DNA from: Protoeuglena noctilucae
Taxonomy: Eukaryota
Direction of reading: 5' to 3'
Assembly (NCBI GenBank): GCA_958009085.1
Contig: OY253669.1
Location: 124,001 to 188,000, forward strand
Length of the DNA: 64,000 nucleotides
Position numbers and translations under genes: made by a program. The stretch's first letter is position 1. Every line of letters begins with the position of its first letter. Below are positions 1 through 64,000 of the stretch, one piece after another. The notes beneath the pieces were generated by a model, which was given only the letters and a program-made list of their open reading frames with translations, was not told the DNA's origin and searched no databases.

Positions 1-97
1 TCATAGCCCCTTCCCCATTGCTAAACCTGACCTTAAAGCCTCAAAGCCTCAACCTCACCCTCACACTAACCCTCCCCACCCCCCTCTCTCCCCCCAG

Positions 98-574
98 CCT
101 GTTCCCGATCGTTCAGCCCGCCGGCCGCATCCCCGACCCCTACCAGGACGGCAATGCCCTGGGAGATGCCTTTTTGGAGCAGATATGGTATCAAGGTCGC
201 AGGGCACTGCAGCCGCCCCCCACGCTGCCGGGGGAGACGCTGTGGGAGACGCTGCACCACCACGAGCCGCCCAAGGTGAGATGGGGTTGATATTGATAGG
301 TGCGTGGTTTAATACTGATAATGGTTAACAGTGGTTGGTAGCGGTCTGTTTGGCGTAAGCTGCACGGTCATTGCGTGCGTCAAAACAAAGTGTTTCCTTT
401 CCTTTGCAGGGCTGGAGCACGCAGCCTCTCCCCAAGCCCAAGCCAGGCCGCGTGGACTTCAGCGCCACGGCACAGGGCACGGGTGCATTTGCAGGAGCAA
501 GTACAGCACATGCAGGGGCATTGGGTGTGATGGGGACGCTGGATGGCAGCGTGACGCTCAACCCCGACGCCTGA
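98..574 (+). CDS. 3' end of an unknown protein gene (last two exons, ~98-274 and ~410-574); starts upstream of the window
   Basis: C-rich acceptor ccccag at 97, AAG|gtgag donor at 275, tttgcag acceptor at 409. Joined frame ...ETLWETLHHHEPPK/GWSTQPLPKPK...LNPDA* is open. No family recognised. Confidence 0.5.
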
Positions 575-769
575 AGCACGAAGCACACAGCAGCGAGGGG
601 AGGGGCTGACTTGACACTACTAAGTTGCGTGAAACGCGTTCAAAGGCGACAACACCAACTCCGTAAATGTATCAGATTAACAGGGCATGACATGGTGGAC
701 TAATATTCGTTGCGTCAGCCCAGGCCCTGCAAACCCCCACGTCACAACTGCAACCGCTCCCACACTGAC

Positions 770-3276
770 TTAGTAACCGTCCGACACAGATCGGGAGCGG
801 GAGGGGGAGCGGGAGCGGGAGGGCGATGGGGAGGGCGTAGGGGACTTGCTTGCCCCGCCCCGCCGACCCCGCCGCTCCTCACCCACCCGCTCCCTGCCCC
901 GCTCATCGTCCCGCTCATCGTCTCGATCGCTTCCCCGCTTCCTGCCCCGCTCCTCTGCCGTGGCGTCATGCCCATTCGTGCGCTTGCCACCCTCATTCTC
1001 CTCATCCCTGTCCCGTGCTGCACGCTTGTTGTTGTTATCGTCCGCACCCGCGCCGTCCTCACGCTCGCGCTTCCGGTCGCGACCCGCCCTATCGCCATCC
1101 CTGTCTCTCTCTCTCTCTCGCTCCCTCTCCCGCTCCCTCTCTCGCTTCCCATCCCTCTCGTCACCCCTCTCCCTCTCTTCGCCCCTGTCCCGCTTCCCAT
1201 CCCTATCGCCATCCCTCTCCCTGCTCCTCTCCCTCTCTTTGTGACGTCCCCCATCCCTCTCCCTCTCCCTTCCCCGCTCACCATCCCTGTCCCTCTCCTC
1301 ATCCCGCCTTCCATCCCTCTCCCTCTCCCTCTCCCTCTCCCTCTCACGTCCCCCATCCCTACCCCTCTCCCTCCTCTCATCCCTCTCCGCCTCCCACCAG
1401 CCCCTACGCCGCTCGCCACCTCTACCATCCCCACCCCTAGCATCTCCACCCCTCCCATCCCCGCCCGGCCCTCGGACGTCCCACCGCCGGCCACCCCGCT
1501 CCTCCCGCCCCCTCTCTTGCACCCCGCGCCCCCGGTCATCCCAGCGCCGACCCTCGCGCTCCCCACGACCCCTCTCCCTCTCCCTCTCCCCATCCCTCTC
1601 ACGACCCCTCTCCCTCTCCCTCTCCACAACCCGCTCCCTCTCCCTCTCCCCATCCCTCTCCCCCTCACGCCCCCGCTCCCCGTCACGCCGCCACCCCCCC
1701 TCGCCACCGCCCGCCTCCCCACGCCTGTCTCCGTCCCCAGCCCTCCCGCCCCAGCGCCCCTGCACCTCGTTACGAGCTGGCTCGATGGCCGGGGGGGGGC
1801 CGGGCAGAGGGGCGGCAGGCGGGGGTGGCAGGGACTGATTGGCCGGCTGAGGCGCGGGCGGGAAGTCGCGAGGCGCGGGCTGCGGGTAGAGAAAAGGGTT
1901 GACCGTGCTAGGAGAATCGCTGTTATGGCACATGGCGTTGCAAGCAGGGCACCCGCATTCTCACCATGCCCATCTGGTCGAGCATCCGGCGCTGCGGCTG
2001 CCGCTTCTCCCGCTCCTCCGCGATAATCTGGGCGGGGATGCCTGCAATAAAAGTCGACGTAATCTTGTTAAGTTATCTCGTGAGAGACCAGAGGCAGAAG
2101 CAGCCAGACCGGGCGCAGGCGCAGGCCCTCACCGCCGGGCCTATCTTTCGCGTCCAGAATGAGCGCCCAGAGCTCCCTCATGAACAGCGACGTGTTCTTC
2201 TCAAGGAATCCCGTCAACTGGATCTGAATCTCCTTCCCGTCCAGCTCATCTGCGGGCGGCCGCGGTGCACGAAGGCTCAACACGCGCTGCGCTGCCAAAG
2301 CGCTCCGTCGCTCGCGCGGGCGCCGGGACCCGGCCACCAGCACCTGCAGCTATATAAAAAGTGCTCGAAAAGCGGCAAGGCACGCGTCGCGGCTCACCTT
2401 GGTCGAGCATCTCAGCGACGAACCCCTGCAAGACCTCATCCTCCGCGCCCAGCAGCTGCGTGATGCGGTTGGCCGCCCATGTCTTGATCGACGTCATCGA
2501 CACCTTCCACTTCTGCGGAGCGGGTGGGAAGAGACGCGCCCGGATCGCGCGAGGGCCTTTTGCGTAACGTTACGACGCGTCCACACTAACATCCAGCCCG
2601 CGCCTGCTCCGCTTAGGCCGCGCGAACGAAGGTGTGCATAACGAATACGAACGCGCGGCTCACCTTGGGCGTCAGCTTCTCGTCCATGGACTTGTCAAAC
2701 TTCATCTGTTTCTTGAGGAGCGACATCTTGCTGCGGGCAGGAAGAGGGAAGCCGGGCCGCGTCACTAGGCATTGCGAGAAACTCGTAAGCTGACGGCGGA
2801 CGGCATCCGCATCGCCAAATCTCGGCCTGGCGCGTGAGGGGAAGCCCAGGCCTAGCCTGCGGGTCCTGCGCACATCCCGGCCTCGTGCTAAGCCGGATCG
2901 CGAGCGGCGCAAGTCCGCATCGCGCTCAGCGCAGGGACAGGGGGGAGGAACGGGCCAGAGAGCGAGCCGGAGGGCGATCCTGCGCTGCGGAAGGGCGAGC
3001 GGCAGTTCCCCCGCCCCGACGCCTCCCCGGCCGGTCGGACCTCCCCGGTCACCTCGCCCGCTTTCAATGGCAAACTCGAGCAAGGGAAAGTCGCTGAGCT
3101 GAGCCCTGCGTCGTTGTGGGCGTGTCAGGGGCTCAGCGCCCGGAAACACAGCGCAGGCAATCCCCGCGTGCACGGCACGAGCTGCATGGCCGCGCTAGTC
3201 CTGACGCAGCAGCCACTCACTCCTTGAACCTGGGGTCCTGGTCCCCCGCCACGCCCCGAAGGCCCGCCCCGGACAT
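770..3276 (-). CDS. SRRM1: PWI-domain splicing factor, SRm160/SRRM1-like, with RE/RD-rich and RS C-terminal region
   Basis: Spliced N-terminus MSGAGLRGVAGDQDPRFK/DKMSLLKKQMKFD.../..IKTWAANRITQLLGAEDEVLQGFV../..KEIQIQLTGFLEKNTSLFMRELWALI matches the PWI pattern (IKPWI..LGFEDDV..LTGFL). Last exon (ORF 770-1933) is an RE/RD repeat ending in SRSRSPS. Confidence 0.85.
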
Positions 3277-3611
3277 GGTGACGACCCTCGCGCAGCCTCC
3301 AAGACTGGACGCGGTTTGCAGACGCGCGGTGGATGCTGCACAGTGCGTGGAAGGGGAACGCTTGTTGGCCGGAGCGTCTTGGTCTGCAGCTTCATGAGCG
3401 CGCCTCACTCGCCAGAGGACGCACTGGCACGACTGCTGCCAGCAGATTCTTCAGCGCGGTTGATTGCCAAGCACATCCACTCTCGTGAGAGGCGTTTAGA
3501 GTGCTCTGTTTGAGTGGCCGTCCTGGTAGCCGTCAGGGACAGGGAACGTGCACACAAAGCCTGCCCTGGGCACCGGAAGCTCAGCAGCAGCAGCAGGGCA
3601 TCGTTTCTGGG

Positions 3612-6600
3612 ATGCAACGGGTCGTGTCCGCACGCCAGACGGCGGCGGACCGTGCGCGGCCTGCGGGCGCCTCGGGCCGGGGAGCGTGCGTGCCGGCGCT
3701 GCCCCTTCCCTTCCCGCGCGCGCGCCGTTGCGCTGGCCGTCACCTTGCGAGGGCCACGCCGAGAGTGACCAATGTAGATGCGATCACGAACGTTTTCGAG
3801 GCCCCAAAGCCCCTGTCGGGGGAGCAGGCGAGGAGCGCTGCGTCGCCAGGTTATCCATTCCGCATTCATGCGCCGGCCGGCAGCCAGGTCGAGGGATGGG
3901 AATCAAGTTATTCACACGACCCGATTGCGACCGTCGGCGTGTCCCGCGAATCACCCCCGCGCGCGTGCGCCATCGTCGCAGGGTCTGCCGCCCTCCCGGC
4001 CCCCGGAGGACGGCAACCAGCTGCGAATCGCGTGGAGGGGGCTCCTGCGCGCGCTGGCCAATCTCCCGCTGGCGATCGCGGAGCTCGCCGCCCTCGCGGC
4101 CCTCTCCGCCGTGGGCACGGTCATTGAGCAGAACCGGTCACCCGATTACTACAGGTGCGGGGCGCCGTGCGGAGTATATATTGACAATGTACTCATCAGT
4201 TGCATTCGTCAACATCAAACGCGTGTATTCGCGCTCGGTCCCGCTCGCCCGATCCGCGGCGGAGAGAGCATGGGAGAGCGTACGCATGCCAAGTTCGCAC
4301 GTGTCCCCACCTCCACCCTCTCTCCCGCAGCACCTTCTATCCCAGCGACGGTCCCAGCAAGGTTCTCGGTTTCGTCACGTCGGATTTGATCCTTTTCCTC
4401 GGCGTCGACCACATCTACACCACACCCTACTTCCTGGGCCTGATGGCGCTGCTGGGGGCCTCCCTCGCCGCGTGCACCTTCACCAGGTGTGTGGGAGAGG
4501 CTGTGTAATAGTAGTTTTACTATCTGTGCTACAGTGACAGTATTACTACCTGTGCGATGATATCACCACCTCCACATTTGCACACATCCCCCAGCCACAC
4601 CTCATCATGCGCTGTGACACCCACATCCCCCATCTACTTCCCCAACCACACCTCACCATCCGCAGGCAATGGCCGACTGTGCGACTCTCGAGCCGCTGGT
4701 CGTTCAAATCGACCAAGACCGCCATCGCGTCGCTACCATTGGCCGAGTCCCTGCCTCGCTCCCGGCTGAGTGACTTGGCCCAGCAACTCTCCTTGAGGCG
4801 ATTCCAGGTCTTTGTGAAGGACGGGAAGCTCTACGCATTCAAAGGCATCGTGAGTGGGCATATGTGGAGAGGCCTGGATGATGTGTGGGCATGTTGGGCA
4901 TGCATGCGGGTGGTGGCAGTTGTGGTGGTGCATGAGCGTAACATATGCGGGAACGGTGGTGCTGGTGATGGTTGCTGTTACTATCGCTTGTAATACAACG
5001 ATTGCCACGCTCGCCCATGGCGCCCACGCTCACCCGTAACCCCACCCCCTCCAGGTTGGCCGCGTGGCCCCCATGGTGGTGCACGCCTCGATGCTCCTCT
5101 CCATGACGGGATTCGTGCAGGGGGCGCTGATGGGGTGGGAGGGGTCCGTGATGTGCCCGGTGGGGCAGGAGTTCGTGGCCGTGCAGGCAAGGGGTGGGGA
5201 GGGAGATATTAGTGGAAATAGGAGTGGAATGGGAGAGATGAGCTAGTAGGGATGGGCAGGCGAGGGGTGGAGGGGAGGAGCGAGGGTGGTAGGAGTGAGC
5301 AGGCTTTATGCATTCCGCTGCCCCTCTCGCTTGCACCCAGCCACTCCCACTCCAACACCCCACCCCTCACTTCACACACACCTCCCCCCGAAGCCCCCGT
5401 CCCCCGTCTCCATGTTCGCCCCTCTCCCCCCGCTGTTCCACACATCACCCCCGCAGCCCCTCTCCCTTGCACCCATGCTTGCCAGCCACTCTCACCCCAC
5501 TCCCCTACCCACCACACCTCCCCCCGCAGCCCCTCTCCCCCGTCTCGATGTTCGCCCCCCTCCCCGCCGGCTCCGACGCCGTCGTCCGCGTCAACGATTT
5601 CCGAATCGACCATCGATCCGATGGTCAGGTCGGTCAGTACTTCTCAGACGTATCGGTGCTGACGAGGGACGGGGAGGAGGTGACGCGCAAGACGGTGTCA
5701 GTAAACGACCCGCTCAGGTTCGGGGACATCACGGGTGAGCATGGGTGGGGTGTGTGGGGGTGTGGGTGTGGGTGTGGGTGTGGGTTGTGGGTGTGGGTGT
5801 GGGTGTGGGTAGGGGTGTGGGTGTGGGTGTGGGTGTGGGTGTGGGTGTGGGTGTGGGTGTGGGTGTGGGTGTGGGTGTGGGTGTGGGTGTGGGTAGCAGT
5901 GTGGGTGTGGGAGTGGGTGAGTGGGTGTGTAAATGGGAGGCAACTGTTGTTCACGCGTTCTTGTTGAACCTAGCTAAGACATTGCATCAACATCTACCTG
6001 ATCAACCATCAGGTACAACCATCAGGTCCCCCCCCCGCCCCCCCCCCCCCCAGCGTACCAGACGGACTGGGGCATCGCGGGCGTGCAGCTGCGGATCACG
6101 GGCGATGGCTTCGACGGTGCCACGCCCCTGGCCCTCCCCATGGCATCGCTGGAGGGGTCGGGGGTGCTGCAGGGGCGCGCGTGGGGGACCTTCCTGCCAG
6201 GTGAGAGAGGGGTGTTAGAGATGGGTTGGGTGTTGGGGTAATAGCGCTGCAGGGGAGGGCGTGGGGGACGTTCCTGCCGGGTGCGGGTGGGATGGAGGGT
6301 GGGTGTTGTGGTGTGTGGGGGATGGAAGGGTGGGGGCGTCATGGTGCACTGGTGCGTTATTGGTGCGCTGGGGGAGAGTCGGGCAGCGGAATTTGCCAGA
6401 AGCCCCTCGACATCTCTCAGCATGTGTGCTGATGGTTGACGGTACATTTGCTTTGCTCCGTGATCCCTTGCACCACCCATTTCCAATAGCAAGACGTTCC
6501 CCTGCCACCCGCAGTGGGCGCATCGACTGGCGACGCCAAGCCCCGGGGGGTGTCGCTGATTGCGCGTGACCTCCAATCGATCGCAATCTATGACGACAAG

Positions 6601-7203
6601 GGGGCGTTCGTGGGGGTGCGGAGGCCGGGGTCTGGCAAGCCCATTGAGGTGAGCGGGGTGGTGGTGGCTTAGTGGGTGGTGTTGATGGAGTGGGGTGGCA
6701 AGCCCATCGAGGTGCGTTAAGGTTGTTGATTGAGTTGGGGTTGTTGATTGAGTTGGGGTTGTTCATTGAGTGGGTGGTGTGCCAGGAAGCGCTGAGTGCT
6801 GATGCGTCGCACTGGGTGGGTCAGGCAAGCTTATTGAGGTGAATGGGTGGTGTTGATTGTGTGGGTGGGTGTTTAATGAGTGGTAGTTTGCCAGTGGGGT
6901 GGCGATGAGTACCCCATGCCCCACCCCCGTCAGGTCTCTGGCGTTTCGCTGGTGGTGGAGTCGATGACGGGCAGCACCGGCCTTCAGATGAAGACGGACC
7001 CGGGCATCCCCGCCGTGTACACCGGCTTCGGATTCCTCATCCTATCGTCTTTCATGTCATTCCTCCCTTTCATGCAAGTGTATGCCGTGGCAGATGGGGC
7101 CACGGTTCACGTGGGTGGCAAGACTAACAGAGCTGATGAGGACTTGCGGAGGGAGCTTGACGAGGTGTTTGATGCGGTGCCGGAGGTAACTGAGACGGCG
7201 TGA
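3612..7203 (+). CDS. CCS1: Cytochrome c biogenesis protein CCS1 (ResB family), plastid-targeted, multi-exon
   Basis: Exon peptides [104 protein letters not shown]. Arg/Ala-rich putative transit peptide from 3612; start uncertain. Confidence 0.92.
5742..5930 (+). repeat. (TGGGTG)n hexamer microsatellite in a CCS1 intron
   Basis: More than 20 near-perfect TGGGTG units directly after the acg|ggtgag donor region. Confidence 0.95.
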
Positions 7204-7935
7204 GACAGGTGGTAGGGGAGGGTGGCGTGGGGTTGGTGGTGTTGAGCATGTGGGGGGAGGGTGGTGCGGTGTGAGGGTGGGTGTGGACGGGTGGCAACGG
7301 AGGGTGCTTGCATAAAGAGGAGTGGCCGGATGACAGGCATGTGCATTTGAAATGAAAAGCACCGTTCAAGGGAAGGCGAAGGGGTGGGAGGGGCGCGAGT
7401 CTGGCACAGCAAAGCGTGCTGGGGCAACAGGGCGGCACTGGGAGTTACACTGCACACCCGTGGCAGGTACGAAACGCAGCAATACGAATGCTAGGGAAAG
7501 GGAATCGACAGGCGTGGCACGGTCACACGCAGTATGAAGGAGTCCCTCAAAGGGGCGCGTCTGCGGGCGCCGCTCCCGCGCCTGCTGCCCCGCGCTTGCG
7601 CAGACCCTCCCCATTCACGCCACCATTCCCGCCGTTGGGTCGTGTCTGCCCCAGCCTTGCCCGTCCGGCTCATTCTTGCAACAACGGAGTCTCCTCTGCG
7701 AGCTCGCTTGCCTTGGCCACCACTTCAAGGGCAAGGCTTGGGCGCCGCTTGGGTCCGACCAGCATCTGCGGTGTGGCGGTGGTGGTGTGGTTACGCGAAT
7801 GGATTGGCGGCTGTGGCTGATCACCCATGGCTATGTGCTATGACTTAATTGCACTCCATGACCCATCGTCATCTCAACAGTGCTCGACATCTGACCTGCC
7901 ACGCTCTCTGTCCTTGCCTCGGCAGCGGACAAGCA

Positions 7936-8135
7936 NNNNNNNNNNNNNNNNNNNNNNNNNNNNNNNNNNNNNNNNNNNNNNNNNNNNNNNNNNNNNNNNN
8001 NNNNNNNNNNNNNNNNNNNNNNNNNNNNNNNNNNNNNNNNNNNNNNNNNNNNNNNNNNNNNNNNNNNNNNNNNNNNNNNNNNNNNNNNNNNNNNNNNNNN
8101 NNNNNNNNNNNNNNNNNNNNNNNNNNNNNNNNNNN
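7936..8135. other. Assembly gap (200 N)
   Basis: Run of N. Confidence 1.
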
Positions 8136-8758
8136 CCCAGATCCGAGGGCCGCCGATGCTCACCTCCCGCGCCGCGGACTTGACCTCGCAAAAAGGGCGA
8201 TGCATGGGGGACGCGCGCGCCCATTGCGCCGGCCCGCGCGGAGTTGCGAGGGGGGATACCCTGGCCAGAGCCCCATGTTGCACCCCCGACCGACCGGGAC
8301 TCGAGAGCGGCCCGTGCTGACGCGCATCCCCCTCTCACGCTCCGTGTCCGTGCCCGGAAGGTGAGCCGGGCGGCCCGCTGCCTTCCCTGCTCGCCCCCAG
8401 CCGCGCTTCGCCTGGGCCGCTGTGCCCGTGCGCCCAGGGTTCCCGCGGATACGTTGCTGGCCGCCGCGTGTCGCTTGAGGGATATGGTCGGGATTTCTGG
8501 GGCCGGATCCGACCGTGGGTCCCGGGCGCGCTCGGGGGACGCGGCTGATCTGCGTGGACTCCCCGAGGGCCCCCGGGCGCGCCGGCCCATCCGGACGCGC
8601 GTTGCTCGAGCGCATTTTGTCGTTCTCTGGCTGCTCGTATTGGCACTGCGTCGATTCCGCGCCGGAAGCGGAGATGCGTGCCGCCTCTCGCTGGGCGGCC
8701 ATGTCCCCGACCCGCCGCGGCGTCCGGGCACCCCCGCAGGTCCTTCGCGTGCGGTAAG

Positions 8759-10546
8759 ATGGCGACCGACGGGAAGACGCACCTCAGCATCGTGATCTGC
8801 GGCCATGTCGACTCCGGCAAGTCGACGACGACGGGCCGCCTGCTCTTCGAGCTCGGCGGCATCCCCGAGCGTGAGATGGAGAAGCTGAAGGCCGAGGCCG
8901 AGCGTCTGGGCAAGTCGTCCTTCGCCTTCGCCTTCTACATGGACAGGTGCGCGGGCGGGGAGGGAGGGGCTGGGGGGTGCGGGCTGTGGGCGCCGCCGAG
9001 GGCGGGGAGGGGCGACGGCGGGGCGGGAACGCGCGTTTTGCCTCGCATTAGGGGATCGGGAGGGGCGCGGGGACCTGCAGCGGGCCGGCCGGCGCGCGCG
9101 AGCCCCCGCCCCAGCCCTTGCTGGCCCTAGTTAGGGCGCCGCCGGGGAGCGCGGGACACGACGCCCGGCCCGCCCCGCGCGCTCCCTGCAGGCAGAAGGA
9201 GGAGCGCGAGCGTGGTGTGACCATCTCGTGCACGACCAAGGAGTTCTTCACCGACAACTGGCACTACACCATCATCGACGCCCCCGGCCACCGCGACTTC
9301 ATCAAGAACATGATTTCGGGTGCCGCCCAGGCCGACGTGGCGCTGCTCATGGTGCCCGCCGACGGTAACTTCACGACCGCCATCCAGAAGGGCAACCACA
9401 AGGCCGGCGAGATCCAGGGCCAGACGCGCCAGCACGCGCGCCTCATCAACCTGCTGGGCGTGAAGCAGCTCATCGTGGGCGTCAACAAGATGGACTGCGA
9501 CGTGGCCAAGTACGGGAAGGAGCGGTACACTGAGATCGCCGACGAGATGAAGAACATGCTCATGAAGGTCGGCTGGAAGAAGGAGTTCGTCGAGCAGTCC
9601 GTGCCCGTCCTGCCCATCTCCGGCTGGATGGGGGACAACCTGCTGTCCAAGTCCGCCAACATGCCCTGGTGGACGGGCATGGAGGTCAAGGCCATGGACG
9701 GGCGCACGATCAAGGTCGAGTGCCTCAAGCAGGCCCTCAACGACTTCGTGTGCCTGCCCGACCGCAAGGCGGAGCTGCCCATGCGCATGCCCGTCTCGGG
9801 CGTGTACAAGATCAAGGGTGTGGGTGATGTGATCACGGGCCGCGTGGAGCAGGGCGCGGTGATGCCCAACGAGGAGGTCCGCTTCATCCCCACGCACACG
9901 GCGTCGATGGCGTGCGAGGGCAAGGTGTTCACGGTGGAGATGCACCACAAGCGTGTGGACAAGGTGAGGCGTGGGCGGGGGCGCTGGGGCGGGGGCGGCG
10001 GGTGCAGCTGAGCGCCGCCAGCGGCTGAGCGCTGTTGGAGGCTGCGGGGGCTGGGCTGGGCGGCCCTTGGCCTGGGCCTCAGGCGCGCCGGCTCCCTCTC
10101 GCGCCCCGCAGGCCATGACGGGCGACAACGTGGGCCTCAACGTGAAGAACTTGCCGAAGGAGAACATGCCCCGCGTCGGCGACGTCATGATCTACAAGAA
10201 GGACGACTCGCTCAAGGCCGCGGCCAGCTTCGTGTGCCAGGTGCAGACGCTCGACATCCCCGGGGAGCTCAAGCCCGGCTATTCTCCGATCGGGTTCGTG
10301 CGCACGGGCCGCTCGGCGTGCAAGCTGACCAAGATCGACTGGAAGATGGGCAAGGAGACGGGCGGCAAGAAGATGGAGGACCCCGTGTCGCTCAAGTCGA
10401 ACGAGGTGGCGCAGTGCGTGTTCGCGCCCATCCAGCCCTTCGTGTGCGAGACGTTCGACAAGTGCGAGGGCCTGTCGCGCATCGCCTTCCTGGACGGCAA
10501 CACGGCCGTGATGCTGGGCAAGATCGTCAAGGTCGAGTTCAAGTAA
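8759..10546 (+). CDS. EFL: Elongation factor-like GTPase EFL (EF-1A paralog); exons 8759-8946, 9192-9963, 10112-10546
   Basis: [82 protein letters not shown] and CEGLSRIAF are EFL-type rather than EF-1A signatures. GT-AG introns restore the frame. Strong GC3 bias. Probable 5'UTR intron 8361-8739. Confidence 0.97.
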
Positions 10547-10990
10547 ACGCGCCGGGCCGCAGCCCTCGCTTCGCTCGATATTGCTGCCCCGTGCGCGGCG
10601 GCTGCGTGGCGGAGGGGCTGCCTTCCCTTTGCATTCGGCTCGCGGCGGCCACAGTTTCTGGGACGGGAGGCGCACAGCGGCGTGGGCAGGCATTTGAACT
10701 TACAGAGCACATGCAGCACGAACGAGGCACAATGCACGCGCTCGCGGGCCCGGCAAAGGCGGCAGGCAGTGACGGGTGCAGCAGCTGCAGAGCGCTGAAC
10801 CATGCGCACCCTGCCGTTAGGGTCCTGCCAACCACTCTAGCACAGCTCCCACAGCTCCGATCGGCAACGAAACAAGGCATCTACGGGATCGAAACACCGG
10901 GAGGGCGGGGCGGGCGTGGGGACTCCCATGTTAGGCAAGCAGACGAGGCAGGTGGGGCGTGTCCGGGCAGCATGCAGCCATCGACACCCA

Positions 10991-13323
10991 TCACCGCTTG
11001 TTGGGGTCCGGGAGTGTGGCGATGTCCGCGTCCGTGCTCCACGTGTCCGGAATGAGCTCCCTGGCGTAAGGGTACAGGTCGGCATAGGCGGCCACGAGCG
11101 TCGACTCCGCTTGGCCCGTCACTGCGGCATGGAAGGTCGATGCCGGTGGGCGTGTGGGCGCAGCGCAGCGCCGTAACGCGCGACAGGAATCCAATCTTTG
11201 TTACACAGACATGCGCGGCAGAGGTCAGTGAGGTAGGGTAACGCAGCAGGTACTAACTAAAGGGGCTGCACGCCTGGGCCACTAATGGGCCATGCGCACT
11301 GTGCAGCCCAGGGCTCGCTAGTTACTAACTCCTGCGTTGCGAGGTGACCTGACGAGACGTGCTTGGTGGTGAACGTCTGGGGCGCTTTGGGCAGCAGTGA
11401 CATCATGTAAATGATGGCGCCGGCGATTGTCGTGGGCTGCTTGGCGTCCCAAGGCCTGCAAGGGCAGTTAGCCGGCGTCGCTTTGCTTCGCTGCGAGACA
11501 CGCAACCAGCTTTGGACGCAGCCACACACGACATGCTGCCACCAACTACACGCTGCCACTCACCGGTGCGTCTTGGCCCCCGCGCCGTCCGCGTCCTTTG
11601 GCCTCGCACGGTCTGCCGCCTCCTGGCAAGCCTGCGAGAATGCTAATAATGGGGAGGGTCACCTAACTGCGCCTGTGCGCCACCGGTGTGTTACCCATCG
11701 CCACATCAACTGCCCGCTGCGGCCGACACCTCGGTCCCGAGCTGGGACTGGCGTTTCAAGTCAACCAGCGGGGTAAGTGGGTTTTTGGCTCCACAGAGCT
11801 ACAACAAACGCATTCCACGGGCTCTTGCGACCGGTCTAGTGCGACAGCGCGGGACAGGGGGTCACCGGCAATCAGTCGCGTCATGGCTCGGCACCGTCAG
11901 CTGTGGCACAACCCACAGCCCTGCAGGGCGCAGCACGCACCTGCACGAACTTCCAGTGGCTGCTGGACACGATGCCCATGTTGCGGAGGTAGCTGGTGAC
12001 GTTGGCCTGCGCCAAAGGACAACGGCTGGGTTGCAGCCATGCACGCCACGGCACAGACGGCGCAGCATGGCACGGCGCAGGTCGCTGCTCGTCCTAAGGC
12101 GGTCCTCAGAGACTCAACGACACGGCGCAGGTCGGGCTATGGCCAGAGAAAGGGCTACGTGAGTGCCATGGCGTGCACAGCCCGACTGCGACCCCTTTGC
12201 CATCCCAGCCGGCCATGGCAAACGGCGACCCCGCCTTTGCTCGCCTTAACGGGCGACCTGGCGCTGACGAGGAGCTCCCGCCACGACGCGTCGGCCTTCG
12301 CCAGGTCCTGCAATGCGGCCTCCACGGCCTTGTATGCCTTGTTAAAGACCTTGACCTCGAGCCCTGCCAAGGCGCTGACCTGCTTGAGCGTGATGACGCT
12401 GTTGTGGAGGTAGCTGGACCACCGCAGCACGGCCGCGTGCACTGCTGTGTTCTTCTTGCCGCGGATGTGCTGCGGAGAGGGACGCAATGGAGATGCATTG
12501 GTGACGACAGGGCAGTGGTGATGGCGGTGGGCACGTGTGGAGGTCGACGCGCACGCTTCCGCAGGAGCTAAACGCGCACGACAGGCCCGCGCATTGCAAA
12601 ACTTCGCCGCAGTGCGTGGGCAGCCGTGCAGGCTCGACGCCCCGTCTCGTGACTGCAGTCCATGACAGCGGCCACGCACCTGGGGGCAGTTCCGCAGGAT
12701 CTCCGCCATAATGGTCAGCGACCCTTTGAGGACGATGTCGGGTGCGTTGCACAACTCGCACCACCGCCGCAGCTCCCCCTCCGCCTGCTTCATGCGAGCA
12801 TCGTGCCCGGACGACCCCCCCGCCTTGGCCCTATTCATCGTCTGCGCAAGCATCTTCATGCCCTTCCCACCCGAGAGATACGTCCCGACGCCACCATTGG
12901 ACTTGGTGAAGTTCAGCTTCTTCCCGACGCGCTGCGGGGTTCGAAAGGACAGGGTTCGGGAGTTGGCAAGCTCCCGCAGCCCACCGCCACGCGCGTCGCC
13001 GTTCATCGCGGGATTCGTCGCCAGCGAATGATTCCATAATATGGTTACGTGCGATAAGTGCAAAGCAGGACGAAGAAACGCGTCGCGAAACGCACCGAGG
13101 GGTCGTGGTTCTGGTCCTTGTCCTTCTCGCTGAAGTCCCGCCACTCGGAACGCTCATCGAGCATCGCGGAGTCCAGAACCAGGCCACAAGCCTTGCATTC
13201 TACCCTTCCCTCGCGGGGATTGACCACCACCTCGTCGCATCCGCACTCATGGCACTGCGACCGCTGGGTAGCAATCGCGTGCGACGACCGCGGCACGGCG
13301 CCGTCGCGCAAGCGCCGTGTCAT
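10991..13323 (-). CDS. Transcription factor IIB family protein (divergent TFIIB)
   Basis: Zn ribbon CHECG...CKACG, B-reader LDERSEWRDF, linker DPS/RVG, cyclin-repeat segments RGKKNTAVHAAVL and KQPTTIAGAIIYM, and a C-terminus TGQAESTLVAAYADLYPY resembling plant TFIIB GVAEGTIRNSYKDLYP. Confidence 0.85.
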
Positions 13324-13825
13324 CGCGACAGGACCATAGGCACGCGATGTGCTTGGCAAAAAGCGCTCTGCGCCATTAATAGCGCCGGAGCGTGGCCTGC
13401 ACCTGAAGCACGCTCTGCATGGTGGCCCCCCGCAGCCTGCGGCTGCCGCCGCGCGGTTGCGCTGTCGGTGCTTCTCTATATGGCAAAACGGCGTCCGGCT
13501 GCGTGCAAAGTCGCAGACACCTGCGCTTGTGGACGCGGCTACGCTTCGCACAGCCTAAAGTCGAGCTTCCAAGACACAATAGCCTCTGCTGAGCCAAACG
13601 TCCGTCGACACCTCGCAGAAGGGCTGAATGTGCGTTCCGCTGGCGTGCCCCTTGGGTCCAAAACAAGGCATTGCTTTGACCAGTGACAGGTGACGGGGAC
13701 TGGCGCTTTCAACGAAAGCAGGGCGTGTCCTCCGCGCCTCAGCCCATCGTGCTCAAAATCGAAAATGACAATCGATCAATAAGCAACCGATATCTTAATG
13801 ACTCCTCCGCGCATGACCCGGCACG

Positions 13826-16800
13826 TCAGCCTCGCCCCCCCTTCCTCATGCCCCCTCGCATGTGCCTCGGGCCCCGCCCCGCCCCCATCCCGCCGCCGGC
13901 ATGCGCGACCCCACCCATGTGCTGCCCCCGACCCGCTCCGGGACCCCCGCCGCCGAACGCCCCCGCGACTTGCCCACCGTACCCGCCCCCGCCCCACCCC
14001 TGCGGGCCGCTGTGCGCATGACCCTGCAGCTGCATCGCCGGCGCCGCTCGCATGCCGTTGCCACGCGGCGGTGGCGGCGGCGCGACCGGCCCGACCCTGG
14101 GCTGGGCCCTGGGGGACGGCGGGCGGTCGTAGTAGTCGTGCTGGGCACCTGCGGGTGATGCAGCGGGGGCAGGTGGTGCAGCGGCGCGAAGCGGGCGGCA
14201 TGGCGGGGGAGGGTAGGGCAAGAGCATAGCGGGGCGGGGCACTGGATGTGATGGTGTTGTTGCCACTGAGTTGCTGTGCGCCCCGGACAGAAGGCGAGGT
14301 TTGTTAGCAGCCAACCAGACAAGCACAGCTCGTGAACATCGCTACTACTCAGGTAGTTTGGAAAGCAAGACAGCAAAAGGTTGAATCGCGATGCACGTGC
14401 CCTCCTAGGCCCGCCCAAGCGATGCGCACCTGCCGGGGCCGCCAGCCACCCCTGGCCTTGCTGTTGCGCATCCCAGCCCTGAGGAGTTCCTGTCGCCGCA
14501 GCACCGTGGGCCGTGTCTCCTGGCGCCTCCTGGGTCCGCTGGGACCTGCGACGGGGCCCCACGAAGCACAGGTGATGGACAGAGGGTGCTGGGGTCACTA
14601 ACACACACACTGCGTCTCGTCAACCCCCCTCACAGCCAACCCCACTCTCAGTCAACCCAACTGTCGGCCATTCCCATGCTCAAACCAACACCGCGTTCTG
14701 TCGACCTCACCCCCGCATCCCCTCCGCAATGCCTCCCACCTGCGGTCCCGGCCCGTCCGCCCCCGCCGCTCCCGGTCGCGGCCCCGCTCGCGCTCCCGGC
14801 TCCGCTCACGCCCCCGCGCCCGCCCCCCCTCCCTGTCGTGCCGCGGGTGCTTTGGCGATGGGGACTGCGACCGGCCCCCATCACTCAACGACCCACTCCT
14901 CGACGGCCGCCGCCCCCCGCGCCTCCCAGCCGGCGACCGGTCCCTGTCACGTGATGGTGAGCGGCTGTCGCTGGGCGAGCGCGTCGGTGACCGGCTGGGG
15001 GTCTGCGACGACCCCGGACCCGACCGTGACCGCGACCGCGACCGCCGCCCCCGCCTCCGCTTGGACTTGCTCAGCGCGTCCTGCATCTTCTCCACGTACG
15101 CGAGCAGCATCTGCGTCATCACCATCTGCTGCACCGCGGCCGCCTCCATCGGGGCACCCCCCACCGACCCCAAAGCGGCGAGGGCGGAGTCGGCCATGGC
15201 GGGGGTCACGCCGGGCAGCGCAGCCCCGGCGACGCCCAGCGCGGCGCGGACGGGGCTCCCGGCGAGCGCCTGGGAGTGCGGGGGCTGCCCGGCCGCCGCG
15301 ACGGGCGCCGGGATGCCCCGGCCCATGCCTGCCATGCCCAGCGCCCCGGGTGCTGCCACCCCGTTGGCCGCGTGGGGGGGTAAGGCGCTGCCCGGGGTCC
15401 CCATGGGCCGAGGGAAGGGCTTGTCGCCGGGCGAAGCGACCGGCCCTGCCCTCGCCAGCCCCACGCCGCTCGCGCCAGGGCCCTCCGCCATCCCGCCGCC
15501 ACCACCCCACGCGCCGGCAGGCCCCGCGCCCCGTCCCGCGCCATTCATACCATTAAAGCCCCCCACCGCGCCGCTCTGCCCCATGCCCCTGCCCCCAGGC
15601 ATCCCTGCAACCCCCACTCCCACGCCCCCGTTGCCCTGCACACGCATGCCGATGCCAGGCATACCCTGGCCTGGCCCCACGTTCCCGCCCGCGACCATCC
15701 CGGGAACCATGCCAGTGGCCATGCCAGAACCCATGCCAGTCTGCTGTGGCAGCCTCCCGCCTTGGGTCTCTGGCACACCACCCATAGGAACCCCACCCAT
15801 CCCACGCCCACCCTGCATGCCACCCTGCATGCCACCCTGCATTCCACCTAACACCCCGCCCGCACCCCCCACCGCGCCTGCCGCCATGCCCATCCCATGC
15901 ATCATCCCTTGCCCGGACATGTGGCCCATCCCACCCGCCCCCTGCGTGTTCATGTAAGCGCCCCCGGCACCCCGCATGCCTCCCATGCCACCCATGCCCA
16001 TGCCGCCCATGCCCATCCCCGCCGCCATACGCCCCTGGAGCATCTGCAGCGCTTGCATGGACTGACCACCCATGCCCATGCTCATGCCTGGGAATGCCCC
16101 CATGCCCTGCGCCCCCATGCCCTGAGCCTGCATACCCTGTGCTTGCATGCCTTGCCCCTGCATGCCTTGAGCCTGCATCCCCGCCTGACCCATCGCGACA
16201 CCCACGCCCCCCTGCCCCATCATCCCACCCATCCCCATGGCCCCCATGCCGCCCATCACGTGCTGCCCGTACGAGGGCAGCCCCGCACGCATGCCCACGC
16301 TCATCGGCACGCCCCCAGGTGAGTCCACAACGCCCCCTCGGTTCCTGCCGGGCGCGCTGCCCTGCGCTGAGCCGGGCCCGCCCATCCCTGGCGCGTGTAG
16401 CGCGGATTGTGGCCCCTCAAAGCTCCCCCGCAACTCATGCCCGGCCTGCTGCGTGCAATGGGGGGGCAGCAGCTACTAGCACAAGCATGCGGTGCGTGGC
16501 TGCATGCAGGCAGGGGCAGCGACAGGCACAAGCGGAGTTAGCTAAGGCCCTGCGTGGCTTTGGCACGGTCAACCGCGTTCTGGCATGCGCAAGAGGGGCG
16601 AGGCAGGCGGGACCGAGGAAGGAAGGGCAAGAGTGAGGCACGCATCGGCAAGGGATGGGGGCAAGGCACACAGCAATGCGTCCATAAACTAACAGGAGGC
16701 AAGGAAAAGCTGGCACAGTGACGATGTACGACATGGTGGCTATGCATGGGTGCAGAGTGTGCAGTGTGGGGCGGCAGCGGAAGGCGCAGAACGGCCGTGA

Positions 16801-18383
16801 GCATGATATCATGGCCCATGGGCCGACAGAGGCCCGCCGCCCTCGCGCAGGCGACGGAGACTGAAAAATGAACAAGATCATGGACGGAACAACCAGCCCG
16901 GCTCCCGAGAGCGGGCAGTGGCTGGGCGACGTGATGGCGAGAGGCACGAACCGACAACCAGAGTGCACGAGGGGTGTTGGGGTGTGAATGTGAGCGTAAC
17001 TGCCTGCTTAGGAATGTGAGAATCTGTGCTATGTGATGTGTGACGCGCGTCTGCAATCGCGCAACAAGGGAGTGTGGGAACATGAGGCAGTTGCGGTGGC
17101 TGTGGTAAGAAATGGCATGACACGGGGGCAAGGGGAACAAGAAACGACGCCATGACATCAACTCATCCATCCTAAAGCCAGCAAAGCCCTAGAGAAAGCC
17201 AGGGGTAAGGCATTGTCAGGGTGCGTTGCATGGTGGTACCCGCACACGCACATGCAACAGAGGGCAAGTGGAGGAAACAACAGGCGTGCACGGGAAGAAC
17301 AGGAACGGATGATGCATGCTAATAACAAAAGAACTCCCCAAAAGTGGCCATGGCTGGCAAACCGCAGGCCCATGGCATGGACATGGCAAAAAGGGCGAGG
17401 GTCCAAGGACCACCGGCGTGTGGTCCCTCAATGACATGCCATTGTTTGCATGCATGGCACCAGCGCGCCCCACACCTGTGGCGCGAGAGGAGGAGTGCGG
17501 GGTGGCGGAGCGGGTGCGGCGAGGGGTCGGCTGGGTGGGGGTGGCGCTGGGACAGGGGCGGGGCTCGGGCCCCCACCCCTCCCGCGGGCCGCGCCTGCGC
17601 CGCCACCTCGGCCGCGGCCGCCCCTGCCCGGCATACCCGCCGGCATCCGGCCCGCGACTGCCGGCGCCGTGCCGGGCATCGCCAAGTCGTGCCCAAACGC
17701 CTGCGTCGCGAAATACGTGGAGGCCCTCCCCAGCTGCTCGTCAGGCTTGACAGCAGCCCGATTCAGCAGATGTGTGCGCGATTAGTATGCGAAAGGCGCG
17801 CGCGCCCTCACCCGCGGCTGCTGGCCGCTTTCGGCCCGACCCCGCCCTCGGGCGTGCATCCCTGCCCCGCCGCGCCCGCGCGCAGGCCCCGCAGACCTCG
17901 GAGGGGGCGCAGGGATGCTCTGACGAGTATTTCCCGCCCAATTGTCTGGCCTGCCGGGCTGCATCGCGCCTCGGTGCGTCCCCCGGGACGCCTGCAGACG
18001 AAGGGACGTCCCCCATCACTCCGCGCCCGGCAAGCCCCCTTGCAGCACATAGGGCATCGCATCGCAGCCATGACGCGAGCTTCACCGTGCTGCGCGGAGT
18101 GGAGAGACCCGTCGTCTCGTCACCGCGCACCGCCGAGGGCGTCTTTGCCGCGGCGCTCGTCGCAGGCCGGTCCGTGGAGAACTCCCCGTCTGAGTCGTCG
18201 TGCGCAAACCTCCTGCAAAAGGTGCAGTCTCACGCTCGCAACGGGGTGCGCACGGCGTCCCGCGGGGCCGCGCTGTCCCCTGCGGGCCGTCCATGGTGAG
18301 GCCGCCCACCTGGCCACCTCCTCGTCCTCCTCCGCCCCCTCCATCATACCAGGGACGCTATCCTCCCCGTAGTACTCCTCCAT
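13826..18383 (-). CDS. Large low-complexity protein (acidic N-terminus, RGG, Gly/Met/Gln-rich and RS-rich segments); function unknown
   Basis: Start MEEYYGEDSVPG; large exon ORF 14652-16433 with QGM repeats, MGGMG runs and SRSRS; terminal exon ending RGGMRKGGRG* at 13826. Exon joins only partly resolved. Confidence 0.55.
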
Positions 18384-19211
18384 GGCGGCCCTCCTCCCCA
18401 AAGCGCACACGAGCGTCCGCGGAATCCCACTTCGTCCCCCGGAGCGGCGAGAGGAGAGACGGCGTGCGTTACCGCGACAGTTTCGCCCATCAGGAAGCGA
18501 AATCGGGTACGAAGTCCGCGAGATGAGCGGGACAAGGCCGAGGATTGACCTCGTCAGAACATGGTTTCCACGCTACTCCGGGAAACGCGGCGCTTCAGCC
18601 GTGACAGTGTTTGTCATGTCGGTCATTTGATCCCCGTCTCCTCGCCCGTTTTCTCCCGCCCGTCCTCTTGCCTCACGCGCCCGAGCTGGGCTTGGACGGA
18701 ACACCGCGGATGCCAGGGTCGCCCAGCGGTCTTGGTCAACCATCAAGCGCGTCGTGGCGGCCGTTCCGAGCTGCGTGGCCCCGGGTTTCCGCGGCCCGGG
18801 TCTCTGCGCTTACGGCGGTGTGGTGCCGCCGCCGTGATATCCTTTGTTTTCACTCTCTCATTTGCGAATAGCTCGGCGAGCGTGAAGCGGCGCGTCTCGG
18901 CGTCGAACCACGCCTCCTACCCTTCCCCCGCCCGCAGTCAGCCTGAACCGCGGCGGGGAGGATGCTGCCCACACAGGGAATTCCGAGCGCTGATGCGCTC
19001 GTGGAGGGGATGAGCGCCCTTCAGCTGGGCCAGATGGTGGGTGGGCAGGGGCTGGGCTGCCACGCAGGGACTCTGGCGCGCCCCGCGCCGCCTACAGGCC
19101 GTAAAGCGTTGCCGCATTGCGTCCTTGTGATGTAAGAGGCTTCTTCGTGCCGAGGACCGGCGGCGCGGCCCCCCCCGTCGCCCGCAGCTGGAGAAGGTGC
19201 AGGCCCAGACC

Positions 19212-21727
19212 ATGGCCGGGGACGCGGGCGTGGGCGCATCGGCGAGCGGGCACCATGGGTTGACGGACGCGTTAGAGAGCAGCAATCCCGGCGCGGAGCT
19301 GGGTCGCGCGGGGCCCAGCTCGCCCGCAGACCCGAAGCACCGGCGCACACTCTGGATGGGCGGCCTTGAGCACCACGTCAGCGAGGCGTACATCCTGGCC
19401 GCTTTCCACGCCGCGGGGAGTCACGTGCCGATCAAAGTGCAGAGTGAGCCTTGCTAGGGGGGCCGCTGACTAAAGCACCTGCATCTCTGCGCCCGCGGCG
19501 CGATCTGCTTCCACCCTGTAGTTTTCAGCGCGATCATGCTCAATTGCTTGGCCCCGCGGCCTCCGCCCGCAGTCATGCGCAGCAAGCACGCCAAGCAGCC
19601 GCTGCCGTACGCCTTTCTGGAGTTTGCCACGCACGAGGCCGCGAAAGAGGTTCTCTATGAGTTGGTGAGGGCGTGGACCGTTGCGTTAGAGCCATCGGCG
19701 GCCGCCATCCCGCTTTCTGTGGCGCGCTCGCTGTCACTGCCGCCCCGGCCAGCAACTGCAGGTACCCCTGGTAGCGCCCGCCCCGCCCGCCCGCACAGTC
19801 CGGCAAGGCCGTCCCGGGAACTACGCGTCATTTCCGTCTCAACTGGGCCGCACTGGCCGTGGGGAGCGACAGCACGTCGCAGACTTCCCTCTACGTCAGC
19901 GGCCTCCCTCACGACATGACGGACTTCACGCTGGAGAGGCATTTCCGCGACCTGTTGGGGGACAAAGGTGCGCAGCGGCTCAGTTCCGGCACGATGCCGG
20001 AATTTAACGGCCCTAATCCGCGATCGGGGCCGCGGAGATGTCCGCCCGTGCCTTGCTGTTGTAGGCCGACGCATGCTGAGGTCCTCCGCCCGCCGCCTCC
20101 GCCCCGCGCGGGCGTTCCTCTTCTAATTTTGCTTTCTTTGACGTTTCACGGCGCGATCGCGGCCCGACCCGCCCGCAGTCACCAGCGCCCGGGTCATCCT
20201 GGACCATGCGACGGGGTCCGGGCGCGGGTACGGCTTTGTGCGCTTCTCCGACGTTCAAGCTCGCAACGAGGCGCTGCAGACGCTCTCGGGACACGAAGTA
20301 CGGCCGGGTTACCCCATCCGCGTCTCAGGTGCGTCGCTGGTTGCGGGTGGGACCGCATTGGCAGCATACCCGCACCCTGCTCGCCCTTGCCACCTCGCCG
20401 GGGCTCTCCAAGCTGCTCAGACGTAAGCCTTTAGCACCTGCCACGTCGGAACCCGGATCCATTCACCGAACGCGGGCTTTCCTACCCCTTCTGCACCCTC
20501 CGCACCCTCGCACCGGCCCCGGCGCAACCACGGCACGACCACGATCCCCCGCACCCCCGCAGTGGCCACGGAGAAGCGCTCCCCCGCGCCCACGCTGGCC
20601 AGCCCGGTGCAGGACCCCCTCCACGCGACTCTCTTCGTGGACGGTATCGGGTCCATGACGTCCCCGGACGTGTGGAAGATGTTTGAGGATTTCGGCACGG
20701 TCGTGAGCGTCAAGGTCCCCGGCAACCGCAGCTACGCCTTCGTGACGTTCCAGCACAGGGCGTCCGCGGAGGCGGCCATCCGGGCGCTGCACGAGAGGGA
20801 GCTGCCCACGGGGCAGCTGCGAGTGACATGGTCCAACAACCCGAAGTCGCTCGCCCGGTCGCCCCCCACCACCGAGGGCATGCACTCCGCCGCTTTGTCT
20901 CTCCTGAACCTCCTGCCCCAGCAGGCGCAGGTGGGGCTGCTGGCCGGCCAGGCGAGTGCCGCGTGGCTTTTGCTATCGTTGCACTGCGTCGCGGCCCGAC
21001 ACGACGCCGCCTGCCGACACGGTCGCCTTTGCTGGCCCCGCAGGTCCCCGGCATGTACCTGCTGCCCTACGCCCAGCCGCCCTTCTACGCCAGCGCCCCG
21101 TCCCCCGCGCTCCTGTCCCTCCAGGCCCAGCAGATGGTCTTGGCCCAGCAGGCGGGGTACTCGGCGGCCCCCACGAGCGTCGTGCCCCCGCTGCCCTACC
21201 TGGGCGCCGTGCAGGGCGTGGTGCCGCCCCTGATGCAGCAGAGCTACCTGCAGGGCGGCATGGGCGGGGTCGCGGGGCTGCCGGGCGTGGACGGTGGGCA
21301 GGTGGCGGGTGCCACGGCAGGTAGCGGCGTGGGCACGGCCGCAGAGAGGGAGCTGGCCCTTCAGATAGGCCTGATACAGCAGCAGGCCGCCCAGCAGGCA
21401 GCACAGCAGGCAGCACAGCAGGCAGCACAGCAGGCGGCGCAGCAAGCGGCGCAGCAGAGGTGAGAGGACGGGGCGGTGGGGTGGCTCTGGCCTAGCGGGG
21501 CCTACCAAGGCTGCCAGAGGGGCGCGGCGCGGTTCGCGACACGCGATGGCGATGCGACCAGTCTCCCTCGCGCCCGCAGTGGCCAGTCAAGGCCCTACAT
21601 GAGCGCCGCTGCGCTCGACGTGGGCGCCCTGGCTGGCATGGGGTCGAACCTGGCAGGGCAGGCCCAGGGGCTCTCGGACCAGGGCGCATACCCGTTCCCG
21701 GGATACATCCCCAGCTCCGGCCTGTAA
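19212..21727 (+). CDS. Three-RRM RNA-binding protein, RBP45/RBP47/Nam8 family, with Q/A-rich C-terminus
   Basis: RTLWMGGL..YAFLEF..FRLNWA (RRM1), SLYVSGL..GRGYGFVRF..PIRVS (RRM2), TLFVDGI..YAFVTF..LRVTW (RRM3), separated by GT-AG introns. Confidence 0.88.
21378..21458 (+). repeat. Coding 12-bp tandem repeat (QQAA)n
   Basis: cagcaggcagca-type units encode QQQAAQQAAQQAAQQAAQQAAQQAAQQ. Confidence 0.85.
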
Positions 21728-23215
21728 ACGCACACGGCGCCGGCCCCAGGGGTCATTTACAGACCCCTGGCCGCATCGCCCTGGGTGCCTGGACCTCCGG
21801 CACCCCGACCCACCTCTTCCTGGACGCACACCTGGTATTGCCCGGCTCTTTTTAGCACCTGCCGGCCTCGTTGCCCTCCGGGAACCGCCGGGTCCCCGCT
21901 GTATGGTGCCCGTATGTCGCCTGTTTGCGGCTGCCCTCGACACGCCTCTTGCTGCGGCTGGGTCAGACGCCTCTCGCCACGAGGCGCGACCTGGTTCGCG
22001 GTGGGAGCACTCGCGGGCGGCCTGGCGGGCTGCGGGCCTCGCGCACTGGACGGCCCGCGAGGGAGCCTCCCCTTCGCACAGGCGCCGGCCTTGTCACGAC
22101 GAGCTGCAAGTCGTCGACTACACCGCTGGCCACGCCCGGACCTCTTTGCCTTGGCAGGATCACCCTCATCGAGTCAGAAAGCTTTGCGCGGCCTTCTCCA
22201 CGCCTTTGCCGCCAGCCCACGCCCCACGCCACCCCCGCGCCCACTCCACCTTCCGAGCGCCCGTCTCGCGCACCCAAGCCCCGTTTCCCATGTCGCTGGT
22301 TGGTACAGGAGACCCCCACCCTTCGCTGTCAGACACCCAAACGTCTGCAACGCTTGTTCTGCGATCGGCCGCCCCCTCACTTCGCCCCACTTGTTGCTGC
22401 CGCGGGGCTGGCTGCCCGCGGCTGGCCTCCGGGGCCGTTGCGCCACGGGCCCTGGAGGCCCGCACACCGCCGCCTCTGCCGTGCCGTCCCTTGCGCTTCG
22501 TCCCCTAGGACATCCCGTGCGCGCGTCGCCCACCGTAGGCCCCGCTCTGAGACCAGAGAGGGCGTCGACAGTACACCCACGCGCGTGCTTAGGCGCCCCA
22601 CAGTGGGTTGCACCCCCGGGGGCGCTGTCTTGGGACGTCTGAGGAGTTCGAGGCTTCTATTTGCGAATGCTTGGCGCGCTCTTCGGCGCGCTCGTCAGCA
22701 ATGCACGCGTCTGCGCTGCGCATCGTCGCCCCTAATCGTGGGGGTGGCGGGCGTAGTTGTCACGCCGACGGCGCCGCTGCTAGAGCCGCACTCCGCTGCA
22801 CCCACGCCCCCGCTCGTTGGCGTTTCTGAGGCCACTAACATTCAGGTTCGTACCACTCCGTTCCATTCTTTGCCCACTCTTCTGTTCAGGCCTGTGTGCA
22901 CGTCGTCCCCCCGCTCCCTCTGCCGTCTCGTCAAGCCATCTTGCAACCTGCTTTTCACGTAATAGGGGAGCTAGCTGCCATGTCACACATTGAAGGTCGT
23001 TCAAATCTCGCGAAAGCGCGGCAGCTGCGAACACTGATCAGCGTCAAACACCACCGCCATGGGCAGTCATCGACCCTGGTCCGGGATGGCAACAGTGCCT
23101 GCCTGGGTTCTTGCCAGGCCTTTTAAGCTGCTATCCACCACAGCATCGCATCGTCTGCCTATACCCAACAGCGCCCCTGAGCCCGCGACCCTGCAGCCGC
23201 CCCGGCAGGTCGTGA

Positions 23216-26200
23216 TCAGTGGGCCGGCAGCACGTCGCTGAGCGCGTCGCTGTCGTCCCCCAGGGCCAGGTCCCTCAAGAGGCTGTCGTCCTCAGCGAGC
23301 ATGCTGAGGCTCACGTCTAGGCGATCGGCGAAACCTCCCGCCTTGGCCTCCTCCAGTGCCCACGAGACCCTGCGTGGTACGGGCCACACTTCTAACGTGG
23401 TCACCTTAGCACACCCTGGTGTTCGATCCGAATCAATAAGGGTGCGCGCCATAAGCGGACGTGTAAAGATGTAGCCAGGATAGATCAGGTATCGCTGTGG
23501 CAGCCGGACGAGGTACGGACAGCCATTGCGACCGCCACTGCGCGTCCACGCACGCGTCGACTTCAAGCCCATTGACTGGCCCAGAGCGCTGGCGCTTGCC
23601 ACACAAACGCACCTCAGGTCCTTGGCTTCCCGAGCAAATGCCTCCCAGGAGTCGCTCGCAAGGGACTCTGCGTTGGATATCCGCCCTTCGGATATGCGCC
23701 CTCTGGCCCCGAGCCCCGTATCAGATCCACCATCCGACGCGTCAACGCGCGCCTTCCCCTCATGGCTCGAGTGGCTCGGACTCGTCTCCTCGATGTCATG
23801 CGTGGCGGTCCTCTGTGCCGTCTTGATGCCGCTCGACCCGGGCGTGCTCGATGTCCCCGTCCACGCCGCGCTCCCTGGGGACCGGGACTGACCTGCACGT
23901 GGCACAAAGCAAGCTCAGATGAGTCAACTCAGATGATGTCTGCGAGCGACGACAGCGGGGCACTTTCTCGCGTCAGCCTGCGGACCAGTCAGCGGCACGT
24001 GCTGGGAGGCACGCGATGGGGCCACCTGCATGCCAGCAACCACTCACCCGTGGACAGGGAGTGCCGCGGGGAGTTCTCCCTCGTCGCTGCCGAGGGCGGG
24101 CGAGCGCTCCCCGACCCCGGAGAGGCCGACGGGCCCCGAGCCTGGGCTGGGGGGGTCCTGGTCTCACCAGGCGGGGACGTCGCCGCTGTCGCCGAGTGCA
24201 CATGGGGAGCATCTCTGGGCACCGACGACCGCTCCCTCAAGCCTATGGCTCCTACAACAGGATCCTGAGCCGTTTCTCCCGCAGTCTCGCCTCGGCTGCG
24301 GCCCCCGAAGTGCCCAGGCCCCACCGCAGACGCACCCCCCGGCAAGTCGCGACCAGGGCGCCGGGCAGCGCCGCCCGCCGACATCCCCGAGCTAGAGGAC
24401 GTCGAGGTCGTGGAAGCTATGGAGACGTCGAGCCCGTGCTGCCTCAGGACGGCGGCCCACGCCCTCCTGCCAGTCGCCGCGCTGTTGGACCCCCGCCCGC
24501 CCGCCTCGCCCGCCTCGCTCGACTCACTCGAGTCGCTTGCCATCATCTCCCTGACCCTGCGCAGCCACGCGCGCGTCGACTCGCCGTCGCTGTCCTCCCC
24601 GTGCCCCGATGCCGGACCGTTGCATACATGTGCCCCTGTGGCCATCCCTGTGACATCCTTCTCCGAGCCCTTGGGCCCGGGCCCCGACATCTCCGTCAAA
24701 TCGGACACGGTCAGGTCCTCCGGGACCCCGGACAGGCGAAGCTGGGAGTCCCCGTCCGGGTGACCCTCTGCAACGGCCGCCCCCGCAGTCGGGGCACCTG
24801 GGGACGTCGATGCCGCCTGCAGCGCGGCGGCCAGGCCGGCCATCCGGGCCGCGAAGGTGTCCTGCTCTGCGCCCGCCGCGCGGGGGCCGTTGCTGGCCGG
24901 CGGCTCGGCTCGACTGGCCCCGTGCGGCTGTGCAGGCACGTGCGCGGTGCCAGACGTGCGCAAAGCGTGGCCTGAGCCCTGGGCAGCACCGGTGCCGTTG
25001 TCGCGGACTGTGGCGCCCGCGGGCTGTCGGAGCGAGTCCCCGAGGCGCTCCCCGAGGGCGCCTGCAAGTGCCGTCGCCGTCTGGGCCGGTGGCCGTGCCA
25101 GGCCCGAGCCCAGACCGACAGCGGAGGCGCCCCTCGGCTCCGCTTTCCTAGCCTGCGCGGCTGCCGTGCGGTAGAGGCTCGAGGGAGTCTGGAGGAGGCT
25201 CTGGTCCAAAGACAGCGAGCTCAGCGAGGCGCTGTCAGAGGCGGCCACGGCCCCAGCCACGCCGCCAGCGTCGACCCCGACCTCGACCTGCGCCCACCGG
25301 AGAGTGGCAGAACTGATTGGCTACACGACAATCCTTTAATATGCATCTCGTCCATGGAGCCAGATTGACCGAGTGGCGCGTGGGCTCCCACGGTCGGGCA
25401 TTACTGGCGGCGGGAACTTACAGCAGCCATGGCATGCGGCAGGCGCCGCAGATGCGCGGCATTGCACGACAGTTACATCAACCCTCAACGAACCGTCACC
25501 TTCCAGGCCCCTGGGGTGTCCTTAAGGGCCGCCGCCACGAACCCCGACTCGTCGCGCCACAACCGACCACGGGAGGGGTACGTCCCCTCGTCTCCCGCGG
25601 CCGAGCTGTCCCCAGTGATGTTCAGCAGGTCGCTGAGACCCGAAAGACCCGTTGCCACGGAGCCTTCCGTGGGCCCCCCGCCAGCCGCCGCAATTCCCCC
25701 TGCACGACCCCCCGACCCGCCCGAGCCATACCCGCCCCTTTCCCCGCTCCGCCCGCCCGTGGCCGACGCCGGCGCGGCCTCTGCCATCGAGCCATGGAGC
25801 CCGATCCCGCCGCTGTGGTGCGGCGAGGCCCCCGCCCGGCGCGCCCGCTGGGCGGCACGCGAGGGGATGCCCGCGCTGGGGTCAGTCGACAGCGTGAGCG
25901 GCCCCAGGGCCGTCGAGTCGGTGCGTCCGTCCGAGGTGAGTCCCAGGGCGGACATCGAGAGGGAGACTTCGGTGGAGGACAGCCCTGCAGCCGCGTCCGA
26001 CAGGCCCAGGGCATCGGGCATTCGCCAGCCTCTCGCACTCGCCAGGGAGTGCGAGAGGTCGGAGAGGGACGACGAGGACGACAGCGTCTGCGGGAAGGGC
26101 GGGCCGGGGCGGTGTGAAAACTGAGATGGCGCCGAAAGAGACTTGACTGTGAGTGTCATGCCGACCAGACTGCATGAGTACAGGAGGACGAAGGAAAAGC

Positions 26201-29043
26201 TTATTACCGCTGATCGCTCCACAAAAGCATCCCTATAGCACCATAGAGCACCGGCGACGGCGATTCTGGACCACTTGCATCTCATGCATGCCCCGATAAC
26301 CTCCGCATTGCATTGCACTCCCCACATGCAGCCCCGCATCTCCAACCGCACCTCTTCCAGCGCTTGCAGAGCGTCGCTCGCATCGAGCCACGCCCGGTTT
26401 CGCCCGCCTCGGCCCCTCGCGACCCCCACACCAGCTCCTCCCTTGCCCAACCCTCCTGCAGTGCCTCGCACCCCACGCCGGTCCCCTCCTGCAGCCCCCC
26501 GCCGCAGCTCCTCAGCGTCTCTCAGCAGCTCCTGAATAGACGCATCCAGAGAGTCCGACGAGGCCGCGTCCCCCTGAACGTGGGACAAATTGACATGAGA
26601 CTGAGATCGATCGACCTGGCCCCGGCCGTCGTCGCAGCACCCAGTGTCACCACCGTCGCCATCATCCGGCCCCGTGCACGAGCTCGGAGCTGTAAACGAT
26701 TCCGGGGGCTCGGCAAGCGCCAGAGACACGGACGCCGGCCCCGGAATGCCTGGCGAGTCACAGCTGCCAGCTCCATGCTCGCCATCCACGTCTGCAGCAG
26801 TGCCATCCGCGGTTGCTTGCGCAGGGGCGCCCGTTACTCGCTCGGCCGCTTCCGACCGCTGCCCCATCGAGCCTGGTTCCCCAGCTCCCGTGGGCCTTCC
26901 GGCTTGGTCCGTTGCCATCACAGGCGCCTTCACCCCCCCGTCGGTGTCACCCGCGTCCCTGCCGGATCCCCGGCCGCCGCCCGGGCCCGGCTGGCTACCC
27001 ATAGACGCTATCAGCCGCTTGGGTTTCCACGCCAGTGTCGTTCGGGGCCCGCCCTGCGCAGCCGCGGCGCCCACACCCCCACCGCCCCCGCTCTCCCTTG
27101 GCAGCTCTGCGCCAGCACTGCCGCCTCCAGCCATGGGCTTAGGCAGGTCCTGCACGGGCCTCGGCTGCGGCGGGACACCCTCTGCCCCGCCACCCTCGTC
27201 TCCCGCCGCGTCCCCCCCCGCTGCACCTCTATTGTCACCCCGGCCACCCCCGCCCGCACCCCCGCCACTGTCGCCATGGCTTCCCCTCCCGCCCACCTCC
27301 GCGGGCCCCGTGGGCTTCTTGAGGAACGTTATTTCGAACGCCCGCTCGAGCCTCTTGGCGTGCTCCCGCACATCCACGGGCGCCTGCTGCACGGCAAACG
27401 CCAGGGCATCCTGTCGGTCGCGGTCGGCGGCCAAGCGCAGCTGGGCGTCCACGGCCTGGCGCTCTTGCAGCATGCGCTGCCGGAACTGCGATGAGGGCGC
27501 GGAGGTTCGGGGAATGAGGTGTAGAAGCCCAGCGCCTGTCGCTCACGCACCCCGATGCGACAAGCCAGCTGGCCATCTCCGACGCATGGCGCCCACGCTC
27601 ACCGCGGCCGCGTCGCCCCTCTGCTGCGCGATCTCGCCCATCTGCGCCTTGACGCGCGCCCTCTCGGCGTCCAGTTCCATCGCTCGCTCCGCTTCCTGCT
27701 CTGCTAGCTGCGGGGCACAGGAGGGACCGTAGACGGGGATGTCGATGCGGGTGCCAGCGGGGGCCAGGCGGGGCGGGTTGGGTCCAATCCAACTCGATTG
27801 ACAAAGTTATGGAATGATGTTGTGGAAAGGCGGAGGCAACGCGAGTTCCTACCCCACCTGACCCGTGTGGAAGTGACACCACGGGCCCTGCACAGCTGCC
27901 GACCCACCTGGCGAGTGTCCCCGCCGCGCCCGTCTGCCCCTGCATCCCTGTGCTTCTGCACGATCGTAGGCACGCCCAGCTCGTGCAGCCTCGTGAACTG
28001 TGGCAAAGGACACACTGTCGCTGTCACTCCACCCAGCCAGCCCCTGCCAACAGCCCATGTGAGGCCCCAGCAGTTGCTAGTTGAAGCCCCCAATAACAGT
28101 CCCCGTGTCCTCAGTTCCATGCCCCACGCGAGGACCTGCAAAACTCACCTTGAAGTCCCTCAGGCTGAACTGCCCCCGCTCCACCCGCTCCTTGTCCATC
28201 TTGTCGAACTCCTCCGCGAGCCGCGCCTGCCGCTCCGCCTCCTCCCGGTACCGCCGCACCGCCTCCGCGGCCCGCTCCGCCTCCGCCCGCATCGTCGCCT
28301 CCCACCTCGCTTTCCGCGCCTCCTGCTCTGCCCGGGCACGGCGCGCGTCGGCCGTGAGGACGTCGATGGCCTCCGCGGCCCGCTCCGACGACAGCTCCCG
28401 GAGCGCCTCGGTCTCCGCGGCGCGCGCCAGGTCGGCCCGCGCCCGCCCGGCGTTGGCGTCCCATGCCGCCCGGTGCGCCTGGTCGATGTTGGCCGCCGCC
28501 ACCTCGCACGCCCGCTCCAGGGCCAGCACCCGCGACAGCCGCCCCTCCTCCCACGCGTCGCGGAGCTCCTCCGCGATCGCCTCGCGGTGCCGGCGCTCCG
28601 CCTCCTCCCTGCGCCGCAGCTGCTCCCTGCAGAGCCACCATGACCGCAACAGTCATGCGAGTCATTGTGCTGTCCCTAGCGACCGCTGCAGTCGCAGGAG
28701 CCGCGGCCCCGGCTCCTATGCGCAGACGCACCTCGTGCGCTCGCTGTCCTGTTGTCGAACTTGCAGGAGGCGCTTGATGCGCAGGGCCTGGAGGTGCTTC
28801 TGCGACAAACATAACGCGTTGCGACTCAACGAGGGGGCCGGTCAAACACCTCGCACGCCCTGAGGCAGGTAGCTGATGCTCTTACGAAGCAATTCGCTGA
28901 GACCGCTGAAACATTCGAGTCCGCGAGCCGGGGCATCAGCAGCCAGCGCGACGTACCTTCCGCGCCTCTTCCTGCTCGCCCCAGGACAAGCGATACGTGG
29001 GCGCCCCGCTTTTCAGGGCAGTCTCCTCCGCGTCTCTGCGCAT
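23216..29043 (-). CDS. Large protein with CEP295/Ana1-like N-terminal coiled-coil domain and a long disordered Ser/Gly/Ala-rich remainder
   Basis: Spliced N-terminus YRLSWGEQEEARK/KHLQALRIKRLLQVRQQDSERTR/EQLRRREE..IAEELRDAWEE..NIDQAHRAA..DFK/FTRLH recalls CEP295 (RLSPNEE..RLLQVREQE..LAEELRAEWEE..GEGHRQA). Downstream exons are ORFs 25485-27473, 23989-25260 and 23216-23905. Confidence 0.65.
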
Positions 29044-29630
29044 GCTCTCCGCCGCGTGCAGCCGCGCGGCTTGCGTCTCCCCGCGCGGGGTGCGGTCTCC
29101 AACTGCAAACATCGCGCCGCAGCTGCGTGCCGCTGCCGACGATAGCGGCCCGCTTGGAGAACGTGGCAAGGATTCGCCACGAAGAGGGGAACTGCCTTTC
29201 GCGCTCGCAGGCACCCCACTGTCGGGGATGTGCGTTTGAACCGGACGTGTCCCTCCAGCCGCGCTCTGGGGCGCGCGAGCTGTGGGGTCCACACCGACGC
29301 CTTCTATTTGCAGCTCTCAGCCCGCGAGTCACACGCAGGACCGGTGATGTGGACGCGCCGCGTGACACGAAGCACCTGCGTTTCGATGACGTCAGACCCT
29401 GGGTCTGACGCTGGCCGCAGCTCGTGACAGCGCTGCCGGGTCTCATCCCGGCAGTCACAGCGTCCGTTCAGGACCACGCCTCGGTCCGCATCGTCACTGC
29501 CGTGCTACTTTGGGTCTTTACTGGCTCAGCCCCGCTCAGACAGCGGCACGCGAGCAACAGGAGGGTTGCCATCGTAATTTTTGCTGCTGATTCGGCCACG
29601 GGGCTGACGCTAGAGCGCTGGGGGGCCAAG

Positions 29631-30572
29631 ATGGCTCTGTTTGAGCTGCCCCCGTGGCTGGTCGAGCGGATCGAGTACCTGCTGGATCCGATGCGGCTCC
29701 TTTGCGTCGTTCTCGTGCTCAAGTTCCTCCATCGCGTGTTTGTGGATTTCAAGGTGCCGCCGCGAGGGCGCGCACCTCCTGCTGGCACAAGCCGTCGCCG
29801 TGCGTCGCCAACTAGACGAGAACTCCCGCTGCTTCATCGCCTTCCGCAGCTCGGCCAAAGCACGGGTCAGGCGGAGCAGTTGGAGCGGGAGGCGAAGGCC
29901 CTCCGGATGCAGGCAGCGGTCATGGCCGTGCCCAGCACCTTCGCCAAGGCTGCCAAGATGGAGAGGCAGGCGATCGCGCTGGAGAAGGAGGCAGAGCGGC
30001 AGCGTCAGGCCGCGGGGACCCCGAGCGCCGTCGCCCGGGCCGCGAAGGTGGGCCAGCGAGTGTCCGTGGGCGACGCGATGCCAGATGCCGGCATCCGCTG
30101 ACCTTTGGGCTCTTTTCCCCGGATCACCAGGTGTTCGTGGATTTCTTCACAACGTGGCTGGGTCGGCTGCTCGTGTTCGGGGGCTTCTTTGCCGGGGGGA
30201 TCCGACGCCCCATCCTCTTCGTGCCCGTCCCTGCCGTGTGGCCCCTCGCGTCTGCACTCAAGTGAGTCTGATCAACCACCGACCTCGGCTGTGGCGCAGT
30301 GGCTGCCGTGGGCTGGGCCGTGCGCATGCAGCTGGGTTTTGTGCCATTGCTGCACTGAGATGGGCAGGATTGGTACACAGGGAGCATGGGATTGGCCAGA
30401 GAGTTTCGCAGGGTAAAGGTAGCCACGGTTCTGTTGGATTGTCCTCGTAACCGTGACCCATCGCAGGGGCTTCCGCGGGGACCTGGCAGCGGGGGCGGTC
30501 TCGCTAATGGTGTGGTACCAGCTGTGCAACTGGGCAGCGACGGCGCTGTGGAGGAGGGTCATCCCGGGCTAA
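29631..30572 (+). CDS. GET1: GET1/WRB (CHD5-like) tail-anchored protein insertion receptor
   Basis: TM1, coiled coil with PSTFAKAAKMERQ, TM2, then VWPLASALK/GFRG..AVSLMVWYQLC* across three introns. Confidence 0.8.
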
Positions 30573-30792
30573 AGCGGACACTACATGCCGCGCACTGCCG
30601 TGATGCGGGCTGGCTTGGCATTCAAGCGCGAGGGGGTTGGAGGATGGGTTAGTGGAGCTATTCACATAGAAAGCTTTCTCAAAAAGAGTGTGAAAGTGAA
30701 GTTGTCATCGATGACCATGTCGGACGAGTCAGCAAGCGCCCCTGGGCGGGAATGGGCCGGGAAGAGGAGCTGCCAACGCCGTCCACGCTTCC

Positions 30793-31263
30793 TCATGATG
30801 CCTTCTGCGCAGGCGGAAGCAGAGACAGCAGCGATGCGCCTGGGCCTCGACCAGAGTCGCAGCACCATCCAAGCGAGCGAATAACGTCTGGAGACGGAAC
30901 ATCGCTTCACACAAGCGGACAGCGTAATGCCACGGGCCGACCGCAGCGGCAGGGGACCCACCTTGGCATGGACGACTTTCTTCTTCATGTGAGAAAACTC
31001 CCCAAACTTGTGCCCCACCATATCCTCGGAAATCTTGACCGGGATGAAGCTGCAGGGAGGGGACGGGGCACGTTCAGCTGCCTCTCGGCACGTGTGTGAC
31101 CCGCCTCAGCCCTCCCGTGCATCCTGTCTCACCTCTTTCCGTTGTGGACCTCGTACGTCCGCCCCACGTGCGCTGGAAGGATCATTGACCCTCTGCTAAA
31201 CACCTGCTTGGCCGCCACCTCCACGATCGACCAGGGGCCCCTCCACAGCGCCCGCCTCCCCAT
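30793..31263 (-). CDS. rps19: Nuclear-encoded mitochondrial-type ribosomal protein uS19
   Basis: MGRRALWRGPW..VFSRGSMILPAHVGRTYEVHNGK/..FIPVKISEDMVGHKFGEFS is the bacterial/organellar S19 motif; intron-containing. Last exon uncertain (KAS* at 30793, or a longer tail to 30729). Confidence 0.85.
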
Positions 31264-31569
31264 CCCGACTGCTGCTGCAGGTTCCCAGCAATGGCCTGTG
31301 ATACGCTGCAGTGGGGAGCGCGCTGTCCTGCCAGCAGCTACGGTGCGTGGCCACCGCGTCCTCAGGCGCCCGCAATCGCTGCTCTTCGTCCGATTGCCGC
31401 CACGTGGCAGGGCGTCTTCGCAAATCTGCCCGGCAGGACGCACGAGCGGCGGAGGCTGACGGCCGACGCTGCCAGTGATGGTGGCTGGCCCGAAGCTCCC
31501 TCGCCCCGCTGCATCGTCCGCCACATCGAAGTCGTCGGAGTCCCCGCGTTGATAGCATCGACAGCGGTC

Positions 31570-34500
31570 ATGGCTGGCCAGGAGGACGTCTCCAACAAAA
31601 TGGCAGCGATGGATATGGGGGATGAGGCAAGTCTGGGGGGGCGTTGGTTGATGTGGTGGGCCCGATGATCGCGGAAGAGAGGCATGCATCGGCATGACAC
31701 ACGCGAGCGTGTCTCGATGTGCGCGCGTCGCGTGATGCTAATTGGACTGCCCGGCACACTCGATGCCGCGGCGCCGCGGGGGCGGGAGCTGCCATCGCCG
31801 CGATGGCCCAGCTGTTGAGGTCTCGCATTGCGCCATCGCACCGTGGTGTAGATCTCCCGGGTTGGGCCGCGGGACGGGCGCCTGGGGATGGCATCGCCTA
31901 CCCCGGTTTGCTCGGCGGCCGCGCGCCGGTTAGGCCGTGGCTCGACCGTTCCCGCTGTCGCCGACGCGAACAACGCTTTAAATAGCACAATACGCGATAT
32001 GAATCGCGCCGGATTTCCACCGGCTGAAGCGGGCGGGCCCCGACCTCTGCGCGCAGGACGGCGTGGGACCCGACGACGGGGAGGCGGGCGGGGAGAAGCT
32101 CTCCAAGAGCCAGATGAAGAAGCTGGCGAAGAAGGCGGAGAAGGCGGCGAAGCGCGGGGGCGACGCCGGGCCCGTGCAGCGCGGGCAGGGGGCCGCCAAG
32201 GCACGCCGCGCTGCGCCAGGCTCGCTGCGCCCTCCGCGTCTGCCGTGTCCGCCCTGAGCCCGCGCAAACCCTATATTCGCTTTTCCTCCGCAGCTTATGA
32301 CGGAGGCGGACCCGGACGACCCTCTCCGCGACATGTACGGGGACCTTCCCCGCATCCAGTCGCAGCCGCAGGCGAGCCGCCCGCCGGGCCGCCGCTGCGC
32401 CCGCGTCGCATGAAAATACAGCAGCAGAAGTATGTTTGAGTATCCTTGGCCCGACTCGGGCGCGGCTCTCCGCGCTCCGCAGACGGGCCGCGTGTGGACA
32501 GACGTCATCGCGCTGGGTTCCGCGATGGAGGGCCAGCGCGTGCTCCTGCGTGGCCGCGTGCACACGACGCGGTCGAAGGGCAAGTCGGCGTTCCTGGTGC
32601 TGCGCCAGGGCACGGCCACGGTGCAGCTGGTGCTGTTTGTCGACGAGGAGAAGGTGTCGAAGCAAATGGTCAAGTACGCGGCGGGCATCCCCAGGGAGAG
32701 CATCGTGGAGGTCGGGGGCGACGTCGTCCGCCCGCAGGCGGCGATCGAGTCGTGCACCCAGGCGAGGGATATGCGTGATGGGGGGGCGGTGTCTGGGGGT
32801 GTGCTGGTGGGGCGGGATGCAGTGCTGGGGAACAGCTCTTGATGCTGGCAGAGGTGGCAATGTCTTGGATCACTCCTTTGTTGCCACTCCCGCCATCCCT
32901 AACACCCACGCCACCCCAGCCACCCCTGCCGCGTGCCGCACCACCACCCTTGTTCACCCCTTAACAACACCCCCCTCGGCTGTTGCAGAGTGACGTGGAG
33001 GTGCACGTTCGGCTGATCAAGGCCGTGTCTCGCGCCGATGCTCTGCCATTCGAGGTCACGGATGCTGCACGGGGCGAGAAGGAGATTGCAGAGGCGGAGG
33101 CAAAGGGGGAGACAATGGTGCGCGTGGGGCAGGCGCTGAGGCTGGACAGGAGGTGAGGGGTTGAGGGTTGTTATAGGTGGTGAAGGGGTGTGATGGTGCA
33201 TGTGTGGGGCAGACGCTGAGGCTGGACAGGAGGTGAGGGGGGGATGGCGAGGGCTGAGAGGAGAGTCGCAATCATTGTCACTTGCACACAATCCCGTTCC
33301 CTGGCGACTCACACTCCCCGCCAACGCTTCTCTCATCTCCCTCCCCACCCCTCCCCTCTGACCCGCTCCCCACCCCTCCCCTCCTTTCACCCTCCCTTCT
33401 CCCCTCACCCCCAACCCCCACTTCTCACCCCCCCTCACCCCCCAGGTACCTCGACCTCCGCACCCCCGCCAACCAGGCCATCTTCCGCGTCCAGTCCGCC
33501 GTTTGCGCGCTGTTCCGCGAGGCCCTGTCCCAGCGCGGGTTCATCGAGATCCACTCCCCCAAGCTCATCGCGGGGACGTCTGAGGGGGGCGCCGAGGTCT
33601 TCCGGGTCGAGTACATGGGCCGCCCTGGGTGCCTGGCGCAGTCGCCGCAGCTGTACAAGCAGATGGCGATCTGCGCGGACCTGGACCGGGTGTTCGAGAT
33701 TGGCCCGGTGTTCCGTGCGGAGAAATCCGAGACACACCGACACCTGTGCGAGTTCACGGGGCTCGACATGGAGATGGCCATCAAGGAGCACTACGACGAG
33801 GTGAGGGGGAGGGGAATGATAGAAAGAGAGATAATAACTGAGGAGCAATGCGACGAGGTGAGGGGTGGGAAGTGAGATGGGGAATGATAGTGGGGAAGAT
33901 GATAACCAAGGAGCAATGCGACGAGGTGAGGGGATTGGTCAAGTGACTATCAACGTGCACCATTACCTCTTACTTCAACTCCTGCATGCCCTCTTCCTGC
34001 ACACACACCACTCTCTCTCACCCCTCTCTCTCTCCCCAACACCCATCACCCTCTCTCTCCTCTCATCCCCCCAGGTGCTCGACGTCCTGGACGCCCTCTT
34101 CCTGCACACACACTGTCCCTATATATAGACTCCTACATATACCTCTCTACCCTCTCCCTTACCCTCTAGATCCTGGACGTGCTGGATGCCCTCTTCCTGC
34201 ACGTACACATCTCTCACCACTCTCTCTCTCTCTCTCTCTATTCCCACCCCTCATCACTTGTTACTTAACTCCCCTCTTTCCCTCACCCCCCAGGTGCTCG
34301 ACGTGCTCGACGCCCTCTTCCTGCACATGTTCCGCGGCCTCAACGAGCGCCACGCCCACGAGCTGGCCACCATCGGGGCGCAGTACCCGTTCGAACCGCT
34401 CAAGTTCCTCGACAAGAGCCCCCGCATCGAGTTCGCGGAGGGGGTGCGCATGCTGAGGGAGGCGGGGTACGAGATGGACGACATGCAGGTGTGCATGGTG

Positions 34501-35357
34501 GGGAGTGACTGATGTGGGATGGGATATAGAAATAGAAAGAGTAGGGTAACATGCGAGATGGACGACATGCAGGTGGGTGGAGTAAATATGGTATGGGTAG
34601 CATAGGAGGTACACGACATGCAGGTGGATGCATGGTGGGGCGAGATTTCAACATGGGGAAGGAGCAATGTGTAACTCATTACAATATTACCCCACATTCC
34701 TCTTGACAACCATTGCAGGACCTGAACACGGAAAGGAGCGATGTATCACCACACCCCATCCCCTTCACCCGTCACAGGACCTGAACACGGAGAAGGAGCG
34801 TGCCCTGGGCCGCCTGGTGCGCGACAAGTACGGCACAGACTTCTACATCCTCCACCGGTTCCCCTCCTGCATCCGACCCTTCTACACCATGCCCGCGCAC
34901 GACGACCCCAGGCGAGACCAGACACGCGCCTGTGCTTGGTAGAAGAGACGGAGGTGTATGTATTGTTGACTCATCTATGCTCGGCGTGGCATCGACACCG
35001 TTGCTCTTCCGCTACCCCACCCACCCACCCCACCACCCCACCCACCCACTCACCTGTCACCCCACCCCTGGCCTGCCCCGCAGGTACAGCAATTCCTTCG
35101 ACATCTTCATCCGCGGGGAGGAGATCATCTCCGGCGCCCAGCGCATCCACGAAGCCGACTTCCTGGCCCAGCGTGCCCGGGAATGCGGCATCGAGGTGGA
35201 GGGGATCAAGGATTACATTGAGAGCTTCCGGTACGGCGCGCCGCCCCACGGGGGCGCAGGCGTGGGGCTGGAGCGCGTGGTGATGCTCTTCCTGGGACTC
35301 GACAACATCCGCAAGACCAGCATGTTTCCGAGGGACCCCAGCCGGCTCACGCCCTGA
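31570..35357 (+). CDS. DARS: Cytosolic aspartyl-tRNA synthetase, 9 exons
   Basis: N-terminal [12 protein letters not shown] helix, OB fold ([21 protein letters not shown]), [13 protein letters not shown], motif 2 [16 protein letters not shown], motif 3 [13 protein letters not shown], ending [10 protein letters not shown]. Confidence 0.96.
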
Positions 35358-35623
35358 GGGCAGCGACGCGCAGCGATATGCGCCGACCCGCATGCGGTCA
35401 CGGGCAGTTGCGTGTGACAAGACGAGTCGCACACAGCCACAAACAGCCGCGGTTAACGATATGCGCTTTGCTTCTGGTTGGTGTCACGATCTGTCGTGGT
35501 TCCCGCGCACGCGGCCAGTGTCGCTAGGACGGCAGCGCACGCATGCGCATGCGCCAGGCAAGGCCTGTGGGTCGTACCACTCGTTCAAGCCTCGCGACTC
35601 CACTCCACCACACCTGCCCCTAG

Positions 35624-37582
35624 TCACTCCGCCAGGCCCAGCTGCTGCCTGACCCCCCGTGCCAGAATCCCCGCCGCCTGTACCACCTCCTCCCACGTCG
35701 TGTGCCTCCCCACGCTCAGCCGCATCGTGCCCCGCATGCGCTCCACGCTGTACCCCATCGCCGCCAGGACCCCGGAGGGCTTGGCGTCTGCGCTGTGGCA
35801 TGCCGCCCCCGCCGGTGCCGCCACGCCTGGCCGGTCCGGCGCGCACCCTGCTCCCAGCTCCGAGAGCAGAGCGGCAGCATCTAAACCCAGCACGCTCACG
35901 GACGCCGTGTTGGGAAGCCGGCGACTCGCGTCTGCTGGGCCGTTCTCCAATAGCCGATCGGCGGCTGGGCCCAGGTTGGCGCGGAGGGTGTCGACGAGTG
36001 TCGCTCGCAGCGCCTCCATGTGCGCCGTCAGGGCCGCTTGCTCGCGTAATACCACCTTGGCAGCCGCACCCAGCGCCGCCACCATCATCACATTCTCGGT
36101 GCCTGCCCGCCGGCCCCCTTCCTGACCGCCCCCTGCAGGCAGGCGCCCGGGGCACGGCTGCTTTGATGTTGATGCAGCGCAGGTTGGATGGAAGGCATGC
36201 AAGTGCCACAGGACCTACTGTAACCTCAGGTCACACCCTGCGTACCGTGACGTCGCCATCACAGCAGCGTCGGTGCTGGGGCGTACGCGAACTACCACGC
36301 GTGTGGCACTCACCACATAGCATGCGGGCAACCGTGACGTGGGGAGCGACGACCAGTGCCCCGACGCCCTTCGGCGCCCCGAACTTGTGACCCACCACTG
36401 TGACCATGTCCGCATTCAAGGCAGCCATGTCGACAGGAATCTTCCCTGAGGAAAGAAACAAAACAGGGTTGTTAGTTAGGAATACAGGTTAGTACCTGCT
36501 ACTAAATTCCACTTCCACCGTTGGCATCCTGCACAGGCACTGCATGCGCAGCCGAGGGAGAGACGTGGAGGTAGAGACGAGTGTCAACGGCGCAGAGGTT
36601 CGGTAGCAGCTGGCTCTGGGTGGATACCGTGGTTGCCCATCATTACCTATGGACTGGGCCGCGTTACAATGGAGGAGAGCGCCATGGGAGTGTGCCACCC
36701 TTGCGATGGCTGCCACGTCCTGCACCGTCCCGACCTCATTGTTGCCGTGCATGATGCTGACCAGCACCGTCTCGGGTCGCATGGCCGCCTCCACGTCCGC
36801 AGGCGACACTGGGGGCGATACCAGACACGCATGCCAGCAAGGGCGGCCTCCCTCAGGGCAGCTGCGTCAATAGCACCCGCTCCCTACCCGCGCTCAGCAT
36901 GCGCCGGCTGTGACTATTTGTGACTCTCACCGAAGCCCTCCCCGTCCACACCAACCAAAGAGTAGGACAGGAGCCCGTGACCCTCCATCTGCGGGCACTT
37001 GAGCACATAGTGAGGTGCAGAGAGGGTGGTGACTGTTTTGCCTGATACCGCATGCTGGCCGTACGCACCTCCACTAGGAACTGCAGCACGGCAGGGTGCT
37101 CCGTGACACACGAGACGACGTGCGGGACGAACCCTGCGCCCCTCTGCCTTCTTGCGTGCATGCAGGTGCCCCAAATTGCCCAATTGTCCGCCTCAGTCCC
37201 GCACGACACTGCGCGTCTTATTACGGGGAATCGCGGCCTCGCTGCGCTGGTCACGAAGCAAATTGCACATCTGATATGCATATGCATTCTTCTACATGCT
37301 TTCTGCCCCGGCTCCAGCCCTCCCCAGCCCACCAAAGACCACGGAGTCGTCGCTGGGCGCGTTGACGAGTCGCGCTACCGCCGCCCTCGCGTCCTTCACG
37401 ATCGCCTGCGCCGAGCGACCGTACACGTGCCCCGAGCTTGGGTTACCCCAATGCGCGTCCGCGATAGCCGCCGCGACTTCCGGAAAAACCGGCGTGGTGG
37501 CATTGTAATCCAAGTATAAGCACGACTTCGTGGATGGGAGGCACTCCCCGAGGCCGGGGTCGGTTGCTCGGGGACGAGCCAT
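35624..37582 (-). CDS. Class V aminotransferase: NifS-type cysteine desulfurase / selenocysteine lyase-like
   Basis: YLDYNATTP, WGNPSS, SCGTEADN, EHPAV, MHGNNEVGT, VGHKFGAPKG (PLP Lys), GGGQEGGRRAGTEN, GAACHS (catalytic Cys), RLSVGR. All introns restore the frame. Confidence 0.9.
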
Positions 37583-37776
37583 CCTACGCCTGCGCCCGGA
37601 GGGACCCCCGGACGGCAAGGCGTGACACGGCCCACGTGTGACCGCAAGCATGTGCTGCAACGGCCCCACCCGCCCCACCCGAAAATCTCATGAACGATGC
37701 CACCCACCGATGAACAGTCAGGGGTATGTAGATGCGCAAAACGTGGACTTCTGACGTTTGCGGGCTCCTGACTGGC

Positions 37777-38603
37777 ATGTGGGCCACGATCGTTTTGGCA
37801 GGGTTCGTCCTCGGCGTCCTCACAAAATCTATCGTCTTGCCTAGCACTCCCGTCTTGCAACCAGGTAACGGAGGATCGCTCGATAGTACAGAGCACCGCT
37901 CCGATGTTTGCGCGAGGGGTTCAGAGCCTCCTAGCCCGGACCTGCACTAGCGCTGCACACCGCCATCCCCGCGCTCTGCCTGACCCGCGCCTCGCCAGGA
38001 GAACGCTACTGCACTTCAGCTGGCTGGTATCCGCGGCATCGCCTGCGAGAGCCTCAGGCGCGGCCGCATCCGCCTCTTTCCTGTCTCTCCCCTTTGCTGC
38101 CTCGGCAGAAGCAGCACATAAGCTCTGCGTCCACGGCGCGAGCCCTCGCCGCATCGGTGCCTCGCAGACCTTCGCGCGATGGCGTCCGCGACCGGCGTTG
38201 TCGCCTGCTACGTGACCGTTCCGTCCCGGGAGGTCGCGCGAGGCATCGCCGAGTCCCTGATTTCATCCAAGCTGGCCGCGTGCGTCAACGTTATCCCCGG
38301 GGTCGAGTCCATGTACTGGTGGCAGGGCAAGATGGAGGTCGACAACGAGCTTCTGCTCATGATCAAGACACGCGAGGCCCTGGTCGGGTGAGGCGACCTT
38401 AACCATCAATGCTGGGCAGCTTCACGGCTCAGCACGCGCCGCCACTGATCGAAGCGTAGCACTATCGCTTGGCGCGCAGGGAGCTGACCGAAAAGGTACG
38501 CGCCGCACACCCGTACGATGTCTGCGAGGTCATTTGCGTCCCAGTGACTGGCGGAAACCAGCCGTACCTTGAGTGGGTCCTCGAGAGCACCAAGGAGGTC
38601 TGA
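37777..38603 (+). CDS. CUTA: CutA divalent-cation tolerance protein, probably with an upstream hydrophobic N-terminal exon
   Basis: Core 38179-38603: YVTVPS..KLAACVNVIPGVESMYWWQG..LMIKT../..HPYDVCEVI. The upstream exon MWATIVLAGFVLGVL..QP splices in frame (ccag|gtaacg at 37865 to ctcgcag at 38167); this part is inferred. Confidence 0.9.
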
Positions 38604-38637
38604 CCGACGATTCAATCGTCGCTCACACAGTCAATAC

Positions 38638-40310
38638 CTAGGCCATACCGGCGTCGTCATCCAGGCGCAGGCGTCCCTGCCCGTCCCCGTAGCCTAGTGA
38701 GTGCCCGCGTGTGTCCCACCGATTATGCACGGCGTAGGCGCTCCAACCCCCGGAGCCCAATACCCCCGCCGGCCCCGGACCCCGGCCGCCCACGCCCGCA
38801 AAGCCCTGCGGCGCGCCAGGGGCTGCGTGCGGGCGACCCGGGACAGGGCCCGCTCCGCCCCCGTCGTCCCGCGCCCACTGGCCCCCGCCTGCGTGTGTCG
38901 CCTGGCCGTGTCTCGAGGCAGGCTCCTGTTGAAAGGCCGTGCGGCGGACGAGCGCGGTGGCTGTGTCCGCAGCTGCCCTGGAGAGCCCGGTTGCCAAATC
39001 TTGCGCCCCTCCTGCCGACGCCTCGCTCGGCGGTCGCCTGCGAGGTTCGCGGCAGGTAGCTGTCAGCCAGGCGACACGCGGCTCGTCACCACCCACCCCA
39101 TGCGCAGCAGCAGCTCATGCGCGTCTCACCCCTCTGAGTGTCGGAGTGCCCGGTCCAGAAACTCCTGGAGGACATGCATATCGAGCAGGCCCGTGATGGG
39201 CGCGCAGCGCATGTGGAAGTCGCCTGCGGGGACCAGCCAGACTGCCTGCTCTTAGACCGATGCCGCGCCACGCACTGACACAGCAGCATAGGGTCTATGG
39301 CTGGTGTGAAAAGCCGCACCTGCCACGCAGCCGGGGAGCTTGCCCTCCGTGTCGAAGAGAGGCAGGCCACCGTCGCTGCCCGCGTCCAGCCACCGCCGTG
39401 ACCGACTCGCCACCAGCCCAGCCGGCACCAGTCGCCCTACCTCCGACCGAGCCCAACTCAAGACCCTGCGACGAGGAGAGACCCAGACCCATAGCACATA
39501 TCGAGACAACGTCGCGAGCACTCGTGATGTCCCGCCTGACACCCCGGCAGGGCCGCACGCTCTCCGTGTGCTCGCCTGTCGATTTGCTGGGCCACCCCCG
39601 CCGGCAGGAGTCGCGTGACCAGCCCTGCGCGGCCCGTCTTGTCGGCCATCGTCCCCACGGTCAGCGTCGGCAGTCGCGGAGGGGGCTGGGGTGCCGAGCC
39701 AGACGTCCTTGGGGGCCCTTCACCCAAAAGCGCCCACTGCTCCCGCAGATACCTGAGACAGAGCGCTTCAAGGGACGTTTGTGAACTAGTAACAGCTAAA
39801 CAACTCGAAGCAGTGGTCGGACGCGGCCTCGCGGTGTCTGGCGAAGTACATTCCGAGTTCTCACCGGTCGAGGCCGTAACCAGAGCTCGCTGCGTGCACC
39901 AGGATCACCCCGTCCGCCTGCGCCGCCAGCGTCCGACGGATATCCTCGTATTTCGCCGCACCGCCCGTGTCGTAGAGCTCCACAAACACCGGCTGCCCGC
40001 GCTTCGGGTCTAAACAAAAGCGGCCCGTGCCTGCATCCCTGGACCCCGCAGCGACGTGGACATCGCAGCCCACTGTCGGCGCAGACCTCCCTGCGACCGG
40101 ACGAAGCGGCCCTGGCACCCGTCACGACAGCTCCCAGGCCGCCCACCATCGAAGGGGAGGCCCGGCCATGGACTTACCAAGTGCGTCGGCGTCCCCGCAA
40201 ATCGCTTGGCACAGGGTCGTCTTTCCAGTGCCCGGCGCCCCCACTACGACGATTCTCACGGTATGCACACGCTCAAGGTTCACAACGTTGGGCCACTCGC
40301 CAGCCCACAT
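38638..40310 (-). CDS. Atypical Rab-like small GTPase, RABL3/LIP1-like
   Basis: VRIVVVGAPGTGKTT (G1), PTVGCDVHV (G2), FVELYDTGG (G3), ADGVILVH; long Gly-rich C-terminus. Confidence 0.75.
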
Positions 40311-40458
40311 GAGCGGTGGCCCTGCCTATCCTACAAGAATGCGTGGTCTAGCGCTTCTGCGGGGAACACGCTACATGTCTGCAACCCTCACGGTCGTCGG
40401 TCCAGGAAAGCAGAGCTGCTGGGCGTCAGCCGCGGCTGCGCAACCGCAAGAATCGTTA

Positions 40459-41035
40459 TCACTGGGGGCCCACGACCACCATGTAAGGCCTGACTTCGTA
40501 AGAGGGAACGAGGCCGTTCTTGACGTATGGGTCCGCCTTGACAAAGGACTCGACCTCGTCCTGGGGAGGCGGCACGTGAGTTGATGTGGCATCATCGAGC
40601 TTCTCCACGCGCTCCTTGCAGCGATAGGGCCCCAGTACCACGCGTCACCTTCGTAACGTCTTTGAAGATGAACAGAGCGCCGTCGACAGGCTCCGCCAGC
40701 GCCCCAGCCATCACCATCTTGCCGGCGTCAAGCATCTGCCGTGCCCCGGCCAAGTGCTGCTCCCTGTAAGGCCCGCGCTGCGAGCGAGGAGACCGTGTTG
40801 ATCGTTTCAGCTGCCGAGAGCGCATGGCCGCTCTCCCCGGCCACCAGACCGTCACCAACGGATGGGCGTGGCCAAACCTGCAACGTACCTTCTCGAGAAT
40901 GTCGGGGACGTACTTGTAGAGCAGTGCGTAGTATCCTTTCGTCGCCCCAGACTGTGCCCTCACTTGCATCGCGCTGAACCTCCCGCGAGAGACGCGCGAC
41001 GCTGGGCCTCCCAGCCGGGCCAACGCCGACAGCAT
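40459..41035 (-). CDS. YciI-family protein with organellar transit peptide
   Basis: YKYVPDILEK/RGPYREQHL..MAGALAEPVDGALFIF../..FVKADPYVKNGLV: the R-x-x-H, AG and DPY motifs of YciI. Confidence 0.88.
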
Positions 41036-41270
41036 CCGTGCAGCGCGGTCAGAGGTCGGGTCGGATACCGAGATGAATCGTGATACTCGCGCGCTGTGGC
41101 ACCTGGTTTCATCGCCAGGGGTTCAGGCTGGCAACGGCACTGGCAGCAACGTTTGGCTCCTACCGGGCAGAAAAGCATGCGTTGAGTGCAACTTGCAACA
41201 TTAAAAGGTGTTTGTTTATCGACTCCTGCGTTCCGCGCGCCCTGGGGACGTGACCGTCGGCAGCAGCAGC

Positions 41271-42518
41271 ATGCGCGCAGGTAAGGCGCGCGCTCGCTCC
41301 TTGCACGCGTGCCTGCGAGCTGCAAAACACAGAGTTGCCAACTGTGTGCTGCAGAGCAAACAGCTGCCAACGATGTGCTGCTCAGTACGCAGTTCTGGCC
41401 GCTGTAGCGGCCCTTGCGCTGGCGGCGACCGCGTGGGCGCAGCAGTCGACGCCCTCTGCCCCGACGGACTACGCGTGCGTGGGCCGGATCAACGCCGCGG
41501 GCCAGGCGTCGCTGTCGGTCGCGCCGGACAAGGCCGTGACCGCCTGGTCACTTCACATCAACGCCACGGACGCCAACAGCCCGCTGGTTACCCAGGCGGA
41601 CGCCCGCAACGCCACGGCGACAATCTTGCAGAACATCTTCTCGCAGCTCGGGGCGGACGGAATCCCCCAGCAGGCCCTTCAAACGGACAGCATCACCTTC
41701 TCGCCCATCAATCAGCGCGTCAAGGTGCTGCGGACGGACCTCGAGCCGCAGCTCACGTGCTGGTGCCAGGACGGCTGGGCGATGAAGAGCGACTGCTTCA
41801 CGTGGCAGGACCAGACGTCGGGGTGGAGCGCCACCGTGGCCTTCTCCGTGACGCTGACGGGAGCCAGCGTCGACCCCAAGACGCTCTCCGACGTCATCAG
41901 CAAGGCGAGGCCCGCGAAAGCCAGCTTGTCGGTGTCCCGGCCTTGCCGTCTGTTCACCGCGGCTGTAACGAATCTTCCTGGCTTGTCCCAGGTCCTCGCG
42001 GCGGGCAAGGACAATGTGACGCTCACCGACCTCCGCTTCGACTTGTCCAGCGACCTCCGCCAGAAGTCGGAGCTCGCCGTCGCCACCAAGGCCGTCGCGG
42101 ACGCCAGGAGCAAGGCAGACGCCTTTGCGCAGGCGGCCGGCGGCCGGCTGCAGCTTCCGCTGAAGGTCCAGGAGACGCCCATTACGGACGACAGCATCGG
42201 GACGCCCATCACGCTGACGCCGGTGCCCACCGCACAGCCCGCCCAGACGTCGGCCGGTGTGGCGACGTTAGCCACCAGGTGCGCCGCGCATGCGTGCCTC
42301 CCTGGCACCCTGTGCTGTCCTCGCTGATAATGGCCGTCCTGTGCGTGCGTGCGTGCGTGCGCAGGAATGTCGCCTCGCCGCTGGTGATGGCGGCCAAAGC
42401 GGCGCCCCAGACCGAGGCGGCGGTCTCCATGGATCCCTCCGCGGCACTGCCGGTCGCCCCCAAGCCCGTCGTGCTCTCCCAGGACATGTACGTCCTCTTC
42501 TCCATGTGCGCTGCCTGA
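41271..42518 (+). CDS. Secreted SIMPL/DUF541 (YggE-like) domain protein
   Basis: MRA/VLAAVAALALAATAWA signal peptide; GQASLSVAPDKA, LQTDSITFSP, LRFDLS, AVADARSKADAFAQAAG are typical SIMPL motifs. Confidence 0.8.
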   Translation: MRAGKARARSLHACLRAAKHRVANCVLQSKQLPTMCCSVRSSGRCSGPCAGGDRVGAAVDALCPDGLRVRGPDQRRGPGVAVGRAGQGRDRLVTSHQRHGRQQPAGYPGGRPQRHGDNLAEHLLAARGGRNPPAGPSNGQHHLLAHQSARQGAADGPRAAAHVLVPGRLGDEERLLHVAGPDVGVERHRGLLRDADGSQRRPQDALRRHQQGEARESQLVGVPALPSVHRGCNESSWLVPGPRGGQGQCDAHRPPLRLVQRPPPEVGARRRHQGRRGRQEQGRRLCAGGRRPAAASAEGPGDAHYGRQHRDAHHADAGAHRTARPDVGRCGDVSHQVRRACVPPWHPVLSSLIMAVLCVRACVRRNVASPLVMAAKAAPQTEAAVSMDPSAALPVAPKPVVLSQDMYVLFSMCAA

Positions 42519-42770
42519 GGATTGTCAAGTTGTGCCACCGAGGGGCTCAGGAAGGCGTCGCTTAGGGGTGGTTTCTGGCGAGGGGGTGCGGTCCGAAAAC
42601 TGTTGGCTCCCTGGCCGCGCTGGATCCGAAAGAACTACATCCCGGCGCTTGTTTCGCAACGCAACTGAAATTGCGGCGCCTCTTTCGGGCCGTGAGGGTG
42701 ACCTCGACCTTCCGGGGGCTGCCTCCCGCCCGCGCGCCCGCGGCCGTGCCGGGACCCGGCGCGTCCTGCC

Positions 42771-45700
42771 ATGAGCGCGGTTGGGGCATGCAGCGCGCGC
42801 CCGGCTCCCTCGTGGGCGCGGGGCAGGCGCGCCGGCCCGAGGGGGGTGGTTGTGCGGTCTGCCGAGAACGGGGTGTCCACGCAGACGGGGAGCGAGCTGC
42901 AGCAGCTGAAGCTCGAAATCGAGCGTCTCAAGAACGAGAACTTGGCGCTGAAGATGCGCCTGGGCGTAGGTCGGGCCGCGCGGGGGCCTGTCGGGGAGGG
43001 GAGCCGGGCTGTGCGGCCAGCGAAGACCCCGTGTCGTCCGGGGCGCGCGCCGCCCCACACGTAACCGGCCGCGCTCGGCTGGGTTGCGACGCATCGCAGG
43101 AGCCCGCCCCGCCCCCGCAGAGGCAGGAGTGGTGAAGACCGACGCCCCGGCGAGCCTGCCGCCGGAAGCGGAGGATGTGCAGCCCAAACACAGCGACGCC
43201 ATGACGGGTGAGGACCGCGGCGCGCGCGCGAGATGCAATGCTGCGATTCGCGGTCCCGAGGCTCGTCCGGACTCGCGACCGGCGCCCGGGGGCCGGGCTG
43301 GATCATGCTTCCCGCTATCGTGCGCGCCCCGGGCTCGAGCCCCCGCGGCGCGCTCGGAGGGCTGCGCCGCTCCTTCGCATATATCCTCCTCTCTCCCCGC
43401 GTGCCCCCGGCGCCGCCCCTAGCCCCGCGACGGTTGCTCCAGCTCATGGCGACCCCGTCTCTCGCGCAGAGGAGGAAATCGCGGAGCTGTTGCAGGACGG
43501 CATCCGCTGGCCCGAGCGAGGCGAGGCCAATTTCTGGGAGAGGCCTCCGCGCACGTCCCCGCCGCCGTTCGAGCTGTACGACACGGGCGGGGGCGCCGAC
43601 GTGGTGCATCCCCGGGACAGGATCGCCCTCCACATCGTCCACATCACGGGTGAGCCATCCGCTGCAATTTATGCGACGCTCTTTCGTCATGCGTTCTCCG
43701 CTAGTGGGCGTCGCGCGCGCAGGGCGACCATACGTGCGTCACGGGACCATGCGAGCAGAGTGATGCCCACGGTCGTGTGACCATTCCCGTGCTCGCCCCT
43801 GTTCCCGCAGCTGAGATGGCCCCGGTCGCCAAGGTCGGGGGCCTGGGTGACGTGGTGACGGGCCTGAGCAAGGCCGTCATGGACCGGGGTCACAACGTGG
43901 AGGTCATCCTTCCCTTTTACGAATCCCTAGAGACGCACCGCGGCACGGCCGTCATGACGCAGCCGACGCTCGAGATGAGCTTCCAGTGCCCCAAGGGGCG
44001 CGTCTGGGACGGCGTCATGCAGCTGGGGGAGCTGCAGACCGAGGTCTACCGGTGCGAGATCGACGGCGTGCCCGTGGCTCTCATCCGCCCGGACTGGGGG
44101 CAGAGCAACCTGTTCAAGGTGCGCGGGTGGCGAGCAGGGGTTTCTAGTCTCGCTCTCGGCTGCTTCGATAGTTGCTTTGACTGCTGACCGTACGCTCCTC
44201 CTGACGCTCACCGTGGCTGACGTGGACAATAATGTGTGGAATGTGTGTCCCCCGCAGGGCGGCAAGATCTATGGTGGCTCTTACAACGAGCCCGAGGCGT
44301 ACCTGTACTTCTGCCGCGCCGCGCTCGAGTACCTGCTGCGCAGCGGGCGCAACCCGAACGTGCTGCACATCCACGAGTGGCAAGCGAGCGCCGCAGGTGC
44401 GGACACAAGCCTGTTGTGACTTCGTAACTGTTCTTCTCTTTGCTGTCTTCATCCCTCAAGTCGGCTGAGACGGAAGGGCATGCGAGCGGTGTGCCCCGCT
44501 GGGTGCTTCGACTGGTCTGAGTTGCTCTGCCTGTTCTGCCTGTGTCCCTCGCCCTCGCAGCCCTGTTGTACTGGATATAGCTCTGCTGTACTGGATAGCT
44601 CTGCCTACTATGCCCATGTCGTTCGCCCTCGCAGCGCTGCTTTACTGGGACTTCTTCCACGGCGTGGGCCTCACGCTGTGCCGGGTCGTGCTGACCATCC
44701 ACAACGTGGGCAACTCGGGGGAGATCAGCCAGCAGGAGTTCAGCGTCACGGGCGTGCCGGGAAACTTGTTTGCCACCATCGACAAGGCACTGGACGAGCG
44801 CACGGTGAGCGGGAATGCGAGAGTGGAGTCGGGGCAGATGATGAACATGCGCAGAGCCATGGGGGCTTTCTTACTTGGTTGATTCGACACTCCAGGGAAT
44901 GCCGATACCGGTCACCGCGATAGTGACGGGTGGCAACGAAGGCATTGGCCACTCTGACTCCGACCTTCTCGCCCCCGCCGCTGCAGATCGGTCACAACCC
45001 CGAGCGCCTCAACCTCCTCAAGGGCGGCATCATTTACTCCAACGCAGTCACGACCGTGTCGCCCACCTACAAGGTCGAGACATTGGAGCGCGGCGCGGCG
45101 GGGTGGCTCGCGTGAGTGTCTCGCGCCGCTCCGTGATTCTACCATATCCAGCGTGTTGTGTGTTCCTTGCTTTCCGTCCCTCGCCTTTCCTCGGCTCCAT
45201 CCCAGCTCTCTCTTTGACACGAAGAGCGTCGCCGCGGTTCCCACCCACCCAACACCCTTTCTGGCCCCGCAGCACCACGCTGAACCGCCCTGACGTCAGG
45301 CCCAAGTATTCTGGCATCCTCAACGGCATCGACATCGAGGCGTGGAACCCCACGGCGGACCCGACGATCCCCGCGCCCTTCTCCCCCGAAGTCCTCACCA
45401 CCAAGGCCCTATGCAAAAAGTACCTGCAGAGGGGCCTTGGGCTCGCGGAGAACCCCAACGCGCCGCTCTTCGTCTGCATCACCCGGCTGGTGAGCCGGCA
45501 GTCGGCATAGCTGGGGCGGTCGGGGTGGTGTGGTGTCCCAGCATGAGTGTGCTGTGCTCTCCATGACTTACTCAACCAATTGTGGCGTGCTTTGGCGTGT
45601 TGGGAGCAATCTCACCACTGGATGTGTACAACACCGCCCGCAGGTGCCCCAGAAGGGCATCCACATGATCGCGCGCGCCATCCGCAAGGCCAACGAGAGC

Positions 45701-46287
45701 GGGGCGCAGTTCGTGCTTCTGGGGACGGGGCACGCGGACGGGGAGTTCAAGAAAATGGCGGAGCACGAATTCCGCAACTCGGACAGGCGAGCGGCGGAGC
45801 TGGCGGGCGCCGCGAGACGCACATTAGCACCTGCGCAGGGCGGCTGCATGGCCGCAGTCGTACCGATACCATCACCATGCCTCCCTTCCCTCGCAGGGTC
45901 AAGTGCCTGCTCTTCTTCAGCGAGCGCCTGTCGCACCTCTTATACGCGGCGAGCGACTTCACGGTCGTCCCGTCGATGTTCGAGCCCTGCGGCCTCACCC
46001 AGATGATTGCAATGCGGTATGGGTCTGTGCCCGTGGTGCGGAAGACGGGCGGCCTGGCGGATACGGTCCAAGATGTGGACGCGGACGCTGGCGAGGGGAA
46101 CGGGTTTGTGTTCGAGGGGGCGGGGGACCACGACATGGCCGTGTGCATGGACCGGGCTCTGAGGCGGTACCACCAGGGCGGCGAGGGGTGGAAGGACCTC
46201 GTGCGGAGGAACATGAAGCGCGACGTGAGCTGGGGCAAGTCCGCCGCGGCGTACGCCAAGCTCTACTTCGAGATCGGGTTTGATTGA
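42771..46287 (+). CDS. Soluble starch synthase (GT5), SS4-related, most like the SS6 type
   Basis: Transit peptide and short coiled coil, WP..FW motif, HIVHIT/AEMAPVAKVGGLGDV, LDERT/IGHNPERLNLLKGG, GILNGID, TRL/VPQKG, VPSMFEPCGLTQ, KTGGLADTV. Confidence 0.93.
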
Positions 46288-46758
46288 GCGGCAGGGCCGG
46301 AGGGGCTGGGGCTGCCAGTCGGCGCGTCTTGGCCAACACACGGCACGGCCTGCCCCGATGTCCGCCGGGCCGCGGGCCGCCTGGACTGGCATCCCGCGAC
46401 GTGACCCCCCTGTCCTCTCCAACCTGCACGGTAGATGTGTCGCGCACTTTTCCTGGCGAGGCCGCCTCCGCTGCGAGCCGTCACCCTCGGCTGGCTGCGA
46501 GGCTGCAGGTCGCCGAGCACGCTTTTCCCTACGTTGGGATGCCTCATGTACAAGCAGACGTTTTCCAGCTGCCGGGCCTGGTGCCGGCCCACAGCAAAGC
46601 CCCTTACCCTTCGCTCTGAGGTTCCCCATTTCCCCGTCACGCGCCGCTTCATATCTTCAAACCATTGAAGAGAGAACTCTGATGAAAGCGGGCGACGTGA
46701 GACGCGCCAAATAATCCTTACTAGTCCTCCTTGTCCTGATATGCGTCCTGATGTATCA

Positions 46759-47182
46759 CTAGGCGCCCACTCCGTCAATGACCTCGCTCGTCTCGGATCG
46801 CGGCGACGAGATTCGAACGTTTGACTCCCGGGTGTCGCGAGCCGCCCTGCTCTCCGGCACGGGCGGAGGAGGGTCGCCGGGCTCCACAGGCCCCGGGCCT
46901 TCCCTGGGGAGCGTGTCTTGCGGTACCGGGCTCGGGTTGTCCCGCACCGGACCCACCACCGCCGTCGTTTGCTGCAGAGGAGGTGCGCGTAGCGGAGCAA
47001 GTCAAGGAAGCCGCATGCAACGGAGGCGTGCACTCTGGGCAGGGCGCATCGTGGGCGAGGGAGAGGTCCCTTACCTGCACGAGCTCCCTGTTGGCGATGG
47101 TGGGTGACACGGTGGGGCCGCCGCGAGGCCCGGGCCGCTCCTCCGGCTGATCTCCGGCCGGAGTGCTCTTCACGCAGCCCAT
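46759..47182 (-). CDS. Small two-exon Pro-rich protein with N-terminal MGCxxS acylation motif
   Basis: MGCVKSTPAG..RELVQ|gtaagg intron ..ctgcag|QTTAVVGPVRDNP..IDGVGA*; the phase-0 join is in frame. Confidence 0.55.
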
Positions 47183-47798
47183 GTCTCGCCGATTGGACCC
47201 CAAGCGTCGATTTCTGCGGGCAGAGCGTGAAACCTTGCGGTTGGCGGGGCAGGGGCGACGCATTGGCCGAGGCAAAATCGCTCTTCGCAGCGCTTAGCTG
47301 CGCACGTTACAGATTTCCCGAGATGCGTCACCTGTTTCTCAACAAAGGACCGCGTAACCGTGAGGCAAGGGCGCGCGAGATGAGGCTGGCTGCTACGCAA
47401 GCTTAGGCGTGCTAATTCACACCTGCAAAAGTGAATGAGCTCTGAACAGGCAAATGAACGCCAATTCCACGAGGAGACGCCGTTTTGGCTGCCCACGACT
47501 GGCATTCCTGCGTCTGACATGTTGGCGCGAGCTGCAGCTCACTGCGCGCGCCTTCCCCCGGTCACGCGGAAAGCACGTGTTCTGTGACCTACCACAGCGA
47601 TTTATGTCACGTCAAGTCTAGAGTTGGCGCGCTCTGGGAAGCACACATCGGACTAGAGGGTCGCCGCCCTTCGTGGAGCCGCACAGACGCGTGCCTGCCC
47701 TTCCATTGCCAGTACTCTTAGGATCTCTGAAGGAGCAGGGCGCGGGCCGGACTCAAGCCGGCTGGGGGCGGCCCGCAGGGGCATGTGGCGTGGGCGCC

Positions 47799-49433
47799 AT
47801 GGCCAGCGAAGCTTTCGCGGGGGAGGAGACGCTGGAGCGGAGCCCACAAGGAGAATTCAACTTTGACTTTGACCTGACGGCAGAGTCAACGCTCCCGCCG
47901 ATCACTGGGCGCGGCACACGGGCAACTCATGGCGAGGCCAGGTGTGCCACGGCGCAACGGGCGGCCGGCGCGCTCCCGCCGACCCGTGCAGTGGCGGGAA
48001 GATCCTTTATGACGTCTGCTTTACATCCGCAGTGCCGACGAGAGCAATCCGCTCCAGGAGCTGGTGGGAGGCGGCCGGAACTGGAAGTACGTGCAGGGAT
48101 GTCGGGAGCTGCACCTGGGGCGGCGAGGGTTCCGCAAGCTGGCCAACTTCGAGCCTCTGGTGAACCTCGAGGCGCTCTGGATTAACGGCAACCGCCTCAG
48201 CTACGTCACCGGCCTCGACAACAACACGCGCCTCAAAGAGCTGTATGCCCACGACAACCAGATCGGGACGCTGCAAGGCAGCCTCAAGCTGATGAAGTTC
48301 CTCGAGGTCCTCGATCTGTCCAACAACAAGCTCAGGCGAGCTCCTGCCCTGCTTTTCCAGCTACCTTTCCGAACATCGCGGGGTGCATCGCACCGATCTT
48401 CAGCTCCCGTCGGCCCCCACTGCACGCAGGAACTTGGACAAGATCCTGCACTCGCTGCAGGAGCTCAAGTTCATCCGCAACCTCAACCTGCGCGGGAACC
48501 CGTGCTGCGAGGAGCCGGACTACCGCCTCTTTGTCATCCACCGCATGCCATGGGTGCGCGTGCTGGACCAGCATGTGGTGACCATCCCCGAGCGCATCCG
48601 CGCCGCCAAGCTCCTGGACCCCGCGAGCCAGGCGCGCGGGTCCGTGGCCTTCGGCTCGCGCGCCCCGGAGTTCTACGGCCCCTGGAACGACCCTGTGACC
48701 GAGGTGTCCGTGCTGGGGCAGCGCCTGCACCGGCAGGCCGAGCGCCTGCGCTCGCGCCACGTCGACCGCGGCCGACACGAGGACGAGACCCTCTTCACGT
48801 CCCTGGGCGTCGAGCGGCCGGACCTCGTCCCCGCCACGGTCCACATGGTCAAGAAGTACCCACCGCCACCGCCAGGGTGGGACCCCGACATCAGTGAATC
48901 GTACGAGCAGCGGTGAGGGCGTGGTGGCGCAGGGGCTGCTCGACGGCTCGCAGCCAGCGCTCGTCGCCGCGTGCCATCACGCTAGGAGCCCTGCCCATCG
49001 CCACAGGTTTCGGAGCCCCGCAGACGCACCCCCGCTCGTGCGGCCGGACAGCCCCGGGCCGCCCGAGGCGGGCGAGGCGCCGCCGTCGCGGAGCTCGCAG
49101 CGTGGCGCCGGGCCGGGTCCCGCGGAGAAGCTCACGCATCGGGAGATCCTGGCCATGATGCAGGGGCAGCAGTCGCAGCAACGACTGAGAGGGGTGGCAT
49201 CTGCAGGGGGGTCGCCCACGGCCGAGCGCGACGGGTACCGTCCGCGGGACATCTACCGCTTCACGACGTCGGAGCGGCACCCCGTGGAGGGCCTGTCCAC
49301 GGGCCAGGAGTCCAAGAGCGTGCGGTTCACCTCGACAGGGCTGCGTTTCGACCGCGAGGGCTTCCGGAAGTACGCCAAGCGCAAGCAGTACTCGCAGCCG
49401 GGGACGCTCAAGCGCCGCGAGGTGCGCGTCTAG
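47799..49433 (+). CDS. SDS22-type leucine-rich repeat protein with LRRcap, LRRC72-like
   Basis: LEALWINGNRL, LKELYAHDNQI, LEVLDLSNNKL, LNLRGNPCCEEPDYRLFVIHRMPWVRVLD. Confidence 0.85.
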
Positions 49434-49450
49434 CGGGGGCGGCGGGGTCG

Positions 49451-50068
49451 TCAGAAGTCGACGGGCGCGCTGCCGACGGGCCTTGCGCCTTCGCTGGGCG
49501 CGTGCAGCTGCTGCAGCGTCCGCGCGTACGTCCCGGTCAGTCCCAGCGCCGCCGCGGCGACCTTGAACCGCGACCGGATGGAGGGCAGGAGCTCCGACAG
49601 GCTGGCGTCGGTGGGGTCGGTCAGCGGGAAGCGCCGGAGCAGGTCCTCGAGCCCGTCGATCGCCTGGCACGCGCGCTCGCTGTGCAGAGCGCGAGAATGC
49701 GATGCTTGTGGCGAGCGAGGTCCCGGGAGGGGCATCCGCTGCGCGCCCGCGACGGTTTGGTGGAGAAAGTCACCTGAAGGCGCCAGCGTCCACGGATTGG
49801 AGACGTCTCCAGCTCGCGAGGCACCCAGCGTAAAACCCGACCTCCTGTCCTAACTCAAAGCCGCGATATATGCCGCTCTCCCGACCTGCAGTTGCCTAAG
49901 CGAGAGGGTCCGCGCCATCCCTCGCCGCTCTCCCGCCCCCCCGCTCGCCGCGTCCCCGCCGTCACCCTGCCGCAGACCCTCCAGCCTGCCCTGCGCCACG
50001 CCCTCCGAGTGGCCCGCGCGCACGGCCTCCTCGTCGGCGCGGACGACCGCCTCGAAGGGGTCGCCCAT
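49451..50068 (-). CDS. LTO1: LTO1/ORAOV1 (Yae1_N domain), 3 exons
   Basis: GHSEGVAQGRLEGLRQ/GRESGIYRGFELGQEVGFYAGC (GX3 repeat), IRSRFK, C-terminal VDF*. Confidence 0.85.
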
Positions 50069-50742
50069 GCAAGGCCGCGCCTGCCCCGCCGAGGGGCCCT
50101 AGCAAGTGCGCGGTCCCCGGGCCATGCGCACGCGGGAGTCAAGGTCGGCGCTGGCCCCTTCTGCCGGACAAAGCCGTCCCTCGCACATCCGGACCCCGTC
50201 TGCCAAATGTAGTTGCAGCACAAAGCGCTACCGTCGTCGCGCGCCCGCCGACAGCGAGTGCTCCCACTCCGTCGACATGAGAATCAAAGCGGGGACCCGA
50301 TCATGCCCCGTTCCGCTCCACCTGCGGGATTCCCTAGCATCGGCGGGACGCAGCGCGTAAACGCGCCCGGTTTCGGACACCGCACCGTGCGACTAGGATG
50401 ATCGACGGGCAACCTCGTCCGCAGTTCGCGCACAGGGGAGGGCAGCTTTGTGCTGCCACCGTGCCCTCTGGAGCCCAAGCGTCCCGGCCCTCCCCGCGCC
50501 CACCGAAACGTGCGCGCGTCCATTCCACACGCGTGGTGCCCGCATAAGCCAGGTGAGCCGCCGTCCTTGCCGCTGGCGGCCCTCGCGGGGCGCCGGAGGG
50601 GCGGGCCGCGCCTTGCCGGGGGGCCAGGTCAGTCAGGCTCCTGGCGCCAACCCCGCGCCTCTGCACGCCCAAGACCCCACTTTCCGCGGCGCCCTCCCTC
50701 GTACGACGCTAGCGGACCGCCTCAGCGCATGATCCGGAGCCC
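49874..50742. repeat. Direct repeat copy 1 (~870 bp: LTO1 5' part plus upstream region)
   Basis: Matches 52264-53132 at offset 2390; the ORF track is duplicated as well. Confidence 0.97.
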
Positions 50743-52263
50743 ACAGTCGCGATGTGTGCCGCATGCAGCTTGCCACAGGATGCAAGGAGGTCAGGCGCGC
50801 AGGTAGGGCACCTGAAAACCCTACACGACGCAAGGCCCAGAGGGAGACACAGAGGAGATGGGTGGAGACACAGAGGTCAGAGATAGCCGCCGAGCTAGCA
50901 AAGTGGGAGAGCAGGGCAAGCCCACCCCAGCCCACCAACCCCAGCTCCCCTGGCACACAGCGTGGGGTGGCTGCGGTGGAGGTTTTGGTGGAGAGGAAGA
51001 GAAGAGGTCCTGGGTGACAGAGATGGCTTCAAAGAAAGCACCATGGGCAGGGAGATGGACGTGGAGGTGTTGGGGCCACGAGGTAGCAGCAGCAACGGCG
51101 AGGCGGTGGTGGCAAGCAAGCGCAGACGAGATCCTATGGCTGGTGTAGGAGACGATGCGGCCAGTACCCAAGCCGAAGCGTCAGGAGGGTCGAGGAGCAG
51201 CACAGGGGTGCACCTGGGAGCGGGTGACCCGTTCGCCAGTGACGGCGCGGGACGATGATGGCCTGCAGAATCTCATACCAAAAGAGACGCCAAGCGGGGG
51301 ACCTGAGGAAGTCGGAGCTAGCACGAGTAGCGCCGAAGCGGAGGAGGAGCGCGGTGGGGGTGCCACGGTCAGGGCAGAGGCCGGGTGGCCCCACGGGAGG
51401 CCGGCGCCGTGAGGCTGGGCAAGGCATCTGTTGAGGTGCTGCCAGGAAAGAGGGGGCAGGGAGTCGAAGACGGAGTGCCACACGACCTGGGCCGTGCTGC
51501 AGGACACCGCAAGGTCCTGGAGGAGGTGGGGGCGTGTAGTGCAAACAATTGGTGACCGTTAGCCAGGCCGTGGAGGTCAGGTTAGCATGAAGGATGCCAG
51601 GGTAGCTGCCGCAGAGGGTGCCAATTGGGGTGTGCTGTCATCTCGCAGACGCTAGGCAAGGCTGGTCTGTTGAGTGCTGGCGACATTGAACGCCCTGCGA
51701 GGGGCCAGACACGCAGTGGGTGAAGTCGTTAGGGAAGACAGACGGAACCGTGGGCCCACGCTTGTCAACCCAAGCGTTGGCGGGGAAGCCAGGGCGGCCA
51801 GGGCCGTTGAGGCGGAGGTGGGTGTTGAGGGAAGCACAGAAAGTTGAGACGGATCTCTTTGGTCACATAGGTGTGGTTGAAGGTGTGGGAGACCGTGGTG
51901 GCGTCCACCACCTCAGAGAAAATGCGGTTTTACAGGGGGCTGGAGTGGGCACAGGGGCGATGAGCGATGCGACCAGTGCGAAGGCCCGATGACGGGGGCT
52001 GAGCGTCGGGACGACAGCGGCCCAGATTCCTGAGGCCGGGGCGTTGAGGAGCTGCACCCGATGCGACGGGCCAGTGCAGCAACTGTGCACGTGGTTGGCG
52101 GGGCAGGATAGGGTAGGGGGGGTCGTGGTTGGAGTTGAAAACGAGTGCGGGCCTGCAGCAGCGGGCCTGGGGTCAGGTGGGCCCACATATCACGGGAGCT
52201 TGATAGCGGGGAACATGCAGGTGGCGGTATAGAGGTCACGGATCAGTGGGTGGGTGCGGGCGG
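50743..52263 (-). mobile_element. Degenerate ~1.5-kb insertion between the repeat copies; possible non-LTR retroelement remnant
   Basis: No spliced gene model. Looks CpG-poorer than the flanking genes, C/T-rich on the minus strand, with broken Pro-rich frames. No RT or transposase motif seen. Confidence 0.35.
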
Positions 52264-52458
52264 CGCTCTCTCGACCTGCGGTTGCCTAAGTGAGAGGGTC
52301 CGCGCCATCCCTCGCCGCTCTCCCGCCCCCCCGCTCGCCGCGTCCCCGCCGTCACCCTGCCGCAGACCCTCCAGCCTGCCCTGCGCCACGCCCTCCGAGT
52401 GGCCCGCGCGCACGGCCTCCTCGTCGGCGCGGACGACCGCCTCGAAGGGGTCGCCCAT
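52264..52458 (-). pseudogene. Truncated LTO1 copy (exon 1, intron 1 and the first codons of exon 2)
   Basis: MGDPFEAVVRADEE..GLRQ is identical to the intact copy; homology ends after GRES at the insert boundary. Confidence 0.85.
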
Positions 52459-53132
52459 GCAAGGCCGCGCCTGCCCCGCCGAGGGGCCCTAGCAAGTGCG
52501 CGGTCCCCGGGCCATGCGCACGCGGGAGTCAAGGTCGGCGCTGGCCCCTTCTGCCGGACAAAGCCGTCCCTCGCACATCCGGACCCCGTCTGCCAAATGT
52601 AGTTGCAGCACAAAGCGCTACCGTCGTCGCGCGCCCGCCGACAGCGAGTGCTCCCACTCCGTCGACATGAGAATCAAAGCGGGGACCCGATCATGCCCCG
52701 TTCCGCTCCACCTGCGGGATTCCCTAGCATCGGCGGGACGCAGCGCGTAAACGCGCCCGGTTTCGGACACCGCACCGTGCGACTAGGATGATCGACGGGC
52801 AACCTCGTCCGCAGTTCGCGCACAGGGGAGGGCAGCTTTGTGCTGCCACCGTGCCCTCTGGAGCCCAAGCGTCCCGGCCCTCCCCGCGCCCACCGAAACG
52901 TGCGCGCGTCCATTCCACACGCGTGGTGCCCGCATAAGCCAGGTGAGCCGCCGTCCTTGCCGCTGGCGGCCCTCGCGGGGCGCCGGAGGGGCGGGCCGCG
53001 CCTTGCCGGGGGGCCAGGTCAGTCAGGCTCCTGGCGCCAACCCCGCGCCTCTGCACGCCCAAGACCCCACTTTCCGCGGCGCCCTCCCTCGTACGACGCT
53101 AGCGGACCGCCTCAGCGCATGATCCAGAGCCC
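52264..53132. repeat. Direct repeat copy 2 (upstream of ProDH)
   Basis: Near-identical to 49874-50742; mismatches noticed only near the ends. Confidence 0.97.
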
Positions 53133-53196
53133 GTAGCCGCCCGTTGCGCCCCGCTCGACCCCGACTCAAACGCGAAGCCCCGGCGCGCGCCGCAGA

Positions 53197-55410
53197 ATGG
53201 CGCCGAGGGGAATCAAGCGCATTCTCAAATCTTTCGCCGCTGCCGGCCCCGGGCTCGCCCGGGAGCCCTCCTCGACGACGGCCGCGCGGAGCTTCTCAGG
53301 TGAGCCGTGGGCAGCTGGGGGACCCCGCAGCTGGCGCGCCGGAGCCCGCGCCGCGCATCGTGACCGAGTCGTCGCCATTTCCGACGACCCGTGCGCCCAT
53401 TCGAGGACCGGGCTCGCCCCGCCCGCGGCTCCCGGGCGCGGACGAGCCCGCGCGTCAAACGGGCCTCGACGCGCCCCCCCTCCCGCGCCCCGGGCCGCGG
53501 GGAGTCGGATCGAAGGGTCCGGGAAGATTTCCGACATTTCATGCGACGTGGCCCCGCGTCCGCCCGCGCGCCGGGCCGTGACGGCGGCCGGGACTGCCTT
53601 CCAGCTCAGCCTTGCCACCTCAGCTGCGCCCCCCTCGTGCCCCGCCGCAGCCCTGCCGGTGCCCGAGCTCGTCAACGCCTACTCTCCGGCCCACGTGCAA
53701 GTCCTCGGCGACCCCGTCGAGGCCTCCCGGCGCCCCACGGAGGGCCTCGTCGACGGCCTCCTGCGCCGGGACCCCCCGTCCCCCCCGCACGTCCTCGAGG
53801 CGAAGGTCCACGCCGCGAGGGACCTCCTCGCCTTCGTCTCGCGGTCCTCCGGCGCCTCGCCCGCCCTCGCCCCGGACGCCGTGGACCAGGCGTACCGCGA
53901 GCATTCCACCGCCGAGCTCCTCCGCTCGGCGGCCGTCCTGCGCCTCTGCCAGGTCAAGCCGCTCGTCCGGCACGCCAATGAGCTCATCGGCCTCGGCGAG
54001 CGCATCTTCGGCCCCACGGTCACCCACGGCGTGATCGGCGCCACCTTCTACCGCCAGTTCGCCGCGGGCTACGATGTCCCCGACGTCCGCGCCTCGGCCC
54101 AGGCCATGATCGCCCGGGGCGTGTACCCCGTGCTGGACTACGCCGCGGAGGCGGACGTCGAGGACGCTGGCGAGGCCGGGGACCTGGCGGAGCAGGAGCG
54201 TGTCGAGCGCCAGTGTGACTCCCACCTCTACCGCACCCTCGAGAGCGTGCGCACGGCCGCCGCCGCCATGAGCCGGGCGTCCTGGCCCATGATTGCCATC
54301 AAGATCACCTCGCTCGCCAACCCCGTGCTCCTCGGTGCGCCGCTGTGATGGCTGCAAAGGTTGCACGTGCTCAGCCACAGTGCACCCGACGGCAATGAAG
54401 CATCACAGCCCTCGCCCTCGCCCCCGCAGAGCGTTTCTCCAAAGTCCTCGAGTCGTCCTTCTCGGGCGTGCACACCAACTCCGCCATGCCCCACACGCGG
54501 GGGTACCTCGATGCCGACGACGTGACGCGCCTCAACCGCGCCGTGGCGCGGCTCGACGAAGTCATGGTCCTCGCCGGCCAGGTGTGTCTCGACTGCGCAA
54601 GTCAGCAGCGGCGCGCTCGTCGCCCTGAGGATTGCCACGGTCAGCCGAGCCACCATCCCGCTGTCCCCAGCCCTCCTCAACCACCCAGCCCCTCCCCCGC
54701 CCCCGCAGCTGGGCGTCCGCGTCTACATCGACGCCGAGCAGTCCTACTTCCAGCCGGCCATCGACCACCTGGCCCTCGAGATGATGCGTAGGCACAACGC
54801 GGGGGGCGTGCCGGTCTGTGCCACGACGTACCAGTGCTACCGGAGGGACGCCCTGCCCCGCATGCTCGCGGACATGGACACGGCGCGCCGCGAGGGCTTC
54901 GCCTTCGCCGCCAAGACGGTGCGCGGCGCGTACATGCACCTCGAGCGGTCGCTCGCGGCGCAGACCGGGCGCGAGGACCCCATCCACGCGACGATCGAGG
55001 CCACGCACGAGTGCTACAACCTGGCGGTTGCCACGGGCATGAACGAGATGGCCGCGGGCAACAACGTGCACGTGATGGTGGCCACGCACAACCGCGACTC
55101 GGTCGCCCACGCCACGGCCATGATGGACGCCCTCCGCCTGCCCCCCTCGGGCGGGCCCGTCCACTTCGCCCAGCTCCTCGGCATGGCGGACTACCTGACG
55201 TACCCCCTGGCGCGCAGCGGCTACCAGGCCCGTAAGTTCACGCCCTACGGACCGGTCAAGCAGGTCATCCCCTACTTAATCCGGAGGGCCCAGGAGAACT
55301 CTGACGCCCTGGGCGCCGTGCGCCACGACCTCGCAGCCCTGCGCCGGGAGCTCTCGCGCAGAGCCCTAGGCCAGCGCGCGGGTCGTGCTTCGGCCAGCGC
55401 GGCCGCGTAG
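53197..55410 (+). CDS. PRODH: Mitochondrial proline dehydrogenase
   Basis: VLDYAAE, IAIKITSL, YIDAEQSYFQPAID, TYQCY, KTVRGAY, VATHN, AQLLGMAD, PYGPV..YLIRRAQEN. Confidence 0.95.
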
Positions 55411-56157
55411 AGGGGAAGGACGGGACGAGTTCCTGTCTTCCCCCGATGGCTCCAGCTTCGTTTACTGCATAGGAAGGCGCGGGCGCCTCTAGGGGCGGAG
55501 AGGCCGGAGCCGAGACGCGGCCCCGGTTGCGGTGGCCGCCGTCGAGGCCCGCCTCCCGCCCCCGCCCCGCCTGCAAGATTCTGGGGTCTACTTGTCGCTT
55601 GGGATATCGTCATTCGTTGGGCTGTCCGTCATCGACCTCAGGGTTCCCTTGACGCCCTCCCAGGGTGATTCCAGCGTCGTGGATTGGATGTCGAATTGTC
55701 AGGCCGCTTTCCTTGTGGTAGTTCCCGGTCGGGGCCCCGGCCTTCGCGTAGTGCGCGTGCTGTGTGTGCCCAGGTCGTCTCCGTTTCGCACGCACCCCGG
55801 CGCGGGCTGGGAGCCTCCCCGGCCCGCGCCCGGCTGAGGCCGCCCCCTAATGCCGCGGGGCTTCATATAGCATCCGCCCCGCTCATTGGCAACGGCATGT
55901 GCGTTTCCGGGCCTAGGCCCAGGCCTTTCGTTTCGCTTGAACGCGACAGCGCATGCGAGGACTCTTATTCAAGCCGCGCCCAAGTGCCGCGAGGCTGGCA
56001 GTGCTCACATCGCCACTGAGGATGAGCACCGTGTGCCTGCAACTGAGCGCAGTCCGCAAGAACCTGACCTGAGCCTGCACTAGCCTAGAGGAACGAGGAG
56101 GGCAGCAGCAATGCCGCAGCTGTCGGGCCTGCCCCAATTGTTGCCTCATACCGTGCG

Positions 56158-57812
56158 TCACAAGAAGGTCGCGTCCCCCGCCAGCATGTCAGGTAAACTC
56201 AAGACCGGGGCGGCAGGGGCCCAGCCAGTGCCGCTGACCCAAGGGCCCGGCTGAGCGCTCCCTCGTGCAGCCTCCCCGCGCCCGAGGCTGCCCCCCAGGC
56301 CATCCATCCCGTGCCCCTCCATCGCGAAGCCCTCCCGCGAGCCACTCGACGATGCCGAGAAGTCAGATGAGGAGCTGTCGCCCATTGACCGCTCCAGGGG
56401 CCCCCGCCCCACGGTGGACGGGGCAGACCCGACGAACACGCCGCGGCGGCGGATGTGCTCGAGCGCCCTCTCGATCGCGATACGCTTCTCCTCCTCGTAG
56501 CTCTCGGCCACGGGGCCCGGTTGCGTGGGGCAGGACGACGGCACATCGTCGGCAGCGAGGGCCGGGGTGCGCGCCGCCGGCACCGGCATGCCAGGCACCG
56601 CTCCCGCCGCGTCCCCGCTCGCGCCGTCGCTGCGCCGGGGTGGGTGCACCGCGCGGCCGGCACGCATCTCCAGCGCACGGAGCTGGGCGAGGAAGCCCGG
56701 GTTGGGTTGGACGGTGGGCCGTGCCGCCCGTAGCGTGTCGAGCGCCTCCTGGAGCGTCATGCCGCGGCGGAGGATAAGGTAGGCCGCGACCAGCGTGGCG
56801 GAGCGGGAGACTCCGGCGTAGCAGTGGACGAGGACCCCGCCCGAAGCACGGCCACGGTCGATGAAGGCGGCGATGGGCTCGAAGTGCACTGCGCGGGAAA
56901 ACGGAGCACCGGCGATCGCGAGGCGGCGCAGGGTGGCGGATGCGGCCGCGGCCCCTCGCGGCAGCAGCGGAGCACACCTGAGAGGTCCTCCGTCGCACAG
57001 TCGTGGACGTCCAGCGCCATGTACTCGATCTCTTCCTTGTAATAGCAAGGCACAATAGGACTGCGAGGGCGCGAGGGTTGGGGTTGGCGGGAAGGGGCGG
57101 CCAGCGCCTGGCGAGGGAGCACGGCTGCGGCGAGGCACGGTGGGGTCGCGCAAGGGCAGGCGTGCGAGAGGGCCTTGTTCGCTCGGCGAAGGGGCGCGCA
57201 GAGCCAGTATGATCCATGACACTGTCAATTGCAAGAGGACGGCGTCGGGGGGCGCCGTCTCGCCTGGCGTTGACGATGTGGGAGATGCGGGACTTGGTCA
57301 AGCCCTCCTTGTTCTTCGCGGCGGCCAGGCACCCCACGAAGACGCCCGGCACGACCTCCAGCGGCACATTGTCCTGCTTGGAGAATATCTTGAGCTGCGA
57401 GCGCGGGGCCGACAACGTTGCGCGCCTAGGTTGCCAGGTCGCACCCTTCCACCCCCCGAGCCGCGTCGGCCCGCGCGCGGGAACACGGGAGAAAGCGGCG
57501 GCGCACCTTTTTCAAGGCCTCAATCGCCGCCGCCCGCCGCTGCTCGTCCCCCGCGTCGCGGGCGGGTGGCCCTGGCACGGGCTGAGGGGGCTCCCTGCAG
57601 GCGGCGACGTGCGGGGCCGATTGACGGGCGACAGCGAAGAAGGCGCGACTCTGCGCATGCGGGTAGCACGAGCGGCCGGCCCGGGGAACGGCCGGCCCGG
57701 CAAACAGCCGACGCGCTGCAGATATAGGTCAGCGGCCAGCCGCAGCGGCGCGGGCGCCGTTGGGACGTTCCGCGCGGCCGCAGGCACAATCCTGCGCTCA
57801 CCGAACGCCCAT
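56158..57812 (-). CDS. Dual-specificity protein phosphatase (DsPTP1-like)
   Basis: EVVPGVFVGC, SHIVNA/SP, LDVHD, VLVHCYAGVSRSATLVAAYL, QPNPGFLAQL. Start exon MGVR is inferred. Confidence 0.92.
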
Positions 57813-58117
57813 GACCACGGCGCGGTCGTGCAGGGCGACGAAGCCGGGCGAGGACGAGGTGGGAAGCCCTGCAGAGGGACGGTTCCTCCGCCCTATTCGC
57901 GGAGAGCTGTAACTTGACCGGTGCACTACAAGGTCGCGCGTGGCCGTGCCGGGCATTTCGAGCGCGATTTACCGGAGCGACGCCAACCGTCACGTCAGAA
58001 ACAGCGTCAAGGGCGAGCGCCTGTTTGATGACATCAGGCAGCTCTTTCGGGCCGAGATAGGTGCGGGTGACCCGTGTGCGGGCGAGCTGCTCCGACCAGT
58101 TTGCACCACCCGGCCCC

Positions 58118-61100
58118 ATGGATGGGGGGCAGCAGCTCGCGGCTCCAATGACTCCTGTGAGCCCGCAGGACTCTCTCGCGGAGAGGTGAGGCCTCGCATC
58201 CGCCCGGCCCTTGTGGTTTGTCCGCCTTGTCCGCCGCACACACGCGATGGCGTCCTCCACCCCGCCATCGCGGCGTAGTACACGAGTGATGGACGAGGCG
58301 GCTGCCTTGCACGAAGGCGCGCGACGATCGGCCGTCCCCGGCAGCTGCGTGCGTGCTTGGGGAGCATGTCGACCAAAAGCTCCACGCTTTGCGCAGGGCC
58401 ATGGACGGTCTGCAGGAGGCATTCGATTGGCAGGCGAACGGCAAGTCCGGCACGGCGAGCGCCGTCGCCAGGCTGTCTTTGCAGGACATTGCGTCGATGG
58501 TGAGGGCAAAGATTGTGGCCCCCGCCGCCGCCCGCGTTCCGTTTCCTCCGCTGTCCCGACCGCCCTCCTCTTCTTTGCTGTGGAAACGCATCGCCGGCCG
58601 CCTTCCGGCTCCGCAGGACGTCGGGGCGCTCGGCCAGAACTCCCGCCTGGCTGCGACTGCCAACGGCGCCCCGGGCGCGGCCCGCAGCGCCGGCTCGCCC
58701 CCGCAGTCCCAGCGACACGTCCCGCGCGGGTCGGTCCACGCGCACACCGCGCCACCCGGCTCGGTCCATCCCCCGGACACGCCGGGGCTGACACCAGTGC
58801 ATCCGGTGCACATGCGCTCTCTCCAGGCGGACACGCTCGACCCCGACGCCTCCTTCGCTTCCAACGCGGGCCGCAAAGAGCTCTCCCTCGCGCGCGAGCG
58901 CACCACCCTCGAGATCAACAGCGAGAACGTGCTGCGCGGGGAGATGACGCTGCAGCGCTTGCAGGCGAGTTGCCGTGCGGCTCCGTCGGGCGCCGCGCCA
59001 GGCGCTCGCCGGTGGGCCCTCGCGCGCGACCCGCCCGCGTGTCGCTTCTCGCGCAGATGGGGGAGCTGCGCGCGCAGATCGTCGAGCTGGACCGTCAGGT
59101 CCGCAGCCTGAAAGGGGAGCTGACGGTCAGCGAGCGCATGCGTTTCGCGCTCATGTGCGCGAGCCAGGGCCGCATGATGGAGGCCCGGCAGGCCATGGCG
59201 CCGCTGGACCGCGAGCTGCGTCGGCTCCAAAAGGCGCGCCAGGAATCGGAAGCGGCGCTGGAGGAGCTGCGGGAGTCGTCGGAGCGGAGCAAAGCGGAGC
59301 GCGAGCGGGCCGTGGGGGACCTGCAGCGGGTGCTGGCCACGCGGGAGGAGGACGTGGCGTCGGTCGCCCGGGAGTACGAGGGTCGCGTCGCGCAGCTGCA
59401 GGGAGAGGTGGCGAGGCTGCAGGGCGAGCTGGCGCACCGGGTGAGGCGGCGACGACGACGATGCCCCGCTGTCGTTCCATTCTTCGCTCTCATTCGCCTT
59501 GGGGACCCACTTCACCGCTCGCTTGATGCCGCGAATGGCAGCCGTGGGTGCAGACCCTCCCGGCGCTCCCTTCCCCGGCATTTTGTTCATATTTCTGCTG
59601 CTGCGCGCAGGACAACGAGATCCGCGGCATCGCCGACCGCACGGCCCTCGAGGCCACGCGGCAGGCCATGGAGGAGCTGCAGCGGGAGCGCGAGGAGCGG
59701 CATCGCGAGTCCAAGGACCTGGCGGCCAAGGTGAGGGATGGGAGACTGGAGAGAGGCAGTGAGAGTGAGTGCCAGTACCTGGCGGCTAAGGTGAGCCACG
59801 GGCAGACTGGAGAGAGACCATGGGCGTAAGATAGGTAGAATGCCTGCCCGCCGCGATGATGGTAGCGTTTGGGCTCAAACCCACACCCCACCCCTGCCTG
59901 GCCCCTCCCATGCGAACCGCCCAGCCCTGCGTCGTCGGCCCCAGTACCAAGCCCAGATGCGCGAGCAGCGTGCGCACAGCGACAGGCTGCTGGAGGAGGC
60001 CCGGAAAGAGATGGAGGAGGTGCGGAGGGCCAAGGACGAGGAGGTGGCGTCCCTGAGGGAGGCCCACGCGAGGGCGGCGCGGGAGGCGGCAGCCAAGCAC
60101 GAGAGGGAGATGGAGGAAGAGGCCGAGAAGGCCGCCATGATACGGTGCGTTGAGAGAGATGGGATGGGTGTTGGTAGCACGCGGATCTGTGGCGCTGGCC
60201 GGGTTTTTCGTGGCACTGGAAGCGGCGCTGGCTGCCTCGATTCGCGTTCGCTTCCCTGCTTCTCACTTGCGTCTGTCACTTGTGTCTTTCTTTCGTCATA
60301 CACTTATGTCTCACTTGCTTCTCACTTGCATCTTTGTGCTCCGTTCCACCCAGGCGCGAGGCGGCCCAGCGGTACGAGGCCCTGGTGAAGGAGGAGCGGG
60401 AGCGGTGGCAGGCCCGCGCCGAGCGCGCCGAGGCGGAGATCGACCGCGTGCGGCGCGAGGAGGCGCAGCGGTCGGAGGAGGACGCGCGGGCGGTGCGGGA
60501 GGCGGCGACCAGGGAGAAGGAACTGGCACTGGCGCGGGTGAGGGGTGGGAGCGGTGGGGTTTGGTGGGGTGGGGATTGATACGGAGCGGTCAAGTGTGTG
60601 AGGGGCTGGAGATGGAGAGCAGGGGTGCAGGGGTGCAGGGCTTGGGAGGTCTTGAGATAGTGGAGAGAGGGAAACAGGAGGTGATGCATTGCTTGTACGT
60701 GTGCCACCCCACAGGTGCGTGAGGAGGCGGAGGATGCGATCGACGCCGAGCGCCGTGCGGCGGAGGAGCTGCGCCGGGAGCACGAACGTGAGGTGCGGCA
60801 GCTGAAGGAGCGGTACGAGGGCGCGCTGCGAGACATGGAGGCAGCGCTGAGACGGCGGGCGGAGGAGGTGGTGGGGTCGCTGGAGGGGCAGCACCGGGGC
60901 GAGGTGGAGGCGCTGCGGGCGCGGCTGGAGGCGGGGGAGGGCGCGCGGGAGCGAAGGCTGGTGGCCGAGCTCGAGACCGAGCGGGCGCGCAACCGGGAGC
61001 TGGCGGCCGAGGTGGCGGCCGTGTCGGGGCAGTTCCGGTGGCAGGTCGACGCGCTGCGGGCCCAGGTGCGGGGGGCAGGGTGGGGCGGGGTCAGGCTTAG

Positions 61101-63412
61101 CATGCAGATGCCAGGGCAGGGCGGGTGCAGATACATGCGCTAGGCGGCCGGGCGTAAGCAAGCTGAAAGGCATGCCGAGGCATCCTGTGCATCGACCCAT
61201 CGCTGCTTGTTGTCGGCGTGGCGTGCAGGTGGAGGAGGAGCGCGCGGCTGCCGAGCGGGAGCTTCAGCAGTCGCGGCAGCGGGTGGAGAGCGAGGTGGCG
61301 CGGAGCCTGTCAGACAAAACGGCTCCCCTGCAAGCCGACGTGGCCCGGCTGGAAACGGAGGCGGCCATGCTGAGGCACCGGCTGGAGCAACAGGTGCCCG
61401 CTCGGGGCTGCCGGCGTCCATAGCCTGGACTGGCCCCATGTGTTCTGTCGTTCAAGTCGTCGCACTAGTTCAAGTCGTCGCAAGAAGGCATGGAAACCCT
61501 TTACTGGTACCATGACACGGCCTATGTGATCTCTGTTAACTGCAGGAGCAGCGTGCCAAGGACCATTACGAGGCAGAGCTGGGCCGCGTGCGCGTGGAGC
61601 ACCAGACGGTCGTCGCAGAGATGCGCAGGGCTCAGGGGGCGCTGGAGGGGCAGCTCAAGGCGGCCAAGCAGAGGTGAGCGCACGCGCGCTGGGCATGCCG
61701 GTCTGGGATGCGCATGGGCCTTTTGGATAAACAGCACAGCAGCCCCTGTGTCCACTCCAGCCGCATTGCCGTCAAGCCCTCGTTGCCATGTGTCCGACGC
61801 AAACAACCAGCACGTATAGCTACCTCCACTGCCAGGTGTCAACCTCGCCCCCACCGCTTCTTTCCCAGGCTTGCGGACGAGGCGGCGGCGGTGGAGGAGC
61901 GACTGGTCAGGGAGCGCCGGGAGGCTCAGGAGGCAATGCAGGAGCAGGAGAGGGGCTTCATGGACCGCGTGAGGGGCTACGAGCGGGAGATCGAGCAGCT
62001 GAGGGAGGAGGCGCGGGAGAGGATCGGGAGGTCCGGGTCCCAGGCAAGGGTAGCAGTGGAGGTTGCGGCATGAAGTGATACCGATACGGCAGCTGAGCAT
62101 GAAACTGAGACACCTCTCCTTGCCCTCGTGTCGCAGGCGAGGGAGGAGATCGATCGGGTGCTGCGGTCGGCGTCGGCGGAGTCCGAGCGGCTGCGGCGCG
62201 ACGCGGACGGCCTGCGCGGGCGGCTGCGGGAGGCGGAGGACGCGCTCGCCTCCGCGCGGGAGGACGCGTCCCGCCGCGCCGAGCGCGTCCGCGTCCTCGA
62301 GGAGGAGCTGCGGAGGAGCGGGGACGACCTGGCGGCAGCCTATGAGGCCGTGCGCAGGCACCGTGCCGAGCAGGCCGCGTACCGGGAGGTCGCCGAGCGC
62401 GCCGAGATGCTCCAGATGGAGCTGGGGGCGGCGCGGGCGGCCCTCGCGGACGCGCAGGAGCGGCTGGCGCGGTCGGGCGCGGGGGCCATCGGGCGCCGGG
62501 GGACCCCCAAGTGGGCGCTCCCCGGCGACGACGTGGGCTACACCGACCAGTACGAGGCGCACCGGGGCGGGCTGCCCGTCTACCCGCGCTTCTCCCCGGA
62601 GCGGTAAGGGCGCGCTGGGGCCGCGGTATGGCTGCAGGGGCAGGGGGGTTGACGGGATTGCTTAGCGCATCACAGTCCAGGCCCACCCCATGGTGTTTGG
62701 AAATAGATGGCATGTGACATACCATCTGTTGATGCAGAGCGTGAACGTGACGCCTCGCTGCCCACTTGATTGCGCAGGACTCGCGGCACGCGGGACGACG
62801 AGCCGGGACCGACGCCGCGGTCGGCGGGGCCCAAGCGTGAGGCTAATGCGGAGGCAGCCGCATCGCCTTCCGGGCGTATGGCCGGCGGGGGCCCCCGGAA
62901 CCCCGCGACGCGGAGCCCGTCGGGCCTGCACACGATCGTGCTGGCCAAGGACGCTTTAGGAGTGCGGTGAGTCACGACTGACGTGCACTGCACTGCTGCT
63001 TTTCTGATGCTGTCTGAGAACGCCTGCCCCATCTCCCTCGCAATCGCAAGGGACGTCGCGTCATGTCTTCTATGCATGGGGCTCTCACAGATTCGACGTG
63101 TTGGCTGGACATGGCTCTTAAGTGCATGTCTAATCATGCGCCTGCCCCACCCCTCGCCGCAGGATGGTAGGCGCCTCGCCCCCCAAACGAGAGCAGGCCA
63201 AGATCGAAGAGGAGATGGAAGAGGAGGCGGGGCCGGTTGCACCCCGGCCGCACCGCGTGGCAGCGTCGCCTCTGCGTGGGGCAACGGCGGTGTCAGGCTC
63301 CCCAGGGCAGCGGCACCTGCTGCTGCCCGGCGGCTGGGTGACGGACTATGGCGACGGCATAAGCGTGCCGGACCGGCGGGGGTACGCTTTGGGGGAGCTG
63401 GAGCGGCCGTGA
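58118..63412 (+). CDS. Large multi-exon E/R/A-rich coiled-coil protein, function unknown
   Basis: More than 10 coiled-coil exons joined in frame by GT-AG and GC-AG introns (e.g. 59057-59440, 59611-59730, 60716-61065, 62137-62603); terminal exon ends ELERP* at 63412. 5' end uncertain. Confidence 0.7.
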
Positions 63413-63626
63413 CGGCCGCGTCGGTAGCCCATACGCGACACACAACACATGCTTGCCACATCGCTTGCGATTTCCCTCCCTCGCTGCATGCCCTTGTGTC
63501 CCTCAAGCGCTGCTCAATTTAATGGCTGCGCGATGGTTCCTACATCAACAGGCGTCTAATGAGACGGAGATCGGGACGCGTTGCGTCTCACCGAAGCGCC
63601 TCGCGACGGGTGCGGGTGCGGGCGGC

Positions 63627-64000
63627 TCAGCGGCGGTTGTCGCGGCGGTCGTCGCGGCGGCGGCGCTGCTGCTCCTGCTCCATGAGGATGACGAGGAGGC
63701 GGATGAAGATGCTCAGCACGTCCGTGAAGAGCTGCATGGCGTCCTTGATCACGCGAGTGGAGAAGGCGTCCGGGACGTGGGACTCCTCGGCGCGGGCGAT
63801 GATGAGCTGCGTGTCGAAGAGAACGTACCCTGCGAGCAAAGCGAGTCGCGTGGGTGGGTTGCGCAGCAGCATCGCAAGACACCAACCAGGCACCCAATCA
63901 TGCACGTGTTGTCAGTCATCTTCCAAGGCCCCGCGGGTGCCGGGACCCGCGCGCCCGCCGCGATGCCGAGGTCGTGCGGCGCTCACCCATGAAGACGGCC
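63627..64000 (-). CDS. 3' end of Bax inhibitor-1 (TMBIM6) gene; continues beyond the window
   Basis: GYVLFDTQLII..LFTDVLSIFIRLLVILM followed by a charged tail EQEQQRRRRDDRR. Confidence 0.88.

Follow-up and report, generated by a model that had tools for sequence, protein, structure and literature searches.

The window, i.e., the whole 64,000-nt stretch of DNA that was analysed, belongs to a GC-rich, intron-rich marine alga. Eight introns in four of its genes carry echoes, which are copies of an adjacent exon end together with its splice site inside the intron, and the copied sites are referred to as decoys. The introns are listed below with the score of the matching exon-end probe and, where determined, its rank.

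5187..5529, + strand: GC-AG intron of the ResB/CCS1-like gene, an array of acceptor echoes (score 27.0, rank 1 of 90)
6201..6514, + strand: CCS1-like gene, a single donor echo whose decoy GT lies at 6281 (score 23.0, rank 1)
6649..6933, + strand: CCS1-like gene, two donor echoes whose decoy GTs lie at 6712 and 6839 (score 17.5, rank 1)
33153..33445, + strand: AspRS, a single donor echo whose decoy GT lies at 33233 (score 34.5)
33801..34293, + strand: intron of AspRS with donor decoys at 33858 and 33926 and acceptor decoys at 34075 and 34170 (donor score 22.0, acceptor score 33.0, each rank 1)
34489..34777, + strand: intron of AspRS with donor decoys at 34573 and 34624 and an acceptor decoy at 34719 (scores 22.0 and 22.0, rank 1)
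44397..44634, + strand: GT5 starch-synthase-like gene, a single acceptor echo whose decoy exon begins at 44561 (score 14.5, rank 1 of 90)
59731..59944, + strand: intron of the coiled-coil gene with one donor echo, decoy GT at 59791 (score 19.0)

The census comprised 90 introns, 15 supported by RNA and 75 from a purpose-made gene finder. Probes of 30 nt of exon and 8 nt of intron were run against every intron of the census. Adjacent exon-end probes gave 10 matches, six donor echoes scoring 17.5-34.5 and four acceptor echoes scoring 14.5-33.0, and all remaining adjacent probes scored ≤11.5. For the non-adjacent control (8,010 pairs of each kind), the 99.9th percentile was 12.5 and the maxima were 13.5 for donors and 16.0 for acceptors, the latter from a single pair that exceeds the lowest match (intron 44397, 14.5). 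The intron echoes are thus confirmed as real and far above chance. The original prediction had described such copies in seven introns and had proposed this comparison of adjacent with non-adjacent introns; the copies were present in all seven, recurrence in unrelated genes and at both intron ends was upheld, and the eighth intron (44397-44634, borders from the gene-finder model and gene identity by Pfam) was added in a fourth gene. The EFL and ProDH introns, described as free of echoes in the original prediction, gave none in the exon-end probe census. An annotation-free scan of the whole window for local direct repeats not of low complexity found 16 clusters, nine of which are junction echoes. 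Cluster density was 2.5 per 10 kb, vs 2.3 per 10 kb (14 clusters) across 60,233 bp from 13 metagenome loci that are likewise GC-rich but unrelated. TRF did not report any of the echo arrays; identity between units is therefore low wherever they do not derive from the exon. All eight echo introns lie in plus-strand genes (8/59 vs 0/31, p = 0.047), the minus-strand gene models being weak.

Most echoes are near-complete tandem units of 57-136 nt straddling the junction. Over all echoes, units span 51-136 nt and exon parts 10-49 nt, and no regularity of breakpoints was seen. Homology covers 0.85-1.54 of the spacing in 6/16 real-echo comparisons (6201, the first echo of 6649, 59731, and the acceptors of 5187, 34489, and 44397), and therefore the exon part and the intron part were copied together; spacer homology was significant in 5/9 donor-echo tests. 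For intron 5187, whose model is supported by frame and Pfam ResB continuity across the CCS1-like gene, the tandem unit is 136 nt, with the last ~79 nt of intron and the first 40 nt of exon copied at 5315-5433, where the decoy exon begins at 5394 (98 of 122 positions identical, over 0.88 of the unit), and a second, shorter acceptor copy lies at 5439-5466 (decoy exon start 5457). Either decoy acceptor shifts the frame. The 80-nt unit of intron 6201 holds 35 exonic and ~38 intronic nt (60/76 identical, 0.91 of the unit), identity being 89% in its exonic and 71% in its intronic part, and use of its decoy would cause a frameshift and stops. Intron 6649 has echo spacings of 63 and 127 nt with co-duplicated spacers (homology p = 0.008 and p < 0.002), an 18-nt tandem of three copies within the array (6721-6780), and two decoys that both run into stops. 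The duplication in intron 59731 is a clean 60-nt, 2.0-copy tandem of 24 exonic and 36-39 intronic nt (50/64 identical, 1.05 of the unit; spacer homology p < 0.002), and that in intron 44397 has a 74-nt unit (48/63 identical), followed by a 2.4-copy, 20-nt tandem of the exon-start motif at 44559-44604.

Three of the AspRS donor echoes deviate from simple 2.0-copy units, so that something more must have happened, for example insertion of filler, a deletion, or gene conversion, and the arrays at 33801 and 34489 stop right after the junction copy. The echo of intron 33153 repeats 38 exonic and 15 intronic nt (48/55 identical), its 11-nt donor context is that of the real site, and its spacer (32-40 nt) has no detectable second copy (spacer homology p = 0.59). 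Intron 33801 is nearly all echo array, with donor units of 57 and 68 nt, acceptor units of about 95-124 nt, a further partial acceptor copy at 33979-34011, and a gap of only ~44 nt (33935-33978) between both arrays; a core of 21-25 nt is identical between its sister echoes. For intron 34489, the donor echo at 34573 is 22/22 identical, and the acceptor echo unit is 59 nt. The claim that echoes drive intron lengthening was borne out, with a median length of 291 nt for echo introns vs 173 nt (p = 0.0055), falling to ~159 nt once the arrays are subtracted, and with ~1158 of 2469 nt of echo-intron length (~47%) lying between the real site and the farthest echo.

Consensus-grade decoys had been described, and 4/9 decoy donors score equal to the real site, the others being 2-5 nats weaker. 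If used, seven of the nine would give a stop or frameshift, and the other two would add an in-frame peptide without a stop (AspRS, +19 aa; coiled-coil gene, +20 aa). Assembled RNA contigs from two metatranscriptomes (X8 and X9) showed only the joints 33152/33446, 33800/34294, and 34488/34778, which are the outermost sites of the three AspRS introns. The prediction that the outermost sites are always used is therefore RNA-confirmed for these three introns and holds by reading frame for the CCS1-like gene. In the coiled-coil gene either donor may be used, as both leave the frame open, and the gene finder favoured the inner one. The acceptor chosen is the downstream-most one, although a decoy of nearly equal strength lies 219 nt before it (PWM 6.9 vs 7.6), and donor scanning does not explain this choice.

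We lean towards reading the echoes as what selection has left of ordinary local tandem duplications, comparable to the minisatellite in human F7 IVS7. Such duplications, having units of ~50-140 nt and at times recurring in several rounds, would produce minisatellite-like arrays in or at the edge of introns. We infer a neutral filter by which an exon-internal duplication would be eliminated by selection, and an intron-internal one would be neutral but would fade fast because both copies are free and the sequence is of low complexity. A junction-straddling duplication would be tolerated while the outer site remains in use, and its copy would stay recognisable because the coding sequence holds one copy constant; the outcome would be an intron longer by one unit length and carrying decoy splice sites. 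Presumably the decoys are silent because the upstream donor is selected first, an effect demonstrated by experiment in F7 IVS7, and because mis-spliced RNAs are lost, as most decoy donors bring a stop or frameshift.

For human F7 IVS7, a 37-bp minisatellite is described whose first unit spans the exon 7-intron boundary and whose identical downstream pseudo-donors are silent because the most upstream site is selected (2006, PMC1557585). The donor arrays at 33153, 33801, 34489, 6201, 6649, and 59731 resemble it in that units start in the exon and the authentic donor is followed by (near-)identical, presumably silent pseudo-donors, and the AspRS RNA result agrees with use of the most upstream donor. 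As this description precedes it, the claim of novelty for the phenomenon was too strong. F7 IVS7 is one locus whose 37-bp units are homogeneous and known to be polymorphic in copy number (PMC1557585), whereas the alga has one to three diverged copies per array in 8/90 introns of four genes and also has mirror-image acceptor arrays with the downstream-most site used. The echo introns would accordingly be a closely packed natural collection of events of a type already known, and not a new mechanism.

Local duplication is also known as a source of new introns. In the Rogers model, the stretch separating two tandem copies becomes the new intron, copy 1 supplying its donor and copy 2 its acceptor. 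Introns created when an exon segment containing AGGT was duplicated in tandem in the genome have been described (Hellsten et al. 2011, PMC3265369), with a potato RdRp case (PMC4974935). There, as in the alga, a local duplication copies splice-site-bearing sequence and splicing between sites restores the transcript; the alga differs in extending an existing intron that has a unique core and in leaving the duplicated sites unused.

A process that specifically duplicates splice junctions, as originally predicted, is possible but doubtful. Introns with G-rich 5' and C-rich 3' arms pairing end to end would then be an engine of intron growth tied to architecture, where a hairpin, G-quadruplex, or R-loop at a splice-site arm would stall replication or provoke staggered breaks at intron edges, and fill-in with end joining, or template switching, would double 35-50 nt across the junction, sometimes with filler. 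The predicted link between echoes and G-rich 5' intron ends was found, with echoes in 6/11 introns with a 5' G-C skew ≥0.5 vs 2/79 others (Fisher p = 2e-5), and gene clustering of the echoes vanishes once conditioned on skew class (p = 0.30). RNA structure predictions made in silico pair the two ends of the high-skew introns with each other (0.156 long-range pairs per nt against 0.070, with a mean z of -1.7 against -0.2; 77/90 predicted pairs long-range in intron 33153), two introns have arrays at both ends, and the echoes with non-homologous spacers (33153 and 34489) resemble a duplication plus filler. However, the skew class consists of 11 introns from essentially two genes, the echoes at 44397 and 59731 (skew 0.43) fall outside it, and the breakpoints showed no regularity.

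For the window as a whole, the 10 junction arrays compare with ~4-6 independent intron-internal repeats, where random placement of 51-136-nt units expects a junction fraction of 0.58 (p = 0.22-0.45). The ratio of junction-spanning to purely intronic duplications is thus what random placement predicts, so by the original prediction's own refuting test the window as a whole speaks against the specific process, and most echoes are ordinary tandem units with the intron part co-copied. Within the 11 strongly skewed introns, eight junction arrays vs no internal array (units of at least 40 nt, p = 0.009) give a hint of junction bias for this class only, confounded by detection bias because low-complexity intron copies decay faster than exon-derived ones, as at 6201. 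The window scan showed no comparable 50-140 nt duplications outside genes, in an intergenic space that is small. Donor echoes do lie in the G-rich half and acceptor echoes in the C-rich half, as predicted, but this placement loses its meaning since geometry alone yields it. Non-chance internal direct repeats, including repeats of adjacent exon ends, are reported in 55/90 Daphnia pulex neointrons, where they are attributed to staggered double-strand-break repair and proposed to lengthen and diversify young introns passively (Li et al. 2014, PMC4202315), which suits breakage at intron edges. Unlike these repeats of newly gained introns, the alga's copies comprise 14-49 nt of exon together with the splice site, and original and copy share one side of the intron.

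It is improbable that the decoys are selected functional elements, i.e., alternative sites for regulated unproductive or variant isoforms, or U1/U2AF-binding reservoirs tuning splicing. The four full-strength decoy donors, the two in-frame, stop-free peptides, and the identical core in intron 33801 would fit such roles, but the other decoy donors are weakened, the RNA contigs of both metatranscriptomes (which drop rare isoforms) show outer junctions only, identity between echoes and real sites is 71-97%, the changes being scattered as neutral decay predicts, and ~3 events suffice for the mismatches between sister echoes.

An origin of the introns or spacers as introner-like transposons, with the echoes as long target-site duplications, is very unlikely. 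Introner elements are reportedly found in marine picoalgae (Simmons and colleagues in 2015, Gozashti and colleagues in 2022), and the echo introns are similar in occurring in a marine alga, in that many introns are absent from relatives (these introns are absent from the metagenome relatives of AspRS), in intron ends that are inverted complements (5' GTGAGGGG, 3' CCCCTCAC), and in the copy-spacer-copy layout at 33153 and 34489, formally like an insertion flanked by duplication. In contrast to introners, no multi-copy family emerged; when 18 introns were searched against the entire window with blastn-short, two 18-nt low-complexity matches were the sole inter-intron similarity. The duplications lie on the same side of the intron and not across it, spacers are themselves duplicated in most arrays, and at 22-55 nt the duplications are far longer than the target-site duplications of such elements, which are 3-12 bp for introners. 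Daphnia target duplications are given as 4-12 bp (PMC4202315). Repeated intron sequences of introner type were observed in relatives' loci L034 and L002.

An assembly or haplotype-merging artefact, for which a 200-N gap in the window (7936-8135) and one odd X1 contig fusing 34093 to 34294 via 14 foreign letters might speak, is scarcely credible, as the copies are 3-29% diverged and hence not collapsed or doubled reads, and it is already refuted for 26001-46000, the region of the AspRS and starch-synthase-like loci in which independent DNA was compared. Introns 33801 and 34489 were reproduced with 0 differences in an X5 contig of a marine metagenome from another study (33379-35020) and in X1 isolate contigs (33317-37663). 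The echo of intron 33153 lies within X5 DNA contig 26001-33356 and intron 44397 within X5 DNA contig 35060-46000, each with 0 differences.

The three regions named in the original prediction were read and searched for direct repeats, and all of the echoes listed there were present. Donor echoes consist of the last 17-49 nt of the exon, the GT and some intron sequence, repeated 51-190 nt downstream. Acceptor echoes repeat the intron end, its AG and 10-40 nt from the exon start, 59-219 nt upstream. One further echo intron, the eighth, was found in the GT5 starch-synthase-like gene. All eight lie in plus-strand genes (8/59 introns vs 0/31 on the minus strand, p = 0.047, where the minus-strand models are too weak to build on). 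The echo introns and their decoy sites are:

Intron from 5187, + strand, CCS1-like gene: decoy exon starts at 5394 and 5457
Intron from 6201, + strand, CCS1-like gene: decoy GT at 6281
Intron from 6649, + strand, CCS1-like gene: decoy GT at 6712 and 6839
Intron from 33153, + strand, AspRS gene: decoy GT at 33233
Intron 33801-34293, + strand, AspRS gene: decoy GT at 33858 and 33926; decoy exon starts at 34075 and 34170; partial third copy of the acceptor at 33979-34011
Intron from 34489, + strand, AspRS gene: decoy GT at 34573 and 34624; decoy exon start at 34719
Intron 44397-44634, + strand, GT5 starch-synthase-like gene: decoy exon start at 44561 (acceptor echo)
Intron from 59731, + strand, coiled-coil gene: decoy GT at 59791

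An annotation-free scan of the 64 kb accepted local direct repeats with 21 or more matches in 24 positions and a spacing of 25-600 nt, low complexity removed. It gave 55 matches in 16 clusters, nine of which were junction echoes. The comparison of adjacent with non-adjacent exon ends proposed with the original prediction was done on the 64-kb window, to which all statistics refer. The census comprised 90 introns, of which 15 were RNA-supported, those of the CCS1-like gene were curated by reading frame and Pfam, and 75 rest on gene models; since so many are model-based and the minus-strand models score poorly, the census denominators are approximate. The purpose-written splice-aware gene finder recovered 18/20 of its own training introns, a circular figure. 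Junction probes, each with 30 nt from the exon and 8 nt from the intron, were aligned to all 90 introns. For non-adjacent pairs (8010 per kind), the 99.9th percentile was 12.5, and the highest scores were 13.5 (donor) and 16.0 (acceptor). Against their adjacent introns, six donor probes scored 17.5-34.5 and four acceptor probes 14.5-33.0, with the remaining adjacent scores at or below 11.5. Echoes thus occur in 8/90 introns, in four genes, and in 3/15 RNA-supported introns. None was present in EFL (three predicted introns) or ProDH (one predicted intron), as had been stated. The Pfam content of the window includes a nuclear ResB/CCS1-like gene, a GT5 starch-synthase domain and an EFL-type GTPase; taken with the marine labels of the sequencing runs, it suggests a marine alga of the green lineage. 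Genes have roughly 4-5 introns each, which pelagophytes, at under one intron per gene (10.1101/2024.10.30.620910), do not match. The CCS1-like gene and the EFL-type elongation-factor gene are separated by a 200-N assembly gap (7936-8135).

Echo extents and identities were obtained by banded in-register alignment of real sites with their echoes (16 comparisons). In most echoes the exon part and the intron part were copied together, as a nearly complete tandem unit. Homology spans 0.85-1.54 of the spacing in 6/16 comparisons, and spacers were co-duplicated in 5/9 donor tests (significance against shuffles).

Extent of junction echoes relative to the spacing between real site and echo
6201 donor echo: unit 80 nt; exon 35 + intron 38 nt; 0.91 of spacing covered
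59731 donor echo: unit 60 nt; exon 24 + intron 39 nt; 1.05 of spacing covered
6649 first donor echo: unit 63 nt; exon 49 + intron 48 nt; above 1 of spacing covered
5187 acceptor echo: unit 136 nt; exon 40 + intron 79 nt; 0.88 of spacing covered (98/122 identical)
34489 acceptor echo: unit 59 nt; exon 23 + intron 27 nt; 0.85 of spacing covered
44397 acceptor echo: unit 74 nt; exon 14 + intron 49 nt; 0.85 of spacing covered

The multi-copy arrays at 6649, 33801 and 34489 need further rounds of duplication, and sister echoes carry common changes that the exon lacks. The three AspRS donor arrays are tandem only in part, and a simple 2.0-copy event does not account for them: 33153 has a junction copy with 48/55 identical positions but no second copy of the spacer (p = 0.59), and the arrays at 33801 and 34489 stop directly after a junction copy. 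They could be explained by filler insertion as the duplication took place, by a subsequent deletion or by gene conversion. Tandem Repeats Finder at score 40 reported no echo array, since the copies have diverged too far beyond their exon-derived part. Extra conservation of the exon-derived core was considered for the 33801 sister echoes, where 8/8 mismatches fall in the spacer, yet these represent about three mutational events and the difference is not significant.

A search for independent DNA and RNA gave isolate runs labelled with one organism (X1-X4), marine metagenomes (X5-X7 and X12) and marine metatranscriptomes (X8-X11). Isolate run X1, metagenome X5 and metatranscriptomes X8 and X9 were compared with 26001-46000 only, as assembled contigs, which indicate presence and not levels. 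The X5 contigs, from a study other than that of X1, match 26001-33356, 33379-35020 and 35060-46000 with no differing letters and no gaps, and the X1 contigs match 33317-37663 and 41461-46000, also with no differing letters and no gaps. The AspRS and starch-synthase-like echo arrays are therefore not an artefact of the window assembly. One X1 contig joins the ends of 34093-34294 via 14 unrelated letters (depth about 120 vs about 190 for the main contig), and a second departs from the window at 34076; they may stem from an allele whose acceptor-echo array differs, or be chimeric. At 35032, the CCCA-repeat of AspRS intron 34912-35083 is one C longer in both DNA runs (6 isolate contigs and 3 metagenome contigs) than in the window, likely a length error in the window sequence or a polymorphism.

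The original prediction held that the outermost sites are always the protein-correct ones. Among the joints listed, the X8 and X9 RNA contigs each join 33152/33446, 33800/34294 and 34488/34778, the outermost donor and acceptor, which supports this for three AspRS introns; because assembled contigs drop rare isoforms, minor decoy use in AspRS is possible. For the CCS1-like gene the claim is supported by reading frame only, the outer sites alone keeping the frame (frame logic and Pfam ResB continuity); a last-exon search for homologues gave nothing at E <= 1e-5. In the coiled-coil gene either donor may be the one used: both leave the frame open, and the gene finder chose the inner one. Splice-site PWMs trained on the 82 non-echo introns agreed with the description of the decoys as consensus-grade: 4/9 decoy donors equal the real-site score, three with an identical 11-mer, and the scores of the other 5/9 fall inside the range of real introns or close to it. 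At decoy acceptor 34075 the score is 6.9, vs 7.6 at the real acceptor. Use of a decoy donor is predicted to cause a stop or frameshift in 7/9 cases. The other two, 33858 (+19 aa, AspRS) and 59791 (60 nt, +20 aa, coiled-coil protein), would give in-frame insertions without a stop and are candidate alternative 5' splice sites. Sequestration of decoys in RNA structure was rejected as the reason for site choice, since the mean unpaired probability does not differ consistently between decoy and real sites (donors: decoy 0.00-0.67 vs real 0.10-0.67).

The echoes make up a large part of the introns that carry them. The distances from real site to farthest echo sum to about 1158 of 2469 nt over the eight echo introns, whose median length is 291 nt vs 173 nt for the others (p = 0.0055) and about 159 nt without the arrays. 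In intron 33801-34293, about 44 nt are left between the donor and acceptor arrays. Together, the array share of length, the longer medians and this short core show that the duplications lengthened the echo introns. In some introns, about half of the sequence can be put down to local duplication.

Echo introns are also distinct in composition, with a strong skew toward G at the 5' end and toward C at the 3' end; the median 5' skew is 0.69 vs 0.01 (p = 0.0003). A skew of at least 0.5 is found in 6/8 echo introns vs 5/82 others (Fisher p = 2e-5). The 11 skewed introns include five in the CCS1-like gene and four in AspRS, and this class explains the clustering of echoes by gene (p = 0.045 unconditioned, 0.30 inside the class). 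Folding predictions pair the two ends of skewed introns with each other: long-range pairs number 0.156 vs 0.070 per nt, with a mean z of -1.7 vs -0.2, and in the predicted fold of 33153-33445, 77/90 pairs are long-range (z = -4.3). Introns whose 5' arm is rich in G and whose 3' arm is rich in C occur in 4850-6933 and 32762-35083, with ends that are inverted complements, GTGAGGGG ... CCCCTCAC..CAG. The architecture is nearly missing from the genes neighbouring CCS1-like and AspRS. CCS1-like intron 5735-6053 contains a (GTGGGT)n microsatellite of about 30 units (5745-5929), beginning 10 nt past the donor, and a 24-nt C run (6028-6051) directly before the acceptor. A block of dense C/T-rich nested tandem repeats with periods of 6-102 nt (1098-1722), beside the minus-strand PWI-domain gene, was read as coding low-complexity sequence by the gene model. 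GC donors are frequent: they were found in 4/15 RNA-supported introns, after the cut was moved inside the stated ambiguity, and in 22/90 introns in the gene models. Echoes occur in 1/22 GC introns vs 7/68 GT introns. Emiliania huxleyi has about 60% GC donors (PMC4028052). The following GC-AG introns were noted:

5187-5529
31627-32056
32201-32293
32762-32988
34912-35083

Whether the junction itself is targeted, the point on which the original prediction was to stand or fall, was assessed with an internal-duplication control, in which 1316 internal 38-nt probes were slid over all introns with a self-match cut-off of 12.5. Self-matches were obtained for 103 probes, 63 of them in the eight echo introns (junction arrays) and 14 in the (GTGGGT)n microsatellite. 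The other 26 fall in 11 further introns, about four of which have convincing independent duplications:

4487-4665, 51-nt unit, ending at the acceptor
12007-12244
55465-56008
60145-60353

Random placement was modelled using the observed unit lengths on pre-duplication introns, with at least 14 nt of exon counted as junction-spanning, and expects 0.58 of intron-touching events to span a junction. The observed ten junction events vs four internal ones (six under lenient counting) are no departure from chance (p = 0.22 and 0.45), and local-repeat density is similar in the window (2.5 clusters per 10 kb) and in 13 unrelated GC-rich metagenome loci (2.3). Given the ratio of junction to internal events and the similar repeat density, the window as a whole is in keeping with small tandem duplications of the ordinary kind, screened by selection and detectability. 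The original interpretation is supported in part: it stands for intron growth and for the link to G-rich intron ends, and not for a duplication process specific to junctions.

Inside the 11 skewed introns, the count is eight junction events vs no internal ones (p = 0.009). Low-complexity intron copies decay faster in skewed introns, so that internal events are under-detected there; at 6201, identity is 89% on the exon side vs 71% on the intron side. A junction-focused duplication process in the skewed class is possible but unproven. We consider it rather unlikely that skewed introns are duplication hotspots in which breaks at the base of a hairpin (structure or R-loop) are repaired by copying the junction, with growth from both ends. 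Under such a process, the G-rich 5' arm would pair with the C-rich 3' arm, splice sites would sit at the base of a long hairpin, the intron would repeatedly copy its own splice sites, and the spliceosome would reliably take the outermost pair. If true, introns would expand by a mechanism that is driven by their own architecture and reinforces itself; it could also lead to intron sliding and to new alternative sites, and would offer many natural loci for testing how splice sites are chosen. The echoes link intron growth to a peculiar G/C-skewed, hairpin-prone architecture; should the link extend to the whole genome, the evolution of intron size would be tied to DNA or RNA structure.

Of the known systems, the human F7 IVS7 minisatellite comes closest to the junction echoes; it has served as a classic model of donor choice at one locus. 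The exon 7 boundary lies within its first 37-bp unit, and identical pseudo-donors are silent, since the most upstream donor is selected (PMC1557585). The window arrays resemble it in their head-to-tail units that begin in the exon and include the authentic site (the three AspRS donor arrays partly so), and in pseudo-sites of authentic-like strength downstream of the real donor. As to copy-number variation of the F7 type, the contigs of X1 and X5 match the window exactly, and the one odd X1 joint (34093-34294) could be a variant allele. The window offers ten such arrays, at donors and acceptors, with decoys that range from identical to weakened, a natural series for how the spliceosome ignores perfect decoys. 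The 3' sites are of special interest, as 'first AG after the branch point' predicts the opposite of the choice seen. Daphnia neointrons are a second likeness: 55/90 of them contain non-chance internal direct repeats, ascribed to staggered breaks that passively lengthen young introns (PMC4202315), and non-chance internal direct repeats are likewise present in the window introns (63/103 self-matching probes in the eight echo introns). Tandem duplication is also documented as a source of new introns (PMC3265369 and PMC4974935). Intron gain of this kind (Rogers model) was rejected for the window because the real donor and acceptor flank unique cores and the junction copies lie inside the intron. 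A mobile introner-type family was rejected because 18 introns compared with the 64-kb window gave self or echo matches and two 18-nt low-complexity matches only, and a short target-site duplication across an introner, in which the upstream exon end recurs at the 3' end of the intron, because echoes are on the same intron side as their source. In the literature searched, which holds few of the subscription journals, recurrent junction echoes at both intron ends were not reported for an algal genome. The echoes are a known kind of event, and what is distinctive is their density, the acceptor-side arrays and the tie to hairpin-like skewed introns.

A search of the metagenomes with one AspRS exon gave 80 loci, the best 77-82% identical in this exon and 58-69% overall. 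The closest relatives (61-69% identity overall) had no intron where the window has them. Some distant lower-GC loci have introns 2-6 residues from the window AspRS positions at residues 396 (L033), 461 (L029, L032, L046 and L056) and 505.7 (L048 and L054), which may reflect gains at nearly the same place, slack in the alignment or intron sliding. In two GC-rich relatives, L034 (356-398 and 633-675) and L002 (2330-2360 and 2725-2755), the two short AspRS introns of each gene have near-identical sequence in common. The repeats in these relatives have spacings of 277, 242 and 395 nt and look introner-type, unlike the window.
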